Virus record (IMG/VR): IMGVR_UViG_2574180019_000006
Reading direction: 5' to 3' (one strand)
Length of the DNA stretch: 64,000 nucleotides
DNA from: a virus
Lineage: Duplodnaviria > Heunggongvirae > Uroviricota > Caudoviricetes
Shown here: in pieces, positions 1 through 64,000 of the stretch
Position numbering within the stretch: the stretch's first letter is position 1
Layout: each line of letters begins with the position of its first letter
Translations under genes and position numbers: made by a program
Notes under the pieces: model-generated
Told to the model about the DNA's origin: nothing
Seen by the model: only the letters and a program-made list of their open reading frames with translations
Database searches by the model: none

Positions 1-282
1 CAAAGATAGCCTGCTCACCGCAATCTACATCAGACATGTAAAACGTGAGTTCGACCTCGAATACCACAGCGAAGAAGAGCTTAACCTTGTTGACCCACGT
101 CCAAAAGCTGGCGTCATAAGCATAAACGCAGCGCGTAAAAAGCCCACTGACGCGCTGTAACCCTCCAGATCGTATATTGGCGTAGATAGAATCTACGCCT
201 CCTCAAAATAGCTCTCATAGCGTTCTACAGTGATCCTGTCTTATTTTTAGTCATACAGACAAGCAAAGTTGCGCCACAATAA

Positions 283-302
283 ATAGGTATATACTTACTT
301 AT
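283..302. promoter_or_regulatory. Copy of recurrent intergenic palindrome (ataggtatatacttacttat), family TAGGTAAGTA..TACTTACCTA
   Basis: Near-palindromic 20-mer; same family seen at >=12 intergenic positions in window. Confidence 0.35.
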
Positions 303-414
303 AAATTTTGTATATTAAGGCGCTCGTTTCATTCATAACATACCGTTATGCATAGTTGTTTACCTTCTCATTGCTCTTAAAATTTGTATCAAAATAACCA
401 CAAAGGAAAAACAC

Positions 415-1500
415 ATGACTTTGCCATACGGCGTCATTTCTGACTGCCACTACCACAAATGGGATGCGTTCTCCACGACGAACGCAGAGGGACTTAACTC
501 CAGACTTGAAATACAGTTGGAAGCAACGAAAGAAGCAGCCATCGCCATGAAGAAGGCCGGTTGTAAGTACATGTTGGTTGCCGGTGATACATTTCACGTC
601 CGAGGAACTGTGTCCCCTTCTGTTTTGCATTACGTAACTGAAACGTACAAGTGGATTATCAACGAGCTTGATCTGACAGTAGTAATGCTGGCCGGTAATC
701 ACGATCTTGAAACCAACGATTCAGTATATAGCGCCAACGCAGCAGCATCGCTGAGTTCTATCGGCGTGGTAATCGTATGTGGCAAACGCCCACACTCAAT
801 AAAAATTGGTGATGTGACTGTCCACCTGATTAGCTGGCGTAACAATCATGCGGAGCTTATCAGCGATCTGAAAGCATTACGTAAGAGCGTAGAAGGTGAT
901 AATCATGACGTTGTTATCCATACATCCATTAACAAAGCCATTCCAACAATGCCTGACGTCGGTATCGATGCGCAGGAGTTAAAGGATATCGGCTTTCGTC
1001 TCGTGCTTAGTGGGCATTACCACAACCACAAAGAGGTCATTCCTGGAGTTATCAGTGTCGGTGCGCTGACCCATCAAAATTGGGGAGATGTTGGATCTCT
1101 GGCTGGTTACATGATCGTAAACCCGGACGGCAGTTTCAGTCACTACGAAACCAGTGCGCCTAAATTCATTAACCTGGAAGATTATGTTGCCGATGACCAA
1201 ATTCGCGGCAACTACGTGCGTTTCCGCGCCGTAATTGAGAACGATGAAGAAGGCATTAAGTACCAGAACATCCTCAAAACAATGGGTGCAAAAGGTGTCG
1301 TGTGCAACTTCATCCGTAAGTCATCAATGATGGAAGGGACAGCAAGCACAACGGAAACCAGCAAAATCGATAGCCTGGGAGAGTCGGTATCTGCTTATTG
1401 CAAGATTGTCCACGATACTGACGGCGGATTTGATCTGAGCAAGTTGGATATTTTGTGTCAGGAAATCCTCACCGAAGCGGAGAGTTCGGAGGCTGTGTGA
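415..1500 (+). CDS. SbcD/Mre11-family calcineurin-like phosphoesterase (DSB-processing nuclease subunit)
   Basis: Metallophosphatase motifs in order: DCHYH, GDTFH, GNHD, GHYH; immediately upstream of SbcC-like ATPase; RBS aaagga before ATG. Confidence 0.7.
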   Translation: MTLPYGVISDCHYHKWDAFSTTNAEGLNSRLEIQLEATKEAAIAMKKAGCKYMLVAGDTFHVRGTVSPSVLHYVTETYKWIINELDLTVVMLAGNHDLETNDSVYSANAAASLSSIGVVIVCGKRPHSIKIGDVTVHLISWRNNHAELISDLKALRKSVEGDNHDVVIHTSINKAIPTMPDVGIDAQELKDIGFRLVLSGHYHNHKEVIPGVISVGALTHQNWGDVGSLAGYMIVNPDGSFSHYETSAPKFINLEDYVADDQIRGNYVRFRAVIENDEEGIKYQNILKTMGAKGVVCNFIRKSSMMEGTASTTETSKIDSLGESVSAYCKIVHDTDGGFDLSKLDILCQEILTEAESSEAV

Positions 1501-1729
1501 GGCAAAGTCGTTATGGGAGCTTTCGAGACTTTGCCATCACGATGAAAAGACTTGAACGAGGCCAGACGGTGATGTTTCACAAGCCCTACCCGCCACAAGG
1601 AAATCCCGTAGCGTTTTATCTTGGAAGGTTAACCAGAAAAGGCGTATTGAGGCGCAGATCCTTCCCGGCGCATACGGAGTTCAGATTGAAAGAAGGTCAA
1701 AAGCTAACACACGGTATCAAAGGTGTTAT

Positions 1730-3646
1730 ATGAAGTTTTTAAAGCTCCAGGTTGAGAATTTTATGGCTATCGCCAGCGCGGAGGTCGAGTTAGATCAGCG
1801 TGGTTTAGTGCTCATTCAGGGTGTTAATAGTGATGATAGTTCCGCATCAAGTAATGGCTCTGGAAAGTCAACGCTAATGAATAGCCTGATGTGGTGTCTT
1901 TATGGCGAAACAGCTCATGGTGTGAAGGGTGACGATGTGTTGTCTACCGACCATGAAAAGAACTGTCGTGTTGCAGTAACCATCGAGGATGAAGGCAAGA
2001 GATATGCGATCATTCGTCACCGTAAACACAAAGAGTTCAAAAATCGGCTTATCGTTCGTGGTGAAGACGGCGATATGACGAAAGGCAAAGATGCGCTGAC
2101 GCAAGAGTTCGTCGAGCGTCTGATCGGTGCATCTAAAGAGGTTTTCATGGCTTCCATCTATGCGAGCCAAGAAGCTATGCCAGATTTACCTGGAATGTCC
2201 GACAAAAACCTCAAAACCATCGTAGAAGAAGCCGCTGGCGTTGACAGACTGACACGCGCCTACGCTATTGCTCGTGAGCGAGCTAATGCAGCTGCCGCAC
2301 GTATGGATGTGGTTAAAACCAAATTGGAGTCGACAATCTCGACCATTGAGGCAACACAGTCAGAAATTGAGTCAGCGAAAGCCTCCTCTGAATCATGGGA
2401 GCAAGAGCGTTCTAAACGTTATGACGATGCCCTGGCTGGGCTGGCCAGTGCCGAAGTTGAGTTAACGGAAGTTGAACTTGAGATCCGCACTCTTCCCGAA
2501 CAGATCCGTGATACCGAGAAGGCAATCGAAAGTGAGCGCAAAAAGTTAGCCTCAAAAGAAGAACATGACGCCAAGTTGCTCAAAGTTCGTGGTGCGATAA
2601 CTGATATTCGGGCAAGCATCAAAGCTACAGAAAATAGTCAGGCTGATGCAATGAGCCGCGCGCGTAATTTTAAGACCAAAGCAGAAGAGGTTGGTACTAA
2701 AGTGGGATCACCATGCCCTACTTGTGGCAAAGCCTACTGCGAAGAAGATCTATCAACGGTGAAGGAGAATTTCATTGAACAAGCACGTCAGGAAATTGGT
2801 CAGGCGAAGACACTTGCAGAGGCAATGGCTAAACACAAAACGAATCTTGAGAAAGCGTTAAGCATTGAGTCTGCCCTTGTTAAAACGACACCTGATGTAA
2901 CGGCTATCATTGCCCGGATTGAAGAGCTTACGAAACAACTCTCATCTTTGCGTCATCGTGAGAAGGAGGTTGTTGCTATTGAGTCTCTTGTGACTCGTGC
3001 TCGTACTGAGGTCGATCGTATATCAAAAGAGATTAATCCGTTTATTGCTCTTATCGCCAGACACGAAGATAACCTGGTATCCAGTAAGTCTACCTTCAAG
3101 TCCTTAAAAGATGAGTTGAAGGCTATTCAGGAACAAACGTTGCTATTGGAAAAAGCTCGTCAGGTCTACTCTCCTGCCGGGGTGCGTTCTCATATTTTGA
3201 CGTCTGTTACGCCTTTCCTGAATACACGCACTGCCGAGTATCTCAATACGTTGTCTGACGGGAATATTACTGCTGAGTGGTCGACGATGGATGTCACTAA
3301 AAAAGGTGAGTATCGCGACAAATTCAACATTAGTGTGCAGAAGAAAGGTTCAAGTAAGTCGTTCCAGACCCTCTCTGGTGGTGAGAAGCGGAAGGTTCGC
3401 ATTGCGTGTTCTTTGGCATTGCAGGATCTGGTTAGTAACCGGGCGAGTAAAAACATCGATTTGTTTATCGGCGACGAAATTGACGATGCACTCGATACAG
3501 CCGGTCTTGAACGCCTCATGGGTATTCTGGAGTCCAAAGCTCGCGAGCGAGGTACTGTGCTGATTATCTCCCATAAAGAGATGAAGTCATGGTTCCGGGA
3601 AACTATTACGCTGGAAGTTAAAGAGGGGCGCAGCTATGTCGTTTAA
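1730..3646 (+). CDS. SbcC/Rad50-family ATPase
   Basis: N-terminal Walker A GSGKST, long central coiled-coil with CPTCGKAYC zinc-hook-like CxxC, C-terminal ABC signature LSGGEKRKV and Walker B DEIDDALD; 638 aa. Confidence 0.75.
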   Translation: MKFLKLQVENFMAIASAEVELDQRGLVLIQGVNSDDSSASSNGSGKSTLMNSLMWCLYGETAHGVKGDDVLSTDHEKNCRVAVTIEDEGKRYAIIRHRKHKEFKNRLIVRGEDGDMTKGKDALTQEFVERLIGASKEVFMASIYASQEAMPDLPGMSDKNLKTIVEEAAGVDRLTRAYAIARERANAAAARMDVVKTKLESTISTIEATQSEIESAKASSESWEQERSKRYDDALAGLASAEVELTEVELEIRTLPEQIRDTEKAIESERKKLASKEEHDAKLLKVRGAITDIRASIKATENSQADAMSRARNFKTKAEEVGTKVGSPCPTCGKAYCEEDLSTVKENFIEQARQEIGQAKTLAEAMAKHKTNLEKALSIESALVKTTPDVTAIIARIEELTKQLSSLRHREKEVVAIESLVTRARTEVDRISKEINPFIALIARHEDNLVSSKSTFKSLKDELKAIQEQTLLLEKARQVYSPAGVRSHILTSVTPFLNTRTAEYLNTLSDGNITAEWSTMDVTKKGEYRDKFNISVQKKGSSKSFQTLSGGEKRKVRIACSLALQDLVSNRASKNIDLFIGDEIDDALDTAGLERLMGILESKARERGTVLIISHKEMKSWFRETITLEVKEGRSYVV

Positions 3647-4379
3647 ATTAAGCCGCTCGCAGTTTTTGCAGGTATTTGCAGTGATGCAGTCGATAAAACT
3701 GATCAATGGGCATACTTCCAATGGTGCGGCTCCACGTATTCTGTGGAGCAGCAACAATATTGACGGAGTACAATTCGCCGCGTTGCTTGGTCTAATATCC
3801 GAGACACCATTGATGCAAAGTTTGAAATCACTACCACCTGGATGTATTGCGCCGATCCTGATTAATCCTTTTGTTGAGGGGGGATATCTTCCCAACGTCG
3901 GGCCTGGGTTTATTGCATCCCATGAAACTGAAGATCTTAACATTAATAGCGAAGGGTTCTTTGGGGGAATGGGTGCGCATCACTGTATGGCTTTCACGAA
4001 CCTTATTCGACTTGCCAATAAGCGGGTGGATAGTTTGGCATCGCCAGGTGATGCTTTTACTGGTTTCCTTATCCAAAGGAGGGATAAAAAGTACAGTACG
4101 GACAAACTACAGTTTGTTGGTAAGTATGGAGAAATGGTAGAAATCGAACTTCAGCTCCCTCATGTTTTAGCAAACGATAGTGCAGACAGTCGGAGGCTGT
4201 TGGGCATCATGCGTCATTTCATAGCAAGTGGTGTTAAACATGCCGCAGATAAACGTGTCACGCAGGAAAATGAGTATTCAGACTTTGCAAACTATCCCCA
4301 ACCAACGTTGCAAACGGCAATAGTAGCCAATTCGTTGGAGGCGAGATTATTGGAAAACCCTATATGGGGAACATGGTAA
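3636..4379 (+). CDS. hypothetical protein (247 aa)
   Basis: ORF overlapping SbcC-like stop by 11 nt (operon-like coupling); no recognisable motif. Confidence 0.45.
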   Translation: MSFKLSRSQFLQVFAVMQSIKLINGHTSNGAAPRILWSSNNIDGVQFAALLGLISETPLMQSLKSLPPGCIAPILINPFVEGGYLPNVGPGFIASHETEDLNINSEGFFGGMGAHHCMAFTNLIRLANKRVDSLASPGDAFTGFLIQRRDKKYSTDKLQFVGKYGEMVEIELQLPHVLANDSADSRRLLGIMRHFIASGVKHAADKRVTQENEYSDFANYPQPTLQTAIVANSLEARLLENPIWGTW

Positions 4380-4388
4380 GGAGACTAT

Positions 4389-4958
4389 ATGAGTAAAAAA
4401 ATCAGCGTAGTTGGTGTTGATCCCTCAATGAGCAACTTTGGGCTTGCTGTGGGCACTTTAGACCTTGAGACGGACGAACTTGAGATTCACGGCCTTACTC
4501 TTGTTGAGACTAAAGCGGGGAGTAACAAAAAGACCGTTCGTGTGAACAGTGACGATCTGCGCCGAGCCAGTGAAATATGGCGTGTTGCGAAGCCAATCAT
4601 TGATAAGGCAAATATGGTTTTTTGTGAGCTACCGGTTGGGAGCCAAAACTCTCGTTCGCAGACGTCTTACGGTATTTGTATCGGTGTACTTGCGTGTGTG
4701 GATAAGCCATTGATCCAGGTTACTCCAAACGAAATCAAGCATTTTGTCGGCAATAAACTTACTACATCGAAAGAAGAGATTATCCAGTGGGCTACGAAAA
4801 AACACCCTAAAGCACCGTGGCTGCGTCGTAAGCAATCTGGACAGGATGTTCTCGTGAACAAAAACGAACATTTGGCTGATGCGGTGGCTGCCATCCATAC
4901 CGGTATGCAAACAGATCAGTTCCGCCAGGTGCGCGATGTTCTTAAGTCTCTCATTTGA
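4389..4958 (+). CDS. putative RuvC-like Holliday-junction resolvase
   Basis: N-terminus VVGVDPSMSNFGLAV resembles RuvC/A22-type resolvase motif I; strong RBS ggtaaggagac; adjacent to recombination nuclease genes. Confidence 0.4.
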   Translation: MSKKISVVGVDPSMSNFGLAVGTLDLETDELEIHGLTLVETKAGSNKKTVRVNSDDLRRASEIWRVAKPIIDKANMVFCELPVGSQNSRSQTSYGICIGVLACVDKPLIQVTPNEIKHFVGNKLTTSKEEIIQWATKKHPKAPWLRRKQSGQDVLVNKNEHLADAVAAIHTGMQTDQFRQVRDVLKSLI

Positions 4959-4965
4959 TTTCATT

Positions 4966-4986
4966 GATAGGTAAGTGCTTATCTAT
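4966..4986. promoter_or_regulatory. Intergenic palindrome gataggtaagtgcttatctat
   Basis: Member of recurrent palindromic element family, directly after stop of preceding gene. Confidence 0.35.
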
Positions 4987-4992
4987 TAACAT

Positions 4993-5022
4993 GGGCCACT
5001 ATATTTAGTGGCCCTCTTTATT
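4993..5022 (+). terminator. Rho-independent terminator-like hairpin
   Basis: gggccactatatttagtggccc stem-loop followed by tctttattt. Confidence 0.5.
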
Positions 5023-5031
5023 TGGTGATAC

Positions 5032-7347
5032 ATGATAAGCATCGTAAAACGTAACGGCCAAACAGAGCCGTTATCCGAAGAAAAATACAACCGCGTCGTA
5101 ATGTATGGCGTAGAAGGCATTCGTGGTGTAAGCGCATCCGCTGTAGCAATGGGAGCTGCGGCCAGCATTTTTGATGGGATGACCACCAGCCAGTTGCATG
5201 AGGCTTTGGTTAAATCTGCCGCTGATTTGATCTCACCAGAAGCACCAAATTACTCACAGGTGGCTGCCCGCCTGAACATTTTTAAAATCCGCAAAGATGC
5301 CTTCGGTCGTTACGACTATCCGAACTTCTACCAACACATTGTCAAGAACGTTAACAAGGGCGTTTATGACAAGGATTTGCTGACACATTATTCGTTTGAA
5401 GAGATCGAAGAACTCGGCAATTACATTAAGCCTAAACGTGACGATCTTTTTGGCTATGCAGCTACGGTGCAGTTGCAAAGCAAATACCTCGTTCAAAACC
5501 GTGTTACTGGTGAGATTCATGAGGGGCCGCAACATATCTATATGCTGGTAGGCATGTGTCTGTTCCAGAATTGGGAAGACGACTGCGCTGGCAAAACACG
5601 TATGGAGATGGTCAAAGGTTTCTATGACGTTACAAGTACGTTCAAACTGTCTCTGCCCACACCAATCATGGCCGGCGTCCGTACTCCTACCCGTCAGTTC
5701 TCCAGTTGTGTGCTGATTGAGTCTGGCGATAGTCTGAAAGGGATTAGTGCAGCTTCAGCCGCAATTATCGACTACGTTTCACGTCGTGCTGGAATTGGTA
5801 TTGGTTTTGGCCGTATCCGTGCGCTGGGCAGCGAGATCCGCAATGGTGAAGCCACCCATACCGGAGTTATTCCATTCCTGAAGCATTTCCAGACGGCTGT
5901 TAAATCTTGTTCGCAAGGTGGTGTTCGTGGTGGCGCAGCAACAGCGTTTTACCCGATCTGGCATCTTGAAGTTGAAAGTCTGCTGGTGGTGAAAAATAAC
6001 CGTGGTATTGATGAAAACCGCGTTCGCCATCTTGATTACGGCGTCATGAGTAACCGTCTAATGTACCGTCGACTCGTCAGAAGCGAGAACATCACTCTGT
6101 TCAGCCCGCATGATGTGCCTGATATGTACGAAGCCTTCTTCACAGACCAGGAGCTGTTTGAAAAGCTGTACCATAAATACGAAGCCGATGATTCAATTCG
6201 CAAGAAGTCAGTACCTGCCATTGAGCTGTTCTCATCTCTGATGCAGGAACGAGCGTCCACGGGCCGAATTTATATTGCGAACGTCGATCATATTAATGAG
6301 CATGGCGCTTTCATTCCTGCTCTTGCACCTGTCCGCCAGTCAAACCTGTGTATGGAGATCACCCTACCCACCCGTCCACTGGCATTTACCGACGACCCGA
6401 ACGGTGAGATCGCGCTATGCACTTTATCCGCTTTTAACCTCGGAGCCATCCGTTCACTGGAGTCTCTTAAAGAGGTGGCGTTCTATGCCGTTGCTGCACT
6501 GGATTCGTTACTGGATTATCAAGACTATCCGATGGAGGCAGCCGAAGTGCCTGCCAAAGCTCGTCGTAGCTTGGGAATTGGTGTAACCAACTTTGCTTAT
6601 TACCTGGCAAAGAATGGCGTTCGTTATTCTGATACCGCTGGCAATAAACTGGTGCATGAAACGTTCGAAGCTATCCAGTATTACCTTCTTGATGCCAGCT
6701 GCCGACTTGCTGAAGCAAAAGGTGAGTGTGACTGGTTTGAGCAGACCAAATACGCAATTGGTCAGTTGCCGATCGACCATTACCGTTCTTCATTAGACGA
6801 AAGTGGCGAAACCAACTTTGAGTTAAAGATGCCGTGGGAAGAACTGCGTGAACGTATTGCAAAATACGGCCTTCGCAACTCCACACTGACGGCACAAATG
6901 CCATGCGAGACTTCCAGCCAGATCACTAATTCCACCAACGGCATCGAACCGCCTCGTGGCCCGGTGTCGGTGAAATCTTCTAAGGACGGCATCGTTAAGA
7001 TGGTCGTGCCTGAGTTTGAAAAACTGAAGGAACAGTATGAATACCTGTGGGATATGCCGGACAACCGCGGCTATCTGACAAAGGTGGCGATCATCCAGAA
7101 GTTCTTTGACCAGGCTATTTCAGCCAATACCAACTATGACCCTTCTCGCTTTGAAGGCGATAAAGTCCCAATGATGACGCTACTGTCAGATTTGCTTCTC
7201 GCCTACAAGATGGGAGTTAAAACGCTTTACTACCACAACACCAGAGATGGTGCAGGAAAGCGTGATGACGACGAACCGCAGAATCCACTGGCGCAAGCTG
7301 TAGCCGTCGAGCCAGAAGATGAGTGCGACGGAGCCTGCAAAATCTGA
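5032..7347 (+). CDS. nrdA: Ribonucleotide reductase class Ia large subunit
   Basis: 771 aa; N-terminal ATP-cone-like VKRNGQTEPLSEEKY; C-terminal tail ...EDECDGACKI matches NrdA redox-active C-terminus; followed by nrdB. Confidence 0.9.
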   Translation: MISIVKRNGQTEPLSEEKYNRVVMYGVEGIRGVSASAVAMGAAASIFDGMTTSQLHEALVKSAADLISPEAPNYSQVAARLNIFKIRKDAFGRYDYPNFYQHIVKNVNKGVYDKDLLTHYSFEEIEELGNYIKPKRDDLFGYAATVQLQSKYLVQNRVTGEIHEGPQHIYMLVGMCLFQNWEDDCAGKTRMEMVKGFYDVTSTFKLSLPTPIMAGVRTPTRQFSSCVLIESGDSLKGISAASAAIIDYVSRRAGIGIGFGRIRALGSEIRNGEATHTGVIPFLKHFQTAVKSCSQGGVRGGAATAFYPIWHLEVESLLVVKNNRGIDENRVRHLDYGVMSNRLMYRRLVRSENITLFSPHDVPDMYEAFFTDQELFEKLYHKYEADDSIRKKSVPAIELFSSLMQERASTGRIYIANVDHINEHGAFIPALAPVRQSNLCMEITLPTRPLAFTDDPNGEIALCTLSAFNLGAIRSLESLKEVAFYAVAALDSLLDYQDYPMEAAEVPAKARRSLGIGVTNFAYYLAKNGVRYSDTAGNKLVHETFEAIQYYLLDASCRLAEAKGECDWFEQTKYAIGQLPIDHYRSSLDESGETNFELKMPWEELRERIAKYGLRNSTLTAQMPCETSSQITNSTNGIEPPRGPVSVKSSKDGIVKMVVPEFEKLKEQYEYLWDMPDNRGYLTKVAIIQKFFDQAISANTNYDPSRFEGDKVPMMTLLSDLLLAYKMGVKTLYYHNTRDGAGKRDDDEPQNPLAQAVAVEPEDECDGACKI

Positions 7348-7366
7348 CATATGGTGGGGGATATCC

Positions 7367-8705
7367 CATAAGCGCTAACTTAAGGGTTGTGGTATTACGC
7401 CTGATATGATTTAACGTGCCGATGAATTACTCTCACGATAACTGGTCAGCAATTCTGGCCCATATTGGTAAGCCCGAAGAACTGGATACTTCGGCACGTA
7501 ATGCCGGGGCTCTAACCCGCCGCCGCGAAATTCGTGATGCTGCAACTCTGCTACGTCTGGGGCTGGCTTACGGCCCCGGGGGGATGTCATTACGTGAAGT
7601 CACTGCATGGGCTCAGCTCCATGACGTTGCAACATTATCTGACGTGGCTCTCCTGAAGCGGCTGCGGAATGCCGCCGACTGGTTTGGCATACTTGCCGCA
7701 CAAACACTTGCTGTACGCGCCGCAGTTACGGGTTGTACAAGCGGAAAGAGATTGCGTCTTGTCGATGGAACAGCAATCAGTGCGCCCGGGGGCGGCAGCG
7801 CTGAATGGCGACTACATATGGGATATGATCCTCATACCTGTCAGTTCACTGATTTTGAGCTAACCGACAGCAGAGACGCTGAACGGCTGGACCGATTTGC
7901 GCAAACGGCAGACGAGATACGCATTGCTGACCGGGGATTCGGTTCGCGTCCCGAATGTATCCGCTCACTTGCTTTTGGAGAAGCTGATTATATCGTCCGG
8001 GTTCACTGGCGAGGATTGCGCTGGTTAACTGCAGAAGGAATGCGCTTTGACATGATGGGTTTTCTGCGCGGGCTGGATTGCGGTAAGAACGGTGAAACCA
8101 CTGTAATGATAGGCAATTCAGGTAATAAAAAAGCCGGAGCTCCCTTTCCGGCACGTCTCATTGCCGTATCACTTCCTCCCGAAAAAGCATTAATCAGTAA
8201 AACCCGACTGCTCAGCGAGAATCGTCGAAAAGGACGAGTAGTTCAGGCGGAAACGCTGGAAGCAGCGGGCCATGTGCTATTGCTAACATCATTACCGGAA
8301 GATGAATATTCAGCAGAGCAAGTGGCTGATTGTTACCGTCTGCGATGGCAAATTGAACTGGCTTTTAAGCGGCTCAAAAGTTTGCTGCACCTGGATGCTT
8401 TGCGTGCAAAGGAACCTGAACTCGCGAAAGCGTGGATATTTGCTAATCTACTCGCCGCATTTTTAATTGACGACATAATCCAGCCATCGCTGGATTTCCC
8501 CCCCAGAAGTGCCGGATCCGAAAAGAAGAACTAACTCGTTGTGGAGAATAACAAAAATGGTCATCTGGAGCTTACAGGTGGCCATTCGTGGGACAGTATC
8601 CCTGACAGCCTACAAAACGCAATTGAAGAACGCGAGGCATCGTCTTAACGAGGCACCGAGGCGTCGCATTCTTCAGATGGTTCAACCCTTAAGTTAGCGC
8701 TTATG
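7367..8705. mobile_element. IS186 (IS4 family) insertion sequence, ~1339 bp
   Basis: Terminal inverted repeats cataagcgctaacttaagggttg (7367-7389) and caacccttaagttagcgcttatg (8683-8705); flanked by 10-bp direct repeat ggggatatcc (7357-7366 and 8706-8715); encodes 372-aa transposase recognised as IS186. Confidence 0.85.
7416..8534 (+). CDS. insL: IS186 transposase
   Basis: 372-aa ORF filling the IS; N-terminus MNYSHDNWSAILAHIGKPEELDTSARNAGALTRRREIRD recalled as IS186 transposase. Confidence 0.85.
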   Translation: MPMNYSHDNWSAILAHIGKPEELDTSARNAGALTRRREIRDAATLLRLGLAYGPGGMSLREVTAWAQLHDVATLSDVALLKRLRNAADWFGILAAQTLAVRAAVTGCTSGKRLRLVDGTAISAPGGGSAEWRLHMGYDPHTCQFTDFELTDSRDAERLDRFAQTADEIRIADRGFGSRPECIRSLAFGEADYIVRVHWRGLRWLTAEGMRFDMMGFLRGLDCGKNGETTVMIGNSGNKKAGAPFPARLIAVSLPPEKALISKTRLLSENRRKGRVVQAETLEAAGHVLLLTSLPEDEYSAEQVADCYRLRWQIELAFKRLKSLLHLDALRAKEPELAKAWIFANLLAAFLIDDIIQPSLDFPPRSAGSEKKN

Positions 8706-8754
8706 GGGGATATCCCCACCTTCTCTTTGATTTGTAAGCCTTGTTTAAACACAT

Positions 8755-8775
8755 AAGATAACAACTTGTTTAAAC
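8755..8775. promoter_or_regulatory. Palindrome AAACAA-N-TTGTTT upstream of nrdB (operator or 5'-UTR hairpin)
   Basis: ataacaacttgtttaaac ~30 nt upstream of ATG; same motif recurs upstream of many ORFs. Confidence 0.4.
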
Positions 8776-8802
8776 GCACCAAAAAAGAAAAAGGAAAAAC
8801 AC

Positions 8803-9945
8803 ATGTCATATTCAACGTTCCGTTTGGGTGCTAATGATGCAACCAAAGAGCCTATGTTCCTCGGACAATCTGTCAACGTGGCACGTTACGATCAGCAAAA
8901 ATACCGTGATTTTGAAAAGTTGATTGAACGTCAATTGTCTTTCTTCTGGCGGCCGGAAGAAGTTGATATTTCGAGCGATCGTATCGACTTCAACACGAAG
9001 CTGCGGGACCACGAACGTCACATTTTTCTGAGCAATCTCCGTTATCAAACGTTACTCGATTCAGTTCAGGGACGTAGTCCAAATGCAACGCTGCTGCCGC
9101 TTATCTCTATTCCTGAACTGGAAACGTGGGTTGAAACGTGGTCTTTCTCTGAGACTATCCATAGCCGCAGCTACACCCACATTATTCGTGGCATGGTGGA
9201 CGATCCGAGCATTGTTTTTGACGGTATTGTTACGGATGAAGAAATCATCAACCGAGCGATCAGTATCTCTGCTGAATATGACAGGCTTTATGGGATGACC
9301 TGCGAGCGCCAGTCGTTAGGTGAGAAGGAATTTGAGCGTCTGTACGTAAATGAATATGGCTGGGAGCCATACCCTTTGCATCGTCAGCTTTTCCGCACGT
9401 TGGTGTCCATTAATGCGCTTGAGGCGATCCGTTTCTACGTAAGTTTTGCATGTACGTTTGCCTTTGGTGAACGGAAGTTGCTTGAGGGTAACACCAAAAT
9501 TATGCGCTTTATTGCCCGTGATGAAGCTCTGCATTGCGAAGGAACTGAACGCATGATCCGCTTCATGCGTACCGGTCGCGAAGGTTTATTGTGGAAAGAG
9601 ATTGCTGCTGATGAAGAAAACGTCATTTACGACACCATGAAATCAGTCGCCGAACAAGAAATGAACTGGGCAGACTATCTCTTCAAAGACGGTTCGATGA
9701 TTGGTTTAAACGCGGATATTCTCAAAACCTATGTAAAATACCGCACCAATCTGGCTATGAATCGTCTTGGCCTGAAGGCTTTATTTCCAGAAGTTACCAC
9801 TGATCCGCTGGTCTGGATGAACAAGTGGTTGTTAACCGACACACTGCAAATTGCACCACAAGAGGCAGAGCAAAGCACATATCTGGTAGGTCAGATCGAT
9901 TCTACCGTGGATAAGGCTTCTCTAAGCCAGTTTGCAGACCTGTAA
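8803..9945 (+). CDS. nrdB: Ribonucleotide reductase class Ia small subunit
   Basis: 380 aa; near-colinear with E. coli NrdB as recalled ([83 protein letters not shown]). Confidence 0.9.
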
Positions 9946-10022
9946 ACCGATACAAAGCATTATGTGGCCTGGCAACGCTGGGCCACAATGGATCACAAGA
10001 ATTAAGAAGGAGCAAAACTAGC

Positions 10023-10892
10023 ATGAACTTTACCAAACTGACTGACCACCTGAAACTTGCCACCGATCGACTCATTGGATTTAAGCCAGAACCATATGAG
10101 TTGCATGAAGGCCATGGTGTAGCCACTGAAAGTATTTACAAGATGGTCGATCAGTTTCATGAACTCTTCCAGCATCCGAGACGCGTTATGCCGACACCAG
10201 AGCTGCTTCGTCTCCGTGCAAGCCTGATTCATGAAGAAGCTGTAGTGGAAGGTATTCCAGCCGCAATGAATGGGGATATTGAGCAACTGCTGGATGCAAT
10301 GGCCGACTTTTTATACGTTGGTGTTGGTACGATGGTCGCCATCAAAGGTGGTATTTCTACCGGCATGACTTATTACACGCAGGAACAGAGCATTGATCGC
10401 TTTATGCAGACAATTTTTGTGCCTGGTAACACTGTTTTCGATGATATGGCAATGCCATTTCAGGAAGCTCGTGAGGCGTCATGTATGCTCGAAGAGCTGG
10501 CAGATAAACTTGAGAAGAAGACTGTTAAGGATTCTGAGCTGATTCAGGAACTGCGCCGTGTAATGAACAAAATCTATGTGGCGTGCATGATGACTTATCG
10601 ACTGGCTGATTTTCTCGGTATCAATGTCGTCGAGCTGGTTGGCGAAATTCATCGGTCCAACATGACAAAATTATGGCCTGCAGATGCCGAAGAGCGTCGC
10701 CATGCTGTGGCCAACTGCAAATACGACTCTTCTGACCTGGGATTTCGCCATGCTGATGGCACCGATAAGATGATCGGTTTTCGAATTTCCGATGGAAAGA
10801 TTCTGAAGTCTCCAACCTATAGTGATGTCGATTTATCCTCCTTTGTTGAGCAAGCTAAAGCCTCAGCAATGTACGGAATGATCAAAAAATAA
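10023..10892 (+). CDS. putative all-alpha NTP pyrophosphohydrolase (MazG/dimeric-dUTPase-like)
   Basis: Segment IHEEAVVEGIPAAMNGDIEQLLDAMADFLYV fits MazG-type E-E-x2-E ... E-x2-D-x2-D-F-L pattern; nucleotide-metabolism neighbourhood. Confidence 0.4.
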   Translation: MNFTKLTDHLKLATDRLIGFKPEPYELHEGHGVATESIYKMVDQFHELFQHPRRVMPTPELLRLRASLIHEEAVVEGIPAAMNGDIEQLLDAMADFLYVGVGTMVAIKGGISTGMTYYTQEQSIDRFMQTIFVPGNTVFDDMAMPFQEAREASCMLEELADKLEKKTVKDSELIQELRRVMNKIYVACMMTYRLADFLGINVVELVGEIHRSNMTKLWPADAEERRHAVANCKYDSSDLGFRHADGTDKMIGFRISDGKILKSPTYSDVDLSSFVEQAKASAMYGMIKK

Positions 10893-10960
10893 TTGTAGGT
10901 AGTTATCTATCTGTGTATATTGCGCTGGCGCGTTAAATTTCTGAAACAACTATTCGTTTT

Positions 10961-10988
10961 TGGTGGCCTATGGCCACCATTTTTTTAT
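10961..10988 (+). terminator. Rho-independent terminator
   Basis: tggtggcctatggccacca hairpin followed by T7 run. Confidence 0.55.
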
Positions 10989-11036
10989 CTGTCTGGTCTT
11001 GTTCTCTCAATAAATGTAAACTCACGCAATGAATAA

Positions 11037-12167
11037 GTGGTTACTTATCTTTGTGAGGTTTTTGTGTCACTCCTTTTGAATCGTGAGCATACGAACGGTC
11101 AGGTAACAAACGCATCGTATGCAAAAGTTATTGAGACGGTGCTTAAAAGCGGCGTGCAGGCTGATGATCGCACAGGCACTGGTACTTTAAGCACCTGTTA
11201 CGTTCCCTCTTACTACATGCTTACTGGTGGGACTGTGCCGCTTATTTCTGGAAAGGCGGTAAATCTTAAGCCACTGCTTGTCGAACTTGAGTGGTATCTG
11301 AAAGGCACGGGCAACATCCAATTTCTCAAGGATAACGGCGTTAAGATTTGGGATGCATGGGCCGATGAGAATGGCGATTTGGGGCCGGTTTACGGTAAGC
11401 AGTGGCGTCGATGGGAAGATACCCGCATCGTGAGCCATAGTGAATATCTGAGCAAGATCGCTACTTTCCGTGAACGCGGGTACAAAGTCGAGGGATACCT
11501 GGGTATCAGTGAAGATCGCGTAGTGCTGTCCCGTGAAATCGATCAGCTACAGCGTATTGTCGATACACTGCGCACGAACCCTACCGATCGTCGCATCATG
11601 CTTAACGCATGGAACGTAGGCGAGCTTGAGGATATGAAACTGCCACCTTGCCACTTTGTCTTCTCTTTGTGGAGTCGTGAACTGGATTTTGAAACCCGTT
11701 TAACGATGGCAACTGACATTGGTCTTCAACACAGTCGCCTCGGTTACGAGTCTATCTACACCAAGATGCTATACGATCTGGAGATGGACGGCAGTGTTAC
11801 TGAAACTGAACTGGATGAACTTGGAATCCCCAAACGCATCCTCAACTCCTGCCTCGTACAGCGTAGCGTAGACACTTTTGTTGGTATGCCATTCAATATT
11901 GCTGGCTATGGCATTCTCACTCATTTTCTCGCGAAGATTACGGGTCACATGGCCGGTGCATTTGTGCATTTTGGCTTTGACGTGCATTTGTACAACAACC
12001 ACATGGAAGGTGTGTGTGAGCTAATGCAACGACAGGCTCCAGAGCATTCAGATCCGGTCGTTATATTCCCTAATGAATGGTCTGAGCTGGATGATTTCAA
12101 ATGGGACGAGATTCTTATTCTTGGCTATGCCCCTCTACCGTGGATCAAGGTTCCAGTGGCGGTGTGA
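11037..12167 (+). CDS. thyA: Thymidylate synthase (ThyA-like) with two large insertions; true start probably GTG at 11064
   Basis: Conserved ThyA blocks DDRTGTGTLS, WADENGDLGPVYGKQWR, DRRIMLNAWNVGELEDMKLPPCHFVFSLW (catalytic Cys), VDTFVGMPFNIAGYGILTHF, HLYNNHME, GYAPLPWIKVPVAV; ~35-aa and ~60-aa inserts relative to E. coli ThyA. Confidence 0.8.
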   Translation: MVTYLCEVFVSLLLNREHTNGQVTNASYAKVIETVLKSGVQADDRTGTGTLSTCYVPSYYMLTGGTVPLISGKAVNLKPLLVELEWYLKGTGNIQFLKDNGVKIWDAWADENGDLGPVYGKQWRRWEDTRIVSHSEYLSKIATFRERGYKVEGYLGISEDRVVLSREIDQLQRIVDTLRTNPTDRRIMLNAWNVGELEDMKLPPCHFVFSLWSRELDFETRLTMATDIGLQHSRLGYESIYTKMLYDLEMDGSVTETELDELGIPKRILNSCLVQRSVDTFVGMPFNIAGYGILTHFLAKITGHMAGAFVHFGFDVHLYNNHMEGVCELMQRQAPEHSDPVVIFPNEWSELDDFKWDEILILGYAPLPWIKVPVAV

Positions 12168-12168
12168 T

Positions 12169-12582
12169 ATGGCAAGAGGTATGTATGTCTTATGCGAAAT
12201 TGAAGGTGTGCTGGCAAATACCAGCCATCGTAAATCTGTATCTGACTCGGATGCAGGCCAATTCATTGCAGGTGATGAACTCATTTTCCCCACCAGCCGT
12301 ATGTTGCGTGGTTTTGCTCGCTCAGGGGCTGAAGTGGTGCTTATCAGTAGCCGCTCTGAAACTCTTGAAGCGCCCACTAAACGATGGCTGAAAGATTTTG
12401 GTGTTGATTACGACTGGCTTCATCTCGTACCGAATAGCACCAGTTATGAGAAGCATATTAAGCGCACATTAGCGGAGCATAAAGGCGATCTGCTTATCGC
12501 TGCGCTGGTGCACGATCCTCGACTCCGTGCCGCTTTAGCTGACTCTCATCATAGACCGGTCATCTATGAGGTGAGCAAATGA
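12169..12582 (+). CDS. hypothetical protein (possible HAD-like fold, non-canonical)
   Basis: ORF between thyA and DHFR; ATG overlaps thyA stop region; no canonical DxDGT motif. Confidence 0.35.
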   Translation: MARGMYVLCEIEGVLANTSHRKSVSDSDAGQFIAGDELIFPTSRMLRGFARSGAEVVLISSRSETLEAPTKRWLKDFGVDYDWLHLVPNSTSYEKHIKRTLAEHKGDLLIAALVHDPRLRAALADSHHRPVIYEVSK

Positions 12583-13055
12583 AGATGATAGCTGCTGTTG
12601 GCCGTAACTATGAGATCGGCATAGCGAATGAACTGCCCTGGCGTTGTTCTACCGATCTGAAGCTATTTAAGAGACTCACCAAAAACGCCACTGTCGTTAT
12701 GGGGCGTAAAACGATGGAAAGTCTCAAACGCCCTCTTCCAGAGCGTCATAACCTCGTTTTGACGCGCTCTCATGGCTTTGTACCAAATGGATTCTACCCT
12801 GCTGGTGTGGATGATGTGTTGCGATTACCAGAGCCTGTGTGGGTGATTGGCGGGGAACAAATTTACTCGCTATTCATGCCGCATGTTGAAGAGATTTGGC
12901 TCTCCCACATCGGCGTTGATGTGCCAAACGCCGATGCATTCTTCCCGGCAAGCATGATGCGTAATTTAGGCTTTGTGCCTGTTGAAACAGCTTATACCCA
13001 ACGAGCCAGCGAGGAAGAGCCTGGCTTTTCGCAGATCGTATACAGAAGGTCGTAA
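12579..13055 (+). CDS. folA: Dihydrofolate reductase
   Basis: 158 aa; MKMIAAVGRNYEIGIANELPWRCSTDLKLFKRLTKNATVVMGRKTMESL colinear with E. coli FolA N-terminus; RBS gaggtg. Confidence 0.8.
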   Translation: MKMIAAVGRNYEIGIANELPWRCSTDLKLFKRLTKNATVVMGRKTMESLKRPLPERHNLVLTRSHGFVPNGFYPAGVDDVLRLPEPVWVIGGEQIYSLFMPHVEEIWLSHIGVDVPNADAFFPASMMRNLGFVPVETAYTQRASEEEPGFSQIVYRRS

Positions 13056-13699
13056 TGGATTACCGGATTGGGATCACTGGTGCTCAGGGCAGTGGGAAAA
13101 CAACCCTGGCTAAATATATCGACAAACATTACGGAATCCCTTACGTGGATGCTGGTGTCGGAAGTTTGATGAGCCGCCTCGGTGTTCGAGTAGGTGATTC
13201 TATGCCTCTATATGAGCGGCTTCAGATTCAAATGGAAATAGCAAAGCATATAGAGCTACTTACGCGTGGTGCTGAAGGCTTTGTTATCGATCGCACACCT
13301 GCTGATGTTATGGCCTACACGTTGGATTTGGTCGGCCATACAAATGAAGATCGGTGTATTGAGTTAGCCCTCGATATCGAAAAGTTTTGCCACAAAACTG
13401 CTATTTCAAACTTTAACGCCATTGCTGGCCTACGCCCGGGGGTCGCTCTCTCAGAGCGAGATTACTTGCGGTCACAACGAGCATCATTAGACCGTCTGTA
13501 TGTCGCTCGTATTGATGCGTTGATGTGCGGGGAACTGACAAAAATTCACCTGCATCCGCAAAGGGGAGATCTGCAAACCTTCGTCGTTTCCAACCGGTAT
13601 CGCACAGTTGAAGCAAGAGCCAGATCAGTGATGAGAATGCTAGATAACGCTGTAGAAAAGATAGAAAACCGGTTCTGTGGCCGAGTGACCGTTCATTAG
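13055..13699 (+). CDS. P-loop NTPase, putative (deoxy)nucleotide kinase
   Basis: Walker A GITGAQGSGKTT at N-terminus; ATG overlaps upstream stop (TAATG); nucleotide-metabolism context. Confidence 0.5.
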   Translation: MDYRIGITGAQGSGKTTLAKYIDKHYGIPYVDAGVGSLMSRLGVRVGDSMPLYERLQIQMEIAKHIELLTRGAEGFVIDRTPADVMAYTLDLVGHTNEDRCIELALDIEKFCHKTAISNFNAIAGLRPGVALSERDYLRSQRASLDRLYVARIDALMCGELTKIHLHPQRGDLQTFVVSNRYRTVEARARSVMRMLDNAVEKIENRFCGRVTVH

Positions 13700-13760
13700 A
13701 AATTGTTCGCCTCTTCGACATTGCGACAATAAAACTCTCAAAATGGGTTAAGGATAAAAA

Positions 13761-14180
13761 ATGTTTAGTGAAATGTTGCTTGAAGATGAACTGGATCGGA
13801 AAACAACAGAGGCTTTGATTCGTGTAGCGGACGAACATTCCCGGTCGCTTATGAGCGATCGAGAGGCTCGTCTGGCTATTCGTGCCATATTCGAAACTGC
13901 GCAGGGGCTTGTTGGTACACAAGTGGGTGAAGCCATTAACATCGCCATGTCTCAGTTCAGTGAAGGCAGTAAAAAGCCTCTGTTTCCTATGCATTTGATG
14001 CTGGCTGGTGGCACAGTGCTTTATATCTCTGTTTGTCTGGATAGCAACCAAATCAATATTCTCAACACTGTGTCAGGTAAGTGGAAAGATCCGATTGTCT
14101 GTGAAACCAGTGAAGAAACTTTGAAAAAAGCGGCTCAATTTGTACGTAGCGCACTACTTAAGGGCGCTAAGAAGTTGTAA
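13761..14180 (+). CDS. hypothetical protein (139 aa)
   Basis: ORF with RBS aagga 8 nt upstream. Confidence 0.45.
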   Translation: MFSEMLLEDELDRKTTEALIRVADEHSRSLMSDREARLAIRAIFETAQGLVGTQVGEAINIAMSQFSEGSKKPLFPMHLMLAGGTVLYISVCLDSNQINILNTVSGKWKDPIVCETSEETLKKAAQFVRSALLKGAKKL

Positions 14181-14189
14181 GGAGTTCTG

Positions 14190-14747
14190 ATGACAACGAT
14201 TGTTGCAGGCATCGATATCGAGTCTACGGGACTGGATTTCCTTGCTGGTCATAAAATTATTGAAATCGCAATTACCCGCTATGAACTGGAGACACAGAGA
14301 CATATTGATAGTCTGGAGATGCGTTTTAACCCTCGCAGAAACATAGATCCGAAAGCTCAAGCCGTTCATGGCATTTCATTGGAACAGCTCGCAGCTGAAC
14401 CTTTGTTGTCAAATCATGCCAGCGAAATTGGCGCTTATATGGGGGCATGTAGTGTGTGGGTTGCTCATAACGGCGAAGCATTTGATATACCATTTATTCG
14501 ACACGAGTTTTCAGGGTATGGAGTAAGACTGCCAGAAGTTCCTGTTATAGATACTATGTTATCGGGATTGTGGGCCACAGAAGACGGTAAACGTCCCCGC
14601 CTTGAAGAGTTGGCCTTCTCTCTTGGCTTTATATACGATCATGCCAAAGCACATAGTGCCTTATATGACACAAACTTAATGATGCAATGCTTCTTTAAGG
14701 CACGTAATAAGTACGGATTTTTTAAATTACCCTCTGAAATTGTGTAA
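14190..14747 (+). CDS. DnaQ-like 3'-5' exonuclease (DEDDh family)
   Basis: Exo I IDIESTGLD, Exo II VAHNGEAFDIPFI, Exo III HSALYDTNLM; RBS aaggag. Confidence 0.7.
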   Translation: MTTIVAGIDIESTGLDFLAGHKIIEIAITRYELETQRHIDSLEMRFNPRRNIDPKAQAVHGISLEQLAAEPLLSNHASEIGAYMGACSVWVAHNGEAFDIPFIRHEFSGYGVRLPEVPVIDTMLSGLWATEDGKRPRLEELAFSLGFIYDHAKAHSALYDTNLMMQCFFKARNKYGFFKLPSEIV

Positions 14748-14749
14748 AA

Positions 14750-14787
14750 CAAAAGCCTACTTTAAAAAGTTTAAAGTAGGCTTTTTT
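14750..14787 (+). terminator. Rho-independent terminator
   Basis: aaaagcctactttaaa...tttaaagtaggcttttttt perfect hairpin plus T-run. Confidence 0.6.
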
Positions 14788-14904
14788 TAAAGAACAGTCG
14801 CCTTTCAATCATTTCCTGCCTGTATTTAATACTTTTCCGCCTGATAGGTTTAGTCAAAATGCAGCCATCGAAACGCAAATGTAACCAAACAGAAGGAGAC
14901 TTAC

Positions 14905-15714
14905 ATGAGTTCGGTTGAAAATGTAATGACAAATGATGATCTGGACGAGCTGACAGCCATGTTGCAATCACTTGATGAACCAGTAAAAAAAGCTGCACAG
15001 GTTGAAAATACTGATGATATTGACGATCTGCTGCTCGGCCTAGATGCTGGCGTAGCCATGAGTTCTGATGATGTTGCCGAAGAACTGTTCAATGAAGAAA
15101 AAGCAGGTGATTTCAGCTCTGCTTTAAATGAGTTGGAGTTAGCGCATGAGCCTATAAACGTAATTAACGCTGAAAGTGTTGAAGCTGCCGAAAACGAGCC
15201 AGAACAATTGGGATTTATTGAGGTTGAAGAGTGTGTTGAGGTTAATGATGAATTAAAAGTTCAACAGTCAAATGATAGCAATACAAATAAAAAAGCTCGT
15301 ACTGCAAGAGGTCCTCGTTTTACTTTAAGTGATAAAGATGATTCGTTTTTCAATAAAGCGGGCTTAGAAAAAGATATTTTCTTAGACGCTTACGATAACG
15401 CGCCTGTCAAAGCAAAGGATAAGATATTAAACCTTCTTAATTGGTTTAGCGGAGGTCCAGATATTAGTGTTTACACGGTAATTTCCATGAGACACCTTCT
15501 CACAGAAAAGAAGGCTACAAGTAATAGTATTAAGATTGCTTTAATGAGCAATCCAGAAAAACCGTATCCGCTTAACACTGCGTCAACTCAGGCTGGGCAA
15601 ATGATGGCTGTATTTCCAGCGACAGGAATTGCCGTTAGAGACGGTGGAAATCTAACATTGAACGAAGAATCACCGATCGTTAAGAAGTTTGTCGCGGAGT
15701 ACACTATTGGATGA
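14905..15714 (+). CDS. hypothetical protein with strongly acidic N-terminal ~110 aa
   Basis: 269-aa ORF, RBS aaggag; N-terminus rich in D/E (DDLDELTAMLQSLDEP...ENTDDIDDLLLGLD). Confidence 0.5.
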   Translation: MSSVENVMTNDDLDELTAMLQSLDEPVKKAAQVENTDDIDDLLLGLDAGVAMSSDDVAEELFNEEKAGDFSSALNELELAHEPINVINAESVEAAENEPEQLGFIEVEECVEVNDELKVQQSNDSNTNKKARTARGPRFTLSDKDDSFFNKAGLEKDIFLDAYDNAPVKAKDKILNLLNWFSGGPDISVYTVISMRHLLTEKKATSNSIKIALMSNPEKPYPLNTASTQAGQMMAVFPATGIAVRDGGNLTLNEESPIVKKFVAEYTIG

Positions 15715-15866
15715 CGTTCCCCTACTTAAAATAAAGCCCATAGAGAGCTTTATAGTACTGGGTAAGCCAATCACATACCCAGCACCACAAAAACGCGCCA
15801 GAGAGCTTCTCGTTTGCATTTCTGGCGCGTTTTATTTGATTGCCAGACATAAAATCAAATGCAAAA

Positions 15867-15886
15867 ATAGGTATATACTTACCTAT
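15867..15886. promoter_or_regulatory. Intergenic palindrome ataggtatatacttacctat
   Basis: Near-perfect palindrome of recurrent family, 10 nt upstream of MTase start. Confidence 0.35.
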
Positions 15887-15897
15887 CGAGAAAGAAG

Positions 15898-16491
15898 ATG
15901 ATTGCAGCCGAAAAAATCAAACAGCGAAAGCGCGACAACTCTCTTCGTGACCTCTGGAGAACACCTGACTGGCTGTTTTCTGCCATTCAACGTTATCTTG
16001 GAGTGACATTTGATGTTGACGTTGCCTGCAACAAGGACAATGCAAAGCTGCCTAATTTCATAGGCGTTGAGCGTGATGCTTTGAAATCTGAATGGGGACA
16101 GCCAGGTACAATTGCCTTCCTCAATCCACCCTACTCCAAAATCTACCCCTGGATTGATGCGGCTATACGTGAGCAGGCTCGCGGAGTTACAACAGTGATG
16201 CTAATTCCTCAATCCCTAGATACAAAGTGGTATGAGCGTGCAACAGAGTGTGCGAATGAGACGATTATTCTGTCTGGTGGCCGCGTAGCGTTTGTCGAGC
16301 CTGACGTAAATCTGGGTCAGGTAGAAGTAAACATCAACCCAGGTGGCAGTATGCTCGTTGTTTTTCGAGGATTCTGTCAGGACGCTGGGCACTCTATAAG
16401 CAAGATCCCTTTGGACGTCATGAAAAGTCTGGGAGGGTATGATCCTGCGAATGTGATCAGGAAAAAAAGACCATCAAAGAAGGCTGCTTAG
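15898..16491 (+). CDS. DNA N6-adenine methyltransferase (phage Dam-like family)
   Basis: 197 aa; WRTPDWLF N-terminal motif and catalytic FLNPPYS typical of phage N6-adenine MTases. Confidence 0.8.
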   Translation: MIAAEKIKQRKRDNSLRDLWRTPDWLFSAIQRYLGVTFDVDVACNKDNAKLPNFIGVERDALKSEWGQPGTIAFLNPPYSKIYPWIDAAIREQARGVTTVMLIPQSLDTKWYERATECANETIILSGGRVAFVEPDVNLGQVEVNINPGGSMLVVFRGFCQDAGHSISKIPLDVMKSLGGYDPANVIRKKRPSKKAA

Positions 16492-16520
16492 TTTGTTCTG
16501 GCGTCTGTAATTAGCCTGCT

Positions 16521-16565
16521 TCTGTATATATAAATAACTACATATTAATTATTAATATACGGAAG
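16521..16565. repeat. AT-rich palindromic element, copy 1 of 2 (ctgtatatataaata...ttaatatacggaag)
   Basis: ~55-bp element with conserved flanks duplicated at 47571-47625. Confidence 0.5.
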
Positions 16566-16676
16566 AAGGCTGTTTTGTATCAGAGACTCCAGACCTGAAC
16601 ATCACTACAGAATCCACTAGAGCCCCTTCCCAGACGCTTTAAAATCGATTTTATAAACCACTTTAAGGAAACCAAC

Positions 16677-16907
16677 ATGTCATACCCGACTAATGTCGTT
16701 GCGCTCGTAGAGAGCGATTTTCTGGCCCAGGCTCGTGAAATGATGAAAGATCGTGAGCAGGCTTTCAACTTGTACGAATGGGCAATTAAGTGCTTGCATC
16801 TTGGCGAGCATCGCGAACTTGTTGAACAGCTTTTAGGTGAGTTGATCAATGAGGTGTTTGCCTTGAATGTTCAACTACATGGTAGAGAAAATAATCAATC
16901 ACAATGA
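16677..16907 (+). CDS. hypothetical small protein (76 aa)
   Basis: ORF with RBS aaggaa 6 nt upstream of ATG. Confidence 0.4.
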   Translation: MSYPTNVVALVESDFLAQAREMMKDREQAFNLYEWAIKCLHLGEHRELVEQLLGELINEVFALNVQLHGRENNQSQ

Positions 16908-17487
16908 TAGATAAGTACAAACTATTCATAAAGTGAATTGTAAGTGCTAAGATCTGATAGTTTCCAGTCGTAGACTGGAGACTCGACCTGATGGGTGGGG
17001 GTAAGCGTCACTGGCGTCAGGTTTAAAAAAGCTCACTACCAGCGTAGAACTGGTGCCGTTTAGGTGTCGGGGAAGGGGGAACCAAAGTGAGCAGAGACAA
17101 GGGTCACTTTATGATTGTCGAGTCTGGGGTGTTTCGAGAGGTTGAATCCAGTACTCCCCTTCATAAAGTGTGGGAAGATCTCGGTTCTGGGGTGCTGTCA
17201 TCCATAACTTCCCAAGTCTAAGCTGGCAGTAGACTTAGACCATAACTTTTCAGGTTATGAAACGACCAGGTTGGTGAGAGATTTATACTCACCTCCCTGG
17301 GAGAGTATTACCTGAAAAGACAACCTCTCACTTCGTTCGAGGTGAACTTCACTCACTTCGTTCGTTCAGTTCAGGTTTATAAAAACCTGTTCTGGGAAGT
17401 AATTTGTTTATTTTAATAATTATTAACACGCACGCGTGTGCGCACGCGCGAGGAAAAATCGGCGCGGCGCTTGATTCAGGAGTTTAT

Positions 17488-18078
17488 ATGACGACGAAGA
17501 CACCAGCCCGATCGCAAGCAAAAACTCGCAAAAAAGCCAAAAACAAAAATTCTCCCCGCACCAATCCCACAACGCCTGTCGTAGAGTTCAATCCCCAGCT
17601 TAAAACCGTGAAAATCTTCAGTGATGGCTCTTGCCTTAAAAATCCGGGTGGCCCGGGCGGTTACGGTATCGTTCTTCAGTATCGTGGAGAGGAACGCGAG
17701 TTCTCAGATGGTTTTCATAGCACCACCAATAACCGCATGGAGATGATGGGGGCACTTATCGGGCTGGAGCGTTTGAAATATCCATGCAACGTTATTTTGC
17801 ACTCTGATAGCCAGTATCTGAAAAACGGCATGACACAGTGGATGAAATGGTGGAAACGCAATGGATGGATGACTTCTGACAAAAAACCGGTAAAGAATGT
17901 TGATCTGTGGAAGCGTCTGGATGAGGCCGCAAGTCGACATAATGTTCGCTGGAAGTGGGTTAAAGGTCACGCCGGGCATCGTGAAAATGAAATATGTGAT
18001 CGACTCGCGAAGATCGCAGCTTTTTCAGCAGCAGATATGCCTCACAAGAAAGATATTGGTTTTGTTTATAACAAATAG
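17488..18078 (+). CDS. rnhA: Ribonuclease HI with N-terminal basic extension
   Basis: Core [84 protein letters not shown] colinear with E. coli RnhA; ~40-aa Lys/Arg/Thr-rich leader; RBS aggag before ATG 17488. Confidence 0.85.
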
Positions 18079-18226
18079 TAAGTAAGTGTTTACCTATCAT
18101 TTTAAATCATGTATCTTATCGGCGTCAGGATGACAATGTGTCGGTAAGACACAGTTCCAGGATGGAACGAGAAAGGCGGCTGGCAATCGCCAGCCGCAAC
18201 TCTTTCTGACACTGGATGGAGTCCAC

Positions 18227-18721
18227 ATGGCACGTCAAACCTATTTCACTTCTGTAACTAAACGTCCTCGTTCTTTACGTCAAATTTTGGCCGAATTATT
18301 TAGCGGTCGTGTTATGTCACGCCTTGATGAACTAGAGACTACCGTTCGGTTGCTGAATGAACGTTTAGATAATCAAGCGTCAGTTGTTGCGAACGTGGGG
18401 GCGATTGTTGCCTCTGGTTCTTCACGCGAAGCGAAAAATGCACGGCCTTTAGTGAAGGAGAAAAACAACAAGGACAGTTCGAATGGAAAATTTTCAAAGA
18501 AAGAGGCTGAAACCAATGGCCTACGTTCTCATTATAGTTTCACTGGCGACGGTAGCCGTTCCAGCCGGTCAGAGCCTTTTGATGCCGGATTCATCCACCA
18601 CCACACCTTCGTCGACGACAATTACCACCACTCCAGTGGAGCGTCCTGTCACTCTGGATGGGATGGCGGTGGATGCGATACCTCAAGTTCATCCAGTTAC
18701 TCAGGATCATGCTGTGACTAA
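18227..18721 (+). CDS. hypothetical protein; 3' half overlaps next ORF in another frame (extent uncertain)
   Basis: RBS ggatggag upstream; N-terminal half coiled-coil-like, C-terminal half low-complexity G/S/C-rich. Confidence 0.3.
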   Translation: MARQTYFTSVTKRPRSLRQILAELFSGRVMSRLDELETTVRLLNERLDNQASVVANVGAIVASGSSREAKNARPLVKEKNNKDSSNGKFSKKEAETNGLRSHYSFTGDGSRSSRSEPFDAGFIHHHTFVDDNYHHSSGASCHSGWDGGGCDTSSSSSYSGSCCD

Positions 18722-18734
18722 GGCGGTTGTATGA
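18516..18734 (+). CDS. putative secreted/membrane-anchored Thr/Pro-rich protein
   Basis: RBS aagagg 9 nt upstream of ATG 18516; N-terminal signal-like MAYVLIIVSLATVAVPAGQ then TTTPSSTTITTTP linker. Confidence 0.4.
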   Translation: MAYVLIIVSLATVAVPAGQSLLMPDSSTTTPSSTTITTTPVERPVTLDGMAVDAIPQVHPVTQDHAVTKAVV

Positions 18735-18919
18735 ACTGGTTTTCAAATCACTTTGGAAAAATTTGGCTGGCAATTCTTGCCCTCATGGCCGCCGGTTGGG
18801 TATCGAACATTATAAAACTTGTTTGCTCTGGCGATCTCCAGTTTCAGGCTGGCATGACCTTAGCTCGTGTAGTTGGGATTTTTATTTTTCCAGTCGGTTC
18901 GGTACTTGGTTATTTCTGA
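18731..18919 (+). CDS. small membrane protein (62 aa, two predicted TM segments)
   Basis: ATG overlaps upstream stop (ATGA); hydrophobic stretches IWLAILALMAAGWV and VVGIFIFPVGSVLGYF. Confidence 0.4.
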   Translation: MNWFSNHFGKIWLAILALMAAGWVSNIIKLVCSGDLQFQAGMTLARVVGIFIFPVGSVLGYF

Positions 18920-18973
18920 CGGTTGTTAGTGCATATGCATTGACCGTCTTTGCGCAAGCAATTTATTTAACTA

Positions 18974-18990
18974 GAAAACAACTTGTTTTG
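18974..18990. promoter_or_regulatory. Palindrome gaaaacaacttgttttg upstream of TerB-like gene
   Basis: AAACAA-N-TTGTTT family, ~25 nt upstream of ATG followed by aaaaggaaaacacATG. Confidence 0.4.
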
Positions 18991-19012
18991 ACAAATAACA
19001 AAAGGAAAACAC

Positions 19013-19438
19013 ATGTTAGGTTTCTTCAAAAAGAAAACTCGTAAAGCTGTTATCGAAGTCAAAAAAATGGAGAACCGTGATGCGGTTGAGGCCACCGTGT
19101 GGGGCGCGTACATGATCTCCTATGCCGACGGCACATGTGACGCAAAAGAAATTGCCATTCTTGAGAAGACAATTGCAGCTCTGCCTGCGTTTTCTCCGTT
19201 TGCTGGTGAAATTGCCCAAATGAGCGCCAATATCCGTGCTCGTTACGAAGCGTCCCCTCGTTCTGCTAATGCACAGGCTATTCGTGAGCTGTCTGATATT
19301 GCGGGGACTCCAGAGGCGGTCGATGTTTTGTGTCTGTGCCTTGATATTGCCGATCAGGACGGCATTGGTGAACAAGAAGAGCAGGCACTGAAAAAGATCG
19401 CCCAGGCGCTTCAGTTGTCACTGGATGCTTATCTCTAA
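19013..19438 (+). CDS. putative TerB-like domain protein
   Basis: 141 aa; two acidic Asp/Glu-rich helical repeats (YADGTCDAKEIAILEK; DQDGIGEQEEQALKK) resembling TerB/DjlA-N fold; assignment tentative. Confidence 0.35.
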   Translation: MLGFFKKKTRKAVIEVKKMENRDAVEATVWGAYMISYADGTCDAKEIAILEKTIAALPAFSPFAGEIAQMSANIRARYEASPRSANAQAIRELSDIAGTPEAVDVLCLCLDIADQDGIGEQEEQALKKIAQALQLSLDAYL

Positions 19439-19596
19439 TGCTTGAGAGATTCCGGCTTGTGATCGTCATTGCTCTTCTGGTGATGGCGGTTTTGGTGGAT
19501 TTTACGGGAAAGATGATGTCTGTCATTTCTGATGGCGTCCTCATTGGTTTGGCGATCTACTTCGCTTATCCGTTAGTTCGTAAAGCAAAGTGTTAA
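19438..19596 (+). CDS. small hydrophobic membrane peptide (52 aa)
   Basis: Not in ORF track (<60 aa); ATG overlaps upstream stop (TAATG); sequence MLERFRLVIVIALLVMAVLVDF...; followed by terminator. Confidence 0.35.
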   Translation: MLERFRLVIVIALLVMAVLVDFTGKMMSVISDGVLIGLAIYFAYPLVRKAKC

Positions 19597-19599
19597 TGA

Positions 19600-19626
19600 C
19601 AAGGGCCAAATGGCCCTTGTGTTTCG
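19600..19626 (+). terminator. Rho-independent terminator
   Basis: caagggccaaatggcccttg hairpin followed by tgtttcg. Confidence 0.5.
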
Positions 19627-19702
19627 TTGACCGAAATAGAGAGTTTGCACCTTTACGTTTAGCTTGCTCCCCTTTTATGCCACATCACAATAAAGCCAAT
19701 AA

Positions 19703-19720
19703 GAAAACAACTTGTTTAAG
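19703..19720. promoter_or_regulatory. Palindrome gaaaacaacttgtttaag
   Basis: AAACAA-N-TTGTTT family upstream of ORF 19736. Confidence 0.4.
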
Positions 19721-19735
19721 CATTAGGAAAAACAC

Positions 19736-20302
19736 ATGTGCAAGAAATGCAAAGCGATAGCTGATGAACAAAACGCCTTATTCGAAGAAATGGATGCTAA
19801 TGAACTGGTCAAAATGTTAGCCATTCTTCGAGGAATAGAAGACGTTTCCATATTTGAGAGACTGTTTACAATACTTAATTTTAATTCCACCTTTGAAGAG
19901 CCAACTCAGATTGTAGCTTTGGCACACCATTTCGGTGTTCATTACCTTGCTGAAAAAGAGAGAGCTGATAAGTTGCAAGCGACTTTGGATATGGTGAGCG
20001 AGACTCAAGAAACTGATGACGGTAACAAAAGTGAGACGATTATTGCCAGCAAAGATCGTGAAATTGCCGGGCTTAAATCCTCTCTAACGATGTTGATGTC
20101 TGCAATCAACCTTATGTCTTCTAAAGCAGGTTCTAAAATGCCATCACTAAACAGCGACGATCCGATGGCCGTTCGCCAGCTTTTAGGTGCAATGGCCGAC
20201 CAGCTCGACGACACAAAGAGTCGCCTTGAAGACATGATGCGGGAGCTCACGCATCGCCATGACTTGAATAAGCAGCCGCACAAAACGCAATACGCACTCT
20301 AA
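19736..20302 (+). CDS. hypothetical protein (188 aa)
   Basis: ORF preceded by conserved ggaaaaacacATG leader. Confidence 0.45.
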   Translation: MCKKCKAIADEQNALFEEMDANELVKMLAILRGIEDVSIFERLFTILNFNSTFEEPTQIVALAHHFGVHYLAEKERADKLQATLDMVSETQETDDGNKSETIIASKDREIAGLKSSLTMLMSAINLMSSKAGSKMPSLNSDDPMAVRQLLGAMADQLDDTKSRLEDMMRELTHRHDLNKQPHKTQYAL

Positions 20303-20319
20303 TACAGCACCAGTCGACA

Positions 20320-20343
20320 GGGGGCGACAGCCCCCATTTTTAC
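20320..20343 (+). terminator. Rho-independent terminator
   Basis: gggggcgacagccccc hairpin followed by attttta. Confidence 0.5.
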
Positions 20344-20443
20344 GCCTTAAATCTGCTGTAACGCCTATGAATGCAGCTTTTATGCCTTTTCAAGTTTGCG
20401 ATAATTACACCAATCAGAAAACAAATTATTTAATGGTGTAATT

Positions 20444-22129
20444 ATGAATACAGCCCTTTCCATCATCGACGATGCCAGCTCAAACACGGCTATCGACTAT
20501 CGTCAGGAAATGAATGTCATCCACGAAATCGTGGCCGAGTGCGAGAAAGAGATCGCCTTCATGTATCAGGTACACGACTTCGTTTATGGCGACGAACGCC
20601 ACAACATGATTAATCGCCTGCTGAGACTAAACCATCGACCAGATGAAGATCGCTCGCGTTTAAATCGAGGTTGGTTGGATAAAGTCGATCTGGAATGGGT
20701 GAAACAGAATATTTGGGCCGAGTACTGGAGGAAGGTCACGGACATGACTAACGTTTTGCTGATCATGCCAGCTTCCCGTCGAGATGAGTGGCGCGAGCAG
20801 TTTATAGAGGGCAAACAGGAAGTCATCAAAACTGACAGAACCGGCTACCAGATGAAGGTTAAAGAGTTCGTTGGTGTACCGGAGTTCAAAGCAGAAACGG
20901 TCATACCCACGATGCTTAATTTGCTGAATGACAGGCACAAATATCTCTCTGAGCGCGTGTATGGCTTGTTTAAGGCGCTGAGTCCTGCGCACAAGACAAA
21001 TAAGACAAACGGTTTCAGCGAGCGGCTGATAATCGCTGACTGCATTTCTGATTTCTGGCGGGACAGCGTTAGCGTGAACTATCGCAAAGAGGACTACATC
21101 GACGATCTGCGTGTCTTGCTTCATTTCTTCGCGCACAAAGAATTTATTACCATCAACCGCACTGCTGAGGTGCTATCAGCTGCGTATCGGGCAAACGACT
21201 GCCAGACCGGTGACTGGATGAACGTCGATGGAAATCTGATGCGCGTGAAGATGTTCAAGAACGGCAACGTTCACTTTGAAATACATCCTGACGTGGCCTG
21301 GAAGTTGAATGAGGTGCTGGCTTACAGTATGCCTGCTGCAATCCCCGCGCCATGTCGCACCGCGCCAAAAACACGGGCACCAAAGCAGTTCGGGTTAATC
21401 CAGAAGACGATCTCCGTGCCGGTTCGCACTGCGCTTCGTGACGGGCGATTGAGCAAAGACAAAGGCGTATGGTACTTCTCTGATTCAGCTCTCCAGAAGT
21501 CGCAGGTGGAAGAGCTTGAGCGCACACTGAGCTTCATTGGCGGCGTGCAGGAGAAAAAACACTGGCAGTTCCCGTATGACATCGTCCATACGCTAAATAC
21601 GATTGTGGCTACCGGATTAATACCGGATACAAAATCACACCAGTTCTACCCTACCCCACGCTTGATTGCTGAGTACGTTGCCAGAGCCACTGAATTGAAG
21701 CCTGGTGAGAAGCTGCTGGAGCCTCAAGCCGGACGTGGGGATCTTCTGGCCTATATTAACGCCGATCTGGAAGATGTTACCTGCATAGAAATCGCACCTC
21801 TCTTCGCTGATATCCTGCGTGGAAAAGGGTATACGAACACGATTTGCTGCGACTTCATAAAGTGGTCTGAGGACAACGCAGGTTATCAGTTCGACAAAAT
21901 CGTTATGAACCCGCCGTACTCGCTTGGTCGTCATAGAGAGCACACTCTGGCTGCGCTTGGGCATCTGAAAGTCGGCGGGCGTCTTGTAGCAGTATTGCCG
22001 GGCACTGCGCCAATACTGGACTGGATGACGATGGATAATTACGTTTATGCCAGAGGGAAGTCGTTTACCAACGAGTTTGAAGACACAGGGATCACAGTCA
22101 GCGTATACGTTTTCAAACGCGTTAAATGA
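20444..22129 (+). CDS. two-domain protein with C-terminal N6-adenine DNA methyltransferase domain
   Basis: 561 aa; C-terminal AdoMet motif I LEPQAGRGDL and catalytic motif IV VMNPPYS; N-terminal ~380 aa of unknown function. Confidence 0.6.
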   Translation: MNTALSIIDDASSNTAIDYRQEMNVIHEIVAECEKEIAFMYQVHDFVYGDERHNMINRLLRLNHRPDEDRSRLNRGWLDKVDLEWVKQNIWAEYWRKVTDMTNVLLIMPASRRDEWREQFIEGKQEVIKTDRTGYQMKVKEFVGVPEFKAETVIPTMLNLLNDRHKYLSERVYGLFKALSPAHKTNKTNGFSERLIIADCISDFWRDSVSVNYRKEDYIDDLRVLLHFFAHKEFITINRTAEVLSAAYRANDCQTGDWMNVDGNLMRVKMFKNGNVHFEIHPDVAWKLNEVLAYSMPAAIPAPCRTAPKTRAPKQFGLIQKTISVPVRTALRDGRLSKDKGVWYFSDSALQKSQVEELERTLSFIGGVQEKKHWQFPYDIVHTLNTIVATGLIPDTKSHQFYPTPRLIAEYVARATELKPGEKLLEPQAGRGDLLAYINADLEDVTCIEIAPLFADILRGKGYTNTICCDFIKWSEDNAGYQFDKIVMNPPYSLGRHREHTLAALGHLKVGGRLVAVLPGTAPILDWMTMDNYVYARGKSFTNEFEDTGITVSVYVFKRVK

Positions 22130-22149
22130 TAGGTAAATACTTACCTAAT
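22128..22149. promoter_or_regulatory. Intergenic palindrome gataggtaaatacttacctaat
   Basis: Recurrent palindromic element family directly after MTase stop. Confidence 0.35.
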
Positions 22150-22190
22150 TTGTGTAAGAATGTAGTTACTAAACGATAAGAGAAAAACAC

Positions 22191-22895
22191 ATGAACAACC
22201 TCCAGTTAGAGCATTTTAACGTCACAGGCCATTCTGATTTTCCTTTCAAGTTTACATTGAAAGGTTATGCAGAGGATGCGGTAGGCCAGATCATTATTGA
22301 TAAAGGCATCGTTAAGTTTGAGGGGAATTTTGATGAATCCGCGAAAACATTCATAGACTTCGTTGCCAAACGTTGGAGCGAGCAATGGAAAGACCTGGAA
22401 AAGCGCGCTAATGAGTTTGATCGGTTCATGGATGCAATGGATACAGCAAAAGAGGCTCTTGCTGCCGGGACTCCGTTAGATCTGGAGTCACTTTTCAACG
22501 GCGAAGTGGCCTCTGCGATGTTCGCCACCATGTTCGCGGGTGAGTTCGTCCGCAGCGGTGCCAAAAACTACCTTGAGCTGGATTACAACGTCCCTGCAAT
22601 TGGCGACTTCGTCGTTACCATCCAACGCAAAGAAGGTAAGACGCCAGGTGAACGCGTCGCAGAGCTTGAGGCCGTTGTGGAACAGCGTAACGGAGAGTGT
22701 GACCGTTTGATCAACGAGCTTCATGCACTTCGGGAAGAAAGAATATGTGCGGGTAGCAATACACGTAATGCTGCGGATATCTACTTCCAGTTAGTCGAGG
22801 AATGCCAGATTCCACCAGGTGGCTCTCTTGTCGATTACGTCAGACATTTAATGGCGGAAGTTAACTCCAGCCATAAAGATGGTGAGGTGCGCTGA
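22191..22895 (+). CDS. hypothetical protein (234 aa)
   Basis: ORF with conserved gagaaaaacacATG leader. Confidence 0.45.
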   Translation: MNNLQLEHFNVTGHSDFPFKFTLKGYAEDAVGQIIIDKGIVKFEGNFDESAKTFIDFVAKRWSEQWKDLEKRANEFDRFMDAMDTAKEALAAGTPLDLESLFNGEVASAMFATMFAGEFVRSGAKNYLELDYNVPAIGDFVVTIQRKEGKTPGERVAELEAVVEQRNGECDRLINELHALREERICAGSNTRNAADIYFQLVEECQIPPGGSLVDYVRHLMAEVNSSHKDGEVR

Positions 22896-23275
22896 TGTTT
22901 GGCATTGACGCACAGCGTGTAGCCGCTTTTGCAAAAAGCCCTCTTGATAATCCCTTGTCTCGTAGTGAGCAAATGGAGCTGGCAAGGCTTTTTCTTCACA
23001 TTCAAAAACAGGCAGACATTTTCAATAACATGCCTAATCAACCTATTCTGGATGGTCACATCCAGATGGTCATTAACAGTCATGAGAAAGGCTGGGCTGC
23101 AATCGTCCCCTGCACAATTACATACAAGTTGGCGAAAGAGGTTCAAGAGTTTCGAAAAGCCAGTGTCGAATCGGAGGCTACCAAAGCCGCAATAAACACT
23201 CTTATTCGCATGGGGTTCACATGGAACGGTGGAGCCTACTGGCAAGCACCTCACCCCATTTTATCCGGCAATTAG
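22895..23275 (+). CDS. hypothetical protein (126 aa)
   Basis: ATG overlaps upstream stop (ATGA coupling). Confidence 0.45.
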   Translation: MFGIDAQRVAAFAKSPLDNPLSRSEQMELARLFLHIQKQADIFNNMPNQPILDGHIQMVINSHEKGWAAIVPCTITYKLAKEVQEFRKASVESEATKAAINTLIRMGFTWNGGAYWQAPHPILSGN

Positions 23276-23305
23276 ACGCTACAAATCCTTCGGCATGAAT
23301 AAATA

Positions 23306-23340
23306 AAGGCCATAAGTTGTGGCCTTAAATAAATTGTTTT
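23306..23340 (+). terminator. Rho-independent terminator
   Basis: aaaggccataagttgtggcctt hairpin followed by aaataaattgtttt. Confidence 0.45.
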
Positions 23341-23394
23341 CCACCTTTTCTTATTTGTGAAAATAACCACAACTAGAAAACAACGGAGTTAAGA

Positions 23395-24036
23395 ATGTCT
23401 AGTATTTCCGAAGCTCATATGTTCGCCGCTGGCGCTCATGGTGGCGTTGGTCAGAAAAGAAAATATACCGGCGAAGACTACATCAACCACCCGGTTGCGG
23501 TCCGAGAGATTGTTGCATTGCATGACGGAACCGTGGAGATGCAAATCGCGGCGCTTCTGCATGATGTGGTCGAAGACACCCATGTAACCATAGAGATGGT
23601 TCGTGATCACTTCGGTGAGCGCGTAGCTGAAATGGTTCAGGCTCTGACCAACATTGCAAGGCCAGAAGACGGCAATCGAATACAGCGTTTCATCATCAAT
23701 GTCCGGGAGCTGGAGCAAAATCTCGACATGCAGACGCGCATGATCAAGCTGGCTGACCTGCTCGACAATACCTCTTCTATCGTGAGTCGCGATCCCGAGT
23801 TTTCAGCTGTCTACCTCGCAGAGAAAGAACTGATGCTGGACGTACTCTTTCACGGCAAAGAGATTGGTGCCAACGCTGATGTTGTCGAGTACATGGAGAG
23901 GATAGGTATAGAACACCCGTTGCTATTAAGCGCAATGGCGAAAGTCACTGAAGGTATTGCGCTTCTGAAACCGGTACACATCAAACGTTATGAAAAACAC
24001 AAATCGCTGATCTGGAGCGCGTGGGAGGCTGCATGA
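23395..24036 (+). CDS. HD-domain phosphohydrolase, RelA/SpoT-hydrolase-like (putative small alarmone hydrolase)
   Basis: HPVAVREIVALHDG ... AALLHDVVEDT matches the RelA/SpoT HD (p)ppGpp-hydrolase signature; 213 aa, no synthetase domain; RBS acggag. Confidence 0.6.
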   Translation: MSSISEAHMFAAGAHGGVGQKRKYTGEDYINHPVAVREIVALHDGTVEMQIAALLHDVVEDTHVTIEMVRDHFGERVAEMVQALTNIARPEDGNRIQRFIINVRELEQNLDMQTRMIKLADLLDNTSSIVSRDPEFSAVYLAEKELMLDVLFHGKEIGANADVVEYMERIGIEHPLLLSAMAKVTEGIALLKPVHIKRYEKHKSLIWSAWEAA

Positions 24037-24575
24037 AGGTCGAAAAAATAGATGTTCTTTCCTTTGTGCTGACGGATCTGGAACGCCTCGATCCGGTTCG
24101 AGTAATGATTGAAAACTACGAACCTGGTAAGGGAAGAATCACCATCATCTGCTACGGAAAAGCGTGGACTGCGGCTTGGTTTGCTATGGGCGGTGATGAT
24201 GTGCAGACGTTCATTAAGCGGGTCAGCAACGAGTATCTAATCGGCTATTTCGACTCTCAACTGCGAAGCACGGTCGACGATGACAACGATGCAAATCTGC
24301 TTTTCGTGAAGTCAGAAATCATAAAGTTACGAAGAGAGAGAGAAATCGACGCCGTACTGGCTCGTGAAATGTGGGACGAGGCGGAAAACGCCGATGACGT
24401 AAAAGAAAGCTGCTGTTGTTTCGGCGTCGGTAACAAACTGCTGAATCTCTTTGGTGATGATCCGTGGTATGCCGACTGGCCAACGGTACCAAACCCGAAA
24501 TACCAGTATCTGGAACGCATTGTGAACGCGGTACGTGAAGGGCTGAAAGAGTTAGACAAGTTAGAGGCATCGTAA
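24033..24575 (+). CDS. hypothetical protein
   Basis: ATG 24033 preceded by gggagg; overlaps upstream stop. Confidence 0.45.
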   Translation: MKVEKIDVLSFVLTDLERLDPVRVMIENYEPGKGRITIICYGKAWTAAWFAMGGDDVQTFIKRVSNEYLIGYFDSQLRSTVDDDNDANLLFVKSEIIKLRREREIDAVLAREMWDEAENADDVKESCCCFGVGNKLLNLFGDDPWYADWPTVPNPKYQYLERIVNAVREGLKELDKLEAS

Positions 24576-24997
24576 TGAGAGAGAAAATCAAGAACCCGGT
24601 CGTCGTATTGTATAAACGGGAAACCAGCGATTCTTATGCGGTATCCATCACTGATGGAAGCCAGAACATGCACGATGGTCTGCTAATGGCCTCCGTATCT
24701 CCTGATGATTCTGACTACCCTTTCGCCACTTTCGCTATGGTTGGTTACTACATGGCTGCCGAAATTGAGAAGTTGCGTGTTGAGCTGGAGACCGTTAAAC
24801 AGCGGGAAAAGGATCTGTTTATGGAAAATGTTCGACTTAAGTCAGGTATAGCCGGTCTGATACACCTCGGTATTCGATATGCGGATGTTGAGGTCATGAA
24901 AATTGCTGGAGATGCCCAGCTTTCTACTCCATGCACTGACAGCATCATAAACAGCATTGCAGCAGGCATTTTCACCAAAGAGGGGGCAGCACGATGA
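24575..24997 (+). CDS. hypothetical protein (140 aa)
   Basis: TAATG start/stop overlap; RBS agagg. Confidence 0.45.
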   Translation: MREKIKNPVVVLYKRETSDSYAVSITDGSQNMHDGLLMASVSPDDSDYPFATFAMVGYYMAAEIEKLRVELETVKQREKDLFMENVRLKSGIAGLIHLGIRYADVEVMKIAGDAQLSTPCTDSIINSIAAGIFTKEGAAR

Positions 24998-25179
24998 GAA
25001 CACTAGAGGTTCGCGCTGAAGACGTAATCCCTGGTGATGTGCTCATAACATCTAAAGGTCAACAATGTGCGGTTAAATCTTTTTGGATGGAAAATGACAA
25101 AGTGACTCTGTTCGGTACGGATGGTTCCGAAACTGATTATGACTACGACGAATTGCTTGTTGTTGAGAGAGCTGCCTAA
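24994..25179 (+). CDS. hypothetical small protein (61 aa)
   Basis: RBS agaggggg; coupled in operon. Confidence 0.35.
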   Translation: MRTLEVRAEDVIPGDVLITSKGQQCAVKSFWMENDKVTLFGTDGSETDYDYDELLVVERAA

Positions 25180-25832
25180 TGACCACCGTTAACAATAAGA
25201 AATGCTACCCAAGCGAGAAATATCTTAATGAGCTGATCACCAACATTGAGTTTGCTGCAAGGGCACCAGTTGAAGTCGTGAGAGCGATTGCAGCAGAGCT
25301 ACAGAAGCACCGTAAGGCCTATGCCAATACAGCCGCATCTAAGGATGGTTGGATAAGCTGTAGTGAGCGAATGCCTGTAATTGGCGAGCTAAATTGGAGA
25401 ACTAGTTTTCCTTTACTGGTTATGTGTGAGATCGGCGTTATACCTGCTTATTACGGCTTTGTGAGCGTTAATGGTGATAGGCATTATGGCTTTATGGAGA
25501 GTCTTAAATACGGAGACGATAACGGCAACCATCCTCAAACTAATGAATATGGTCTGATTAGCAATGTCACACACTGGATGCCACCACCAGAACGCCGCAG
25601 GAGTCGAACAGTGAATAAAGCAGAGTTATTTCAGAAAATATCGGCTCTCGCGACTGAATGTCACGCTATAGCATCTGAGCTTGATGTTGGCGGTGAACGA
25701 ACCGAGATGTTCGAAATATACAGTGTGCTGCGCAATCTCTGTCGGCGTGGCTACGCTACTCAGGTAGGGCGAATGACTAACCCACTACTCTCATCCTGTG
25801 ATGAGGATGACTCGGATGAGGATGACGAATGA
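25179..25832 (+). CDS. hypothetical protein with acidic C-terminal tail
   Basis: 217 aa, ends ...CDEDDSDEDDE; RBS gagagag. Confidence 0.45.
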   Translation: MTTVNNKKCYPSEKYLNELITNIEFAARAPVEVVRAIAAELQKHRKAYANTAASKDGWISCSERMPVIGELNWRTSFPLLVMCEIGVIPAYYGFVSVNGDRHYGFMESLKYGDDNGNHPQTNEYGLISNVTHWMPPPERRRSRTVNKAELFQKISALATECHAIASELDVGGERTEMFEIYSVLRNLCRRGYATQVGRMTNPLLSSCDEDDSDEDDE

Positions 25833-26212
25833 TGCATAAATCAGTAGCCGGTGAGCTTCAGAAGGAAGTCGATAATACCACTGATCTATTGGACGATATT
25901 TTAAGCATTCTCGCGCTGCTTGAGGCTGGTGATTGGTCAGAACATTGCACTAAAACAGAGCTAGGCGGTCGGCTTGAAAGAGAGATTACACGACTGATTA
26001 GCGATGCCCAAAATGATTTGTCACCTGAGCATCTCCCCTGCGATGTAGTTCTTGTGCCAGGGATGAGGATACACGAAGGCGTCAGAACGAAAACATTATT
26101 AACCGCATTACAGAGAAGAGCCGAACTAAGCTCGCGGATAAAGTTGATGCCATCCAAAATATTTGATGTCGTCAAATTTACGCCATCGCAACATACTGAG
26201 AGAGATAAATGA
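25829..26212 (+). CDS. hypothetical protein (127 aa)
   Basis: Overlapping start/stop with neighbours. Confidence 0.4.
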   Translation: MMHKSVAGELQKEVDNTTDLLDDILSILALLEAGDWSEHCTKTELGGRLEREITRLISDAQNDLSPEHLPCDVVLVPGMRIHEGVRTKTLLTALQRRAELSSRIKLMPSKIFDVVKFTPSQHTERDK

Positions 26213-26841
26213 GCACGGTAGCGAAAGATCTCACAGAAGATATTCTCAATGAAATTATTGCTGGTGCAAATACCTCGCTTGAGCAACTTCTTGCGTTAGC
26301 TCTGAGAGCCGAACGTCGAGACAGAAAACGTTTTTATGAGCGATTGCCAGGGAAGCGACCAGATAGATCGGATGAAGAAGGTTGCGATATAGACTACATG
26401 GAGCCTTCAGAGATTTATCAACTTGGTAAAGATGACGGCTGGAACGCTTATCACGATGCTGTGATGAAGTTGGATGAAAAAGTTAAACCTCTTTCTCGAC
26501 CGGTAGATCACGGTTTCCGCGATAACTGCGAATGCTCTAGTTGCCAGACCACGGCCCGTATTTGTTCCGAATTGACAGATAAGTCCAGCCTAATCTACGA
26601 AGTTAATGTAGGCGGTAATACATGGGTCGAATGCACAAGAGCTGCATACGTAAGAGCAAAAGACAAGGGTGAATTAACCAGAGTTGTTACCCATCACCCA
26701 AATGATGAGCTTAAAGATCACCAGATTAGAGAACTGGTGAACGAGTTGCGGGATATTGCGGTTCAGTACCACGGAGCGCAGCAATTGCGGGAGAAGATTG
26801 CCAGAGCAGTGAACAACTCAATTAGATCAGAAAGTATGTAG
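26209..26841 (+). CDS. hypothetical protein with Cys cluster (CECSSCQTTARIC)
   Basis: 210 aa; RBS gagagag; last gene before left boundary of host-like block. Confidence 0.45.
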   Translation: MSTVAKDLTEDILNEIIAGANTSLEQLLALALRAERRDRKRFYERLPGKRPDRSDEEGCDIDYMEPSEIYQLGKDDGWNAYHDAVMKLDEKVKPLSRPVDHGFRDNCECSSCQTTARICSELTDKSSLIYEVNVGGNTWVECTRAAYVRAKDKGELTRVVTHHPNDELKDHQIRELVNELRDIAVQYHGAQQLREKIARAVNNSIRSESM

Positions 26842-26899
26842 TCAATACAATAAAATGGCCCCATTTGGATGGGGCCGGTAACAACTAGCATTATGGGCG

Positions 26900-27260
26900 C
26901 TGGTTGACGTACTCAATGATCGCTTCGATGATTGCGAACATAGGCGGCACGATTTTGAAAAGTAAGTTAAGCACTATAGGCCTCACTTAGTTTTATCGCA
27001 CCTAGCTGCAAATACCTTTGAGCTTGCCTTTGCAGTTGCAATATCTGTAGTCGCCAGATACTTACGGCACGATTTCGAGTTAAGGTAAGGTTTTAGAGTC
27101 ACCAAAAACCTGGACTTAAATCTTCTTTGAGAACAACGATGTTTAGTAAATGGTCATTATTACCTAGTATGACCACTCAACGTTTCTTGATGAATCCAGT
27201 ACATTCGGTTAATCTTAGCTCAGTCGCCAGATACTTATGGCTCAGGAACAGAGCCGCAAA
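26900..27260. repeat. Non-coding region with three degenerate ~30-40-bp repeats (cggcacgattt(t/c)ga..; agtcgccagatactta(c/t)gg)
   Basis: Units at ~26936-26975, ~27048-27100 and ~27220-27245 share cores by eye; no ORF; lies at junction between phage-like genes and host-like block. Confidence 0.4.
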
Positions 27261-27275
27261 CTCTGTTTCCTTTTA

Positions 27276-27309
27276 AAAAGCCCAGCCTAGTCAACTGGGC
27301 TTTTTAATG
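27276..27309 (+). terminator. Rho-independent terminator
   Basis: aaaagcccagcctagtcaactgggcttttt. Confidence 0.5.
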
Positions 27310-27600
27310 TCTATTTTTAACCCAACATACCCTCAATACTGCAACATCAGTGTCTTGCGAATTAAGATAGTGTGAATAGATTTTTCATGCAAGTGCATAA
27401 GCCTGTGGATAACTCAGGAAGGAAAAAGTGACTTCTGCGCACTTTAGACCGGACAAGGCGTTCGAAAAAGTCAATGGGAAGAAAAAATTTGTTAAAAATA
27501 ACGTTTGTTTGAATTGTATATATTTATGCCTTTCAATAGTTAGCATCTTATTAACATCTTTTTTAAGAGATAGAGTTCAAAAATATATAGCTTCAATATA

Positions 27601-27620
27601 TACTGTATGTGTATACAGTA
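27601..27620. promoter_or_regulatory. LexA (SOS) box
   Basis: tactgtatgtgtatacagta = CTGT-N8-ACAG palindrome matching the LexA operator consensus, 16 nt upstream of the UmuD'-like start with RBS aagagg between. Confidence 0.7.
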
Positions 27621-27636
27621 TTAAGAGGCGAGTATT

Positions 27637-28026
27637 ATGGGCTTCCCTTCTCCTGCGGCGGATTATGTTGAGAGCCGTATTTCTCTTGATCAGCAGATAA
27701 TTAGACATCCTTCAGCGACCTACTTCATGAGAGCGGCTGACAGCCATCATCGTGAGGGAATATTGCAGGGCGCATTGCTGGTGGTCGATTCCTCACTTAC
27801 CCCGGTTGATGGTTCTCTGCTTGTATGCGCTCTGGATGGGGAATATCGCGTAAAAAGATACCGGAAGTATCCACGTCAGCATCTGGAGGATTTAAGAACT
27901 GGTAAGAAGGAAGCATTGCCAAAGGATGACGATGGATGCACGGGCAGCAATGCCGTGTTTGGTGTGATCACTCACATTATCAACGACGCAAGAAGTGGCG
28001 AGTTTGATGATTGTCCCGTGATGTAG
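27637..28026 (+). CDS. UmuD'-like S24 peptidase-family protein (starts at the position equivalent to the UmuD autocleavage product)
   Basis: MGFPSPAADYVESRISLDQQIIRHPSATYF nearly identical to E. coli UmuD residues ~25-55 as recalled; Ser of GDS(M) retained as ADSH and Lys in VKRY; C-terminal third diverged; no umuC follows. Confidence 0.7.
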   Translation: MGFPSPAADYVESRISLDQQIIRHPSATYFMRAADSHHREGILQGALLVVDSSLTPVDGSLLVCALDGEYRVKRYRKYPRQHLEDLRTGKKEALPKDDDGCTGSNAVFGVITHIINDARSGEFDDCPVM

Positions 28027-28037
28027 GAGAACTGATT

Positions 28038-28063
28038 AGGCGGTGCAATGCACCGCCTTTTTA
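28038..28063. terminator. Bidirectional terminator hairpin between UmuD'-like gene and mrp
   Basis: aggcggtgcaatgcaccgcc hairpin with T-run on plus strand; convergent gene ends. Confidence 0.5.
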
Positions 28064-29164
28064 TCACACTGCGCGGAATGCGATTTCGCCAGGTATTACT
28101 TCACCTTGCCAATACATTTGGGCAGCAACGCGATCTGCGAGGTCACGATAAATAGCTGTAAATTCGCTATCTGGACGACTAATAACGGTTGGTGTTCCGT
28201 TATCCAGATCTTCACGAAGAGAGATATGAAGTGGCATTTGGCCTAACAACTGCGTGTTGTATTTCTCGGCCAGTTTCTGTGCGCCACCGGTGCCAAAAAT
28301 TGGCTCGTGATGACCGCAGTTACTGCAAATATGCACACTCATGTTTTCAACGATACCCAGTACCGGCACTTCGACTTTTTCGAACATCACAATGCCTTTC
28401 TTCGCATCGATCAGCGCGATGTCTTGCGGCGTAGTTACCACAACCGCACCAGTTACAGGAATGTTCTGCGCCAGCGTCAACTGAATATCACCAGTGCCCG
28501 GCGGCATATCGAGAACAAGATAGTCCAGATCAGGCCACAATGTTTCCTGCAACATCTGCATTAACGCCTTGCTCGCCATCGGTCCACGCCACACCATTGC
28601 ATTGTCGTCGGTGACCAGATAACCAATAGAGTTGGTTGCCAGGCCATGAGACATGATAGGTGCCATGTGAGTACCGTCAGGTGAGGTTGGACGTTGGTTT
28701 TCCGCGCCCAGCATGGTTGGAATTGATGGACCATAGATATCGGCATCCAAAATACCAACTTTCGCACCTTCAGCAGCCAACGCCAGTGCCAGGTTTACCG
28801 CCGTGGAGGATTTACCCACGCCGCCCTTGCCTGAGCTGACGGCGATAATGTTCTTAACGCCATTAATGCCTGGTTGGTTTTTGACACGCTTAAGCGTGGC
28901 AATGTTGTACGACAGCTTCCAGTCAATAGCCTTTGCGCCAGTGATACGGAGCAGATCACCACTACATTGCTCTTTCAGGTCTTCAAAAGGCTTATTCCAC
29001 ACGAAAGGCATGATTAGTTCGACATGCAGTGTGTCATCCATCAACGCAACATGGTGTAACGCTTTAAGCGTAGTCAGGTTGTGTTTCAGGGTTGGGTGCT
29101 GAAAATTAGCCAGCGTACCGGCTACCATTGCTCTCAGGGCATCCGGCGATTTGGACTCGCTCAT
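28064..29164 (-). CDS. mrp: Mrp/ApbC Fe-S cluster carrier ATPase (ParA/MinD-family)
   Basis: 366 aa; deviant Walker A SGKGGVGKSST, CxxC (CSNCG); near-identical by recall to enterobacterial Mrp/ApbC; divergent from metG as in the E. coli chromosome. Confidence 0.9.
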   Translation of the reverse strand: MSESKSPDALRAMVAGTLANFQHPTLKHNLTTLKALHHVALMDDTLHVELIMPFVWNKPFEDLKEQCSGDLLRITGAKAIDWKLSYNIATLKRVKNQPGINGVKNIIAVSSGKGGVGKSSTAVNLALALAAEGAKVGILDADIYGPSIPTMLGAENQRPTSPDGTHMAPIMSHGLATNSIGYLVTDDNAMVWRGPMASKALMQMLQETLWPDLDYLVLDMPPGTGDIQLTLAQNIPVTGAVVVTTPQDIALIDAKKGIVMFEKVEVPVLGIVENMSVHICSNCGHHEPIFGTGGAQKLAEKYNTQLLGQMPLHISLREDLDNGTPTVISRPDSEFTAIYRDLADRVAAQMYWQGEVIPGEIAFRAV

Positions 29165-29321
29165 CCCGTCTCCTTTATTTTAATTTGCGCAATTGTCGCC
29201 TTGTAGTGTACTCCAGCTACGACATTTAATCATTTATGAGAAATGCTGTTATCACATGGCAGACATAAGGCCATTTTGTTACTATCAAGCCCCTTTTCAC
29301 TACAAAGAAGTAATGCCTACT

Positions 29322-31355
29322 ATGACCCAAGTCGCGAAGAAAATTCTGGTGACGTGCGCGCTGCCGTACGCTAACGGCTCAATCCACCTCGGCCATATGC
29401 TGGAGCACATCCAGGCTGATGTCTGGGTTCGTTACCAGCGAATGCGCGGCCACGAGGTTAATTTCATCTGTGCCGACGATGCCCACGGTACGCCAATCAT
29501 GCTGAAAGCACAGCAGCTTGGTATCACACCGGAACAGATGATTGGCGAAATGAGTCAGGAACATCAGACTGATTTCGCAGGCTTTAACATCAGCTATGAC
29601 AACTATCACTCTACGCACAGCGAAGAGAACCGTCAGTTGTCCGAGCTTATCTATACTCGCCTGAAAGAGAACGGTTTTATTAAAAACCGCACCATCTCTC
29701 AGCTGTACGACCCGGAAAAAGGCATGTTCCTGCCGGACCGTTTTGTAAAAGGCACATGCCCGAAATGTAAAGCGCCGGATCAATACGGCGATAACTGTGA
29801 AGTCTGCGGCGCGACATACAGCCCGACGGAACTGATCGAGCCGAAATCAGTGGTTTCTGGCGCTACCCCGGTAATGCGTGATTCCGAACACTTCTTCTTT
29901 GATCTGCCCTCTTTCAGCGAAATGTTGCAGGCATGGACCCGCAGCGGTGCGTTGCAGGAGCAGGTGGCAAACAAAATGCAGGAGTGGTTTGAATCTGGCC
30001 TGCAACAGTGGGATATCTCCCGTGACGCACCTTACTTCGGTTTTGAAATTCCGAACGCACCGGGCAAATACTTCTACGTCTGGCTGGACGCGCCGATTGG
30101 CTACATGGGTTCCTTCAAGAATCTGTGCGACAAACGCGGCGATACCACCAGCTTCGATGAATACTGGAAGAAAGACTCCACCGCCGAGCTGTACCACTTC
30201 ATCGGTAAAGATATTGTTTACTTCCACAGCCTGTTCTGGCCTGCCATGCTGGAAGGCAGCAACTTCCGCAAGCCGACCAACCTGTTTGTTCACGGCTATG
30301 TGACGGTGAACGGCGCGAAGATGTCCAAGTCTCGCGGCACCTTTATTAAAGCCAGCACCTGGCTGAATCATTTTGACGCCGACAGCCTGCGTTACTACTA
30401 CGCTGCGAAACTCTCTTCGCGCATTGATGATATCGATCTCAATCTGGAAGATTTCGTTCAGCGTGTGAATGCCGATATCGTTAACAAAGTGGTTAACCTG
30501 GCCTCCCGTAATGCAGGCTTTATCAACAAGCGTTTTGACGGCGTGCTGGCAAGCGAACTGGCTGACCCGCAACTGTACAAAACCTTTACTGATGCCGCTG
30601 AAGTGATTGGCGAAGCATGGGAAAGCCGCGAATTTGGTAAAGCTATCCGTGAAATCATGGCATTGGCTGACCTGGCTAACCGCTATGTCGATGAACAGGC
30701 TCCGTGGGTGGTGGCGAAGCAGGAAGGACGCGATGCCGATCTGCAGGCGATTTGCTCTATGGGCATTAACCTGTTCCGCGTGCTGATGACGTACCTGAAG
30801 CCGGTACTGCCGAAACTGACTGAACGTGCAGAAACATTCCTGAATACAGAACTGACCTGGGATGGTATCCAGCAACCGCTGCTGGGCCATAAAGTGAATC
30901 CGTTCAAGGCACTGTATAACCGTATCGATATGAAGCAGGTTGAAGCACTGGTGGAAGCATCTAAAGAAGAAGTGAAAGCAGCTGCCACGCCAGTAACTGG
31001 CCCGCTGGCAGATGATCCGATTCAGGAAACCATCACCTTTGATGACTTCGCCAAAGTTGACCTGCGCGTGGCGCTGATTGAAAACGCAGAGTTTGTAGAA
31101 GGTTCTGACAAACTGCTTCGCCTGACGCTGGATCTCGGTGGTGAAAAGCGTAATGTCTTCTCAGGCATCCGTTCCGCTTATCCAGATCCACAGGCACTGA
31201 TTGGTCGTCACACCATTATGGTGGCTAACCTGGCACCACGTAAAATGCGCTTCGGTATCTCTGAAGGCATGGTGATGGCTGCTGGCCCTGGCGGGAAAGA
31301 TATCTTCCTGTTAAGCCCGGATGTCGGTGCTAAACCTGGCCACCAGGTTAAGTAA
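29322..31355 (+). CDS. metG: Methionyl-tRNA synthetase
   Basis: Starts [30 protein letters not shown] (HIGH motif), KMSKS present, C-terminal tRNA-binding domain; essentially colinear with E. coli MetG as recalled; ORF-track start 29193 is an upstream in-frame extension. Confidence 0.95.
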
Positions 31356-31376
31356 TTAAGCAACCATTCTTCACAA

Positions 31377-31405
31377 TGCCCAGCAATACGCTGGGCATTT
31401 TCATA
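31377..31405 (+). terminator. Rho-independent terminator of metG
   Basis: atgcccagcaatacgctgggcat hairpin followed by tttcat. Confidence 0.5.
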
Positions 31406-31436
31406 TAGACACAACCCCTTCTGACTTTAACAAACC

Positions 31437-31504
31437 CTAAAACAATTTGTTTTCTACCTTTTGTTGATTGAGATAATAAGCCACATAAGAAAACAAATTG
31501 TTTC
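31437..31504. promoter_or_regulatory. Two tandem AAACAA-N-TTGTTT palindromes immediately right of metG
   Basis: taaaacaatttgttttc (31437-31454) and gaaaacaaattgtttc (31489-31504); first phage-type motif after host block. Confidence 0.4.
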
Positions 31505-31516
31505 GGAGTGGTTGAA

Positions 31517-31816
31517 ATGTTGAACATTACCCAAGCCTACCAGGTGGCATTGATCAGTTCATCTCATACATCAGAGGAAGATGCTCGCCGATTCATGATC
31601 GCAAGCAATGAGCTGGATTGGGTTTCACAAATTGACGGCGGTTGTATTGTCCACGCCGGGTTACAGGATGATGTCTGGAAAGAGGACTTGCGTCGATATG
31701 GTATATCCGAAGGCGCAATTGCTAACATTCAGAAAGTACTTGATGTAGGCTTTGACTGTGTACATTTTGATTGTGGTGCGCCGATCGTTGAAGGGCTTGA
31801 GTGCTGGTGTTGGTAG
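31517..31816 (+). CDS. hypothetical protein (~100 aa)
   Basis: ATG 31517 preceded by ggag; ORF track begins at GTG 31508. Confidence 0.4.
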   Translation: MLNITQAYQVALISSSHTSEEDARRFMIASNELDWVSQIDGGCIVHAGLQDDVWKEDLRRYGISEGAIANIQKVLDVGFDCVHFDCGAPIVEGLECWCW

Positions 31817-31947
31817 AGTGTATAAGCGGATCAATGAGTTACGGAAACAGTTAATAATGAGGAGCTTGTAATAAGCTGTATACCCTAGAAAAGCTAGACT
31901 AGGGAATAAAATGACGTGAAACTGGGCGGGACAGTAAATAATTCCGA

Positions 31948-33177
31948 ATGATAATTGAACAAATAACCCCTTGCTCGGAGCTTGGAATGACTGATACCGC
32001 TTTTTCAAAATCGTTACAAAAAGAAGTCGATCCTGAGCAGTACTTGGCGCTAAAGAATTTAGATGACAGCTCGGTTCATGCTATTGCCCGTGACGATATC
32101 ATCTGCCCCATTTGCAAAGTTGGAGGTGGTTCGTTCGTTAGAGCCACTAGGAATGGTGGCTATCACAAGAAGGCGCATTTCAGATTTACCGGTGAAGATG
32201 GTCAAGGCCATCATCCATCATGTGATTTCTATGGAGATAGATTAACATCTGAGGTGAAGCAGCACCTTGTCTCATTCACAAAAGATCGAACAAAGTATTC
32301 GCAGGTAATACGAAAGCTGGTCTGTGCCGGCATACAGGAAGGGATATTTACTCAAGAAAAAATGTGGCAGATGAGGGAATGGTTCTTCAATAAGCGAAAG
32401 GATTCCACATTTGAAATATGGTTAGAAAGCGAGCATTTAGACTGGCTTTATTATATTAGTGGGTTACGTGATGCATATCTAGCATGGACAACTCCTGATA
32501 TTCTACCTTTCGCGCCCATTCAGGTTACTGTCCCTGGTTTTTCTTGGAGGCGTGCGATTGACAAAGAGGTGCTAAGAGTTCACATCAAGACTCTCCAGCA
32601 ATTGCGTGAAATTTCAGTCTCACATAGTGACATTGCTGTAATCTTAGAACACATAAACAATAATCGTGACCGCACAATTCTCGATCCATCGCATTTGGAG
32701 GACGAGATAAGTAAGACCTATAAGCTTACTAGTTTTGTGATGGGCAATTACATTGAGTTTCAGACAAAAACGGTTAGCGACAGAGCATACGGGGAAGCTA
32801 AGTTTCTGGCATTTGCAGCACTTTTGTTGTTCGTGTCAGATTGGGACCTCAACATTGCTATTGGTAAGTTTTCTAAGATTGCCAGAGTGAAGGAGGTTGA
32901 TGACATGCTGGCTGGTAATTTCATTGGTCTTAATCCTTACTTCCGATACGACCTGGCTAATGCAGTGAAGAGATTGCAGGATAACTGGCCGATTGAATAC
33001 CAAGAGTTGGAGCATTGGAATGTTGAGAAATCCATGCGTGACGCATATGAAAAGTGGCGTGCGACAGAGCCTGAATTCGCTCCACCCCTATTGCCAGACT
33101 TGTATATTGCCAAACATGAGAAAGAAGTCGCACAAGACGAGCAAGTCAGGCAGTGGATTAAGAACGGGGATGTTTGA
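31948..33177 (+). CDS. hypothetical protein with N-terminal Cys/His zinc-ribbon-like motif (alternative start 31987)
   Basis: 409-aa ORF; CPICK...HHPSCDF cluster; AT-rich upstream region without the phage-type leader; ggag RBS before ATG 31987. Confidence 0.5.
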   Translation: MIIEQITPCSELGMTDTAFSKSLQKEVDPEQYLALKNLDDSSVHAIARDDIICPICKVGGGSFVRATRNGGYHKKAHFRFTGEDGQGHHPSCDFYGDRLTSEVKQHLVSFTKDRTKYSQVIRKLVCAGIQEGIFTQEKMWQMREWFFNKRKDSTFEIWLESEHLDWLYYISGLRDAYLAWTTPDILPFAPIQVTVPGFSWRRAIDKEVLRVHIKTLQQLREISVSHSDIAVILEHINNNRDRTILDPSHLEDEISKTYKLTSFVMGNYIEFQTKTVSDRAYGEAKFLAFAALLLFVSDWDLNIAIGKFSKIARVKEVDDMLAGNFIGLNPYFRYDLANAVKRLQDNWPIEYQELEHWNVEKSMRDAYEKWRATEPEFAPPLLPDLYIAKHEKEVAQDEQVRQWIKNGDV

Positions 33178-33299
33178 GTGTAATTAGCTTAATCAATCAG
33201 TTGATAATGGCGGTCACAATTTGATTCTTTTCTATAAGAATCCGTTGATCGCCACTACTCCCCTTCCATAGCTGCAATCATACCCTTAAATATCAATAG

Positions 33300-34100
33300 G
33301 TTATGGTTGTTTATACAAATAAGAAAACAACTAAATAACAGATCAACGAAACGTCAACGCTTTCACCCGATTTGGTCTAAAAAATTGACGTTTTCACACA
33401 TCACTTCTTATACCCGTAACTCTACGCAGCAGACAGCGCCACAGCGTCCAATTTTCACCACAGACGACCCAACACACTACCAACAAAAACACACGCTCAA
33501 AATCGCTCCCGTTGCGTTACACAACCATATAAACAACTTATTTTCAGGCATAACAAAACAACTAAATAACACACATGCCATTCCCAAAAACAACCAACCT
33601 CTTTATGGCAGGCTACCGAAAAGACCCACCTCTTCTCCCCAGGCTACCGGACAACCAACCTAACTTTCACAGGCAATCCGAAAACATTCATACGCGCAAT
33701 ACCCACGACACGCCATTCCCCAAACAGCGAAGAAACACCAGAATCACTGAAACCCCAACGAAGCCTGTAACCGCAAGGATTCTCTCAATCCCAAAAGACA
33801 CGAAACATAACAATCACGGGAAATACCATTACCCAATACACGAATAACTACAAAAGCCTTTCACACACTCCAGACAAACAACTCAAACACAATAACGAAA
33901 GGAATCGCCCACCTGCCATTACTCCATACACGGAGAAGAACAATCACCAAAACGACGAGAACACCCCATAGAAGAACCACCGCAAAACGAACGAAACCAC
34001 ATACACCGACAGAGAGAACAACACACCCAATTCACCAACAGAAATAGTCGCCGTATAGAACGTTCTGGAAGGAGTGAGCATTAACGCCTATAGAGAGGTT
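33300..34100. other. ORF-free, strongly strand-asymmetric (A+C-rich, G-poor on plus strand) region with internal short repeats
   Basis: No ORF >=60 aa on minus strand; plus-strand ORFs are low-complexity; repeated aaaacaactaaataaca units; composition visibly skewed. Confidence 0.5.
33590..33670. repeat. ~80-bp repeat R, copy 1 (caaccaacctc...caggctaccg...cccacct...ggctaccgg...aactttc)
   Basis: ~75% identical by eye to copy at 37115-37200. Confidence 0.45.
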
Positions 34101-34246
34101 GAGACAGATAAAAACAACATGTATAGCGAAGAAGCCAGGTATGTATAAGTGGGGAGGGAAGGAGGGGTGTCGCCTCCTTTTTCGTATTTATTCAACTCCT
34201 GATTTTATCCCCCCGTAACACCCCTACGGTCAGCCTTCGGTCCATA

Positions 34247-34385
34247 CAGGGAAAAGGTTGCATCCCGCTACAGAAACGGCTGGGTTGCCTTCGGGGAACG
34301 GCTGGGGATTTTCAGGGAAACGGTCGAGTTGCCTGTGTGGATTTCGGGAAAAGGCTCGATGCCGGTTCAGGAACGGCGGCGTACC
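34247..34385. repeat. Iteron-like tandem array 1: six degenerate ~22-bp units with core (C)AGGGAAA(A/C)GG(C/T)TG
   Basis: cagggaaaaggttgcat / cagaaacggctgggttgc / ggggaacggctgggg / cagggaaacggtcgag / cgggaaaaggctcgatg / caggaacggcggcg in direct orientation. Confidence 0.55.
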
Positions 34386-34710
34386 GGTATAGCGAGAGGG
34401 AGAGTTGCGGCTACCCACCTGTAATGTGCGGGAAGAAGAGAGGCGCTCACGTAGGCGGACTTGCTTACCGCTGGATTCCCTCTGAATGCCCAGCTACAGC
34501 GTAATTGTGCCAGACAGCCAACGGGGCACAATCGATTTCAGTAGGTTTTTGGGGAGAGGATTACTCTGCCACCAGCCACTTTCGGCCACTAAATCAGAAT
34601 AATGTAAAAAGTGTACTCGGTACTGAACCTGAAAACTCACTGCCAAAACCACATTCACCGGAATAAAATCCTTTTTCGCCTGTGCGTTATTGCGATAATA
34701 ACACCAACAA

Positions 34711-34727
34711 GTAAACAACATGTTTAG
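34711..34727. promoter_or_regulatory. Palindrome gtaaacaacatgtttag
   Basis: AAACAA-N-TTGTTT family upstream of ORF 34758. Confidence 0.4.
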
Positions 34728-34757
34728 ACGTTATATAAACGAAGTGAGGATGAAGAG

Positions 34758-34976
34758 ATGATTAAGATGCCTGTGACGGTTGAGGTGTGGGGCGTGGATT
34801 CCCTGGCTGAGTGTCTGGATGCAGTGGGGCCGGAGTTGTACCGCAAGTTGTGGTCGTTCGTCCCGGCAGAAGGGGAATCGCCCAAAGGGAAGGATATCTG
34901 GCACCTGCTGAGTGAAGATGAAAAGCGGGAGCTGGTGGACGCGGTACACAGCGAGTTCCCGGGCGACGAAGATTAA
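34758..34976 (+). CDS. hypothetical small protein (72 aa)
   Basis: RBS gaggatgaagag; preceded by conserved palindrome. Confidence 0.4.
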   Translation: MIKMPVTVEVWGVDSLAECLDAVGPELYRKLWSFVPAEGESPKGKDIWHLLSEDEKRELVDAVHSEFPGDED

Positions 34977-35114
34977 GAGTGAGGCCACCAGCACGGTGGC
35001 TTTTGTCGCTATTAACCTCCGGGCAGCGCAGCACCGTAACGATATACTTTGTGGCCGTTTTCTTACTGGTATTATTTACGCAATTCAGAAAACAACATGT
35101 TTAAGGATTGCGTT

Positions 35115-35444
35115 ATGTTTGCAAATATCGACATCAACCAAATCAAGAAAATGACTCAAAAAGAGTTTGACCAGTTTTATGAGTTAGAAGGTTGGTCTTC
35201 CACGCTGATCAATTCGCGCTGGGTGCTTGAGCTGATGACTCGTGATGATGCTCCTGCTTTGATTATTTGCGACCTGGGTGAAGATGCTGACTTTATGGAT
35301 ATGAGCGAATTTTGTGTGGACACATACAACCGCAGCCAGAAGTACTACTTCACATGCGATAGCGAGAATGACGTTATTTCTAAGGTCTATCTTCACCTCG
35401 TCCAGCATTGGGACGTTCAGGAGTTTCTTGAAGTATTCGAGTAA
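35115..35444 (+). CDS. hypothetical protein (~109 aa)
   Basis: ATG 35115 with RBS aagga 7 nt upstream; ORF track starts at TTG 35049; upstream promoter-like ttgtgg-N-tatttacgc and palindrome 35088-35105. Confidence 0.4.
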   Translation: MFANIDINQIKKMTQKEFDQFYELEGWSSTLINSRWVLELMTRDDAPALIICDLGEDADFMDMSEFCVDTYNRSQKYYFTCDSENDVISKVYLHLVQHWDVQEFLEVFE

Positions 35445-35597
35445 CCCCAACCAAAGCCAGCATTGCTGGCTTAATTTCTCTATAGCCGCAGGGAAGAACC
35501 TGCATATCGCTCATGCGCCTGATCAATATGCTTTGTAGCCGTTTTCTTACTGGTATTATTTACGCCATTGAGAAAACAAGTTGTTTACGGAGTTGTA

Positions 35598-35909
35598 ATG
35601 AAAAAATCATTGGTTCTTGGTCTGGACAAAGACCAGAAGAGAAAAGAGAAGCCTGCGCTGGTTGCTCAATTAACTTTGCTGGACATCGTTGCCAATGGAA
35701 CCTCTATTCGTCTGTTCCGTGAAACAGCGGTGTCTTTCGATAAAAACACCTTTACTCGTTATGTAATGAATGTTCGTCGCCAGCGTGGAAAAGGCTGGGT
35801 GGCATTTCAAAGAATGTGGCCGGAACATCAGCTCGAACTGGCTTTGATGGAAGTTAACCGCGTGGCCCAGCAAGAGATTCAGAGAGCATCAGTGATGGCA
35901 ATAGCCTGA
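35598..35909 (+). CDS. hypothetical protein (~103 aa)
   Basis: ATG 35598 with RBS acggag; ORF track starts at TTG 35568; upstream ~45-bp block duplicated from 35051-35090 plus palindrome 35572-35588. Confidence 0.45.
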   Translation: MKKSLVLGLDKDQKRKEKPALVAQLTLLDIVANGTSIRLFRETAVSFDKNTFTRYVMNVRRQRGKGWVAFQRMWPEHQLELALMEVNRVAQQEIQRASVMAIA

Positions 35910-35943
35910 TAATGTGCAAGTGGCAATTAGTCGACAGTACGAC

Positions 35944-35973
35944 AGCCCCGCCATCCTTACGGGGCTTTTTTGT
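35944..35973 (+). terminator. Rho-independent terminator
   Basis: agccccgccatccttacggggct hairpin followed by tttttgt. Confidence 0.6.
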
Positions 35974-35976
35974 ATT

Positions 35977-35992
35977 GTAAGTATATACTTAC
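35977..35992. promoter_or_regulatory. Perfect palindrome gtaagtatatacttac
   Basis: Recurrent palindromic element family; identical 16-mer at 56623-56638. Confidence 0.4.
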
Positions 35993-36035
35993 GATCATAG
36001 AATATAAAAATAACCAAAACACTACGGAGAGTGAA

Positions 36036-36431
36036 ATGACCGTTAAACGCGAAAAACTGACAGTTGATGTTTACTATGCCTCTGAAACCGCCGAAGGTAA
36101 GAATGTGGCAAAAATTACCGTTGTTACGTACAACACCGAAACTGGTGCCGAAGTCCAGGCCAGTACGATCGTTCGTAAAGGTGATGCCTCCGGCGGCGAG
36201 TACGCGACTCAATACCAGTCCATTCTCGATGCAACTGACCCGCTGCTGCTGAAAATCGAGAACTACTTCCGCCAGGTTGATGAAGAGGTGTTTGAAACCA
36301 TGATGAATATGGTTAACACCGTATTCGCCTCCAGCCTGAATACCAACACTACCTGGATTGGTCAGTACGGCCTGCGCATTACCTCTGGCATTCCTGCCGA
36401 CACCTTAATCCCTGAAAGCGTATTCGCTTAA
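36036..36431 (+). CDS. hypothetical protein (~131 aa)
   Basis: ATG 36036 preceded by acggagag; followed by terminator ggcgcgtaaaccgcgcc-tttt. Confidence 0.45.
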   Translation: MTVKREKLTVDVYYASETAEGKNVAKITVVTYNTETGAEVQASTIVRKGDASGGEYATQYQSILDATDPLLLKIENYFRQVDEEVFETMMNMVNTVFASSLNTNTTWIGQYGLRITSGIPADTLIPESVFA

Positions 36432-36548
36432 TCCTCTTTAAATGGCGCGTAAACCGCGCCATTTTATTAAGCCCGATAACAATTTGTTTTCTGCCTTATC
36501 TGATTTGTGAAAATGATTTCACTGAAGCAACTTAATAAGGAAACCATC

Positions 36549-36923
36549 ATGGGACTTGATATCTATATCGAGACACAGCCTAAAAACGATCTGAATAACG
36601 AGGCATCCAGAAAGCAGGTTGCTTACTTCCGTAAGTTCAATGCGCTCGTTGGGTGGATGGAGCGCAACGTAGGTGAAGTCGAAAATTGTGAGCTTTTAGA
36701 ATTAACGATGAATGACATTTGTTTTCTGAAGGCTCATTTGATGCACATAAACGAAAGTAATTGCGAAGAGTACTTGCCTACCCGGGAAGGTTTTTTCTTC
36801 GGCAGTCAGGAGTACGATGAAGGTTACTGGCATGATGTGGGGCAGTTGAAAGAGCTTGTGGAAGATCTGATTAAGAACCACGACTTTCACAATAACAGAC
36901 TGACCTTCTGCGCCTGGTGGTAA
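36549..36923 (+). CDS. hypothetical protein (~124 aa)
   Basis: ATG 36549 with RBS aaggaaacc; palindrome gataacaatttgttttc at 36475-36491. Confidence 0.45.
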   Translation: MGLDIYIETQPKNDLNNEASRKQVAYFRKFNALVGWMERNVGEVENCELLELTMNDICFLKAHLMHINESNCEEYLPTREGFFFGSQEYDEGYWHDVGQLKELVEDLIKNHDFHNNRLTFCAWW

Positions 36924-36925
36924 AT

Positions 36926-37069
36926 ATGGGCGATTTCAAGAAACGCCTGAAGGAAAGAGCCGAGATGGTCAGAAAGCAAAACGCCTCTTCTGTCATCAGA
37001 TACGCAAGGCAGTTTAGTCGCAACAACAAATCAGTTGAGGAAAAGATCCTTAGCGTAATCGTGCGATAA
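36926..37069 (+). CDS. hypothetical small basic protein (47 aa)
   Basis: Not in ORF track; ATG 3 nt after upstream stop; followed by hairpin aggccatcagcattggtggcct. Confidence 0.3.
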   Translation: MGDFKKRLKERAEMVRKQNASSVIRYARQFSRNNKSVEEKILSVIVR

Positions 37070-37114
37070 TTATTAAGGCCATCAGCATTGGTGGCCTTAA
37101 ATGACCATCTTGTT

Positions 37115-37200
37115 TCCCGCAGGCTAAAAACACCAACCTCTTACCTCCAGGCAACCGACAAACCCACCTGTTCCCGTCCGGCTACCGCAACTTTCCACTT
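37115..37200. repeat. ~80-bp repeat R, copy 2
   Basis: Matches 33590-33670 by eye (caccaacctctt...caggcaaccga...cccacct...ggctaccgc..aactttcc). Confidence 0.45.
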
Positions 37201-37273
37201 TGACGCCTTATTCGTACAACGATAATTAACACCAACAAGAAAACAATTTGTTATTTACGATAAGGAATTAATC

Positions 37274-37756
37274 ATGAATTTTATCGCTACTGTAAACGCA
37301 CCCGCACATGGCAATATCGCTGTAACGTTCTCTGACATTGAAAAACGAGTACTTGGTGCATGGCGCGACAATGAGACGGTAGAACTGTCAGCACAAGAAA
37401 AATGCATTATTGCACGCGACATCATTGGCAATCGTCGTTACTCGCGGGTATTTGAGAAAGCGTATGTGGTAAATTCTGGATTCGGAACGTTCGTCTTTCC
37501 GGTGCGCTCCGGGCGATTCTGCCAGTCCAAGCTGATTGAGTTCGCTACGCAGATTTCTTTCTGGATTAAAACTCAATCGTCGTTCAAATTTTCCGACGAT
37601 GAAGCAGTATCGCAGGGGATGCGGATCGCCAACAATGCAATTAAATGCAAAAACATTACGTATACCGCTGGCGTTGATACATGGAAACTGTTTTGCGCTA
37701 ACTTTATGCTGAATGTATACGCAAGCAACCGCATCCACATCCTTGATGGCGTGTAA
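37274..37756 (+). CDS. hypothetical protein (160 aa)
   Basis: ORF with palindrome gaaaacaatttgttat 20 nt upstream; terminator agagggccagaaacggccctttctc after stop. Confidence 0.45.
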   Translation: MNFIATVNAPAHGNIAVTFSDIEKRVLGAWRDNETVELSAQEKCIIARDIIGNRRYSRVFEKAYVVNSGFGTFVFPVRSGRFCQSKLIEFATQISFWIKTQSSFKFSDDEAVSQGMRIANNAIKCKNITYTAGVDTWKLFCANFMLNVYASNRIHILDGV

Positions 37757-37805
37757 CTGAGAAGAGGGCCAGAAACGGCCCTTTCTCTATAGCCACCAGC
37801 TGCCG

Positions 37806-37925
37806 CAGGGAAATTTTCAGAAACGGCGAGGAACGTATTCATGAGCCGACGGGGAACGGCCAGGATTTTTTCGGGAAACGGCTGCATTTGCCTTTGTGTA
37901 GAAAAAACATCGGGAAGCTGGTGGA
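37806..37925. repeat. Iteron-like tandem array 2 (agggaaatttt / agaaacggcgagg / ggggaacggccagg / cgggaaacggctgcat / gggaagctggtgg)
   Basis: Same GGGAAACGG-type core as array at 34247-34385, direct orientation, ~3.5 kb apart; single related unit also at ~35497-35513. Confidence 0.5.
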
Positions 37926-37929
37926 ATCC

Positions 37930-38360
37930 AACCAGCGGTTGTCGGACAGGTGAGCGGGGAAAATTATGATGACTTTCGTCACCTGAGACATCCAGATTTC
38001 TTTCGTAGCATAATCACATACGTGATTAAGTGGTGTGATTATGTGAAAAATCACGCGCACATAATACGCGAGCGGATACGGAACAAAACAAAATGCCGAT
38101 CCGCGCCGACAAATAAACGCGGATCATAAAGCAAGACTAAAAGCCAATGATTAACTATGCGCTATAACGCGTTTTAAGCGCGTTAATGTGTTAAGTAATG
38201 GGTATGTACTGGCAAGGATATAAAAGCGCGTCTATGGCGTTATTTTGGCGCTTATTTTTATGTTGTTGGAGTGAGTTAAAGACAATAAAAAACGCGCCAT
38301 CAATGGCGCGTTATTGTGGAAGTATTGGAAACGAAAAAAGCGCCCATAGTGGGCGCTCGA
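37930..38360. other. AT-rich non-coding region with multiple GC-cored hairpins (gcgccatcaatggcgc, gcgcccatagtgggcgc, acgcgttttaagcgcgt)
   Basis: No ORF; at least four related palindromes (another copy at ~38838-38855); upstream end of minus-strand gene block. Confidence 0.4.
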
Positions 38361-38362
38361 TT

Positions 38363-38593
38363 TTATTTGTGTAAACTGATTTTAAATCCCATTTCTACGA
38401 ACGCTTTTAACATTAAAAATATATCAGCGTCGTTCACGTCTGCTTTTTTTCGCTCCTGGTCGCTCAATAAGTCAATTTTGCGCGTCGTTTCATCTATAAG
38501 CTCGACTACACGCCCAGCGTAACCAGCGATCCCAGCGATGCGATTAACATAATATTCATTATGGACGTTAACGCCAGCGATAAGAACAAACAT
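38363..38593 (-). CDS. hypothetical protein (76 aa)
   Basis: Minus-strand ORF, last gene of minus-strand block. Confidence 0.4.
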   Translation of the reverse strand: MFVLIAGVNVHNEYYVNRIAGIAGYAGRVVELIDETTRKIDLLSDQERKKADVNDADIFLMLKAFVEMGFKISLHK

Positions 38594-38614
38594 GATTAAG
38601 CTCCTTAAAAAAAA

Positions 38615-38818
38615 TTAAATAGAATTTTGAAGTTTTCCGATTAATGCGCTTAAGCGTAAGTATTCACGTTTGCGCTTGCAATCTCGCTTGCTGTTAAGCA
38701 AATCAGAAAACGTAAAATTTAATTGGTCGCGTTGCGCGATCAAATCGTCGATTAATTCCAGTTTATAAGCGCGATAATTTGCGCGATATTCTGCGCGGAT
38801 CTTGTCATAGCTGACCAT
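38615..38818 (-). CDS. hypothetical protein (~67 aa)
   Basis: Internal ATG at 38818 preceded by aaggag; ORF track extends to 38863 through an upstream hairpin. Confidence 0.4.
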   Translation of the reverse strand: MVSYDKIRAEYRANYRAYKLELIDDLIAQRDQLNFTFSDLLNSKRDCKRKREYLRLSALIGKLQNSI

Positions 38819-38866
38819 CTTTAAAGCTCCTTTAAAGCGCCCATTGTGGGCGCTTGATTCCATTAA

Positions 38867-39526
38867 TTACGCTTTAAAAGCATCAGCTAAATAATTGTAG
38901 AAATCATTCTTGATAAAGCGATATTGCTGTGTACCAGCTTTGGCGCTCCCAGCTCCTTTGACTTTTTCAACAAGTCCGAGACGTTCGCAAAGATTGATCA
39001 ACTGGTTGGCTTGAGTATAGCCAGCGTCCAATTTAATTTCACACGCTTTTTTAGCTTCATTCATTAAATCGAAAACAGCGCCATTGGTGAACGTGTCGAT
39101 CTCGTCGTTAATCATATCGATTAAAGCGAATACACGAGATCCAGACATATCAGCGATGGAATAAATGCATTTACCAGATTTAATTGATTTAACCAGATAA
39201 ACCAGTTTTTCCAGAGAATAACTATTAGTCATTGCATCACGAAAAAATACTTCTGGCGCTTGTTTGCTTGCTTTAATCGCATAGTAGAAAACAGAGCACA
39301 ATTTTTCGTCTTCTACAGCGTTTACAACGTTGTTGATGAAGTAAGCTAGTTTAGTGGTCGCAGCTTGCATATTTGCTTTGTCTGCTTTGGTGTGCGTACC
39401 ATTTTTATAATGTTCGTTATATGTTTGAGTTGCCAGATCTGCTTTTTCGCGCAGCTCGTCGGATACAATAGATGCAGCTTCAATGATGGACTTTTTAGAA
39501 ATGATAATGTTAGCCATGATGGACAT
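38867..39526 (-). CDS. hypothetical protein (~216 aa)
   Basis: Minus-strand ORF; probable start at second ATG (39517) 8 nt after aagg. Confidence 0.5.
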   Translation of the reverse strand: MSIMANIIISKKSIIEAASIVSDELREKADLATQTYNEHYKNGTHTKADKANMQAATTKLAYFINNVVNAVEDEKLCSVFYYAIKASKQAPEVFFRDAMTNSYSLEKLVYLVKSIKSGKCIYSIADMSGSRVFALIDMINDEIDTFTNGAVFDLMNEAKKACEIKLDAGYTQANQLINLCERLGLVEKVKGAGSAKAGTQQYRFIKNDFYNYLADAFKA

Positions 39527-39812
39527 CCTTACGAAAAATTAAAATGAATTTATTTTTTACTGTCGTTAGCTAGCTCGCTTTCGACGAGTTCAATTATCGA
39601 TACGTGAAAAAAGATTGCAAGTATTTTTTTTAAATTTTCTGCAGGGATGAAAGTCCTAGAAATAAAAGCGAGATCGTCGAAGGTGTTCCCTAAATAAATA
39701 ATCAATTCGGGCCTTTAACCTTATATATTTATACGGAGTGGCATCGAAAGAGTTTTAAATGAATGGCATGTAAAATAATAACCGGACTTAGCCGGTTATT
39801 ACCCTTATAGAT

Positions 39813-40337
39813 TTAAAATGGAAGGATTCGTTCAACCCAATCGAAGAAAACAAGTATTTTTCTGCCGTCTTCTAACTTAAGAGTGACCTGGCAAGCATCA
39901 ACGCCTCTTGACACCCCTTCTATTTCACGACCGTCTGTCATGTAGACCCTTATAGATTGGTCGTTTTGATAAGCCTTGCGACATATCGCAAAAAAGTCAC
40001 GGCGTGATGGCTGATTGTCAACATAGTCTGGATGTATTGTTAGCCTACCTTTGAACTCGCGAGCAATGTCATCGATTACACCTGATTCAATTGTGCTAAT
40101 GCGCTCAAGTGGGAGTCTTATACGATTTTCTTTATCATATGGAATCGGGCATAAATCTAGCTTATTGCGTGAAGGCATTGTCCCCTGAACGTACATGCAA
40201 AACACCTGACCGTCTTCAAGCGTGACTCTTACAGGAATGTTGTTCTTCCGCCAGAACATAAGTATGTTCTCAGCATGTTCGTAGTCTCGCGGCCAGACTT
40301 CAGCCGGTATGCCGTAGGTGATGTCCAATGTTCTCAT
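39813..40337 (-). CDS. hypothetical protein (174 aa), AT-rich cassette
   Basis: ATG overlaps stop of upstream gene (ATGA); RBS aagag; internal duplicated beta-rich segments (VRVTLEDGQVF / VTLKLEDGRKI). Confidence 0.5.
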   Translation of the reverse strand: MRTLDITYGIPAEVWPRDYEHAENILMFWRKNNIPVRVTLEDGQVFCMYVQGTMPSRNKLDLCPIPYDKENRIRLPLERISTIESGVIDDIAREFKGRLTIHPDYVDNQPSRRDFFAICRKAYQNDQSIRVYMTDGREIEGVSRGVDACQVTLKLEDGRKILVFFDWVERILPF

Positions 40338-40948
40338 TCTGATACTCTTAGAGGTGTTTTCAGCAATCCAAATTTAAATTCTTTATTACCAACGACCAAG
40401 AAGGGGACTTCAACATAGATTTTTTTATCGACGGATTTAGAGTTCGCTGTTTTCTTGATGTCGCGAACGATACGTTTTGTTGTGTTTTCATCAATAAACA
40501 ATACCTTCCCACTGGTATTCCCTTCAGTCTTAGCATAAGTGACAATAGGTTCTTCATTGCCAACTCTGATGTTCACTTGGCAACCCGTTGTAGCCATTTC
40601 ATCACAATAGAGTGTACCGTCTTGAATTTCTAAAACAATTCCAGATGGCTTCATGGCCTCGTTAGAGCTTACATTAGCGTTTTCTGGTACTGCGGTCCCG
40701 TTAATTTGCAACCGTAATCTTTCTGTTCCTGCATGAAGTATTGTTTCTTCTGCGTTATCTGAGAATCTATACCAGACTGGTTGAATCAGACCTCGTGATT
40801 TGTATTTTAGTACGTCTTCAGAAGTATACATGCTGTACGTTTTTTGCATGTCAGAGACGAAATCTGATAATGCGTTGGCGGAAAACGCCGGGAGGCATAT
40901 ACAAGCAAGGAGTAACGAAAGTTTCATTTTCATATCATGATAATCCAA
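40334..40948 (-). CDS. putative secreted or lipoprotein (~200 aa), AT-rich cassette
   Basis: N-terminal MKMKLSLLLACICLPAFSA signal-like segment (possible lipobox LLAC or SPase I site AFSA); ORF track begins at TTG. Confidence 0.5.
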   Translation of the reverse strand: MDYHDMKMKLSLLLACICLPAFSANALSDFVSDMQKTYSMYTSEDVLKYKSRGLIQPVWYRFSDNAEETILHAGTERLRLQINGTAVPENANVSSNEAMKPSGIVLEIQDGTLYCDEMATTGCQVNIRVGNEEPIVTYAKTEGNTSGKVLFIDENTTKRIVRDIKKTANSKSVDKKIYVEVPFLVVGNKEFKFGLLKTPLRVSE

Positions 40949-41437
40949 TTATTTAACATCACACTTTCTAAGTTTTTCTATTTGTTCTAATTTTTCATGA
41001 TCATCATTTAGATTTCCTTTGACTATCTCCGTTTCAAGTTTGCTGATTAGCATGTTAAGTGCGTTGTAGTTATTGCATTTTACTTTGTAGGCGTAGTATG
41101 ACCTTGTCCCTGGTTTTTGTACACCCATATCATTAAAGTTAGAGCTTAAAGTATAACCTTCAAGTTCAACCCCTTTTATTGTTGGAAGAATTATATTTAA
41201 TGGTTCTAATTTAAATGGGTAGATATAAATATGTGATATGAAGTACTCTTCTGAAGAGATTTTCTTCATGTCTTTTGTGATTGAAACTGAATATTTACGG
41301 TCCCGAGCGATATAAAATTTTGTACATTTGTACGGCTCTAAGTTGAATAGATAATATCTGTCTTTAAAAAGAACATCTTTTCCATGTGATATTTTATGTC
41401 GTAAAGAGTTAATTATTTTGTTTATAGAAATACTCAT
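40949..41437 (-). CDS. hypothetical protein (162 aa), AT-rich cassette
   Basis: Tightly packed with neighbours; Lys/Asn/Ile-rich composition. Confidence 0.5.
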   Translation of the reverse strand: MSISINKIINSLRHKISHGKDVLFKDRYYLFNLEPYKCTKFYIARDRKYSVSITKDMKKISSEEYFISHIYIYPFKLEPLNIILPTIKGVELEGYTLSSNFNDMGVQKPGTRSYYAYKVKCNNYNALNMLISKLETEIVKGNLNDDHEKLEQIEKLRKCDVK

Positions 41438-41582
41438 CTACAGTATCCGACCTTAGTTATCAATTGAAAAGCCTACAAATATCGTTCAGCCAATCAAGAA
41501 ATTTTTTCAGCCGGAGGTATGTACTTCAAAAAATGTGATGAATGTCACATGCAGGTGCTCTCATACACCTGCATGTAGACTA

Positions 41583-42182
41583 TTAATCATTCAATAATCT
41601 ATATTTTCTTTTGATTAAATCTTCACCTTTTTTGGTGAACACAAAACCAAATTGCGATTTTTTGTTCAGCCTAAGGACTCTGTTATCCAACGCATCGGTT
41701 GATGGAATCAATGTTTGATCATCTATCCAATTAAGTAGCGTAAGAAAGTTCAGCAGCCTCAACGTTGTTGTGCGAAGCTCTTTCGATATATTTTCAATGC
41801 TGGCAATTCGTCTTTCTTTTTTCTCAGGTGGTACAGATAATTGTTCTTGAGGTTTCGTGGGTAGATAATCAATTTCGTTTGCTGAATCGAATGATATGTG
41901 TGGCGTAATTTTGCTAAAAAAGCCTTTCGCTGACTCACTTGATAATAAACCAGACCTATTCATATCGTTTGTTATTCTGTACAGGAGTGGACTGTGTTTC
42001 ATTTCAGGATAACGTTGATAAAAGTTAAGCAATTCAAAAGCAGCATTAGCACCAACAAGAAAATCAGAAGGATCGCTGACTTTCCAGAAAGAATGATTTT
42101 TCTTAGCGCCAGTGGTGTCAACAAATGATAATTCTTTTAACCAACTCATGATGTGCTCCTTTCTAACAAGTGAGCACATCAT
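41583..42182 (-). CDS. hypothetical protein (~188 aa from ATG 42149), AT-rich cassette
   Basis: Strong RBS aaggag 6 nt before ATG 42149. Confidence 0.5.
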   Translation of the reverse strand: MMCSLVRKEHIMSWLKELSFVDTTGAKKNHSFWKVSDPSDFLVGANAAFELLNFYQRYPEMKHSPLLYRITNDMNRSGLLSSESAKGFFSKITPHISFDSANEIDYLPTKPQEQLSVPPEKKERRIASIENISKELRTTTLRLLNFLTLLNWIDDQTLIPSTDALDNRVLRLNKKSQFGFVFTKKGEDLIKRKYRLLND

Positions 42183-42214
42183 AGAATTAGTAGATAGGGG
42201 GTAAATATGAAATG

Positions 42215-42493
42215 TTACGGCAACCTGCTCAGTATTTCCTCTAGATCTTTTTTTGTCATATTGGAGTTCTCATAGATGCGCATGATTTTCTCACGCGTCT
42301 TAGCGGAAACCCCAACGGCAGATGTGACTTTGTCAAATTCAGCCATAGTCATCGTCTCCAGAATGGCATTGATAACTTCAGCCTTAGACATCTTGATTTT
42401 TTTCTCTTTGAGTTTTATTTGAAATTTTCCAAGTTTTTCATTGGCCTTATCAGACAATGCCACTTGGCAATAAGTTGTTTTCTTTTCGCTCAT
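42215..42493 (-). CDS. hypothetical protein (92 aa)
   Basis: Starts 2 nt after helicase stop (coupled). Confidence 0.4.
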   Translation of the reverse strand: MSEKKTTYCQVALSDKANEKLGKFQIKLKEKKIKMSKAEVINAILETMTMAEFDKVTSAVGVSAKTREKIMRIYENSNMTKKDLEEILSRLP

Positions 42494-42495
42494 AA

Positions 42496-44055
42496 CTAAT
42501 CTCGTTTCAGAACTCCAAAATCGAATGCGCCATCAACAGGCAATACACCTTCTGCAAAGCCAGGTGTGGTGTCGATGATGTGTTTTCGCTCATAAGAGTG
42601 AGACAACAGGTATTTGTTGCTAATGTCAATGAAATCAGTGATAAAACACACGTTTGCCTGATTCTTCTTGGCTCGTAAGCCACGACCGACACGTTGTCTC
42701 ATTTCAACTTCTGCTTTCCCACCACCAGCAAGAATGACCGCACCAACGCTTGGCACATCAACACCGACATCCAGAATAGTCGAGCCTATTAAAACATCTA
42801 TGTCGCCAGACGCTAAACTGTTCAGCTTTGCTTGCCTTGTCGACTGGTTCGATTCCCCATAAATGAAGTCAACTCTAAGGCCGGACTCTTTCATCATTTC
42901 CATCAGGATTTGCCCGTGGCGTTTAAGACGAACCAGAGTCATACAATTGAGAGAATGTTGCTTATAGAGCAATGCTTCGCGAACAATGGCCTCATTACGT
43001 CCCAAATTATACACGATCCCCAACTGATAAGCCTTTTGGTAGGCAGTGCTCATACCTACTCTAAAATTGAGGTGTTTGTTGGCAAGTTCTGCCTTGATTC
43101 TGGTCTCGTCCGGCTTGTAGGCAACTTTATGATAAAGGAAGTATGGCTTTGCCAGAATGCCTCTATCAATCAGGTACTTTTCCGTGACTTTTATTTCAAT
43201 TCGCCCGGCCACTGCCATCAGACGCATGTTGGCTTCCGTAGAATCCTTCATGAACGGCGTTGCCGTAAGCGCCAGGCGATAGTCTGCGTTCGCACATAAT
43301 CTGGCAATGTCATAGAAATTAGAGCCTGAAGACTCATGCGCCTCTTCCAGAATAAGAAGAGAGACACTTGAAAGGAAGCGTTTCACCAAGTCCCGACGTT
43401 TGAGGTGGTAGCTCTTCTTATCTGGAGTTGCATCGCGTGGTGGTTCTTCAAGGAAACTTGCCAGAGTTTGAACTGTAGCGACGTTGATATGTCGTGATAC
43501 CTGGAACTCACCCGAGCCAATGACTCCAACCTTTTGGTCTTTTAACCACGGTTCGCCATTTTCGGCGCGGTAGTCGATGGATCTCTGGAAGTTTTCGGCC
43601 ATCTGAAACATCAGAACAGAGCGGGTTGTTAAAAATAATGTCATTCGACCGATACGTGCAGCTGCTTTGCAGGCAACATTAGATTTCCCGCCACCAGTAG
43701 CGATCTGCGCAATCATCATTCCCTCTCGAACCAGTGTTTCCACAGTCTGATCCTGATATGCATAATCAGGATTGTATGGGAATGGGTTGACCGCCGGATT
43801 TGGCTTTCCAAGCGCCGGAGCTTTGTCTTTGCGGATATGAACACATTTGATGCCCGCCTTGTTCAAGTTCGCCGCTACAGGCTTGGCAAAGCCAGCAGGG
43901 AACGAGTTTTTACTCCAGTTGAACATCGTGCTTGTGCCCTTCCAGTCGCCAGTCTCGACTTCGTAGCTCAACATCTGTTGCACCAGTTGCTTTACCTTGT
44001 CATCTGCGCCAGAAATAAGTGCATTTACTGCGTTAGATACAATCCGAACAGTCAT
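42496..44055 (-). CDS. Superfamily 2 DNA/RNA helicase (DEAH-like)
   Basis: Motif I ATGGGKS, motif II LEEAHE, motif III TATP, motif VI QRVGRGLR; 519 aa; RBS aaggaaagagg. Confidence 0.75.
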   Translation of the reverse strand: MTVRIVSNAVNALISGADDKVKQLVQQMLSYEVETGDWKGTSTMFNWSKNSFPAGFAKPVAANLNKAGIKCVHIRKDKAPALGKPNPAVNPFPYNPDYAYQDQTVETLVREGMMIAQIATGGGKSNVACKAAARIGRMTLFLTTRSVLMFQMAENFQRSIDYRAENGEPWLKDQKVGVIGSGEFQVSRHINVATVQTLASFLEEPPRDATPDKKSYHLKRRDLVKRFLSSVSLLILEEAHESSGSNFYDIARLCANADYRLALTATPFMKDSTEANMRLMAVAGRIEIKVTEKYLIDRGILAKPYFLYHKVAYKPDETRIKAELANKHLNFRVGMSTAYQKAYQLGIVYNLGRNEAIVREALLYKQHSLNCMTLVRLKRHGQILMEMMKESGLRVDFIYGESNQSTRQAKLNSLASGDIDVLIGSTILDVGVDVPSVGAVILAGGGKAEVEMRQRVGRGLRAKKNQANVCFITDFIDISNKYLLSHSYERKHIIDTTPGFAEGVLPVDGAFDFGVLKRD

Positions 44056-44100
44056 AAACCTCTTTCCTTAGTGCCTTTTGTATGTTATTTGGCTATTATA

Positions 44101-44121
44101 ATAAGTAAGTGATTACTTAAT
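44101..44121. promoter_or_regulatory. Palindrome ataagtaagtgattacttaat in divergent promoter region
   Basis: Recurrent palindromic element family between divergently transcribed helicase and ParB-like genes. Confidence 0.35.
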
Positions 44122-44818
44122 GGATTGTAGCAATAAAATGGATGTAAAAATCACGATTTTGCAGGTTGATGTTGCCAACCTTCGCCCGAATACCTGGAAC
44201 ACCAATTCGGTTGGTGCGCAGAATTTTGAAAAACTGAAAGGTTCTATCGAAAAATTGGGCTTTTTTAAGCCAATTTTGGCTCGTGAACTTGAAGATGGAT
44301 TTTTTGAAATCCTCGGCGGCGAACATCGCTGGCGTGCCGCTATTGAGCAAGGAATTTCAACGGTTCCGGTGCTTTCTGTGGGCAAAATTAGCGATGTCGT
44401 AGCTAAACAGATGTCACTGGTGGACAACGAGCGATACGGTGAAGACGACCAAATCGCATTGCAACGCTTCATTGAAGAAATTCAGTCAGAGCTTGACTAT
44501 CAACTGTCTGAAATCGCCCCGTATGACGACGAAATCTCGATGGTTTTAGCAAAAGAGGCGGCAATCGACCTTGAAGCACTGGAGGCGTTGTCTCGTGGTA
44601 GTGATGAGCCTGTCGATACCGACAAACGAGAGAAAACCGAACGTGTGGGTGCGGAACATCAGACCATGCGCTTCAAAGTAACTTTCGATGCGTCAGATCG
44701 TGTTGCAGAAACCATAAAAAACATCATCAAAGAGCAGGCTATTAACACCGGTAATGAAATGGAGAACGCTGGTGAGGCTCTGGTGTGGCTGGTTGACTAC
44801 TACAAGGAGCGTATGTAA
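44120..44818 (+). CDS. ParB-like N-terminal nuclease-domain protein 1
   Basis: ParBc motif region ILGGEHRWRAAIEQG; 232 aa. Confidence 0.6.
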   Translation: MDCSNKMDVKITILQVDVANLRPNTWNTNSVGAQNFEKLKGSIEKLGFFKPILARELEDGFFEILGGEHRWRAAIEQGISTVPVLSVGKISDVVAKQMSLVDNERYGEDDQIALQRFIEEIQSELDYQLSEIAPYDDEISMVLAKEAAIDLEALEALSRGSDEPVDTDKREKTERVGAEHQTMRFKVTFDASDRVAETIKNIIKEQAINTGNEMENAGEALVWLVDYYKERM

Positions 44819-45486
44819 TGACCAAAAAGTTTGAAATCGTATATCGCGACCCGGCAGATCTTATTCCCTATGAGATGAATGCCAAAAAGCATGATGAACA
44901 GCAGATCCGAGATCTAGCCGCAGCCATTAAAAAGCGCGGATTTGACCAGCCAATTACGGTCGATAAGAACGACGTAATTATTACTGGCCACGGCCGCCGT
45001 GAGGCTGCAATTTTTGCTGGACTTGAGCGCGTACCGGTTATTGTTCGCGATGATCTCAGTGATGACGAGGTTCGTGCGAAGCGCCTTGAAGATAACCGAC
45101 TTGCCAGCATTGATTACGATGCAATTAAGCTACAGAAAGAGCTTGAGTCGCTTGTTCTGGACGATATCGAGGTTTTCGGCTTTGAAGAGCGTGAGTTGAA
45201 TGTTCTCGTTGGCAGTATGACAGAAGAAATGGACACCGACTCGCTAGTTATCGATCTTGGCGAAGAAACTAAACGACAGAAGGATGAACACACCGAGATC
45301 AGTCGTGAAGTTGCAGCGGAAGAAGTACGTGTTGTCGACGTATTGGGCTTTAAAACGCTCCCTGCTGGCTCTGCCATTGTTGTTGGTGATTTGCTTGCCC
45401 ACATGGAAGAAATGACGGGAGAAAGCGGGGTAGACGCATTTGTGGCATATGCGGAGAAGATCTCTTCCGGGGAGATGGCTGCATGA
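44818..45486 (+). CDS. ParB-like N-terminal nuclease-domain protein 2
   Basis: ITGHGRREAAIFAGLERVPVIV ParBc motif; RBS aaggagcg. Confidence 0.65.
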   Translation: MTKKFEIVYRDPADLIPYEMNAKKHDEQQIRDLAAAIKKRGFDQPITVDKNDVIITGHGRREAAIFAGLERVPVIVRDDLSDDEVRAKRLEDNRLASIDYDAIKLQKELESLVLDDIEVFGFEERELNVLVGSMTEEMDTDSLVIDLGEETKRQKDEHTEISREVAAEEVRVVDVLGFKTLPAGSAIVVGDLLAHMEEMTGESGVDAFVAYAEKISSGEMAA

Positions 45487-46121
45487 GCAAATACATCATC
45501 AACGTATCGTTTCAGACACGCGTAAATAAAACCACGCGCACGTTGGAAATCGCTGAGTCGTTCGGGCTTGGCCTGGACGAAAAAGAGTGGACGCTTTACG
45601 ACAATCTGGAGCTGGAAGTGAAGCAGGGCGATGTGGTGTACATTACCGGCCAATCCGGTTCCGGCAAATCCGTTGTGCTGCGCGAGCTGCAACACCAGAT
45701 GAAGGATGAAGGGCTATCTGTGGCCTCCATCGATGATTTTACCTTCGATAATGAGGTTAACGTCATTGACCAACTGGGCAAAACTACCAGTGATGCGCTT
45801 GGGTTGTTATCTATGGCTGGTCTGAACGATGCATATCTGTTTGTTCGCAAGCCTTCTGAAATGTCAGACGGTCAGAAATATCGTCTCAAGATTGCCAAAC
45901 TGATTGAGTCAGGCGCTAAAGTGTGGGCTGCTGACGAGTTCGGCGCTGTTCTCGACCGTGTAACCGCTCAGGTTGTGGCATCTAACCTCCAGCGTGCCGC
46001 TCGAAAGGTTGGTGCGACGGTAATGGTGGCGACGACTCACGAAGACCTGAAGAACGCGCTGCGCCCGGATATGCAGATCACCAAGCACTACAAAGAACGC
46101 GTGAAGGTGGAATATGCCTGA
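45483..46121 (+). CDS. ABC-type ATPase (stand-alone nucleotide-binding domain)
   Basis: Walker A GQSGSGKS, signature-like MSDGQKYR, Walker B WAADEFGAVLD, H-loop ATTHED. Confidence 0.6.
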   Translation: MSKYIINVSFQTRVNKTTRTLEIAESFGLGLDEKEWTLYDNLELEVKQGDVVYITGQSGSGKSVVLRELQHQMKDEGLSVASIDDFTFDNEVNVIDQLGKTTSDALGLLSMAGLNDAYLFVRKPSEMSDGQKYRLKIAKLIESGAKVWAADEFGAVLDRVTAQVVASNLQRAARKVGATVMVATTHEDLKNALRPDMQITKHYKERVKVEYA

Positions 46122-46368
46122 TTTGAAGATCGTAGAGCTGAAGCCATCGAAAGAGACTGATAACAACAACGTGGAAGTCATCCGCCTGCTGGAAGAAGCA
46201 CTTCAGCACGCCAGAGAAGGAAAAAGCCAGAGCCTGGCGCTGTTGATGATCAACAACGACGGCAGTGTTCTTGATTGCTGGCATAACGGCGGGCGCCCGT
46301 ATGTCATGGTAGGGGCGATGGAGTCTCTTCGCCTGGATTTCATCAATGCCAATATCGAGCGCAGGTGA
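46114..46368 (+). CDS. hypothetical protein (84 aa)
   Basis: RBS gaaggtgg; operon-coupled. Confidence 0.4.
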   Translation: MPDLKIVELKPSKETDNNNVEVIRLLEEALQHAREGKSQSLALLMINNDGSVLDCWHNGGRPYVMVGAMESLRLDFINANIERR

Positions 46369-46373
46369 TCGAG

Positions 46374-47264
46374 ATGGCAGATATCATCATCAAACGCTAC
46401 CGCCCTGAAGAGTTTCCGCGTCATCTGGACTTTCTGGAGCGAATGACTGTCACAAAGGGAACTGTAGAGGACTGGCACGCTCTTAAATCGCTTCACTACA
46501 AAACAGACGGCAAACCTTTCGCGCCAACATACTATCGCTGCGAACTGGATGACCGTCTGGTGGGCGTCGTGGTTATGGCTTACCCGAAACTTCTGCTGGC
46601 ACCTCGCCATCGCATGTTTCCTAAGTTGAAACCAACTACCAATACCACCGTGGCTAACCAGTACTGGGGCCGGTACGTGAATAACAACTTTGCGGTGATC
46701 AGCCGCTCAGTTGTGGATACTCAGTACCGTGGCGTAGGCGTCTCTTATCGAATGATTAACCTGGTTAGCAGGATGCATGACCGGCCAATCATTGAGATCC
46801 AGTCATCGATGAGCAAATACAATCCCTTCGCCATGAAAGCAGGGTTTAAGTTCATCCGCCCTGAGCGACCGAAGAGCTATGAAAGTGCACTGCGTGTGTT
46901 CCAGCGCCATTTCCGCTCCGACCCGGGTGATAACGAGGCGATCGTCAAAGAGTTGTTCGCTATGAGCGAGTCTCGTCGTCGCCGTGCACTGCGTGATCTG
47001 GTGGCGGACTACCACAAGAACAGTTCCCTGGCAAAAGCTGGGCGGAATCGTGGCACGACGATTCAGGACATTGCCGACAGTCTGGTGGACGAGGCCAGCA
47101 TTGTGAAGCTGCTCAAGGACATTCACAACCTGAGCTTTACGTCTCCGTTGTATGGTGTGTATCGAAACCCTGACTTTGGTCGTCGACTGCCTGACACGCT
47201 GCCACTGCTGGCATTCGACAAACAACCTTTGGATAAACCGTTAGAAATTGCTTTACCGGCATAA
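46374..47264 (+). CDS. putative GNAT-family acetyltransferase-like protein
   Basis: Motif A-like VVDTQYRGVGVSYRMINLV and motif B-like NPFAMKAGFKFI; ATG 46374 after aggtga (ORF track starts at GTG 46365). Confidence 0.45.
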   Translation: MADIIIKRYRPEEFPRHLDFLERMTVTKGTVEDWHALKSLHYKTDGKPFAPTYYRCELDDRLVGVVVMAYPKLLLAPRHRMFPKLKPTTNTTVANQYWGRYVNNNFAVISRSVVDTQYRGVGVSYRMINLVSRMHDRPIIEIQSSMSKYNPFAMKAGFKFIRPERPKSYESALRVFQRHFRSDPGDNEAIVKELFAMSESRRRRALRDLVADYHKNSSLAKAGRNRGTTIQDIADSLVDEASIVKLLKDIHNLSFTSPLYGVYRNPDFGRRLPDTLPLLAFDKQPLDKPLEIALPA

Positions 47265-47273
47265 GGATTTGCC

Positions 47274-47540
47274 ATGACGTTAACCGATAAACAAAAGGAC
47301 ATCATCAAAACGCTCAATCTCGGTTATGAGCGAGGTCATCTACTTGACCTGGACGAATTGCTTGAAGTTTTGCCGTACAAGACAACCAAGCAAAGTATCC
47401 AGTTCTCAATTCGCGCTCTGATAAAAAAGGGGCTGGTGGAGAAAGGGCATACGCGCCAACGCAGTGACAATCGCTATCACCGCCGAACTCTTGGGTTAAC
47501 TACTTTAGGTCGAGCCAAAGCGAAGTTACTGGTGATGTAA
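47274..47540 (+). CDS. hypothetical small protein, possible winged-helix DNA-binding
   Basis: 88 aa; RBS aaggatt. Confidence 0.35.
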   Translation: MTLTDKQKDIIKTLNLGYERGHLLDLDELLEVLPYKTTKQSIQFSIRALIKKGLVEKGHTRQRSDNRYHRRTLGLTTLGRAKAKLLVM

Positions 47541-47570
47541 TCGGTCTGGGAGCTTATTTAAAGACCTGTT

Positions 47571-47625
47571 TCTGTATATATAAATAATAAGTAACTTATT
47601 AAATATATACGGAAGCAGGCTTCGT
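47571..47625. repeat. AT-rich palindromic element, copy 2 of 2
   Basis: ttctgtatatataaataa...ttattaaatatatacggaagcaggct; conserved flanks shared with 16521-16565. Confidence 0.5.
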
Positions 47626-47680
47626 AAGACATGCCAGACCTAATTAAACACCCCAGAAAACAAGTTGGTTAGCAGATGCA

Positions 47681-47698
47681 GTAAACAAGTTGTTTTAG
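47681..47698. promoter_or_regulatory. Palindrome gtaaacaagttgttttag upstream of terminase small subunit
   Basis: AAACAA-N-TTGTTT family; a second half-degenerate copy at 47657-47671. Confidence 0.4.
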
Positions 47699-47735
47699 AG
47701 CGCATGGACGCGCTCTGTGTGTTTTAGAGGGATCT

Positions 47736-48368
47736 ATGACGGTCGAAAAAGACGAGGTAAAAACTCGCCTGACACCAGCGGAGTGGGCCGAAGCTGAAGC
47801 CAAATGGACGTCAGGCGAATATACACTCTCAAAGCTGGAGGAAGAGTACGGCATTCGTCGTGAAACACTCTCCAGACATTTCAAAAAGCGAGGATTAGAG
47901 AAAGGCGCGGACTCTGTTGGGAAGATGGTTCGTGAGTCTCTTAAATCTGACGCAGAGCTTCGCGCTAAAGCCCGTGCGGAAAAGATAGAAGAACGTCGTA
48001 CACGTTATGACGGCTGGGCGTATGCGTTGGGGCAGATGGTGATGGTCGAAGTCACTACGGCCAAACGTGAGGGTAAGCCTTTAGGGGCGATTGAGGATTC
48101 TCTCAAGAGCTTACAGAGAGCCAGTAATACCCTTGCAAAATGCTTTGAAGTTTCGTCCAAAGCATTGGGCATGGATCATGCGGAAAATGACGAGGAAGAA
48201 ATTCCGAACCTGGTATTTGGTGAGCTTACGCCTTCCCAGGTGGCGAAATTACGTCAGGAAGACGACGAGCCTGAAATCATCGATGACGAATTGCTTGAGA
48301 CGTTGGAAGAAGAAGCTCTAAGCGAATTTGATGCGACAGATGATGGAAGTGAAGGGGAGGACGAATAA
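47736..48368 (+). CDS. putative terminase small subunit
   Basis: 210 aa immediately upstream of and overlapping terminase large subunit; N-terminal HTH-like region, acidic C-terminus. Confidence 0.5.
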   Translation: MTVEKDEVKTRLTPAEWAEAEAKWTSGEYTLSKLEEEYGIRRETLSRHFKKRGLEKGADSVGKMVRESLKSDAELRAKARAEKIEERRTRYDGWAYALGQMVMVEVTTAKREGKPLGAIEDSLKSLQRASNTLAKCFEVSSKALGMDHAENDEEEIPNLVFGELTPSQVAKLRQEDDEPEIIDDELLETLEEEALSEFDATDDGSEGEDE

Positions 48369-49624
48369 TGGCAATCCCGTCCTCGCTCAGTCTTGTGCAA
48401 CTGCATTCTGGACAGATGAAAGTCTTCCAGTCTCCGCATCGATTTAAAGTTGTTTGTGCTGGTCGACGCTGGGGAAAATCCCGGTTGTCGATCTCCACTA
48501 TTATTCGTGCGGCGGCAAAGGAAAAAAAGCAAAGGGTCTGGTATGTCGCTCCTACTTACCAGATGGCTCGCCAGATTTTGTGGGACGATCTACAGGAAGT
48601 TCTGCCTCGTAAGTGGGTTAGGAAAAAGAACGACACCACGATGACAATCGTGTTGAAGAACGGTTCGGAGATCGCCCTCAAAGGTGCTGATAAGCCTGAC
48701 ACTCTGCGCGGCGTAGCGTTGCATTTTGTAGTGCTTGATGAATTTCAGGATATGAAGGCTGACACCTGGTACAAGGTGTTACGACCTACTCTTTCATCGA
48801 CACGCGGCGGTGCACTGATCATTGGTACGCCAAAAGGCTTCTCGGAATTTCACAAACTGTGGACTATAGGCCAGAACGTAGAGCTGCAAAGAAAGGGACA
48901 GTGGAAGAGCTGGCAGTTTGTAACTGCCGATTCTCCGTTTGTGCCTACGGCGGAAATTGAAGCTGCTAAGAACGATATGGACCCCAAATCGTTCGCTCAG
49001 GAGTACCTGGCCAGCTTTGAGAACATGTCCGGGCGCGTTTACTACCCGTTCGATCGTAACGTGCATGTAAAACCGCTTCAGTTCAACCCTCGGTTGCCTA
49101 TATGGGTAGGGCAGGACTTCAACATTGACCCGATGTCTTCAGTAATTTTGCAACCTCAGCCAAATGGTGAGCTATGGGCAATTGATGAATTGGTGCTCTT
49201 TTCCTCTAACACGGCAGAAGTTTGTGATGAGCTTGAGAGACGCTTCTGGCGCTGGAAATCACAGGTAACGGTATTTCCAGATCCGGCAGGTGCTTATCGC
49301 CAACATGCTCGTGGGGAGTCTGACGTAGACATATTCAAAGAGAAGGGATTCTTACGTGTCGATTATTCGAAAAAGCACCCGCCAATTGCGGATCGTGTTA
49401 ATGCTGTTAACCGAATGCTGATGTCCGCATCTGGAGATATCCGGCTGTATATCGATCCGAAGTGCAAGCATTTGATTGATTCACTGGAAAAAGTCATCTA
49501 CAAGCCTGGAACACGAGATATGGATAAGACAGGTGGCATTGAGCATAGTGCAGACGCATTGGGCTATCCAGTACATCGTAGGTATCCAGTCAAAAACCGT
49601 GTTATTCTTGGTGGTTCTCGATAG
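48368..49624 (+). CDS. Terminase large subunit
   Basis: Walker A-like VVCAGRRWGKS, Walker B-like HFVVLDEFQD, C-terminal nuclease-like Asp-rich region; followed by portal. Confidence 0.8.
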   Translation: MAIPSSLSLVQLHSGQMKVFQSPHRFKVVCAGRRWGKSRLSISTIIRAAAKEKKQRVWYVAPTYQMARQILWDDLQEVLPRKWVRKKNDTTMTIVLKNGSEIALKGADKPDTLRGVALHFVVLDEFQDMKADTWYKVLRPTLSSTRGGALIIGTPKGFSEFHKLWTIGQNVELQRKGQWKSWQFVTADSPFVPTAEIEAAKNDMDPKSFAQEYLASFENMSGRVYYPFDRNVHVKPLQFNPRLPIWVGQDFNIDPMSSVILQPQPNGELWAIDELVLFSSNTAEVCDELERRFWRWKSQVTVFPDPAGAYRQHARGESDVDIFKEKGFLRVDYSKKHPPIADRVNAVNRMLMSASGDIRLYIDPKCKHLIDSLEKVIYKPGTRDMDKTGGIEHSADALGYPVHRRYPVKNRVILGGSR

Positions 49625-49639
49625 GTAAGTAGTTATCTA
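49621..49639. promoter_or_regulatory. Palindrome ataggtaagtagttatcta between terminase and portal
   Basis: Recurrent palindromic element family. Confidence 0.35.
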
Positions 49640-49650
49640 AGGTTATTCAA

Positions 49651-51225
49651 ATGGAATTGAACGACAAACAAATTAAGGATCTGGTGGCGCGACGCCACCC
49701 GGAATACGAAAAGAAAAAAGAACATTGGGACTTCCTCGCCAGCACTTACGCTGGCGGGCGTGGTTGGTTTACAGACAATATCTTTCGTTACTTTAAAGAG
49801 GGAGATCAGGAGTTTAAGGAGCGAGTTGAACGTGCTTATCGCTTCAACCACACTCGTGAGGTGGTAAACCTCATCAACAAATATCTCTTTAAAGAAGACA
49901 TTCATAGAAATATCGAAGAGGCACCAGAGCAGATCCGCAATTTCTGGAAACGTGCGACTCGCCAGAATGCCTCTATTGACTCATTTATGGCCGCTATTGA
50001 TTTGCAGTCGTCTATTTACGGTCGCATATGGGTTGTTGTCGATAGCACGATGAGTGGTGATGTTGAGTCAGTAGCTGACGAGAAAAAGAAAGATGCTCGC
50101 GCCTACGCCTACTGGATTTCACCTCAGCAAATGCTGGATGTGGCATGGGACGACGACGGGAATATGTTGTGGGCGTTAATTGTGGAAGTCGCTCGTGATG
50201 ACGCAGATCCTTTTACTTCTACAGGTCAGGAATACCAACGTTATCGTCTGTGGGCACAAAACGAGTGGTATCTGTTCCGTGAGGAAGTGAAGAAGGGCGC
50301 TGGTGGAGCAGGTCGCCGTCAGGCAAAAGTTATTTTAGAGGATAGCGGTGAGCATAATCTCGGCGTAGTTCCTGTGTTTCCTGTTGATTGTATTGGAGAA
50401 AGTGAATCACCGTATTTCAGCCCATCGTTGATCGATGATATCGCTTATCTTGATCGTGCGGTTGCAAACTATCTGTCAAACCTTGATGCCATTATTCAGG
50501 ATCAGACATTTAGCCAGTTGGCTATACCGGTACAGTCGCTTTTACCTGGTGATGAAAACCACACTAAAGTGCTTGAAATGGGCACAAAGCGAGTCTTCAC
50601 CTACGATTCTGAAGGTGGAAACCAGCCGTTTTATCTGTCACCAGACCCGAAACAAGCTCAGATGATCATCACTACGATTAAGACGGTGATTAACGAAATC
50701 TACCATTCAGTTGGTGTAGCTGGTGAGCGAACGAAGCAGGACAACGCACAGGGAATCGATAATTCATCTGGTGCCGCAAAAATGTATGACTTCCAGCGTG
50801 TAAATAGCTTGCTTGTCACAAAAGCAGAGCGTCTGGAAAGGGCTGAACGCCAAATCATGCTACTGGTTGCGAAATGGATGGGGGCAGATCTGGACGAAGA
50901 CCACTCTTTAATTGCGTATCCAGAAAGTTTCGATATTCGTGGCCTTACTGATGAATTTTCTGTTGCCGAGAAACTGTCATTACTTCAGGCACCGGACTCT
51001 GTACGTCGTCACCAGATGGAAATGCTTATTGAGAAGATTTTCCCGAACATTACTGAGGCGATGAAAAAGGAATTTGATAAAGATCTCTTGAATTTTCCTC
51101 CAAAAAATGATCTAAATACCCTTGAAAATAAGTCAGTACTTACTTATGATCGTGGTACAGCCCAAGAAAGCGGGCAAGATCAACCCCGAGGGAATGGGGA
51201 CTCATCTACTCAAGAGAACGAGTGA
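49651..51225 (+). CDS. putative portal protein
   Basis: 524-aa ORF directly downstream of terminase large subunit, upstream of scaffold and capsid genes; assignment by synteny and size. Confidence 0.6.
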   Translation: MELNDKQIKDLVARRHPEYEKKKEHWDFLASTYAGGRGWFTDNIFRYFKEGDQEFKERVERAYRFNHTREVVNLINKYLFKEDIHRNIEEAPEQIRNFWKRATRQNASIDSFMAAIDLQSSIYGRIWVVVDSTMSGDVESVADEKKKDARAYAYWISPQQMLDVAWDDDGNMLWALIVEVARDDADPFTSTGQEYQRYRLWAQNEWYLFREEVKKGAGGAGRRQAKVILEDSGEHNLGVVPVFPVDCIGESESPYFSPSLIDDIAYLDRAVANYLSNLDAIIQDQTFSQLAIPVQSLLPGDENHTKVLEMGTKRVFTYDSEGGNQPFYLSPDPKQAQMIITTIKTVINEIYHSVGVAGERTKQDNAQGIDNSSGAAKMYDFQRVNSLLVTKAERLERAERQIMLLVAKWMGADLDEDHSLIAYPESFDIRGLTDEFSVAEKLSLLQAPDSVRRHQMEMLIEKIFPNITEAMKKEFDKDLLNFPPKNDLNTLENKSVLTYDRGTAQESGQDQPRGNGDSSTQENE

Positions 51226-51246
51226 TAAGTAACAAAAGGAATTTTT

Positions 51247-52134
51247 ATGAATCTGTGGCAAATGCTTTTGGCCCGTCGTGGTCTGATGGATGTCGCTGAA
51301 GCGCATGAGCGTGGAGGCGCTGGCGGTGTAGCTGCTGATAATGAGCAGAGCACACAAGATCCTGACAAACAGGGTGAACAAAAAGAGCAGCCGAAGGGCG
51401 ATGACGAATACGCTGGCATGACTCAGGAAGAGTTACTGGCCGAACTTCGTAAAACCAAGAAAGCTGGTGCTGAACTGCTGAAGGAGAACATGAAGCGCAA
51501 AGAGAAAGAGCGCACATTGGCCGATCAGCTTGCTCAGTACGGTGATATCGACCCGGCGCGTGCTCGCCAGCTTTTAGAAGCTGAACAGGCCGCAGAAAAT
51601 GCACGTCGTGAGGCGGAGCAAGCTGAACTGGAGCGTCGTGGTGAGTTCGATGCTGTTAAAAAACAGATGATCGAAGCACACCAGGCAGAGCTGGCACAGC
51701 GTGACGAACGTTATACAGCACTGGAAAGTGAAAACGCATCACTGAAATCTCAATTAGTCGAGATGACCGTGGGCGCTTCCTTCAGTAACTCTCTCTTCCT
51801 ACGTGACAAAGTTCTGATGACCCCGGCAAAAGCCCGCGTGATCTACGGTTCTCATTTTGAAGTGGGTGAAGACGGTAGCGTAGTGGGTTATGACAAACCG
51901 GCAGGTCATAAAGAACGAGCTGTTCTGGTTGACGGTGAAGGTAAGCCGTTGCCGTTTGAATCCGCGATTGAACGCATTGTGCGGGCAGATCCGGAAGCTG
52001 ACGCATTGATGCGTAGCGAAGCCAAGCAGGGTGTAGGCTCACATTCCAAATCGACCTACACAATATCCCAACCGAAGAACAAGTCGACTATGGATAAGTT
52101 GGCCTCCGGTCTGGGGAAAATTGGACTTAAGTAA
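51247..52134 (+). CDS. putative scaffolding protein
   Basis: 295 aa; long charged coiled-coil-like central region; located between portal and major capsid genes. Confidence 0.5.
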   Translation: MNLWQMLLARRGLMDVAEAHERGGAGGVAADNEQSTQDPDKQGEQKEQPKGDDEYAGMTQEELLAELRKTKKAGAELLKENMKRKEKERTLADQLAQYGDIDPARARQLLEAEQAAENARREAEQAELERRGEFDAVKKQMIEAHQAELAQRDERYTALESENASLKSQLVEMTVGASFSNSLFLRDKVLMTPAKARVIYGSHFEVGEDGSVVGYDKPAGHKERAVLVDGEGKPLPFESAIERIVRADPEADALMRSEAKQGVGSHSKSTYTISQPKNKSTMDKLASGLGKIGLK

Positions 52135-52159
52135 CATCTAAATCAAAGGGAATTGATAG

Positions 52160-53035
52160 ATGCCATTACTGCGTGAAGAAGCTGAAAAGCTGTCTAACAA
52201 CGAACTCGAACAGGGTGTGATCGAAACCATCATTGATCGCGATGACCTGTTTGCCATCCTGCCTTTTATGAAAATTAATTCAAAGGCATATCTGTACAAC
52301 CGTGAAAAAACGCTGAGCGAAGCTACTTTCATTGATGTGAACGACACCATCACCGAAGGTGCAGCAACCTTCGAAGAGAAAGTTGCGAAGCTGCGCATTC
52401 TGGCTGGCGACGTTGACGTCGACAAATTCCTGGCTACCACTATGGCTGATACCAACAACCAGCTGGCTATCCAGGTTCGTCAGAAAGTCAAAGGTCTGGC
52501 TCGTGCCTTCCGTCGCAATCTGATTGTTGGCGACTCCACCACTAACAACAAAGCCTTCGACGGCATTCCACGCCTGATGCACGCAGATCAGAAGATCGAC
52601 ATTGCAGGTGCATCTATGACTTTCTCCATGTTCGACGAACTGGTCGATGCGGTGAAAGATCTTGGTGCTGACTGCATCATGATGCGTTCTGAGCATCTTC
52701 GCGCATATCGTGCGCTGCTGCGAACTGTAAACGTAGGCCCGTCCGAAATCATGATGGAAAACTTCGGTCGACCAATGCTGTGCCATAACGGCGTTCCGTT
52801 TATCGTAAACGACTTCATTCCGACCGATGCTGGCAAAGCAAGCATCTACTGCCTGCATCTGTCAGAAGAGAACGGCGTTACTGGTCTGTATGGCGGCGAC
52901 AACGCAGGTATCGTTGTTGAAAACATTGGTACTGTACAGAACAAAGATGCAGTACGTACCCGTGTGAAGTGGTACTGCTCTCTGGCGAATAAGCACGATA
53001 AGGCTATCGCTGCACTGACCAATGTAAAAATTTAA
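52160..53035 (+). CDS. putative major capsid protein (HK97-fold size class)
   Basis: 291 aa following scaffold; RBS aaaggg; followed by palindrome and strong terminator. Confidence 0.6.
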   Translation: MPLLREEAEKLSNNELEQGVIETIIDRDDLFAILPFMKINSKAYLYNREKTLSEATFIDVNDTITEGAATFEEKVAKLRILAGDVDVDKFLATTMADTNNQLAIQVRQKVKGLARAFRRNLIVGDSTTNNKAFDGIPRLMHADQKIDIAGASMTFSMFDELVDAVKDLGADCIMMRSEHLRAYRALLRTVNVGPSEIMMENFGRPMLCHNGVPFIVNDFIPTDAGKASIYCLHLSEENGVTGLYGGDNAGIVVENIGTVQNKDAVRTRVKWYCSLANKHDKAIAALTNVKI

Positions 53036-53069
53036 TCAGTGTTGTAGATAAGTAATTATCTATGTTTAA

Positions 53070-53097
53070 GGGTGGGCTATACGCCCACCCTTTTTGT
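53070..53097 (+). terminator. Rho-independent terminator after capsid gene
   Basis: gggtgggctatacgcccaccc hairpin followed by tttttgt. Confidence 0.6.
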
Positions 53098-53108
53098 AGG
53101 AGCAAGAA

Positions 53109-54029
53109 ATGCCAGAACAAAAGATGAAGATTACGGAAGAGGCATTTTCGGATTTTACGGGGCATATGTGCCGCGCCGGATTTACCAATTCTATCTCCGA
53201 TGAACCTTTAACCGAGCGGCAACAAAGTCAGCTATCTGCTTGTTTGCAGGCGGTTCCCTTCTCCCAATCCGTAAACATAACTCCGGCTTCACCATCAGTT
53301 TTGGTTGGGAAAACTGTTCAACTTAGTGCAGGTATTAGTATGGGTAAGAGTGCCAGTTCATTTACCTGGAAGTCAGCCAATGATCAAATTGCAACCGTTA
53401 ACGGCACTGGATTAGTAACTGGCGTAGCCCCAGGCAAAGTAAAAATTACTGCAACTGATCAGGAAACCCAGCTTTCCGCTTCAGTGGAAGTCACCGTAAA
53501 TCCGGTAGCCGTTAAATCCGTAACGGTAACGCCAGACTCAACCTCTGTTGAGAAAGGGAAATCAGTCAGTCTGAAAGCGAATGTTCAGCCGTCAAATGCG
53601 ACGAATAAGGCAGTTACCTGGTCTTCCAAAAATGAAGACAAGGCAACGGTAGACCAGAGCGGGAACGTTACTGGTGTAGAAGTTGGCACTGCGACGATTG
53701 AGATCGTTTCCCAAGATGGCAGCAAAAAGGCAACTGCAACGGTGGAAGTAACTGCGCCTGTTGTGGCTGTTACCGGCGTCGAAATCGACCCAAATAGCAC
53801 AACCGTTGAGGCAAACAAAACTGTTCAGCTGACCGCAAATGTCGAGCCGGCAGGAGCCACAAATAAAACCGTTACTTGGGAATCCAAAAATACCGAGTTT
53901 GCAACGGTGGACAGCGAAACCGGTGTTGTAACTGGTGTTGCGGCTGGTACTGCCACAATCGAGGTTACTACCCAAGATGGTAGCCACAAAGCGACAGCGA
54001 CCGTAGAGGTCACTGCCGCACAGGAATAA
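53109..54029 (+). CDS. Ig-like (Big_2-type) domain virion protein, putative head decoration
   Basis: Three tandem ~85-aa repeats of pattern VTV.P.S..V..GK.V.L.A.V.P..ATNK.VTW.SKN...ATVD..G.VTGV..GTATIE. Confidence 0.6.
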   Translation: MPEQKMKITEEAFSDFTGHMCRAGFTNSISDEPLTERQQSQLSACLQAVPFSQSVNITPASPSVLVGKTVQLSAGISMGKSASSFTWKSANDQIATVNGTGLVTGVAPGKVKITATDQETQLSASVEVTVNPVAVKSVTVTPDSTSVEKGKSVSLKANVQPSNATNKAVTWSSKNEDKATVDQSGNVTGVEVGTATIEIVSQDGSKKATATVEVTAPVVAVTGVEIDPNSTTVEANKTVQLTANVEPAGATNKTVTWESKNTEFATVDSETGVVTGVAAGTATIEVTTQDGSHKATATVEVTAAQE

Positions 54030-54073
54030 CCGATATTGGGCGGCGAAAGCCGCCCAAGAGGAGAGAAAGCGTT

Positions 54074-54508
54074 ATGAAACCAGCAAAAATTGTTTTATTA
54101 GAACCGCAATTTTCCGGTTATTCGGGAATGCTGTGTGGCGTTCAGTTCGAGAACGGGGTATCCGTAGCGGAGTTGCCTTTTATCGATCAGCAAAGGATTT
54201 GTGCCTCAATGCGAGCATCAACAGTCGAGGGCAAAAATGTTTCTCCGTCTGCCGCATACAGTGATCGTGGCGAGTTGACCGCAGACCTGATTACCGAGCC
54301 AGCAGCACCTGGCATTGTGCCAATGAAACGTGGGACACCAGATGAACCGGCCAAACAGATCCAGACTTTCACACGAGAAGAGTTGGAGTCAATTGCAGAC
54401 AATGAAGGCATTGCCGGTCTACGTGTGATTGGTAATCAGGTTGGTGTCAAAGCGAAAGGAATTGTCGAGATGATTGAAGGCATCCTGAAAGCACAAGGCG
54501 GTGAGTAA
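54074..54508 (+). CDS. hypothetical virion protein (144 aa)
   Basis: Position in head/connector module; RBS gaggagag. Confidence 0.4.
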   Translation: MKPAKIVLLEPQFSGYSGMLCGVQFENGVSVAELPFIDQQRICASMRASTVEGKNVSPSAAYSDRGELTADLITEPAAPGIVPMKRGTPDEPAKQIQTFTREELESIADNEGIAGLRVIGNQVGVKAKGIVEMIEGILKAQGGE

Positions 54509-55341
54509 TGGCGCAGATCGACTCGTATCGTAGCGGTGAAGCTGTTTCCCTTTCATTTGCCTTCAACGTGCTGGATATCGAATCTGCTACCTACACAGTA
54601 AAGGACAGCACCGGGGCTATTCTCGTTGATGGCGAGCCGCTAGAAATTACCAGCGGTCAAATGTCGATTCCGGTTGTCGTGTCGGCTGAATATAACCAGC
54701 TCTCTGAGAAAGAGCGAGATCTGCGGTACGTCATTGTGAAGGCTGTTGCATCGGGTCTGACGCATGAAGAGCGGCAAATGTATGTTCTGCTGAATAGTTT
54801 TGAACTGTCGATACCAGAACAGTCGTTTGCAACTGTCGCTGATGCTCAAATGCAGGCGATCGATATGCTGAATGGGGACACTTTGCTGTCGGATGGTGAA
54901 GGCTTAATGCGCAAGCGTCTCATTGAGGCTACCAGACGAATTAAAACTTTACCGTTCTCAATCCGCAAAATTCTACGTATCGACTTTGACCGATACGATC
55001 GCCCTCAAAATATGCTGAATGTGTATGACATTCCGTGGGGAGCAGATGGAGCGTACCGGCATGATTTAGTCGATTGGGAAAAGATGACGCAGGAGAAGTT
55101 TGAAGAGTTCCCTGACTACTTCAAAGAAGCGTTGATGCTTGCCGTTGTCAACGAAGCGTGTGAGATCGCAAATGGCAATGATGTAGCCGCAGCACGAGAG
55201 GATGGCATTTTGTCAGAGTCCATCGGTGAAACAACCAACATGTACCGTACCGGTAAAGCTGCAAACGTGCATGTGGCTCGTAGTACCTGGCGCTTGCTGG
55301 TCAGTTACATCAACAACCGTATGATTGTTCGCCGTGCGTAA
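54508..55341 (+). CDS. hypothetical head-tail connector-region protein (277 aa)
   Basis: ATG overlaps upstream stop; synteny. Confidence 0.4.
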   Translation: MAQIDSYRSGEAVSLSFAFNVLDIESATYTVKDSTGAILVDGEPLEITSGQMSIPVVVSAEYNQLSEKERDLRYVIVKAVASGLTHEERQMYVLLNSFELSIPEQSFATVADAQMQAIDMLNGDTLLSDGEGLMRKRLIEATRRIKTLPFSIRKILRIDFDRYDRPQNMLNVYDIPWGADGAYRHDLVDWEKMTQEKFEEFPDYFKEALMLAVVNEACEIANGNDVAAAREDGILSESIGETTNMYRTGKAANVHVARSTWRLLVSYINNRMIVRRA

Positions 55342-55420
55342 CGCCAGTCGCATTATTTACTTTTGGTCGAAAGGGTTTTTGGCCAGTAATGAGAGCGACC
55401 GACAACAACAGGGAGAGAGC

Positions 55421-55765
55421 ATGAATATTTCATGGCAAACAGAAATTGCGATCTACCGCTTTGGCGCAAAGAACGTTTACGGCGAGGCGCAATTACAATT
55501 CGTCAGGAAGACGAATGTCGGCGTGGTTAAGTTCGAACAGAGTAATGAGAAATCGTCAGTTCGTGCTGATAGCTCTGGTAGTCGTGGTAAGGCGAGTCTG
55601 GAGCTGTTTGATGCTGTGTTAGTTGTCCCTTTAGAAGCGGCTGTACAACTTGATGATGTGCTGATCCTTGAAGGTCAAAAATTAAAGGTGTCCAGTGTTC
55701 ATCGCCGCTGGGGGCTACGAGGAAGACCTGGGCATCTTGAAGTGGGGGCGAATATATGGGTCTGA
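55421..55765 (+). CDS. hypothetical head-tail joining protein (~114 aa)
   Basis: ATG 55421 preceded by gggagagagc; ORF track starts at TTG 55325. Confidence 0.4.
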   Translation: MNISWQTEIAIYRFGAKNVYGEAQLQFVRKTNVGVVKFEQSNEKSSVRADSSGSRGKASLELFDAVLVVPLEAAVQLDDVLILEGQKLKVSSVHRRWGLRGRPGHLEVGANIWV

Positions 55766-56229
55766 AATACGATGCGCATCAGTTCAAACGTGCGGGGAAT
55801 AGACTCAATAACAGCCAGAAAGCATTTAAGCGATATCTTATTCGGGACATGGAAAAGCTGGCGCGTTTGGTTGAGCGTCTCAGCCGTGCAATGGCCCCGC
55901 TGGAAACCGGATCTCTGGAGACAGCCATCTTTGCCAGGGTGATTAAAGAAGGTTATTCAGGGCTGCGCATTGAGCTTTCTGTGTCTGGAGCAAAACCACG
56001 TCAGGGGCATCCGGGCGTAGAAGTCGGTGACTATGCTAAGTACATGGAGCTGGGTAAATACCGACTCGGTTATCTTTCTCGAATGAAGAACGTGACAAAC
56101 CCACCAATTGCCGGTGTTAAACCTCGTGTTGGGCCACACTTTCTGGAAAGAGCGGTGGAAATTAGCGAGAAGCAGTTCTCAGAAGCGATTCTTGAGGCTG
56201 CAAGAAAAGCCGGTTTTACGAGAGGTTAA
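55756..56229 (+). CDS. hypothetical tail-completion-region protein (157 aa)
   Basis: Overlaps upstream stop; synteny. Confidence 0.4.
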   Translation: MGLKYDAHQFKRAGNRLNNSQKAFKRYLIRDMEKLARLVERLSRAMAPLETGSLETAIFARVIKEGYSGLRIELSVSGAKPRQGHPGVEVGDYAKYMELGKYRLGYLSRMKNVTNPPIAGVKPRVGPHFLERAVEISEKQFSEAILEAARKAGFTRG

Positions 56230-56230
56230 T

Positions 56231-56614
56231 GTGTTTATCGAAGCGTTTGCAAGTTTGATGCAGAAGGCAAAGATTGGCACGGTCGGGACTGACATTTTCT
56301 GTCACTACTTGCCTGCCAATGTGAAATCTGGCGTCCTGCTTATTAACCCAAATACCGGTATCAGCATCGATCATGAGCTACAGGGCTTTTATCACGAATC
56401 ATTCACAATCATTGTGCGTGGTTCGTCAATTACTACGACGGTTGAGAAAGCCAATAAAATCATTGAGATGTTTCCAGTAGAGGAAACGGAATCTGGTGGT
56501 GTTTATTTTCGACTTGTACGACCGATGGCGATGCCAATCATTTATCCCAAAAATGATGGGGCATTAATAGAAGCAGGCATTCCTGTTGAATTTGCTGGCT
56601 ATTTATTGAATTAA
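56231..56614 (+). CDS. hypothetical tail-terminator-region protein (~128 aa, GTG start)
   Basis: GTG 56231 preceded by gagagg; ORF track extension 56108 overlaps previous gene. Confidence 0.35.
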   Translation: MFIEAFASLMQKAKIGTVGTDIFCHYLPANVKSGVLLINPNTGISIDHELQGFYHESFTIIVRGSSITTTVEKANKIIEMFPVEETESGGVYFRLVRPMAMPIIYPKNDGALIEAGIPVEFAGYLLN

Positions 56615-56621
56615 CTCAATT

Positions 56622-56639
56622 GGTAAGTATATACTTACT
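56622..56639. promoter_or_regulatory. Palindrome ggtaagtatatacttact upstream of major tail gene
   Basis: Core identical to 35977-35992. Confidence 0.4.
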
Positions 56640-56688
56640 ATTAGCGCAATGAATGCGTAGAATTAACGGAAAAAGGAGTTTTCCATCA

Positions 56689-57435
56689 ATGTCTAATACC
56701 CATGTAAAAAACATCAAACTTGGTGCCTGTAAGGTGTCGTTTGGTGGTGTGGATTTGGGTTACACCAAAGGTGGTGTTCAGGTTGAAATCGCAACCGAAA
56801 CGCTGAAAGTGACCGTAGACCAGCTGGGCCAGACCACGATCTCCGAGCTGATCCAGGGCCGCAACATCACCATTACTGCGCCGCTGGCTGAATCCGTGTT
56901 GAAAAACATGGTCGATCTGATGCCAGGTTCCACGCTGAGTTCTGGCGAAGATACCGTAACCATCACGTCTGCGCAGGGAGTGAACCTGATCGACGTTGCG
57001 AAAGAGTTGGTGCTGACCCCGCAGGATGCGACGGATTATATTCTGACCATCCCTAAAGCAGCAACCGCGGGTAACTTCACCATGACCTACCAGTCTGACG
57101 ACGTTCGCGTGTTCTCAGTTGAGTTTTCCGCTTACCCGGACGACGCTGGCGTGTTGGGGAAAATGAGCCTCCCAAAGCCGGTTGAGAGCGTCACGCTGAC
57201 CCCGTCTTCACCGACCGTAAAAGTGGGCACTAAAGTTCAATTGAGCGCAACCTTCACCCCGGCCGATGCAACCAATAAGACTGGCGTGTGGAGCTCTGAT
57301 GCGACTGATAAAGCGACCGTAGATCAGAACGGACTGGTAACTGGTAAAGCTGTCGGTTCAGCCAATATCACCTTCACAACTAATGACGGTGCCAAGAAGG
57401 CGACCAAAGCCGTCTCTGTAACTGCCGCAAGCTAA
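56689..57435 (+). CDS. Major tail protein with C-terminal Ig-like (Big_2) domain (lambda gpV-like architecture)
   Basis: ATG 56689 with RBS aaaaggag; C-terminal VTLTPSSPTVKVGTKVQLSATFTPADATNKTGVWSSDATDKATVDQNGLVTGKAVGSANITF Ig-like repeat; precedes chaperone and tape measure. Confidence 0.7.
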   Translation: MSNTHVKNIKLGACKVSFGGVDLGYTKGGVQVEIATETLKVTVDQLGQTTISELIQGRNITITAPLAESVLKNMVDLMPGSTLSSGEDTVTITSAQGVNLIDVAKELVLTPQDATDYILTIPKAATAGNFTMTYQSDDVRVFSVEFSAYPDDAGVLGKMSLPKPVESVTLTPSSPTVKVGTKVQLSATFTPADATNKTGVWSSDATDKATVDQNGLVTGKAVGSANITFTTNDGAKKATKAVSVTAAS

Positions 57436-57496
57436 ATTGTGATAACCCAAGAGGCCCATGGATGGGCCTCTGTATGAGTTTAAAAGGATTTAAACC

Positions 57497-57814
57497 ATGA
57501 CCAAATTACTCGATCTCGACTCCATTCTGCCGCCGAAAAAAAGCATCAAATTTGGTGGCAAAGAATATCCCATCGTTGAAATGACCGTCGGCCTCTTTGT
57601 TTCCATCAAGCAGATGGAAGGCAAAGATCTCATGAACATGTCTCCTGTTGAGCAAGTGACAGCTTATGCAGATCTGGTTCGTAAGGTTATCCCTTCAGTA
57701 CCTGACGAAGTTCTTGAAAAACTGACTGTTCCGCAACTCCAGCAGATCTTCACCTTCGCTATGGAAGTGATTGATGAAGAAAACGAAAAAGCGGCTGGCG
57801 AAGGGGCAAAGTAA
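57497..57814 (+). CDS. Tail assembly chaperone (gpG-like)
   Basis: 105 aa, acidic C-terminus, between major tail and tape measure genes. Confidence 0.55.
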   Translation: MTKLLDLDSILPPKKSIKFGGKEYPIVEMTVGLFVSIKQMEGKDLMNMSPVEQVTAYADLVRKVIPSVPDEVLEKLTVPQLQQIFTFAMEVIDEENEKAAGEGAK

Positions 57815-58164
57815 TTTCCCGCGATGAATCCGGGACAAGGACCGTCTCAATAGATCTCGGATTCTATTTCAGTCGTGTAGTTGCTCACTACGCCGTGTCG
57901 CCATTAGAGCTACTGAACGTTCCTCTCACGATGTTCTGGATGCTCAGTCGCAATATAGACCGTCTGCGTGCGGAAGAGGATGTCCGCAACTTACAAGTCG
58001 CTCGTGCGTCCCAGGCGGATGGCGAGGCTGTGAAGGCGTTCATGGAGGGTTTGCAACTCAGGATTGGAAGACCAGTCGTAACAGATAAAGTCTACGATCC
58101 AAGCCAGGATAAGGCAGACCCTGACGCCAAAGAGCAACTGATGCAAATATTTGGCAGAGGATGA
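57778..58164 (+). CDS. -1 frame extension for putative gpGT-like frameshift product
   Basis: Frame -1 relative to chaperone is open from 57778 to 58164; overlap window contains GAAAAAG (57785-57791); ends 8 nt before tape-measure ATG. Confidence 0.4.
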   Translation, partial: RKRKSGWRRGKVISRDESGTRTVSIDLGFYFSRVVAHYAVSPLELLNVPLTMFWMLSRNIDRLRAEEDVRNLQVARASQADGEAVKAFMEGLQLRIGRPVVTDKVYDPSQDKADPDAKEQLMQIFGRG

Positions 58165-58171
58165 CAAGGGA

Positions 58172-61100
58172 ATGTCACAAAACGTAGAGTTTATCCTGTC
58201 GCTGGAAGACAAACAGTTTACAGCGTCAATCGATCGTGCGGGGAAACTGCTTACTCGATTTGGTGAGCAGGTAACAAAGCCTGCTCAAAAAATCCAAACC
58301 TTTGAACGCTCTTTGGGTTCGGTCGCCCGTATCATTGGCGTTCTGGAAAGCAAGCTCGATTCTACGGCAGATAAACTACAGGATGTAGCTGCCGGTTTTG
58401 AGCTTGCTTCAGATGCTACGCGTAAAATGCGTGGCAACATCACCAGCCTCAATTCTGGTCTTAAAGCCCTGATTGAGCGCGTCGATACGACAACTTCTTC
58501 AGTAGATAAACTCACCGCGTCATTACGTAAAGTGCAATCAGAGCTAAATGATTTCTCTGATTGGGCGACCTATGCAAGCAAAAGCGCAAGCCGCTTTGGT
58601 ACGGAGGTCAAAGAAGCCTCTGCGTCCGTGAGTGGCATGAATACGCGCCTTAATACCACGACGAAGCGACTCAGTAATTGGGGTGTCACAACGAGTCAGG
58701 CTGCCGAGGGACTGAAAAAGGTTCGTGAGCAGATGGACGAAGTTATCGGACGTCAGCAACTGATTAGCAAGCCGGTACGCGTTCGTACATCTGGAAGTGG
58801 CGATGGTGGTAGCGGGCGGCGTAGCGGCGCTTCTGGCCATAGCGGTAAAAGTAACGAAGGAGGTATGTTCTCTGGCCTTCGTGGCAACATTTTCCTGCTT
58901 GGCGAGATCGGAGATGCAGCCAGAACGGTTACTGACATCATGTTTGGGTGGCAGAAGCCTATTGTTGAAGCTGCGGCCGAAATGGAACGTATGCGGGTGA
59001 TGCTTCGAGGGTTGAATAAGGAGAAGTCCAACCCTGGCCAGGCTGCCGCCGATGACATGAAGTACATCGTAGACATGGCTCAAAATGCGCCGTTCGCGAT
59101 GCAGGCGTTAACAGATTCCTTCGTGAAGTTTCGTTCTGCTGGCTTAGATCCAACCGATGGTTCTCTGAAGGCGCTGGTGGACTCCGTTGCTCGTTTTGGT
59201 GGTGATAGTGAGCTGTTGAAACGTGCGGCTGTGGCCGTTCAGCAGATGTCCGGTAAGGGCGTTGTGTCAATGGAAGAGCTACGTCAGCAATTAGGTGAAG
59301 CCGTTCCTAACGCGATGCAGGCAATGGCAGACGCCGCAGGCATCACTATGGGGGAACTGACTAAAGCCGTTGCCAGCGGTACGGTTGAGGCAAAACAGGC
59401 GTTGTCTCTGATGTTTGTTGGTCTGCGTGCGGAGAATGAGAACGCAGCGAAAGACATGATGCAAACCTACACAGGTGCGCTGGCGCAACTTCAGACGTCA
59501 TTCACGTTATTTGCTGATCGGGTTGGTCAGGCCGGATATCTGGATTCTCTATCGAAGGGGATGAAAGAACTGGCTTCAATCATGAATAGCGCCGAAGGGA
59601 TTTCGTTTGCCAATTCTTTAGGTTCGGGGTTAACAACGGCAATCGATGGGTTGCGTCAGCTTGCTCAATGGTTAGCAAAGAACCAAGAGCTGGTAATTAA
59701 TCTCGGTAAGATCGTGGCCGCGATGGTTGCGTTCAAACTGATGCGAGCAGGGATCATGGGGGTAGTTGGCGCTGGGAGCCAGATGGTTAGCACCTTTGCC
59801 ACGATGGCGACCGCCATACAGACTCCATTTAACCTCGGCGCTACAGCAGTAACTCGATTCAATCGTGCGGCACGTATGGGGCTGGCTCCGATCCCCTCTC
59901 TTATTTTCGCCATCCGTGGGGCGATTACGGGGCTTAAAGGCGCTTTTGCTGGATTAACGGCGTTCATTGCAGCAAACCCTATAGGGGCAGCATTTACAGT
60001 TGCCACAGTAGCTGTTGCTGGCCTAATCACGTACATGACCATGCTCCGCAGCGAAACTTCAAAGGTCGTTGACGAGATTAGGAAAATACCAGAGGCGATG
60101 ACGGCGGCCAAACGTGCACAGATGGCGGAGTATAAAGCGCGTCTTGAGCAACAAATCACGCAAAAGGAACAAGAGTTAAAATCTGGCGAAAAGGTGGTTT
60201 ATGGGCCGGGTATGGCCGGAACTACAGTAAAGATTAATCAGGATGAACGTAAGCGTATAGAAAATGAGCTAAATGACCTTCGTAAGAAACGCGATAAAAC
60301 TACTGGGGCAATTGAACGCGGAGACATTGCCGTAGCCAAACGTCTTGCAAAAGATGCGGCAGAATCACAGATAGAGAAAATACGGGAAGAGAATAGAGAC
60401 TTTGCGGCAACATTCGCTAAAGCTCGTCAAGAGGCTCTGGAGAAGATCCAAAAAATCAATGATGACGATTCACTTTCTGATGACGAAAAGAACAAGCTAT
60501 TGGCACCGTTACGTGAAACGGTAAACAAAAGCTATCTGGAGCCTGCGCAAAAACTGGTTGATTCACTTTCTTCTCGTAAGAATGCGACCGAGAAGCAAAT
60601 TGCGACTCTTAATGATCAGCTTGAAAAAGCCAAAAAGGATGGAAATACCGAGCAGATCCAGAAACTGCAAGGCAGTATTCGTGGTTATCAGGAGCATTTG
60701 GAAGCCGTTGCTCAGGAGCTGACTCAGGCAGAGTTCGAGAGAGATAACGCGGCCAAAACTGGTAAGGGCGTAATGTCAAACCAGGGGACTGTTCTTGGGT
60801 TAGGTACAACTGATAAAGCTGCTCAGAAGGCGTTGGCGCAATATATGCGAAACCAGATGGATTCTGCGACTTATCAGCGTACTTTGCCTGACGGCACTCC
60901 GATGATGGACTTCGAAGGTAAGCCGATTATTGGGCCTAAACAACTCAAGACGCAGCTTAATTTGCAGAAAGCATCCAGTGCCAGCTCTCTGGAGAAAATG
61001 AGCGATGAAGAGCGTGCCGCAGCCATTGCTGCACTGACTAAAGCTCGTGAACAGGATGCAGCAGCTGCCGAGAAAGCAGCCCAACGATCAGCTAACGCCT

Positions 61101-62749
61101 CGCAGCGTGCGGCCAAGAAGGAACAGGCAGCGCAACAGAAACTGGCAGCCGGATACCAGAAGGCTCTGGACAAAGCCGATCAGCTTATGGGGCAAATGGG
61201 TGAAAGCTCTAAGGCTACGGTATCGTTTGATCAGTCTCTTCGTGATACAACGAAATCGCTGACAGATTTGGCTAATGCGGTTCCTAACGAGTTCATCACT
61301 CAAGAGATGATCGACAAGGCGAAAAAACGTCTTGAAGACCTCAAAAATGCGACACCTGAATATCGCGAGATGTTTAATCGCCGCAATGTTGAGCAGATGA
61401 TCTCCACTTGGGCACCGGAGGCGGATTCCATTATTAGTGCTGGCTATACGCCGTCTCGCGAAGAGAAAGTTGCTGATTTCGAAGACACCTACAACCGCAA
61501 TCTCAAAGCGTTGATAGAACTTCGTGATAAGGCGTCTGATCCTAAAGTTGTGGCGCTTTATACAAAGAAAATCAATCAACTGATTGCTGCTGGCAATACC
61601 GCGCTTATTAAAGAGACGGGGACTGCGACGCAGAAGTTGGCACTGGAATACGAAAACCTGGCAGAGCAGATCGAAAGCACCTGGACTGATTTGTTTAGTG
61701 GCTTAACTGATGTCCTGACTGATTTCGTTATTAACGGGAAGATGAGCTTCTCCAGCCTATCTCAGTCCATTTTGAAAGATATCACCAATATGGTCGTGAA
61801 GTCGCAGATCACGCTGCCTCTAATGAACATGTTGGGGATGGGAACCACCGCAGCTGGTAGTTCACAGAGTGGTAATTTGCTGACCGGGGTTGCTTCCGCC
61901 GTTGCCAATCAAGGGGTACGAATGGGCAACACTGTTAACGGCGACAAGTCGGTAGGAGAAGCCACGAAGGAGACGTCCAGTTCGGTAACTGGATTGGGGC
62001 AAACAACACAGCAGACCACCAGCGCAATTGGCACAGCAACAAATGCGATTGGTAGCTGGGTATCGGGGCTATTTGATAGCACCGAAGCCAAAGATGCTGA
62101 GACAAAAGCCGTGAAGGACTCCATCTTCTCGATGCAGAACCTCAGCTCTGTTACCGGCGCGCTGTCTGCCGCGTTTGCAATGCTTGGAGCTAATGCTTCC
62201 GGCTCTGGTAATAAGTGGTTGAGTTTTGGAGCAACGGTTGCATCTGGTCTTGTTTCAGCTTGGGCTGGCGGTGGATTCGATGGATTGATGTCCGGTTCTT
62301 CTGGCTCAACTTCCGGGTTCAACAATCTGACCAGTTCTGCTGCCGATGGCACGAATGGTATTCCTGCAATTCCGAAGTTTGCAAATGGTGGCATATTCGG
62401 AAAAGACGGCGTGATCCCGCTCCGGGCATACCAGAAAGGCGGTATTGCTAACTCGCCTCAATTAGCGTTGTTTGGGGAAGGTTCTATGAATGAGGCGTAT
62501 GTTCCATTGCCTGATGGCCGAACAATCCCTGTAACGCTCAGTACCGATGGTATGAGTGGAGGCGGAAATGTTCTTTCTCCTGTATCAATTGAGATCAACG
62601 TCCATAGTGACGGTAGCACGACAGAATCCGGCGATACAGAAAGCATATGGAACAATGCCGCTCAACGGATGAAAGCAATCGCGCTTGAGACTATCGCTCA
62701 AGAGAAACGCCCTGGCGGATCACTCAACCCAAACACTCAACGTAACTAA
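58172..62749 (+). CDS. Tail tape measure protein
   Basis: ~1525 aa from ATG 58172 (ORF track TTG 58151); long alpha-helical Ala/Gln/Lys-rich sequence with central hydrophobic segment and Gly-rich C-terminal region. Confidence 0.85.
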   Translation: MSQNVEFILSLEDKQFTASIDRAGKLLTRFGEQVTKPAQKIQTFERSLGSVARIIGVLESKLDSTADKLQDVAAGFELASDATRKMRGNITSLNSGLKALIERVDTTTSSVDKLTASLRKVQSELNDFSDWATYASKSASRFGTEVKEASASVSGMNTRLNTTTKRLSNWGVTTSQAAEGLKKVREQMDEVIGRQQLISKPVRVRTSGSGDGGSGRRSGASGHSGKSNEGGMFSGLRGNIFLLGEIGDAARTVTDIMFGWQKPIVEAAAEMERMRVMLRGLNKEKSNPGQAAADDMKYIVDMAQNAPFAMQALTDSFVKFRSAGLDPTDGSLKALVDSVARFGGDSELLKRAAVAVQQMSGKGVVSMEELRQQLGEAVPNAMQAMADAAGITMGELTKAVASGTVEAKQALSLMFVGLRAENENAAKDMMQTYTGALAQLQTSFTLFADRVGQAGYLDSLSKGMKELASIMNSAEGISFANSLGSGLTTAIDGLRQLAQWLAKNQELVINLGKIVAAMVAFKLMRAGIMGVVGAGSQMVSTFATMATAIQTPFNLGATAVTRFNRAARMGLAPIPSLIFAIRGAITGLKGAFAGLTAFIAANPIGAAFTVATVAVAGLITYMTMLRSETSKVVDEIRKIPEAMTAAKRAQMAEYKARLEQQITQKEQELKSGEKVVYGPGMAGTTVKINQDERKRIENELNDLRKKRDKTTGAIERGDIAVAKRLAKDAAESQIEKIREENRDFAATFAKARQEALEKIQKINDDDSLSDDEKNKLLAPLRETVNKSYLEPAQKLVDSLSSRKNATEKQIATLNDQLEKAKKDGNTEQIQKLQGSIRGYQEHLEAVAQELTQAEFERDNAAKTGKGVMSNQGTVLGLGTTDKAAQKALAQYMRNQMDSATYQRTLPDGTPMMDFEGKPIIGPKQLKTQLNLQKASSASSLEKMSDEERAAAIAALTKAREQDAAAAEKAAQRSANASQRAAKKEQAAQQKLAAGYQKALDKADQLMGQMGESSKATVSFDQSLRDTTKSLTDLANAVPNEFITQEMIDKAKKRLEDLKNATPEYREMFNRRNVEQMISTWAPEADSIISAGYTPSREEKVADFEDTYNRNLKALIELRDKASDPKVVALYTKKINQLIAAGNTALIKETGTATQKLALEYENLAEQIESTWTDLFSGLTDVLTDFVINGKMSFSSLSQSILKDITNMVVKSQITLPLMNMLGMGTTAAGSSQSGNLLTGVASAVANQGVRMGNTVNGDKSVGEATKETSSSVTGLGQTTQQTTSAIGTATNAIGSWVSGLFDSTEAKDAETKAVKDSIFSMQNLSSVTGALSAAFAMLGANASGSGNKWLSFGATVASGLVSAWAGGGFDGLMSGSSGSTSGFNNLTSSAADGTNGIPAIPKFANGGIFGKDGVIPLRAYQKGGIANSPQLALFGEGSMNEAYVPLPDGRTIPVTLSTDGMSGGGNVLSPVSIEINVHSDGSTTESGDTESIWNNAAQRMKAIALETIAQEKRPGGSLNPNTQRN

Positions 62750-62791
62750 CTATCGACTGCCCCGACCGGGGCGGTCTCACAAGGATGTGAG

Positions 62792-63127
62792 ATGGAAAGA
62801 CAAACGTTTAATTGGTATCCAGATTACGAATCTGAAAAGAGCGTAAAACCGAATGTAACGGTACTTAATTTTGGTGATGACTACGAGCAGCGACAGGCTC
62901 AAGGTCTTAATCGTATTAAAGAAGAATGGTCGTTAACCTTTACCAGATCATACAACGAAATTAATGCAATCGATGACTTCCTGACTGAGCGAGCAGGCGT
63001 TGAGTCGTTCTATTGGGTTAATCCAAGAGGAAAACGGATTGTAGTTGTATGTGACAGTCATACGGTCAAGCGATATCAGGGGTACTGTGTCTTAACTGCT
63101 ACATTCAGACAAGTATTTGAGGCTTAA
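62792..63127 (+). CDS. Minor tail protein, lambda gpM-like
   Basis: 111 aa; FNWYPDYE...LNFGDDYEQRQAQGLN...SLTF...ESFYW...RYQGY resembles lambda gpM as recalled; directly after tape measure. Confidence 0.7.
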   Translation: MERQTFNWYPDYESEKSVKPNVTVLNFGDDYEQRQAQGLNRIKEEWSLTFTRSYNEINAIDDFLTERAGVESFYWVNPRGKRIVVVCDSHTVKRYQGYCVLTATFRQVFEA

Positions 63128-63133
63128 GCATCT

Positions 63134-63159
63134 GGATAAGTAAGTACTAATTTACTATC
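63134..63159. promoter_or_regulatory. Palindrome-family element ggataagtaagtactaatttact
   Basis: Recurrent palindromic element family. Confidence 0.3.
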
Positions 63160-63209
63160 ATTGTGGCGTTGACAGGATGTTAGCGCCTACTTATTTCAAG
63201 GATGAAACA

Positions 63210-63908
63210 ATGGGAATTAAAGCTGATATTCAGAGCTTATCTCCCTCTGCACTCATTGAGTTGTTCGTACTGGATATGTCGAACACAACTTCAGGGGGGA
63301 AGCTATTCTTCCACGCCGGAACAAACGAACTGATGCAACCGGTCGTCTGGCAAGGAGTGACATACGAGCCGTGGCCAATCAAAGCATCAGGCTTTGACAA
63401 AACTGGCCAGGGAACGTTGCCACGTCCAAAAATTCAGGTATCGAACTTTGCCGGAACCGTCTCTGCGGAAGTTCAGGCGAACGACGATCTTGTTGGCTGC
63501 CGCATTATTCGCAAGATGACGCTGGCTCGCTTCCTCGATGCCGTTAATTTTAAAGACGGTAATCCAACAGCAGATCCAAACCAACATTTCCCGGATGAAA
63601 TGTGGTTTATCGAACAGAAAACGCTCGAAACTCATCAGGTTGTCGAGTTTGAGTTGTCCAGTGTGTTCGATTTGATGGGGGTGCAACTGCCGTATCGTCA
63701 GATCATTAAAAACACCTGCCCGTGGAAATACCGAGGGCCAGAATGCGGCTATACCGGTCCATATTTCGACAAAAATAACCAGCAGACGTCTATGTCTGGT
63801 GCTGATTACTGCACAAAACGTTATGACGCCTGTAATGCGCGTCGGAATTATTTTGCCAACGGAGTGATCCATTTTGGCGGGTTTATTGGAGCTACGCGAT
63901 ATGGGTAA
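63210..63908 (+). CDS. Minor tail protein, lambda gpL-like
   Basis: WQGVTYEPWPIKASGFDKTGQGTLPRPKIQVSNF, ARFLDAVNFKDGNPTADPNQ, NTCPWKYRGPECGYTGP, NGVIHFGGFIGA colinear with lambda gpL as recalled; ATG 63210 with RBS aagga. Confidence 0.8.
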   Translation: MGIKADIQSLSPSALIELFVLDMSNTTSGGKLFFHAGTNELMQPVVWQGVTYEPWPIKASGFDKTGQGTLPRPKIQVSNFAGTVSAEVQANDDLVGCRIIRKMTLARFLDAVNFKDGNPTADPNQHFPDEMWFIEQKTLETHQVVEFELSSVFDLMGVQLPYRQIIKNTCPWKYRGPECGYTGPYFDKNNQQTSMSGADYCTKRYDACNARRNYFANGVIHFGGFIGATRYG

Positions 63909-63939
63909 TAAAGCAATCCCTGAGCTTGGCTCTGATGTT

Positions 63940-64000
63940 ATGCAGCAAATCTATCTCTGCGCCATAAATCGCTACCCTAATGAAGCGTGTGGCTTTCTGG
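63940..64000 (+). CDS. Partial (5' end only) tail tip protein, lambda gpK-like; alternative start 63901
   Basis: Translation MQQIYLCAINRYPNEACGFL matches the N-terminal JAB/MPN-like start of gpK-family proteins; truncated by window end. Confidence 0.45.
   Translation, partial: MQQIYLCAINRYPNEACGFL

Follow-up and report, generated by a model that had tools for sequence, protein, structure and literature searches.

A conserved AAACAA-N-TTGTTT palindrome at fixed promoter positions is a probable dispersed operator of an SSU5-like phage-plasmid

RESULTS

A 13-bp palindrome lies at promoters throughout the window

The window analyzed here, 64,000 nucleotides of an SSU5/Cyrano-like E. coli phage-plasmid, carries a 13-bp palindrome, AAACAA-N-TTGTTT (6-N-6), which is probably the dispersed DNA operator of a repressor encoded by the phage-plasmid, serving about 15 promoters in the window and about 20 per genome. 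The exact sequence AAACAANTTGTTT was found six times, against 0.01 expected from shuffles. Allowing up to one mismatch gave 15 sites, and up to two gave 23 matches (6.4 expected). All 15 sites with no more than one mismatch were promoter proximal, and 12 of them were non-coding on a crude longest-ORF map; non-coding DNA makes up 12% of the window. The sites at 35090 and 35574 appeared to be inside ORFs because TTG-extended ORFs run past the annotated ATG starts, and the ORF overlapped by the third such site, at 33531, is itself doubtful and belongs to a G-poor stretch. The central base showed no bias (A33, G31, C21, T20), and the promoter-proximal arm was often lengthened to AGAAAACAA. Neighboring sites were spaced by 51 bp (seven cases) or 25 bp (three cases), with no other spacing observed.

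The initial annotation had placed the palindrome at 12 coordinates, upstream of at least 12 genes. All 12 proved to be real sites, displaced by 2 to 4 nt (true positions 8759, 18976, 19705, 20419, 31440, 31491, 34713, 35090, 35574, 36477, 37241, and 47683; six exact and six with one mismatch), but they cover 11 genes, since the sites at 31440 and 31491 are both 5' of the same gene. The distance of 10 to 40 nt from the start codon, measured from palindrome end to ATG, holds for most sites but not for the upstream-type sites described below at 23327, 31440, and 36477 (approximately 55 to 60 nt). Additional sites were found at 23327, 33531, and 47658, together with a solo half-site, AGAAAACAA, at 23375.

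The palindrome is fixed relative to the -10 element

Within sigma-70 promoters the placement of the palindrome is fixed with respect to the -10 element, and most of the promoters concerned have an extended -10 of the form TGnGATAAT. Two arrangements were observed, with the palindrome centered at about +13/+14 (downstream-type) or at about -38 (upstream-type), these positions being counted from predicted -10 elements rather than from mapped start sites; some promoters carry both, 51 bp apart. Upstream-type sites are located 19 nt 5' of the -10 element and directly 3' of terminators. A -10-like hexamer ended 13 to 14 nt before the palindrome in 18 of 50 sites compared with 2.8% at random positions, and an anchored alignment of 36 sites produced the consensus (g)ATAATtAcACCAAcAAGAAAACAAnTTGTTTa. 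Measured to the ATG, the distance from the palindrome ranged over 11 to 90 nt; measured to the -10 element, it was constant. A generic promoter scan made no calls at these promoters because their -35 elements are poor.

The first site in the window, TAACAACTTGTTT (one mismatch, 8759 to 8771), is 5' of nrdB (ATG at 8803), with an extra copy of the right arm, CTTGTTTAAAC, at 8740, 25 nt upstream, and with orthologues at 70326 in Cyrano, 70219 in SSU5, and 7490 in Kp. Exact sites at 18976 to 18988 and 19705 to 19717 precede a TerB/TciA-like gene (ATG at 19013) and a 188-aa gene (ATG at 19736), respectively, the latter with a -10-like CACAAT ending 13 nt upstream. AAACAAATTATTT (one mismatch, 20419 to 20431) precedes a DUF4942 gene (ATG at 20444), in whose promoter the extended -10, TGCGATAAT (20397 to 20405), ends 13 nt before the palindrome. 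The upstream-type AAATAAATTGTTT (23327 to 23339), immediately 3' of a terminator hairpin and centered at about -38, is followed after 19 nt by the extended -10 TGTGAAAAT (23356 to 23364), and the solo half-site (23375 to 23383, plus strand) is located where a downstream operator of this promoter would be, ahead of a gene with an HD domain (ATG at 23395). One promoter, with the extended -10 TGAGATAAT at 31469 to 31477, has two exact sites 51 bp apart, an upstream-type at 31440 to 31452 (center about -38) and a downstream-type at 31491 to 31503 (center about +13/+14), the next gene being DUF5983-like.

Further along, AAACAACTTATTT (one mismatch, 33531 to 33543) is where the G-poor stretch begins, has the half-site-like ACAAAACAA approximately 10 nt downstream, and has orthologues at 94605 in Cyrano, 90740 in SSU5, and 25869 in Kp. 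AAACAACATGTTT is found at 34713 to 34725, 5' of a 72-aa gene (ATG at 34758; extended -10 TGCGATAAT at 34691 to 34699), and again at 35090 to 35102, 5' of a 109-aa gene (ATG at 35115; extended -10 TGGTATTAT at 35067 to 35075). An exact site at 35574 to 35586 precedes a 103-aa gene (ATG at 35598), also with TGGTATTAT as its extended -10 (35551 to 35559). The upstream-type TAACAATTTGTTT (36477 to 36489) is 3' of a terminator and has the extended -10 TGTGAAAAT at 36506 to 36514, and AAACAATTTGTTA (37241 to 37253) is 5' of a 160-aa gene (ATG at 37274; -10 GATAAT at 37221 to 37226). The last two sites, AAACAAGTTGGTT (47658 to 47670) and an exact site (47683 to 47695), form a tandem pair 25 bp apart 5' of terS (ATG at 47736) and the structural operon, with a terminator-like hairpin between the second site and terS (stems at 47697 to 47703 and 47710 to 47716, then GTGTGTTTT).

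These promoters are clearly paralogous, with a -35 surrogate, an extended -10, and the spacer ACACCAAcAAG in common, as would be expected if the palindrome were merely the initial transcribed region of a duplicated promoter module and had no binder of its own. We consider such a heritage highly improbable: relative to the -10 element the palindrome takes two positions and either orientation, it is found outside the cassette as well (parA, terS, and nrdB are examples), and it is better conserved between genomes than the remainder of the cassette.

The palindrome is unlikely to function in the mRNA leader

It had been proposed that the palindrome could act either as a DNA operator or as a hairpin in the mRNA leader. 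The hairpin was not supported: seven of eight leaders showed no gain in predicted folding over shuffled sequence (z-scores of -0.7 to +0.8); the would-be stem has 5 to 6 A-U-rich pairs and a loop of 1 to 3 nt, and a search of the whole window against Rfam gave no matches at the gathering threshold. A broader RNA-level operator, whether a 5'-leader hairpin or a single-stranded A-rich/U-rich motif bound by a translational repressor, has some attraction, as most sites are located in the transcribed leader, 3' of the predicted start site and 5' of the Shine-Dalgarno sequence, from which they are often separated by 2 to 10 nt. A full-length homologue of FljA, which acts on fliC mRNA (compare also T4 RegA), is encoded in the window (39813 to 40337, minus strand; PF03614, 3e-80; weak Hfq-like match), and lysogens express it in several conditions (PMC9928086, S1 table). 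The fixed distance to the -10 element despite the 11- to 90-nt range to the ATG nevertheless argues against this, as do the upstream-type copies, which follow terminators and precede the -10 element and would be mostly untranscribed. The fliC leader of E. coli K-12, the known FljA target, lacks AAACAANTTGTTT, and a perfect dyad with a free center is a requirement of a DNA-binding dimer rather than of an RNA binder. An RNA-level operator is therefore very unlikely. The DNA operator, in contrast, fits the data because of the fixed -10 distance, the copies 5' of promoters, the symmetry about a free center, and the conservation in relatives.

The palindrome is conserved in related phage-plasmids

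The palindrome was the most frequent exact 6-N-6 palindrome in each genome, with six copies in the window, nine in Cyrano, 11 in SSU5, and eight in the first 50 kb of Klebsiella pJN2-26. Related genomes have 17 to 22 sites each, all of them near promoters, and the palindrome is also dense in IMG/VR relatives of approximately 70% identity (L048, L039/L016, L072, and L121). At orthologous promoters with diverged flanks it remained intact. For the DUF4942 promoter, an unbiased MAFFT alignment of five genomes gave the extended -10 and AGAAAACAAnTT.TTT as the longest invariant runs, within surroundings that are 70% identical. Across paired sites, the motif averaged 93% identity and the flanks 68 to 70%, a comparison biased by the choice of partners by motif match. 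The motif was not described in the literature covered by a full-text search.

Retention in Escherichia, Salmonella, and Klebsiella relatives would also be expected if the phage-plasmid exploited a conserved enterobacterial protein such as IHF or another transcription factor. The 13-mer agrees at 7 of the 9 specified positions, on either strand, with the IHF consensus, WATCAANNNNTTR. The IHF consensus, however, is asymmetric, with a flanking A-tract, whereas all 12 symmetric positions of the palindrome are conserved, and being the commonest palindrome of each phage-plasmid genome is typical of the site of a self-encoded regulator. We know of no E. coli regulator with an AAACAA-N-TTGTTT site, and a host factor appears highly unlikely. 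A LexA (SOS) box (CTGT-N8-ACAG) is absent from the palindrome; a genuine SOS box is present elsewhere in the window, at approximately 27600.

The initial annotation had suggested coordinated control of an early regulon. One shared cis element before many operons is consistent with coordinated control, but "early" is too narrow, as the genes behind the palindrome include terS, at the head of the packaging and structural operon, and, in relatives, also parA, the replicative helicase gene, and cobT.

Expression in the lysogen and candidate binding proteins

Evidence that the downstream genes are silent in the lysogen was taken from published RNA-seq. In the LF82 (Cyrano) lysogen, genes behind the sites have values of 5 to 25 against a median of 9.8, that is, at background or within approximately 2.5-fold of it (PMC9928086, S1 table). 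Such low signals could alternatively be due to intrinsically weak or activator-dependent promoters. The parA-parG-like operon, at 50 to 89 in the same lysogen (PMC9928086, S1 table), is expressed despite its palindrome, which is compatible with autoregulation without proving it.

The identity of the binder is something that we infer, and two candidates lead. The first, proposed from its sequence, is the putative ribbon-helix-helix partner of the type Ib ParA, a ParG/omega-like protein encoded outside the window. The palindrome is present at the promoter from which it is itself transcribed, and its expression in the lysogen is good: at 89, the 119-aa gene, which follows parA, ranks with the most strongly expressed genes for conserved small proteins (PMC9928086, S1 table). 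In the product, a strand-helix-helix signature comes after a basic disordered tail, and the strand, KSRTMS, is invariant across homologues of 47 to 100% identity; modeling gave a low-confidence structure (pLDDT 62), with no strand in the monomer.

The second candidate is a small winged-helix protein of the MarR type: the 88-aa ORF at 47274 to 47540 (plus strand), just 5' of the tandem pair, or the CYRAN_37 homologue. The 88-aa protein had been named as a possible cognate DNA-binding protein, and its AlphaFold2 model (pLDDT 82, topology H-H-H-wing-H) bears this out in part: Foldseek matched the model to MepR, AdcR, ZitR, and MarR (E value of ~2e-4, TM 0.7), and the predicted recognition helix is invariant among homologues of 75 to 100% identity. 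However, nothing ties it specifically to the palindrome. In LB lysogens the 88-aa protein (7.8) and CYRAN_37 (6.4) are near background (PMC9928086, S1 table). The small ORFs at 34.7 to 37.1 kb, also suggested as binders, matched no DNA-binding family.

Were the palindromes the sites of the ParG/omega-like protein, they would be dispersed centromere-like sites and operators at once, in the manner of the N15 SopB sites, RK2 KorB, and pSM19035 omega. Such coupling to partition would be a specific version of the operator explanation rather than an exclusive alternative. In its favor are a single palindrome at about +14 of the parA promoter, conserved in Cyrano, SSU5, and pJN2-26, the signature, invariant strand, and strong lysogen expression of the ParG-like gene, and the half-site TTGTTTTCT, which in diverged relatives forms direct-repeat arrays beside a palindrome, as omega heptads do. 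On the other hand, parA has that single site and no repeat array, the protein is encoded outside the window, and its model is poor. A separate repeat family (GGGAAACGGC... / GGGAAACGGCTG..TTGCC) at 34240 to 34390 and 37800 to 37900 could be the real centromere of the ParG-like protein instead. We therefore regard partition coupling as possible but rather unlikely.

A second palindrome and a shared start context

The CI-like HTH repressor was also considered as a binder and is improbable because its own promoter has a different palindrome, GGTAAGTnCTTACC. A second, 18-bp palindrome, TAGGTAAGnnCTTACCTA, was found at nine sites against 0.1 expected, and in Cyrano and pJN2-26 the motif also precedes the gene for the CI-like repressor. 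It probably serves that repressor. The genome thus demonstrably uses dispersed operators.

The near-identical start context noted earlier was confirmed: GGAAAAACACATG was matched exactly at 405, 8793, and 19726 and with a single mismatch at 22181 (0.11 expected), and the gene at 19013 has it minus one A. Two of the five genes with this context (415 and 22191) lack an upstream AAACAA palindrome, so the two features are independent.

DISCUSSION

We propose that the element encodes a symmetric, dimeric DNA-binding protein that would occupy the palindrome. In one arrangement the site, at about +13/+14, would be just 3' of an extended -10 sigma-70 promoter, like lac O1; in the other, at about -38, it would cover the -35 region; and where both are present 51 bp apart, the core promoter would be bracketed. 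An occupied site may block RNA polymerase binding or escape and so keep many operons low during plasmid life. The enrichment, the geometry, and the conservation are shown, whereas this repression is what we infer. The comparison with lac O1 and roadblock operators, centered at about +11 to +14 right after the start site, is a positional analogy only.

Several known systems have comparable features. The C1 operators of phage P1 are also numerous and scattered over a plasmid-prophage genome of ~100 kb, overlap promoters of separate operons, and keep lytic and accessory genes off in lysogeny. Each of them, however, is a 17-mer without symmetry, ATTGCTCTAATAAATTT, recognized by C1 as a 283-aa monomer, whereas the site described here is a perfect, symmetric palindrome of 13 to 19 bp, accompanied by a second operator family apparently for the CI-like repressor. 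Pfam and PHROG scans of the candidate proteins found no C1-like protein. In RK2/IncP-1, the palindromic operators of KorB (OB; 13 bp, 6-N-6) and KorA (OA) are likewise 12 to 13 bp and located at backbone promoters, with ~12 copies, some over the -35 and some elsewhere, coordinating replication, partition, and transfer operons, and KorB is linked to the partition system. The palindrome is nevertheless unrelated in sequence to OB TTTAGCSGCTAAA or OA GTTTAGCTAAAC. KorB is a ParB-family HTH protein. The two ParB_N proteins of the window (44120 to 45486) are at background in the lysogen (PMC9928086, S1 table).

The omega protein of pSM19035 and ParG of TP228 are small ribbon-helix-helix proteins encoded after a type Ib ParA that autoregulate and act at several promoters through short units, direct or inverted. 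The half-site arrays of relatives, the palindrome at the parA promoter, and the ParG-like sequence signature may point to this type, but the model of the ParG-like protein is poor. Omega and ParG sites are arrays of 7 to 10 units at few promoters, whereas here most are single palindromes at ~20 promoters. In the phage-plasmid N15, Grigoriev and Lobocka reportedly described in 2001 inverted-repeat SopB sites that are dispersed, in or near the promoters of lytic and replication genes. N15 differs in having four sites and a type Ia SopAB, compared with ~20 sites and a type Ib ParA.

The palindrome is a probable and apparently undescribed operator of a known kind. The concept of operators dispersed over a plasmid prophage, like that of the plasmid global regulon, is already well established, so that for the specialist the finding is useful more than surprising. 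Resistance and accessory genes are carried by SSU5-like phage-plasmids (pHCM2, pLF82/Cyrano, and Klebsiella and ETEC elements), which are frequent in clinical Enterobacteriaceae and whose lysis-lysogeny and plasmid-maintenance circuitry is essentially uncharacterized. That a ParG/omega-like protein segregates the prophage via ~20 dispersed sites and also restrains a second tier of promoters, in parallel to and independently of the CI-like repressor, is a doubtful proposition at present; if true, SSU5-like phage-plasmids would have a lysogeny circuit of their own, based on two operators and coupled to partition, with replication helicase, nucleotide metabolism, and terminase as its second tier. 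A conserved operator at ~20 promoters, together with the CI-linked second family, offers a concrete regulatory map, and a probe of 19 bp and the two or three small proteins named as candidates are simple handles on the switch between plasmid and phage life.

Identity and gene content of the window

Across most of its length, the window is 96 to 98% identical to the records of Escherichia phage Cyrano (pLF82) and CMS-2020a, and in parts it is ~80 to 88% identical to Salmonella phage SSU5 and Klebsiella phage-plasmids. These identities assign it as 64 kb out of an SSU5-like phage-plasmid whose full size is roughly 108 kb. Its gene blocks comprise nucleotide metabolism and recombination, small unknown genes, a minus-strand block, ParB-like/ABC genes, and the start of the structural operon. 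An insertion sequence at 7356-8716, absent from Cyrano, separates nrdA from nrdB; it is bounded by 34-bp inverted repeats (7356-7389 and 8683-8716) and codes for a 372-aa DDE_Tnp_1 transposase (7416-8534). The AAACAA palindrome of nrdB is located 43 bp past its right end.

A dispersed palindrome in the window and its relatives

Exact copies of AAACAANTTGTTT, the 13-nt palindrome AAACAA-N-TTGTTT, number six in the window versus 0.01 expected from dinucleotide shuffles. With up to two mismatches there are 23 sites versus 6.4 expected, and with up to one mismatch there are 15; in duplex form the 19-bp site is AGAAAACAAGTTGTTTTCT. The 12 palindromes listed in the initial annotation were all true sites, each shifted by 2 to 4 nt, and the list lacked those at 23327, 33531, and 47658 as well as a solo half-site at 23375. 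By a crude ORF map, 12 of the 15 sites with up to one mismatch fall in the noncoding DNA that makes up 12% of the window. The sites at 35090 and 35574 are inside ORFs of that map, though 5' of annotated ATG starts, and the 33531 palindrome is within a doubtful ORF. An 850-nt stretch that is strikingly poor in G and rich in C and A (~33300-34150) starts at a palindrome site. No convincing ORF was found in it, and a long noncoding RNA is one possibility. The diverged relative L016 has a comparable stretch (1500-2300), which contains two palindrome sites.

The palindrome is the commonest exact 6-N-6 palindrome of the window, Cyrano, SSU5, and Klebsiella pJN2-26. Outside the window, the relatives also carry it 5' of parA, the replicative helicase gene, cobT, and other operons. 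IMG/VR contigs that are ~70% identical over only part of their length still have 6 to 10 sites per 9 to 15 kb. Most matches of a pattern search in IMG/VR were isolated and due to chance; sites were clustered on SSU5-like contigs only.

Position of the palindrome relative to promoters

Anchoring 36 Cyrano and SSU5 sites on the palindrome gave the consensus (g)ATAATtAcACCAAcAAGAAAACAAnTTGTTTa. Of 50 sites taken from three genomes, 18 had a -10-like hexamer ending 13 to 14 nt 5' of the palindrome, versus 2.8% of random positions, and most such hexamers in the window were extended -10 elements (TGCGATAAT, TGGTATTAT, and TGAGATAAT). If transcription starts 7 nt after the predicted -10, the dyad of these downstream-type sites would be centered at about +13/+14. 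A second arrangement was observed at 23327, 31440, and 36477, where the palindrome is directly 3' of a terminator and 19 nt ahead of an extended -10, with its right arm lengthened to TTGTTTTCT; relative to the predicted extended -10, these palindromes would be centered near -38. The sites at 31440 and 31491 bracket a single promoter with both arrangements. When ten sequences were compared (seven IMG/VR loci plus three genomes), neighboring sites were spaced only 51 bp (seven cases) or 25 bp (three cases) apart, and no base was favored at the center of the palindrome. The distance from palindrome to start codon varied from 11 to 90 nt, indicating that the position of the palindrome is set by the promoter and not by the ribosome-binding site. 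The palindrome promoters went unflagged in a generic sigma-70 scan of the window, since their -35 is poor and they depend on an extended -10.

Orthologous DUF4942 promoters of five genomes were aligned without bias, and the extended -10 and AGAAAACAAnTT.TTT were the longest blocks invariant among them. Two of the five genomes have an intact upstream palindrome where the window has a degenerate "-35," suggesting that the TTTnnnGCC element, seen in many of the promoters, is a decayed upstream site. In some diverged relatives, the half-site TTGTTTTCT occurs as direct repeats beside a palindrome.

A terminator-like hairpin (AGAGCGC-ATGGAC-GCGCTCT, then GTGTGTTTT) occupies 47697-47725 in the terS leader, directly after the tandem palindromes. 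SSU5 and pJN2-26 have kept this hairpin, which suggests that the late operon is controlled by attenuation or antitermination. The window also has two copies of a long AT-rich element, CTGTATATATAAATAA...TTAATATACGGAAGnAGGCT, at ~16510-16580 and 47560-47620. The linear Cyrano and SSU5 records have their ends at the latter copy, so it may be a region for packaging or an end region.

DNA-level versus RNA-level action

The initial annotation had left open whether the palindrome acts as a DNA operator or as an mRNA hairpin. Only 5 to 6 A-U-rich pairs with a loop of 1 to 3 nt can form from it, and when eight leaders were folded, the minimum free energy was like that of shuffled sequences in seven (z of -0.7 to +0.8); the eighth owed its stability to flanking sequence. 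An Rfam scan of the whole window matched no family. With nothing consistent from the leader folds or the Rfam scan, an RNA hairpin or riboregulator was rejected. The operator option is supported by the fixed distance to the -10, by the perfect dyad symmetry with a central base that shows no preference, and by copies located after terminators and 5' of the -10, all of which favor a dimeric DNA-binding protein. The accompanying label of an "early regulon" proved too narrow.

A second palindrome and a shared start context

A second dispersed palindrome, TAGGTAAGnnCTTACCTA (duplex form, TAGGTAAGTACTTACCTA), was found at nine window sites with up to three mismatches versus 0.1 expected. These 18-mers are at 284, 4968, 15868, 18079, 22130, 44102, 49622, 51129, and 53045, and weaker copies are near 10895 and 63135. 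They are positioned 5' of sbcD, nrdA, dam, and an ead-like gene, between the uvsW and ParB-like genes, and within the structural operon. The same motif (GGTAAGTGCTTACC and GGTAAGTACTTACC) is immediately 5' of a CI-like helix-turn-helix gene beside the integrase gene in Cyrano (~42600) and pJN2-26 (~90505), so on sequence grounds the second palindrome is probably the operator of this CI-like repressor. The repressor (CYRAN_45/pJN226_0108) was accordingly rejected as the AAACAA binder, its own promoter having the other palindrome instead, and a different protein is required for the AAACAA palindrome.

The start context noticed in the initial annotation, (A)GGAAAAACACATG, was confirmed, with exact copies at three starts and near-exact ones at two others versus 0.11 expected (405-417, 8793-8805, 19002-19015, 19726-19738, and 22181-22193). 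Two of these five genes (starts at 415 and 22191) lack the AAACAA palindrome, and the two features are therefore separate. Genes of either operator class have this context, as do SSU5 and the Klebsiella relatives; it is probably a favored strong Shine-Dalgarno sequence with an A-rich spacer and not a regulatory site.

Candidate binders of the AAACAA palindrome

A ParG/omega-like candidate is encoded outside the window by a 119-aa gene that follows a type Ib parA. In the protein, a strand-helix-helix signature comes after a basic tail, and the strand, KSRTMS, is invariant across homologues of 47 to 100% identity. In three genomes the palindrome is found at the gene's own promoter, and the gene is well expressed in the lysogen. 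The structure model was poor, and the centromere of this protein could be another repeat family instead. Repeats of ~20 bp (GGGAAACGGCTGnnTTGCC-like) form two clusters, 34240-34390 and 37800-37900, that flank the small-gene block and are unlike the RepA iterons (CTCTATAGTGGWT) around Cyrano repA; a role as a centromere, or as an array bound by another protein, is possible. A 47-aa basic protein (MGDFKKRLKER...; 36917-37069, plus strand), expressed in the lysogen as CYRAN_109, has an N-terminal MGDxxKR in common with the ParG-like CYRAN_29 (MGDLAKRK; outside the window), which may be a ParA-interaction motif or coincidence.

The 88-aa ORF at 47274-47540, put forward as a binder in the initial annotation, stands as a candidate: it was modeled with good confidence as a MarR-type winged helix (pLDDT 82; structural matches to MepR, AdcR, ZitR, and MarR). 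It is almost silent in LB lysogens. It adjoins the tandem palindromes ahead of terS, and its recognition helix is invariant. CYRAN_37 has the look of a small winged-helix protein from sequence inspection only, and Pfam gave no match for it. For the small ORFs at 31.5 to 37.8 kb that follow palindromes, only PHROG families of unknown function were found, with nothing or DUF5983 from Pfam. PDB sequence searches with two small proteins were uninformative.

The lysogen strongly expresses a 92-aa RHH-like protein (42215-42493, minus strand). Inspection of its sequence makes it an unlikely binder: alternate residues of the predicted N-terminal beta strand, which presumably face the DNA, vary (Y/H/S and A/Q/K across the window, SSU5, and pJN2-26), whereas the palindrome is the same in those genomes. 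The ParG-like, 88-aa, and 92-aa proteins have homologues only in the SSU5-like group, and every relative examined keeps the motif, so that covariation and co-occurrence offer no informative contrast.

In Salmonella, FljA represses translation of the fliC mRNA for phase-1 flagellin (PMC2652032). Its homologue here (39813-40337, minus strand) was rejected as the binder, since the fliC leader (K-12), the known RNA target, lacks the motif. This homologue is full length (PF03614, E value of 3e-80; an Hfq-like match was subthreshold) and probably acts on host fliC, a lysogenic conversion of motility. A perfect CRP-type site, TGTGATGAATGTCACA, is located in the 41438-41582 gap, upstream of the FljA homologue and of the minus-strand genes 40949-41437 and 40334-40948.

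Expression in the lysogen and a putative second repressor

In RNA-seq of the LF82 lysogen, the Cyrano gene median was 9.8 (PMC9928086, S1 table). Genes right behind palindromes (nrdB, the tciA-like gene, CYRAN_87, 90, 93, 101, 105-108, 110, and 111, and terS) scored 5 to 25, and the parA operon, whose promoter also has a palindrome, scored 50 to 89 (PMC9928086). This pattern fits repression in the plasmid state together with an autoregulated par operon and is proof of neither. Separately, a canonical LexA/SOS box, TACTGTATGTGTATACAGTA (27595-27636), is directly 5' of ORF 27637-28026 (plus strand), which encodes 129 aa with an S24 peptidase domain alone (UmuD'/HumD-like) and whose Cyrano homologue is ~15-fold over background in the lysogen.

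Full-text searches of the literature found no description of the motif. We consider it rather probable that the AAACAA palindrome is a dispersed operator for a putative second repressor of the phage-plasmid. In function the system resembles the C1 operators dispersed in P1, the operators for KorA and KorB on IncP plasmids, and global regulation of the omega/ParG type. Its sequence differs from each; it works like these systems and is a member of none.

Follow-up and report, generated by a model that had tools for sequence, protein, structure and literature searches.

The window, that is the whole stretch of 64,000 nucleotides analysed here, belongs to an E. coli SSU5-like phage-plasmid with 97-98% identity to Cyrano/pLF82. 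Genes for RepA, SbcCD, RuvC, ribonucleotide reductase, thymidylate synthase, DHFR and a 3'-5' exonuclease are followed, in this order, by the interval 14905-22129, which is part of the rightward DNA-metabolism/early block of this SSU5-type phage-plasmid. The gene order of the interval is likewise annotated in phages Cyrano, SSU5 and pJN2-26 and full-length homologues are numerous for each of the three ORFs on which the earlier note had focused, so that these represent real genes rather than chance ORFs. All three lie on the plus strand where they had been placed, and all are kept in every SSU5-like relative inspected, from Escherichia to Morganella. The features of the interval are:

14905..15714, plus strand: 269-aa protein with an acidic tail and a winged-helix domain
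15898..16491, plus strand: phage Dam-family N6-adenine DNA methyltransferase, 197 aa (PF05869, TIGR01712, NPPY)
~16960..17400, plus strand: unannotated structured non-coding RNA of ~440 nt, between the two methylase genes
17485..18078, plus strand: RNase HI gene (PF00075, E=1e-44; start as in the Cyrano annotation), directly 3' of the structured RNA
20320..20335, plus strand: terminator-like hairpin ending the gene 5' of the 561-aa gene
20397..20405, plus strand: putative TG-extended -10 promoter element, TGcGATAAT, for the 561-aa gene, inferred by sequence inspection
20444..22129, plus strand: DUF4942-methyltransferase, 561 aa (PF13708, motif I, NPPY)

The product of 15898-16491 had been taken for a compact Dam-family methyltransferase, and it indeed scores above the curated cut-offs of Pfam PF05869 Dam (131.6 bits, cut-off 28.1; model positions 5-160 of 169) and of NCBIfam TIGR01712, phage N6-adenine methyltransferase (113.2 bits, cut-off 97.05), with the catalytic NPPY at residues 76-79. 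It shares 86% identity with SSU5_088, has homologues in 1,969 of 50,697 phage records and is matched in PADLOC by 'orphan methyltransferase' models; no nuclease gene adjoins it. Like the phage Dam family represented by M.EcoVT2Dam and T1 Dam, the protein is small, solitary and phage-borne with an N-terminal NPPY, and judged by its sequence it is a routine phage Dam-family methylase. Stx-phage Dam proteins match it at ~39% identity over 73% of its length, and M.EcoVT2Dam presumably belongs to the same family as these matches. By analogy, the small enzyme is most likely specific for GATC, although at ~39% identity to the Stx-phage enzyme this specificity is an assumption. M.EcoVT2Dam, an Stx-prophage Dam, has been reported to target GATC (PMC6602927).

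The gene of the 561-aa protein is preceded by signals that recur in relatives: a G+C-rich hairpin is found at the same place in SSU5, where a T run follows it, and in Klebsiella pJN2-26, and the position of the putative -10 element is conserved as well (TGgGAAAAT in SSU5, TGaGATAAT in Klebsiella). The proposed C-terminal NPPY methyltransferase is borne out, as the AdoMet-binding motif I (LEPQAGRG, residues 425-432) is followed by motif IV NPPY (residues 489-492) in a Rossmann fold, both within the last ~165 residues; family hallmarks of N6-adenine methyltransferases are thus present in the 197-aa as well as in the 561-aa protein. The latter consists of variable N-terminal helices (aa 20-90), a conserved DUF4942 core (aa 91-300, nt 20714-21343), a small and variable alpha/beta domain (aa 325-395) and a minimal seven-strand Rossmann N6-adenine methylase domain (aa 396-561, nt 21629-22126). 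Its N-terminal domain had been considered unknown. This no longer applies to residues 140-295, which match PF13708 DUF4942 with 74.4 bits (cut-off 25), a domain present in 26 of 26 aligned homologues, and holds for the rest of the ~395-residue N-terminal part, in which DUF4942 was the only family matched. The catalytic domain itself stays below the cut-off of 20.4 bits of Pfam PF02384 N6_Mtase (13.6 bits for the full protein, 18.2 bits for the C-terminal fragment), and 23 of the 26 homologues match this model only at E<=1.

In M.TaqI, a gamma-class enzyme of solved structure, the recognition domain comes after the catalytic domain, and a C-terminal recognition domain is likewise found in M.BseCI, CamA and the Type I HsdM proteins. 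The 561-aa protein lacks such a domain, since nothing follows its catalytic domain: the last Rossmann strand spans residues 551-559 of 561 and all extra sequence is N-terminal. It differs from the gamma-class enzymes further in the ~395-residue part that precedes the catalytic domain and in its score below the N6_Mtase cut-off. As the catalytic domain is minimal, TaqI-like and located at the C-terminus, the holding and reading of DNA must come from the N-terminal part.

The layout had been regarded as non-standard, a view we have to reverse, as DUF4942 joined to a C-terminal methylase domain is the fixed arrangement of a large family. Used on its own as the query, the N-terminal part retrieved 613 clusters at 50% identity; among the matches listed, 128 of 149 clusters are 480-620 aa long and 126 of the 129 clusters of at least 480 aa carry (N/D)PP(Y/F/W). 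Homologues occur in 2,546 PLSDB plasmids, 1,360 of which are conjugative, and at 278 loci among species-representative genomes, and are common on phage-plasmids, IncHI2 plasmids and lambdoid prophages. In the early regions of lambdoid prophages they adjoin N6_N4 and C5 DNA methylases, and on conjugative IncHI2 plasmids the homologue lies 1.7 kb from a Dam-type (PF02086) methylase. None of the loci inspected in these prophage and IncHI2 contexts has an adjacent nuclease, and in the window the flanking genes tested, the ORFs neighbouring the two methylases, gave no match to a nuclease or a defence model, so neither methylase has beside it the cognate endonuclease of a Type II R-M system. Mobile elements are well known to carry solitary methylases, and the want of a nuclease partner for either enzyme fits this habit. 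An experimentally characterised DUF4942-methyltransferase was not found in the literature searched.

What, then, would a phage-plasmid gain from two such enzymes? In the lysogen of Cyrano, a 97.5% identical phage and not the window element itself, the Dam gene has a log2(fpkm+5) of 2.3-2.8 and the 561-aa gene one of 2.8-3.1, on a scale whose zero lies at 2.32; in macrophages, the 561-aa gene has climbed to 5.6-6.0 after 6 h (PMC9928086, S1 Table). Read from this near-identical element, both methylase genes are essentially off in the plasmid-prophage state. M.EcoGII, a non-specific enzyme from what we take to be a methylase family different from the DUF4942 enzymes, resembles them in being prophage- or plasmid-borne, without a nuclease partner and not expressed in the lysogen. 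It thus offers a precedent of a prophage methylase that is silent in lysogeny (PMC5778455). We suggest that the two solitary N6-adenine methyltransferases would be expressed in lytic, or stress-induced, development and would methylate the replicating phage DNA before packaging, such that on entry into the next host it would already be shielded from restriction systems sharing the target sequences. Such protection would add to a passive one, as the element avoids 6-bp palindromes (AAGCTT, 1 observed against 20.8 expected in the window; GCATGC, 0 against 11.3; GAATTC, 1 against 9.2). Taken together, we favour as the probable reading that the DNA-metabolism block of this SSU5-type phage-plasmid encodes solitary methylases that protect lytic DNA, together with a 269-aa DNA-binding protein that is not a DNA mimic.

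The methylases may instead serve the life cycle of the element itself by marking sites through which packaging, the initiation of replication or gene expression is controlled, much as Dam methylation acts on the pac site and the origin of P1. GATC methylation is redundant in Dam+ enterobacterial hosts and would afford little protection there, which weakens a purely protective role of the small Dam enzyme; furthermore, variable anti-defence cargo is usually not conserved across all relatives, so that the retention of all three genes throughout the SSU5-like relatives, among genes for replication and nucleotide metabolism, makes a housekeeping role possible. However, within the window, which leaves ~40% of the element outside, GATC sites show neither avoidance nor clustering (no more than 4 per 200 bp, compatible with chance), and homologues of the 561-aa protein reside on unrelated backbones, often beside further methylases. 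As these backbones, which are IncHI2 plasmids and lambdoid prophages, have neither a replication nor a packaging system in common, a general protective role fits better, and we consider a life-cycle function unlikely. Less likely still is that the 561-aa protein methylates host rRNA or tRNA or a protein amide and thereby reprograms the host. Enzymes of the PrmC/HemK type likewise use NPPY as their catalytic motif, but the nearest relatives at the sequence level are the DNA adenine methylases M.TaqI, 7vru and EcoR124 HsdM, the PADLOC matches are DNA methylase models, a related catalytic domain is shared by a DarB-like protein and by phage proteins carrying a DNA methylase annotation, and the genomic neighbours are repeatedly DNA methylases. 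The best of the PADLOC matches, mad2 of MADS (E=1.5e-15, catalytic domain), raises the question whether the enzyme is the modification half of a defence system of the plasmid-prophage (R-M, MADS-like or similar), and a plasmid-borne R-M system has indeed been inferred for a Klebsiella SSU5-like plasmid (PMC8969562). This we regard as very improbable, given the flanking genes devoid of nuclease or other defence-model matches, neighbours that vary between backbones and a gene that is silent in the lysogen, a state that would kill in the presence of a working R-M system.

The earlier note had further proposed an anti-restriction toolkit in which the two methylases are joined by a DNA mimic, the acidic N-terminus of the 269-aa protein, that would block restriction enzymes. 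The acidity as such is confirmed: the first 110 residues contain 31 D+E against 3 K+R (net -28, 28% acidic), it is retained in most homologues despite sequence drift, and the gene lies directly 5' of the Dam gene in all relatives inspected. Yet dense acidic residues are the sole likeness to Ocr and ArdA, the known mimics, which are rigid, compact folds with a fixed spacing of charges and without a DNA-binding domain. In the 269-aa protein, by contrast, the acidic part (residues 1-~135) varies between 102 and 186 residues among homologues and is largely disordered in the structural model (pLDDT 51-79 per 10-residue block for residues 11-80, below 50 for 84-133), hence no compact, confidently folded acidic domain of conserved geometry was found. 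Fused to this part is a conserved DNA-binding domain (residues ~140-269) of the winged-helix type, with a helix-turn-helix and a beta-hairpin wing, and residues 126-269 are basic (pI 9.3), the opposite of a decoy. Searches of Pfam, NCBIfam and PADLOC gave no family match, and hence none to an Ocr, ArdA or other anti-restriction model therein; only PHROG families of unknown function were matched. A mimic of the Ocr/ArdA type is therefore unsupported and we think it highly unlikely. On the basis of the model, the protein is predicted to be a sequence- or structure-specific DNA-binding protein rather than a stand-alone DNA mimic, the disordered acidic tail of which probably recruits a partner protein or folds onto its own basic DNA-binding surface. 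The toolkit notion is accordingly upheld only in part: the solitary methylases remain, whereas the mimic lacks support, the methylases are near-silent in the lysogen and the three genes lie scattered over a DNA-metabolism block with unrelated genes (RNase HI, TerB-like and others) between them.

Solitary methylases that protect lytic DNA do not account for one feature of the 561-aa protein. The DUF4942 core is conserved to the same degree as the catalytic domain, which is unusual for a recognition domain, and it contains the invariant polar residues H183, T185, N186, D221, R223, D262 and H277. Instead of serving in recognition, the core might form a second active site, a weaker reading than the one that we propose for the structured RNA.

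This RNA, at ~16960-17400, is preceded by a conserved TG-extended -10 element (16945-16953) and followed by a U-rich stretch after 17400. Its identity among relatives peaks at 0.93-0.96, as compared to 0.65-0.80 in the flanking genes. The model comprises 15 predicted helices; RNAalifold on the alignment yields 127 pairs, with 99.9% of cells pairing, and double compensatory changes at 7 pairs, a number reached in 0 of 500 shuffles and opposed by 0-1 in slid controls. The MFE z-score is -4.5. In Rfam 15 (4,227 families) no match was obtained at gathering scores in the whole window and none at E<=1 in 16850-17450, and the element contains no tRNA or tmRNA. CYRAN_81, an ORF annotated over it, is interrupted by a stop codon in the Klebsiella copies. 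In lysogeny, the RNA-seq value of the element is ~117 against ~8-10 for both neighbours, that is ~12-fold higher. The element is present in 232 of 5,426 complete E. coli genomes, and in the examined stretches of the Xenorhabdus and Morganella phage-plasmids both the RNA and the RNase HI gene were undetected. Like GOLLD, ROOL and ColE1 RNA II, it is a multi-helical RNA of several hundred nucleotides that belongs to a mobile element and is transcribed independently; it differs from the known large RNAs in having no Rfam match, in a replication role that is putative and in a RepA gene ~17 kb away. ColE1 RNA II is a plasmid RNA processed by RNase H, and the element lies directly 5' of the RNase HI gene. 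It may well, at about even chances, represent an undescribed class of large structured non-coding RNA, made in lysogeny, so far confined to SSU5-type phage-plasmids of Enterobacteriaceae and acting in the control or replication of the element. Possibly it works with the downstream RNase HI, as an R-loop or primer RNA, or as a regulator of immunity or copy number.

SSU5-type phage-plasmids, which are found in ~4% of complete E. coli genomes, thus encode a pair of solitary adenine methylases whose genes stay off in lysogeny, a finding of modest import in itself. As the genes are almost silent in this state, methylomes of lysogens miss both enzymes and could be falsely negative. The DUF4942-methyltransferases, which abound on plasmids, phage-plasmids and prophages, are an uncharacterised family for which a motif assignment would be worthwhile; since IncHI2 resistance plasmids often carry a member, the motif has a bearing on the way in which these plasmids overcome restriction barriers. 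Of greater importance than the methylases could be the unannotated RNA. To our knowledge, there are few large, highly constrained bacterial RNAs of unknown function, and this one is expressed, plasmid-borne and therefore easily deleted, and carried by clinically common elements.

The interval from 14905 to 22129 is 98.4% identical to Escherichia phage CMS-2020a and 97.5% to Cyrano, which as a plasmid prophage of E. coli LF82 is called pLF82; identity falls to 82% with Salmonella phage SSU5 and to about 78-81% with Klebsiella phage-plasmids. The window and its annotated relatives, among them Cyrano, SSU5 and the Klebsiella element pJN2-26, share the same gene order. The features discussed here, including those of two compared loci, are as follows.

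14905-15714 (+), gene of a 269-aa protein with an acidic N-terminal part
14905-15150, conserved motifs of its acidic tail (residues 10-80)
15898-16491 (+), gene of a 197-aa Dam-family methylase
16945-16953 (+), putative promoter element of the RNA (TG-extended -10), from positional conservation
16960-17400 (+), putative structured RNA of about 440 nt, unannotated, from conservation, pairing and expression
20302-20444, site at which two genes of Cyrano (positions 9460-10358 of its locus L001) are missing, from comparison of the window with Cyrano
20444-22129 (+), gene of a 561-aa DUF4942-methylase
23395-24036 (+), gene of an HD-domain protein, 1.3 kb past the interval
L011 6351-10635 (locus of the IncHI2 plasmid pSal-5364) and L006 7655-11638, pair of a DUF4942-methylase and a Dam-type methylase

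In Cyrano the interval sits within a single long rightward block, in which it is preceded by genes for RepA, SbcCD, RuvC, ribonucleotide reductase, MazG, thymidylate synthase, polynucleotide kinase, DHFR and a 3'-5' exonuclease and its genes are followed by Ead/Ea22-like genes. The thymidylate synthase ORF of the window (11037-12167, +) contains an LPPCH motif, which we take to be typical of ThyA-type enzymes; the name ThyX that the gene bears in the Cyrano record is possibly an annotation slip. The window lacks CYRAN_88 (93 aa) and CYRAN_89 (201 aa), neither of which has a Pfam match and which in Cyrano lie directly 5' of the large methylase gene, and in SSU5 an anti-repressor gene nearby replaces the TerB-like pair. 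The stretch 5' of the large methylase is thus a variable spot.

The most conserved DNA of the region is the 500-nt gap that separates the RNase HI gene from a 76-aa ORF. Across ~17100-17400 the window shares 0.93-0.96 identity with its Klebsiella and Salmonella relatives, as compared to 0.71-0.78 in the flanking Dam gene and 0.65-0.82 in the RNase HI gene. The RNAalifold consensus of 27 sequences has 127 predicted pairs, which form 15 helices, and pairing is kept in 99.9% of 3,175 cells. Compensatory double changes occur at seven pairs in three helices (40 cells), which was reached by none of 500 shuffles, while structures slid by 1-3 columns gave 0-1; since most of the RNA is invariant, this covariation support comes from the 5' helices and one 3' hairpin. 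Many invariant G-U pairs, as well as switches from G-U to A-U or G-C, are valid on the plus strand only, and the single-sequence fold has an energy of -165 kcal/mol (z = -4.5). Just 5' of the RNA a TG-extended -10 element (TAAGAT, TAAAAT or TAGAAT), a putative promoter, is conserved in position whereas its surroundings are not. CYRAN_81, a 44-aa ORF that the Cyrano annotation places here, was rejected as a real gene because the Klebsiella copies, otherwise near-identical in sequence, carry an in-frame stop.

In Cyrano grown in LB the RNA site reaches about 117 (fpkm+5) as opposed to 8-10 for both neighbours, a difference of about 12-fold, and after 6 h in macrophages it reaches about 1,300. 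The RNA is present, unannotated, in 687 PLSDB plasmids, nearly all of which are ~105-115 kb in size and non-mobilisable, in 67 IMG/VR contigs and in 232 of 5,426 complete E. coli genomes. It matches no Rfam family by gathering scores or at E<=1, no tRNA or tmRNA was found at the locus, and we found no study of non-coding RNA of SSU5 in the literature. As judged from conservation and pairing, 16960-17400 is a putative structured non-coding RNA with approximate ends, unannotated and outside the families of Rfam. Antisense targets elsewhere in the window were considered and dismissed, the longest complementarity being 12 nt and thus at chance level. In the Xenorhabdus and Morganella phage-plasmid stretches examined, nhmmer and sensitive blastn detected no divergent copies of the RNA, and the RNase HI gene likewise went undetected there; this joint absence gives a weak hint that the two may be functionally linked. 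The spacer that leads from the RNA to the RNase HI start codon contains a G+C-rich alternating palindrome, CACGCACGCGTGTGCGCACGCGCG (17425-17455), which is also found in Cyrano and pJN2-26.

The three open reading frames that the earlier note had described are all present in the window, and its call of a Dam-family methyltransferase at 15898-16491 is borne out: with 131.6 bits for PF05869 and 113.2 bits for TIGR01712 (cut-off 97.05), the 197-aa protein clearly belongs to the phage Dam family, and PADLOC groups the protein with orphan methylases. A homologue is present in 1,969 of 50,697 phage records, including those of Stx phages (39% identity) as well as T1-like and jumbo phages, and the Dam gene of the window is an ordinary, routine phage Dam. 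For M.EcoVT2Dam, the Dam of an Stx prophage, GATC has been reported as the target (PMC6602927), so that GATC is likely the target of the 197-aa enzyme as well, provided that both belong to the same family, as we assume. GATC occurs 279 times in the window and is mildly under-represented (observed/expected 0.86); a search of the window for P1-like GATC clusters found none.

The 561-aa protein contains motif I and, as the earlier note had seen, NPPY close to its C-terminus, together with DUF4942 at residues 140-295. Modelling with 26 homologues gave a confident structure (pLDDT 82, pTM 0.71). When compared with all PDB sequences, the family profile matched M.TaqI best (E=5e-4); next came further adenine DNA methylases and EcoR124 HsdM, and the N-terminal 395 residues had no match. 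The catalytic residues are invariant or nearly so among homologues. The DUF4942 core (residues 91-300; nt 20714-21343) equals the catalytic domain in conservation when 129 cluster representatives are compared, with 39 versus 24 columns that are at least 90% conserved, and its invariant polar residues are T102, R164, H183, T185, N186, D221, R223, D262, H277 and N289; the H183-N186 loop is the sole low-confidence stretch within the modelled core. In the same set, residues 20-90 and a small alpha/beta domain at 325-395 are variable, and since they vary while the core is conserved like the catalytic domain, they would be better candidates for sequence recognition than the core, which presumably has some conserved role of its own. 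D262 together with E279-x-H281 was considered as a PD-(D/E)xK nuclease site of the core but rejected, as E279 is replaced by Q or R in several homologues.

The large methylase gene has its own putative terminator on the 5' side and a positionally conserved TG-extended -10 element as putative promoter. The inverted repeat ATTACACCA...TGGTGTAAT, which would form a hairpin at the start codon, resembled a translational switch, with a single compensatory change distinguishing Cyrano from the window. This reading was dropped: the arms pair imperfectly in SSU5 and not at all in Klebsiella, and the left arm also overlaps the likely transcription start.

The earlier note had called the architecture of this enzyme non-standard. 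Within its family, however, the layout is the usual one: the N-terminal 380 residues alone as query matched 613 clusters among 1.84 billion cluster representatives, and among the clusters listed 128 of 149 are 480-620 aa long and 126 of the 129 with at least 480 aa carry (N/D)PP(Y/F/W) downstream. The family is found on 2,546 of 72,556 plasmids (1,360 conjugative) and at 278 loci among species-representative genomes of Alpha-, Beta- and Gammaproteobacteria. Homologues in a Variovorax prophage and an enterobacterial prophage lie in the early right operon, adjoining N6_N4 and C5 DNA methylases. On IncHI2 conjugative plasmids a 31%-identical DUF4942-methylase is located 1.7 kb from a Dam-type (PF02086) methylase, and the pairing of a Dam-like with a DUF4942 methylase thus recurs on an unrelated backbone. 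No nuclease gene adjoins the DUF4942-methylase in the inspected prophage or IncHI2 loci. A related catalytic domain also occurs within very large phage proteins and a protein annotated as DarB-like. In the literature we found no functional study of DUF4942 proteins or of the SSU5/pHCM2 methylases, and DUF4942 is mentioned there in passing in gene tables only. The 561-aa enzyme is ordinary in kind and belongs to a family of methylases on mobile elements that is very common but uncharacterised.

In the Cyrano lysogen grown in LB, the Dam gene has log2(fpkm+5) values of 2.82 and 2.32 and the 561-aa gene has values of 3.11 and 2.82, with a floor of 2.32; 6 h in macrophages bring the latter gene up to 5.6-6.0 (PMC9928086, S1 Table). 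Both genes lie under the element median of about 10, as back-calculated from the 12-fold figure published for CYRAN_81. This silence in the lysogen argues against a resident restriction-modification or defence role and is shared with M.EcoGII, a prophage methylase without expression in its host (PMC5778455).

The first 110 residues of the 269-aa protein are indeed very acidic (31 acidic versus 3 basic residues), but the suggestion that they mimic DNA finds no support. The family has 55 matches, mostly on contigs of ~100-120 kb typical of SSU5-like elements. Among homologues the acidic part differs in length (102-186 residues) and its sequence drifts, its net charge stays negative (-4 to -28), and two short acidic amphipathic motifs are conserved; its model is of low confidence, with residues 84-133 modelled as disordered. 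Such features are typical of DNA-binding proteins that carry an acidic tail, unlike Ocr or ArdA, and we read the 269-aa protein as DNA-binding and not as a mimic. DDLDELTAMLQSLDEP, IDDLLxGLD and GDxxxxxxELE, the sole conserved pieces of the tail, look like docking motifs for a partner protein.

How much then remains of the anti-restriction toolkit that the earlier note had proposed? The two solitary methylases and the strong avoidance of 6-bp palindromes suggest that the element is under restriction pressure. Observed versus expected counts in the window are 1 versus 20.8 for AAGCTT, 3 versus 18.7 for GAGCTC, 3 versus 18.2 for AGCGCT, 1 versus 14.6 for GGCGCC, 0 versus 11.3 for GCATGC, 4 versus 15.9 for CTGCAG and 1 versus 9.2 for GAATTC; CTAG is also low (31 versus 80), whereas GATC, unlike many 6-bp palindromes, is not avoided. 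A dedicated module, on the other hand, is argued against by the interspersion of the interval genes with RNase HI, a TerB-like gene and others, and by their conservation in every SSU5-like relative inspected, which sets them apart from variable cargo. The HD-domain protein just beyond the interval (PF13328) is 87% identical to SSU5_099, which we take to be the small alarmone hydrolase PaSpo of SSU5, and its gene would likely be a counter-defence gene. PaSpo neutralises toxSAS toxins (PMC7229694).

Taken together, the observation of the earlier note is confirmed and its interpretation is supported in part. It is the structured RNA between the methylase genes that most deserves to be pursued in this interval.

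Follow-up and report, generated by a model that had tools for sequence, protein, structure and literature searches.

Probable dual coding at ORF164/alt83 and a candidate accessory envelope role for small early-region genes of an SSU5-type phage-plasmid

What do small genes with membrane-directed products contribute when they sit in the early, DNA metabolism region of a phage-plasmid? The cluster considered here lies in a stretch of 64,000 nucleotides (IMG/VR record IMGVR_UViG_2574180019_000006; the window) that derives from an SSU5-type phage-plasmid of Escherichia coli with 96 to 98% identity to Escherichia phage Cyrano. The studied stretch is matched by 681 plasmid records. A first-pass annotation listed five ORFs, all present where it placed them, and read them as one membrane-directed module acting in superinfection exclusion or membrane stress protection. 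We favor, at a probability of roughly 55%, a different reading: small-gene units of the early region, comprising the dual-coded ORF164/alt83 and tciAB, that stay silent while the element exists as a plasmid and have an accessory role at the inner membrane or envelope. Coordinates are those of the window, and all features are on the plus strand apart from a palindrome, which is given without a strand.

The cluster is three presence/absence units and not a single module. Among 80 related loci, ORF164 and alt83 were found in all 80, ORF62 in 68, and tciA and tciB in 52, the last two always as a pair; with parts gained and lost separately, the idea of one module does not hold. Two candidate control elements, ORF164's own leader and a backbone palindrome upstream of tciA, delimit separate units. 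The order rnhA-ORF164/alt83-TerB-DUF3927 is retained even in the most distant relatives. Judged by their third-position variability (0.53 to 0.63) and pN/pS (0.16 to 0.48) across relatives, ORF62, tciA, and tciB have ordinary coding signatures and are not chance ORFs.

ORF164 (18227 to 18721; PHROG 10411, E = 7e-79) was recovered as 57 distinct sequences plus remote homologues. Its final 79 codons overlap alt83 (18483 to 18734; PHROG 15659), an 83-aa ORF in the +1 frame that is absent from most annotations. The overlap had been treated as an ORF-calling problem in which one frame should be chosen over the other. The variation within it indicates that both frames code. Both are open in the 57 distinct sequences and in two remote relatives, L089 and L092, the exceptions being L053 and L079, in which indels fuse them, and in all intact sequences the ORF164 stop is followed 13 nt later by that of alt83. 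Variability of ORF164 at codon positions 1, 2, and 3 was 0.30, 0.23, and 0.51 outside the overlap and 0.37, 0.28, and 0.23 inside it. The third-position drop from 0.51 to 0.23 falls exactly at the overlap (MWU P of ~1e-9, computed over alignment columns with phylogenetic non-independence ignored); five neighboring genes have third-position values of 0.48 to 0.63. Read in the alt83 frame, the overlap shows the periodicity of a coding sequence, with position 3 (0.37 to 0.40) more variable than position 1 and position 1 more variable than position 2 (0.15 to 0.23). The pS of ORF164 falls from 0.63 outside to 0.31 inside the overlap, where apparent omega is ~1.1 for ORF164 and ~0.6 for alt83. Codon adaptation is 0.75 for the ORF164 frame and 0.76 for the alt83 frame, versus 0.55 for the third frame. 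On these sequence patterns, both ORF164 and alt83 appear to be genuine genes under selection. Because the two always co-occur and are equally codon adapted, neither frame can be singled out as ancestral.

Low synonymous variation at the 3′ end of ORF164 might also arise if only ORF164 were translated and its RNA were constrained by structure or by the translation signals of ORF62, the +1 ORF being a by-product. This alternative ascribes the +1 ORF to the composition of ORF164, which is poor in hydrophobic residues. It agrees with most annotation pipelines, which call ORF164 alone, and with the finding that the alt83 frame survives 10 to 72% of synonymous ORF164 recodings, so that openness of alt83 by itself is weak evidence; with the alt83 protein fixed, ORF164 would remain open with a probability of 0.02 to 0.08 per lineage. 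Constraint on RNA does not, however, account for residual variation that is codon periodic in the alt83 frame, for the fixed 13-nt spacing of the stops, or for an alt83 codon adaptation equal to that of real genes. Further, the alt83 start, SD-like motif, positive n-region, and hydrophobic segment persist where ORF164 is barely recognizable (E = 2e-4). We consider translation of ORF164 alone improbable.

A programmed +1 frameshift could instead yield a functional fusion protein, with its N-terminal part from ORF164 and its C terminus from alt83. Such fusions exist among database proteins (P0011, P0013, P0014, and P0018), at a TTTT run at 18577 to 18580, and L053 and L079 are fusions through other indels. 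All of these, however, arise at the DNA level from 1-nt deletions or indels, and alt83 possesses a start codon and an SD-like motif of its own, both conserved and located well upstream. We saw neither a conserved slippery site nor a stimulator, and the TTTT run is not kept outside the E. coli clade; on this last point programmed frameshifting was rejected, and its probability is close to nil.

Two separate genes, as favored here, resemble overprinted viral genes (PMC8227390, PMC6195259) in their suppressed synonymous change, in having one mostly disordered partner of biased composition, and in their narrow taxonomic range. The pair differs in residing in a large double-stranded DNA phage-plasmid, in which genome compression is no obvious driver.

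The products of the two frames differ in character. ORF164 has a basic N terminus, a long helix (residues 28 to 70), and a disordered tail rich in Ser, Gly, His, and Cys that ends in CCD. AlphaFold2 placed helices at residues 17 to 25 and 28 to 70 with pLDDT up to 94, and residues 71 to 164 scored ~40; no 19-residue window of the protein reached a hydropathy of 1.2. ORF164 is thus predicted to be cytoplasmic. A profile search of 1.84 billion representatives returned no more than 20 proteins, which share one family and synteny, and no link to a known family. For alt83, AlphaFold2 gave a single low-confidence helix, and both models are of low confidence outside helices.

The alt83 protein begins with the n-region MENFQRKRLKP, followed by a hydrophobic segment of ~20 residues, a stretch rich in Thr and Pro (the window's ORF has 12 Thr and 8 Pro), and a conserved motif, LDGMxVDxIP. 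A stretch specific to alt83 reads ...PVTLDGMAVDAIPQVHPVTQDHAVTK. The hydrophobic segment scores 2.0 over 19 residues by Kyte-Doolittle hydropathy, the measure used for all membrane segments here. The first-pass description of a Thr/Pro-rich signal peptide protein was borne out as to the N-terminal hydrophobic segment, but the start it used, 18516, was not: the L062 clade has ATT at that position, the ATG is unaligned in L089, and 18516 was rejected as the main start in favor of 18483 (ATG or GTG), which is universal. Both starts may be used. Across 43 distinct proteins, the start at 18483 is kept as ATG (as GTG in L089), together with an SD-like motif 8 to 10 nt upstream. In all 43 variants the n-region carries +3 or +4 and -1 charges; the h-region scores 2.0 to 2.5, and (T/A)-V-A precedes VP. 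These features predict a small exported or N-in anchored protein, with a Sec signal peptide and an uncleaved N-in anchor equally possible. A lipoprotein was ruled out, as neither the window nor most clades have a lipobox Cys within the hydrophobic segment or beyond it; the Klebsiella-clade sequence, LITIC, is not a lipobox.

ORF62 (18731 to 18919; PHROG 6006, E = 2e-25; pS, 0.66; pN, 0.27) starts 9 nt past the ORF164 stop and overlaps the alt83 stop in the ATGA at 18731 to 18734. As first described, it is a 62-aa protein with two predicted transmembrane (TM) segments, with hydropathies of 1.9 and 1.8. Since the ORF164 and alt83 frames both end at its start, translation of ORF62 is probably coupled to both. 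Remote homologues occur in Aeromonas, Vibrio, and Octadecabacter phages; in these unrelated phages they sit in early regions that carry no annotation, a context that offered no hint of function. Pfam, NCBIfam, and PADLOC hold no family for ORF164, alt83, or ORF62, and the PHROGs families are all of "unknown function."

A +1-frame gene that begins within another gene and stops a short way past its end has the geometry of overlapped spanin genes, such as lambda Rz/Rz1 and P2 lysB/lysC, and alt83, like their products, is small, Pro/Thr rich, and envelope targeted. With ORF62, which has two TM segments, as a small class II holin or antiholin, the three genes might then form a lysis set. Unlike spanin pairs, however, ORF164 has no N-terminal TM segment and is modeled as a soluble long helix, and alt83 of most clades lacks the lipobox Cys. 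ORF62 ends in ...VGSVLGYF, with no charged tail. The unit lies among DNA metabolism genes with no lysis cassette around it, and the genome has a true spanin pair elsewhere: in Cyrano, a full holin/endolysin/Rz/Rz1 cassette occupies 26.7 to 28.2 kb and the ORF164 unit 79.8 to 80.5 kb, ~52 kb apart, which upholds the earlier remark that no endolysin is nearby. By collinearity with Cyrano, the cassette would lie beyond the end of the window, in which the terminase genes begin at 47736. A lysis function, failing both as a spanin pair and as a class II holin, was rejected and is very improbable.

The ORF164 unit extends upstream of the limits first drawn for the cluster, to include a conserved leader at 18089 to 18226. 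At 18089 to 18117, a weak sigma-70-like promoter candidate was read from the sequence (TTTACC, 17 nt, TATCTT). With 8 of 12 consensus positions matched, it falls under the scanner threshold; both hexamers are kept between clades with just ~60% identity in coding sequence, and it is a possible promoter of the ORF164 unit. Downstream, pairing and covariation define a structured 5′ leader (18124 to 18168) of three adjacent hairpins: H1, GTC-AGGAT-GAC; H2, TGTGTC-GGTAA-GACACA; and H3, GTTCC-AGGAT-GGAAC. In the alignment, 95.6% of cells are paired, versus 28 to 50% in slid controls, and 8 of 14 pairs show compensatory changes, a level reached in 0 of 500 shuffles. A G+C-rich, terminator-like hairpin of 9 bp (18176 to 18197) lies between these hairpins and the ORF164 ribosome-binding site. 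Its stem is kept across relatives with some covariation, and it may be an attenuator or the rnhA terminator.

H1 and H3 each display CAGGATG (copies at 18126 and 18158), with GGA in the AGGAT loop, and the ORF164 ribosome-binding site, CTGGATGGAG, supplies a third GGA. The repeat consensus of CsrB is reportedly CAGGA(U/A/C)G. Two CAGGAUG copies with GGA in short-hairpin loops and a further GGA at the ribosome-binding site make the leader like CsrB and like CsrA-regulated leaders. Unlike CsrB, the element is an mRNA leader and not a sponge RNA, and its match to the Rfam CsrB model (18123 to 18168) is weak, at 16.8 bits (E = 0.13) against a gathering score of 71 bits; no match at gathering level was found in an Rfam scan of 16000 to 21000. 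From these sequence features one can build an extended proposal, in which ORF164/alt83 would be a deeply conserved overprinted pair with cytoplasmic and periplasmic or membrane products, feeding ORF62 translation and gated by CsrA through the leader. We regard this full combination as unlikely. If true, the phage-plasmid would tie an envelope-modifying function, acting with TciA and TciB, to the physiological state of the host. Its CsrB-type GGA hairpins make this conserved leader a fresh lead on whether host CsrA controls a set of phage genes.

Downstream of ORF62 lies tciA (19013 to 19438; PHROG 632, E = 5e-63), the product of which had been described as a TerB-like acidic protein. It is a genuine TerB-domain protein by profile score: residues 33 to 136 match Pfam TerB (PF05099) at 31.5 bits, above the cutoff of 24.4 (E = 2.4e-7), and the 141 residues include 21 D+E versus 16 K+R. 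Two ADG...E motifs, YADGTCDAKE and IADQDGIGEQEE, are largely invariant in an alignment with a mean column identity of 87%. Paired acidic motifs of this kind are a hallmark of the TerB domain. A phmmer search of PDB sequences with TciA gave no significant match. The gene is strongly conserved (pN, 0.12, versus pS, 0.74), and TciA is 72 to 92% identical across backbones whose flanking genes are at 40 to 65%. This conservation gap suggests that TciA is held under tight constraint by an interaction, probably with a component of the host.

The next gene, tciB (19438 to 19596), begins in the TAATG at 19436 to 19440, overlapping the tciA stop; this overlap and the ATGA at ORF62 are both in the sequence, and the two proposed couplings stand. 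Its 52-aa product is more than the hydrophobic peptide first described: it is a two-TM protein (segments of 2.5 and 1.8) that matches Pfam DUF3927 at 46.6 bits (threshold, 25) and PHROG 1470, "TciB-like." With one signal or anchor segment in alt83 and two small two-TM proteins, ORF62 and TciB, the products are predicted to be membrane directed, as the first-pass annotation had it.

By homology, TciA and the 52-aa protein are the orthologues of TciA and TciB of phage P1, a pair already known and annotated. Full-length TciA (residues 1 to 141) is 78.7% identical to P1 TciA (E = 1e-69). TciB and P1 TciB are both DUF3927 two-TM proteins with only 38% identity. Cyrano annotations read "P1 TciA-like" and "P1 TciB-like," names that rest on homology only. 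In P1, the genes form tciA-tciB-tciC in the ban operon region, and the stop/start overlap is common to both (the P1 tciA end and tciB start fall at locus position 2926). P1 has tciC; in the window, tciC is missing and an intrinsic-terminator-like hairpin directly 3′ of tciB closes the unit (19599 to 19630; hairpin proper, 19599 to 19620), reading ACAAGGGCC-AAAT-GGCCCTTGT followed by GTTTCGTT. An equivalent GGGCC...GGCCC hairpin lies 3′ of tciB in Klebsiella and Cronobacter relatives. A 56-aa ORF at 19590 to 19760, which spans the terminator-like hairpin and the following intergenic region, has no homologue. Upstream control also differs from the P1 context. The palindrome AAACAA-C-TTGTTT (18976 to 18988) lies 24 nt before the tciA start codon and is one of ~17 copies in the window, which holds 34 strand matches versus 3.3 expected (0 of 100 shuffles had as many). 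In every SSU5-type clade, tciA and the gene after it are preceded by this palindrome and the leader AAGGAAAAACACATG, which are not found before tciA in P1 or phage Fostie.

TciA shares with TerB of the terZABCDE tellurite-resistance operon (PF05099; KP-TerB NMR structure) its acidity, a score above the gathering threshold, and the two ADG...E motifs. Unlike TerB of a ter operon, TciA is encoded by a phage gene that stands alone, unaccompanied by terC, terD, or terZ. In ter operons TerB partners the integral membrane protein TerC (PMC11003894); the counterpart for TciA would be the 52-aa two-TM peptide. The P1 tci genes are non-essential, and the literature yielded no functional study of tciA/tciB or DUF3927.

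Expression bears directly on whether a resident plasmid-prophage uses the cluster for superinfection exclusion or membrane stress protection, that is, for lysogenic conversion. In the transcriptome of the LF82(Cyrano) lysogen, CYRAN_83 to CYRAN_86 had 5 to 8 normalized counts against a floor of 5, and they are absent from the listed morons. The membrane-directed products and a neighborhood kept in remote relatives would suit exclusion, as would the link of TerB-containing ter operons to phage inhibition and colicin resistance (attributed to Whelan et al. 1995), a property of the whole operon and not of TerB alone. The independent gain and loss of parts argues against it, and PADLOC gave no defense system match for the cluster proteins. 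TerB by itself is not known to confer such phenotypes. Background expression in the lysogen makes exclusion by the resident plasmid-prophage disfavored, and we give a lysogenic exclusion or protection module little credence. Exclusion or membrane protection during lytic growth is possible.

We infer, for the favored accessory envelope role, that the genes encode accessory inner-membrane proteins of lytic growth. The units are taken to be silent in the plasmid state because CYRAN_83 to CYRAN_86 are at background in the lysogen, and they would most likely be expressed during lytic growth. Unit 1 (~18089 to 18919) would comprise the conserved weak promoter, the GGA-hairpin leader, ORF164, alt83, and ORF62. 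Within it, alt83, nested in the 3′ half of ORF164, would be translated from a ribosome-binding site and start codon of its own, with its Thr/Pro-rich remainder in the periplasm, and alt83 and ORF62 would form an inner-membrane/periplasmic assembly. In unit 2 (18976 to 19630; tciA-tciB), cytoplasmic TciA would be tethered to the inner membrane by its two-TM DUF3927 partner TciB, after the model of TerC-TerB in ter operons. Physical interactions between TciA and TciB and between alt83 and ORF62 are suggested by gene coupling. Both assemblies might condition or protect the cell envelope during phage development. Their role is proposed as accessory, not essential, because P1 can do without its tci genes and because ORF164/alt83 has natural frameshift variants.

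Current understanding is not overturned by these data, and the main practical gain is better annotation: alt83 is a conserved gene overlooked in SSU5-type phage-plasmids, which are widespread in clinical Enterobacteriaceae. ORF164/alt83 is a clean, statistically well-supported candidate for dual coding in a large double-stranded DNA phage, with separation-of-function mutations at hand. As computed, T18484C changes the alt83 ATG to ACG and C18613A introduces an alt83 stop at codon 44, both silent in ORF164, and G18509T introduces an ORF164 stop at codon 95 that is silent in alt83.

The overlap between the plus-strand frame at 18227-18721 (ORF164) and the Thr/Pro-rich gene in its +1 frame (alt83, 18483-18734), which the first-pass annotation had left to be resolved, was analyzed in loci from 80 related elements. 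These gave 57 distinct sequences with ORF164 amino acid identities to the window down to 40%. The ORF164 protein is conserved: its N-terminal motif LAELFSGRV is invariant, and it has a helical region and the C-terminal pattern ...CHSGWD..G.D.SSS...CCD. The +1 frame was open in all sequences, and its stop codon always lay 13 nt past that of ORF164. Random synonymous recoding of ORF164 still left the +1 frame open in 10 to 72% of trials, because the C-terminal half of ORF164 is poor in hydrophobic residues; an open +1 frame by itself leaves the question of dual coding unsettled. In the converse recoding, with the alt83 protein fixed, ORF164 stayed open in only 2 to 8% of trials per lineage, indicating that ORF164 is being held open.

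The decisive evidence for dual coding is the substitution pattern. Upstream of the overlap, variability at codon positions 1, 2, and 3 of ORF164 followed the normal pattern (0.30/0.23/0.51), while within it the values were 0.37/0.28/0.23, a third-position drop with a Mann-Whitney p of 1e-9. In the overlap, variability was highest at the third codon position of the +1 frame. Likewise, pS of ORF164 was halved in the overlap (0.31 versus 0.63 outside), while it stayed at 0.66 to 0.74 in five neighboring genes. Codon adaptation in the overlap was genome typical for both coding frames (0.75 and 0.76) and 0.55 for the third frame. When 1.84 billion representative proteins were searched exhaustively with an ORF164 profile, only 20 relatives were recovered. 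The loci of the two remotest, P0059 (E value, 2e-4) and P0052, retain the order Dam, x, RNase H, ORF164-like gene, TerB, and both keep the +1 gene with identical geometry and features; DUF3927 follows TerB in a remote relative whose contig was called that far (L091). Together with the conserved start codon described below, these results resolve the overlap in favor of coding by both frames: ORF164 and alt83 both appear to be real genes, alt83 very probably so. Most records annotate ORF164 alone, and the +1 product appears in a few Cronobacter records and in PHROG 15659. A description of ORF164/alt83 dual coding was looked for, and none was found.

The start of the Thr/Pro-rich gene had been placed at ATG 18516, but this codon is ATT in one clade. 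The start is instead ATG 18483 (GTG in one remote relative, L089), preceded at 8 to 10 nt by a purine-rich Shine-Dalgarno (SD)-like motif in 43/43 distinct variants. Eleven codons separate the two in-frame ATGs, both of which have an SD-like motif, and the longer form gains a basic extension of +4. This layout recalls dual-start holin/antiholin genes; any dual-start use is not universal, since one clade lacks the second ATG. In several natural variants (P0011, P0013, P0014, P0018, P0024, L053, and L079), 1-nt deletions in a TTTT run (18577-18580) or other indels join the N-terminal portion of ORF164 to the alt83 C terminus and truncate alt83. These variants, seen on several sequence backgrounds, may reflect loss of function or errors in sequencing. 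A programmed frameshift at the TTTT run is unlikely because the run is not conserved.

An AlphaFold2 model of ORF164 gave a confident long helix (residues 28 to 70) and a disordered tail spanning the entire overlap; a disordered partner is usual in overprinted gene pairs (PMC8227390, PMC6195259). The hydropathy scan found a single N-terminal hydrophobic segment in the Thr/Pro-rich protein, as first described. In alt83, the n-region is basic, and the hydrophobic segment, ~20 residues long, ends in (T/A)-V-A; the protein also has a Thr/Pro-rich stretch and a conserved motif, LDGMxVDxIP. These features predict either Sec-dependent secretion or an N-in anchor with a periplasmic C terminus. The 62-residue protein encoded next (ORF62, 18731-18919) has the two hydrophobic segments attributed to it, predicted to be transmembrane; distantly homologous proteins are encoded in the early regions of unrelated phages. 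The ORF62 start lies 9 nt after the ORF164 stop and is overlapped by the alt83 stop (the ATGA junction), so its translation could be coupled to either upstream frame.

The leader of ORF164 (18089-18226) is more conserved than the coding region. It contains a weak sigma-70-like promoter candidate (TTTACC-17-TATCTT) followed by three adjacent hairpins, in which 95.6% of cells were paired (28 to 50% in slid controls) and 8/14 pairs showed compensatory changes, a number reached in 0/500 shuffles. The hairpins are thus supported by covariation. In L089, the stems of the third hairpin are fully covaried and the loop GGA is kept. Two of the three hairpins carry CAGGAUG, the CsrB repeat consensus, with GGA in the loop, and the ribosome-binding site contains a third GGA. 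Rfam returned a weak CsrB match. That CsrA may control this unit is a lead for testing rather than a result.

Downstream, the 141-residue acidic protein called TerB-like (tciA, 19013-19438) exceeds the Pfam gathering score for TerB, and the 52-residue protein joined to it by the TAATG junction (tciB, 19438-19596) matches DUF3927 and has two hydrophobic segments. All of the ORFs first listed for the cluster are thus present in the sequence. ORF62, tciA, and tciB have ordinary coding signatures across relatives, which on comparative grounds excludes chance ORFs. A GTG ORF of 56 aa (19590-19760) overlapping the end of tciB crosses both a terminator-like hairpin and the next gene's conserved intergenic leader and is almost certainly spurious.

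The pair is already known and named in P1, where the gene names were themselves given by homology alone. Identity between the 141-residue protein and P1 TciA is 78.7%, and the partner of this protein belongs to the TciB/DUF3927 family. The overlapping tciA/tciB arrangement is common to both, but P1 has a third gene, tciC, that the window lacks. TciA relatives occur in 98 phage records, and the P1 tci genes are nonessential by CRISPRi. TciA is 91 to 92% identical to its counterparts in the Klebsiella and Cronobacter clades, in which ORF164 is 40 to 51%, TciB 65 to 69%, and the next gene 52 to 60% identical, and it is still 84% identical in L089; pN of tciA was 0.12 versus a pS of 0.74. Across backbones (L003, L008, L089, and L092), TciA is 72 to 92% identical, while flanking genes reach only 40 to 69%, its partner TciB included at 65 to 69%. 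This gap is unusual and extreme. TciB may tether TciA to the membrane, by analogy with the reported partnership of TerB with the integral membrane protein TerC (summarized in PMC11003894).

Over 17400-20400, the window is 96 to 98% identical to the E. coli phage-plasmids Cyrano, CMS-2020a, and PhiR41_1, and over 18100-19000, it is 100% identical to E. coli plasmid pLAU-OXA1; these relatives are SSU5-type phage-plasmids. In the curated Cyrano annotation, DNA metabolism genes (ThyX, polynucleotide kinase, DHFR, exonuclease, Dam-type methylase, and RNase H) surround the interval. As first noted, the cluster is far from structural genes, with terminase and head genes only from 47736 onward (28 kb downstream), and has no endolysin nearby, the Cyrano holin/endolysin/Rz/Rz1 cassette being ~52 kb away.

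A terminator-like hairpin follows tciB, and a 13-nt palindrome (AAACAA-N-TTGTTT) with a leader (...AAGGAAAAACACATG) precedes tciA. The palindrome occurs at ~17 sites in the window (34 strand matches versus 3.3 expected; 0/100 shuffles reached this), among them 8759, 18976, 19705, 20419, 23327, 31440, 31491, 33531, 34713, 35090, 35574, 36477, 37241, 47658, and 47683. At checked sites, it lies 12 to 24 nt before an early-gene start codon and is followed by the conserved leader. Palindrome and leader also precede the next gene and ~15 others, and neither is found upstream of tciA in P1 or Fostie; they are therefore part of the backbone, not of a mobile tci cassette. The palindrome probably functions as an operator or promoter element that is peculiar to the SSU5-type backbone.

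The genes had been read as one membrane-directed module. The 80 loci were gathered with ORF164, so ORF164 and alt83 are present in all by construction. ORF62 (68/80 loci) and tciAB (52/80, always paired wherever the contig extends that far) vary separately. The ORF164/alt83-tciAB association is nevertheless old, since remote relatives have it. At the position of tciAB, SSU5 has an antirepressor and some Citrobacter and Klebsiella plasmids have a reverse-strand ATPase. A variable cargo site follows ORF62 or tciB in relatives (L004, 3011-3745; L006/L007, 2792 onward; L094, 3212 onward), holding an antirepressor or Rha regulator in SSU5 and an E. coli plasmid and a large reverse-strand ATPase in some Citrobacter and Klebsiella plasmids. 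In pLAU-OXA1, ISEcp1 lies just downstream.

In published transcriptomes of an LF82 Cyrano lysogen grown overnight in LB, CYRAN_83-86 were at the floor (5 to 8 normalized counts; floor, 5) and were not on the list of morons. This argues against lysogenic conversion and for expression during lytic growth. The reading of a single module acting in superinfection exclusion is only partly supported. We infer the function of every cluster product: they would serve lytic development as accessory proteins of the inner membrane and periplasm, and TciB would tether TciA. We give this reading, dual coding included, a probability of roughly 0.55; its anatomical part is far more secure than that, and its physiological part far less. 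Upstream of rnhA, the equivalent of CYRAN_81 (a 44-codon ORF, ~17087-17221) had no Rfam match. CYRAN_81 reached 117 normalized counts in the LF82 lysogen, ~12-fold over background, and may represent either a moron or a small RNA made in the plasmid state.
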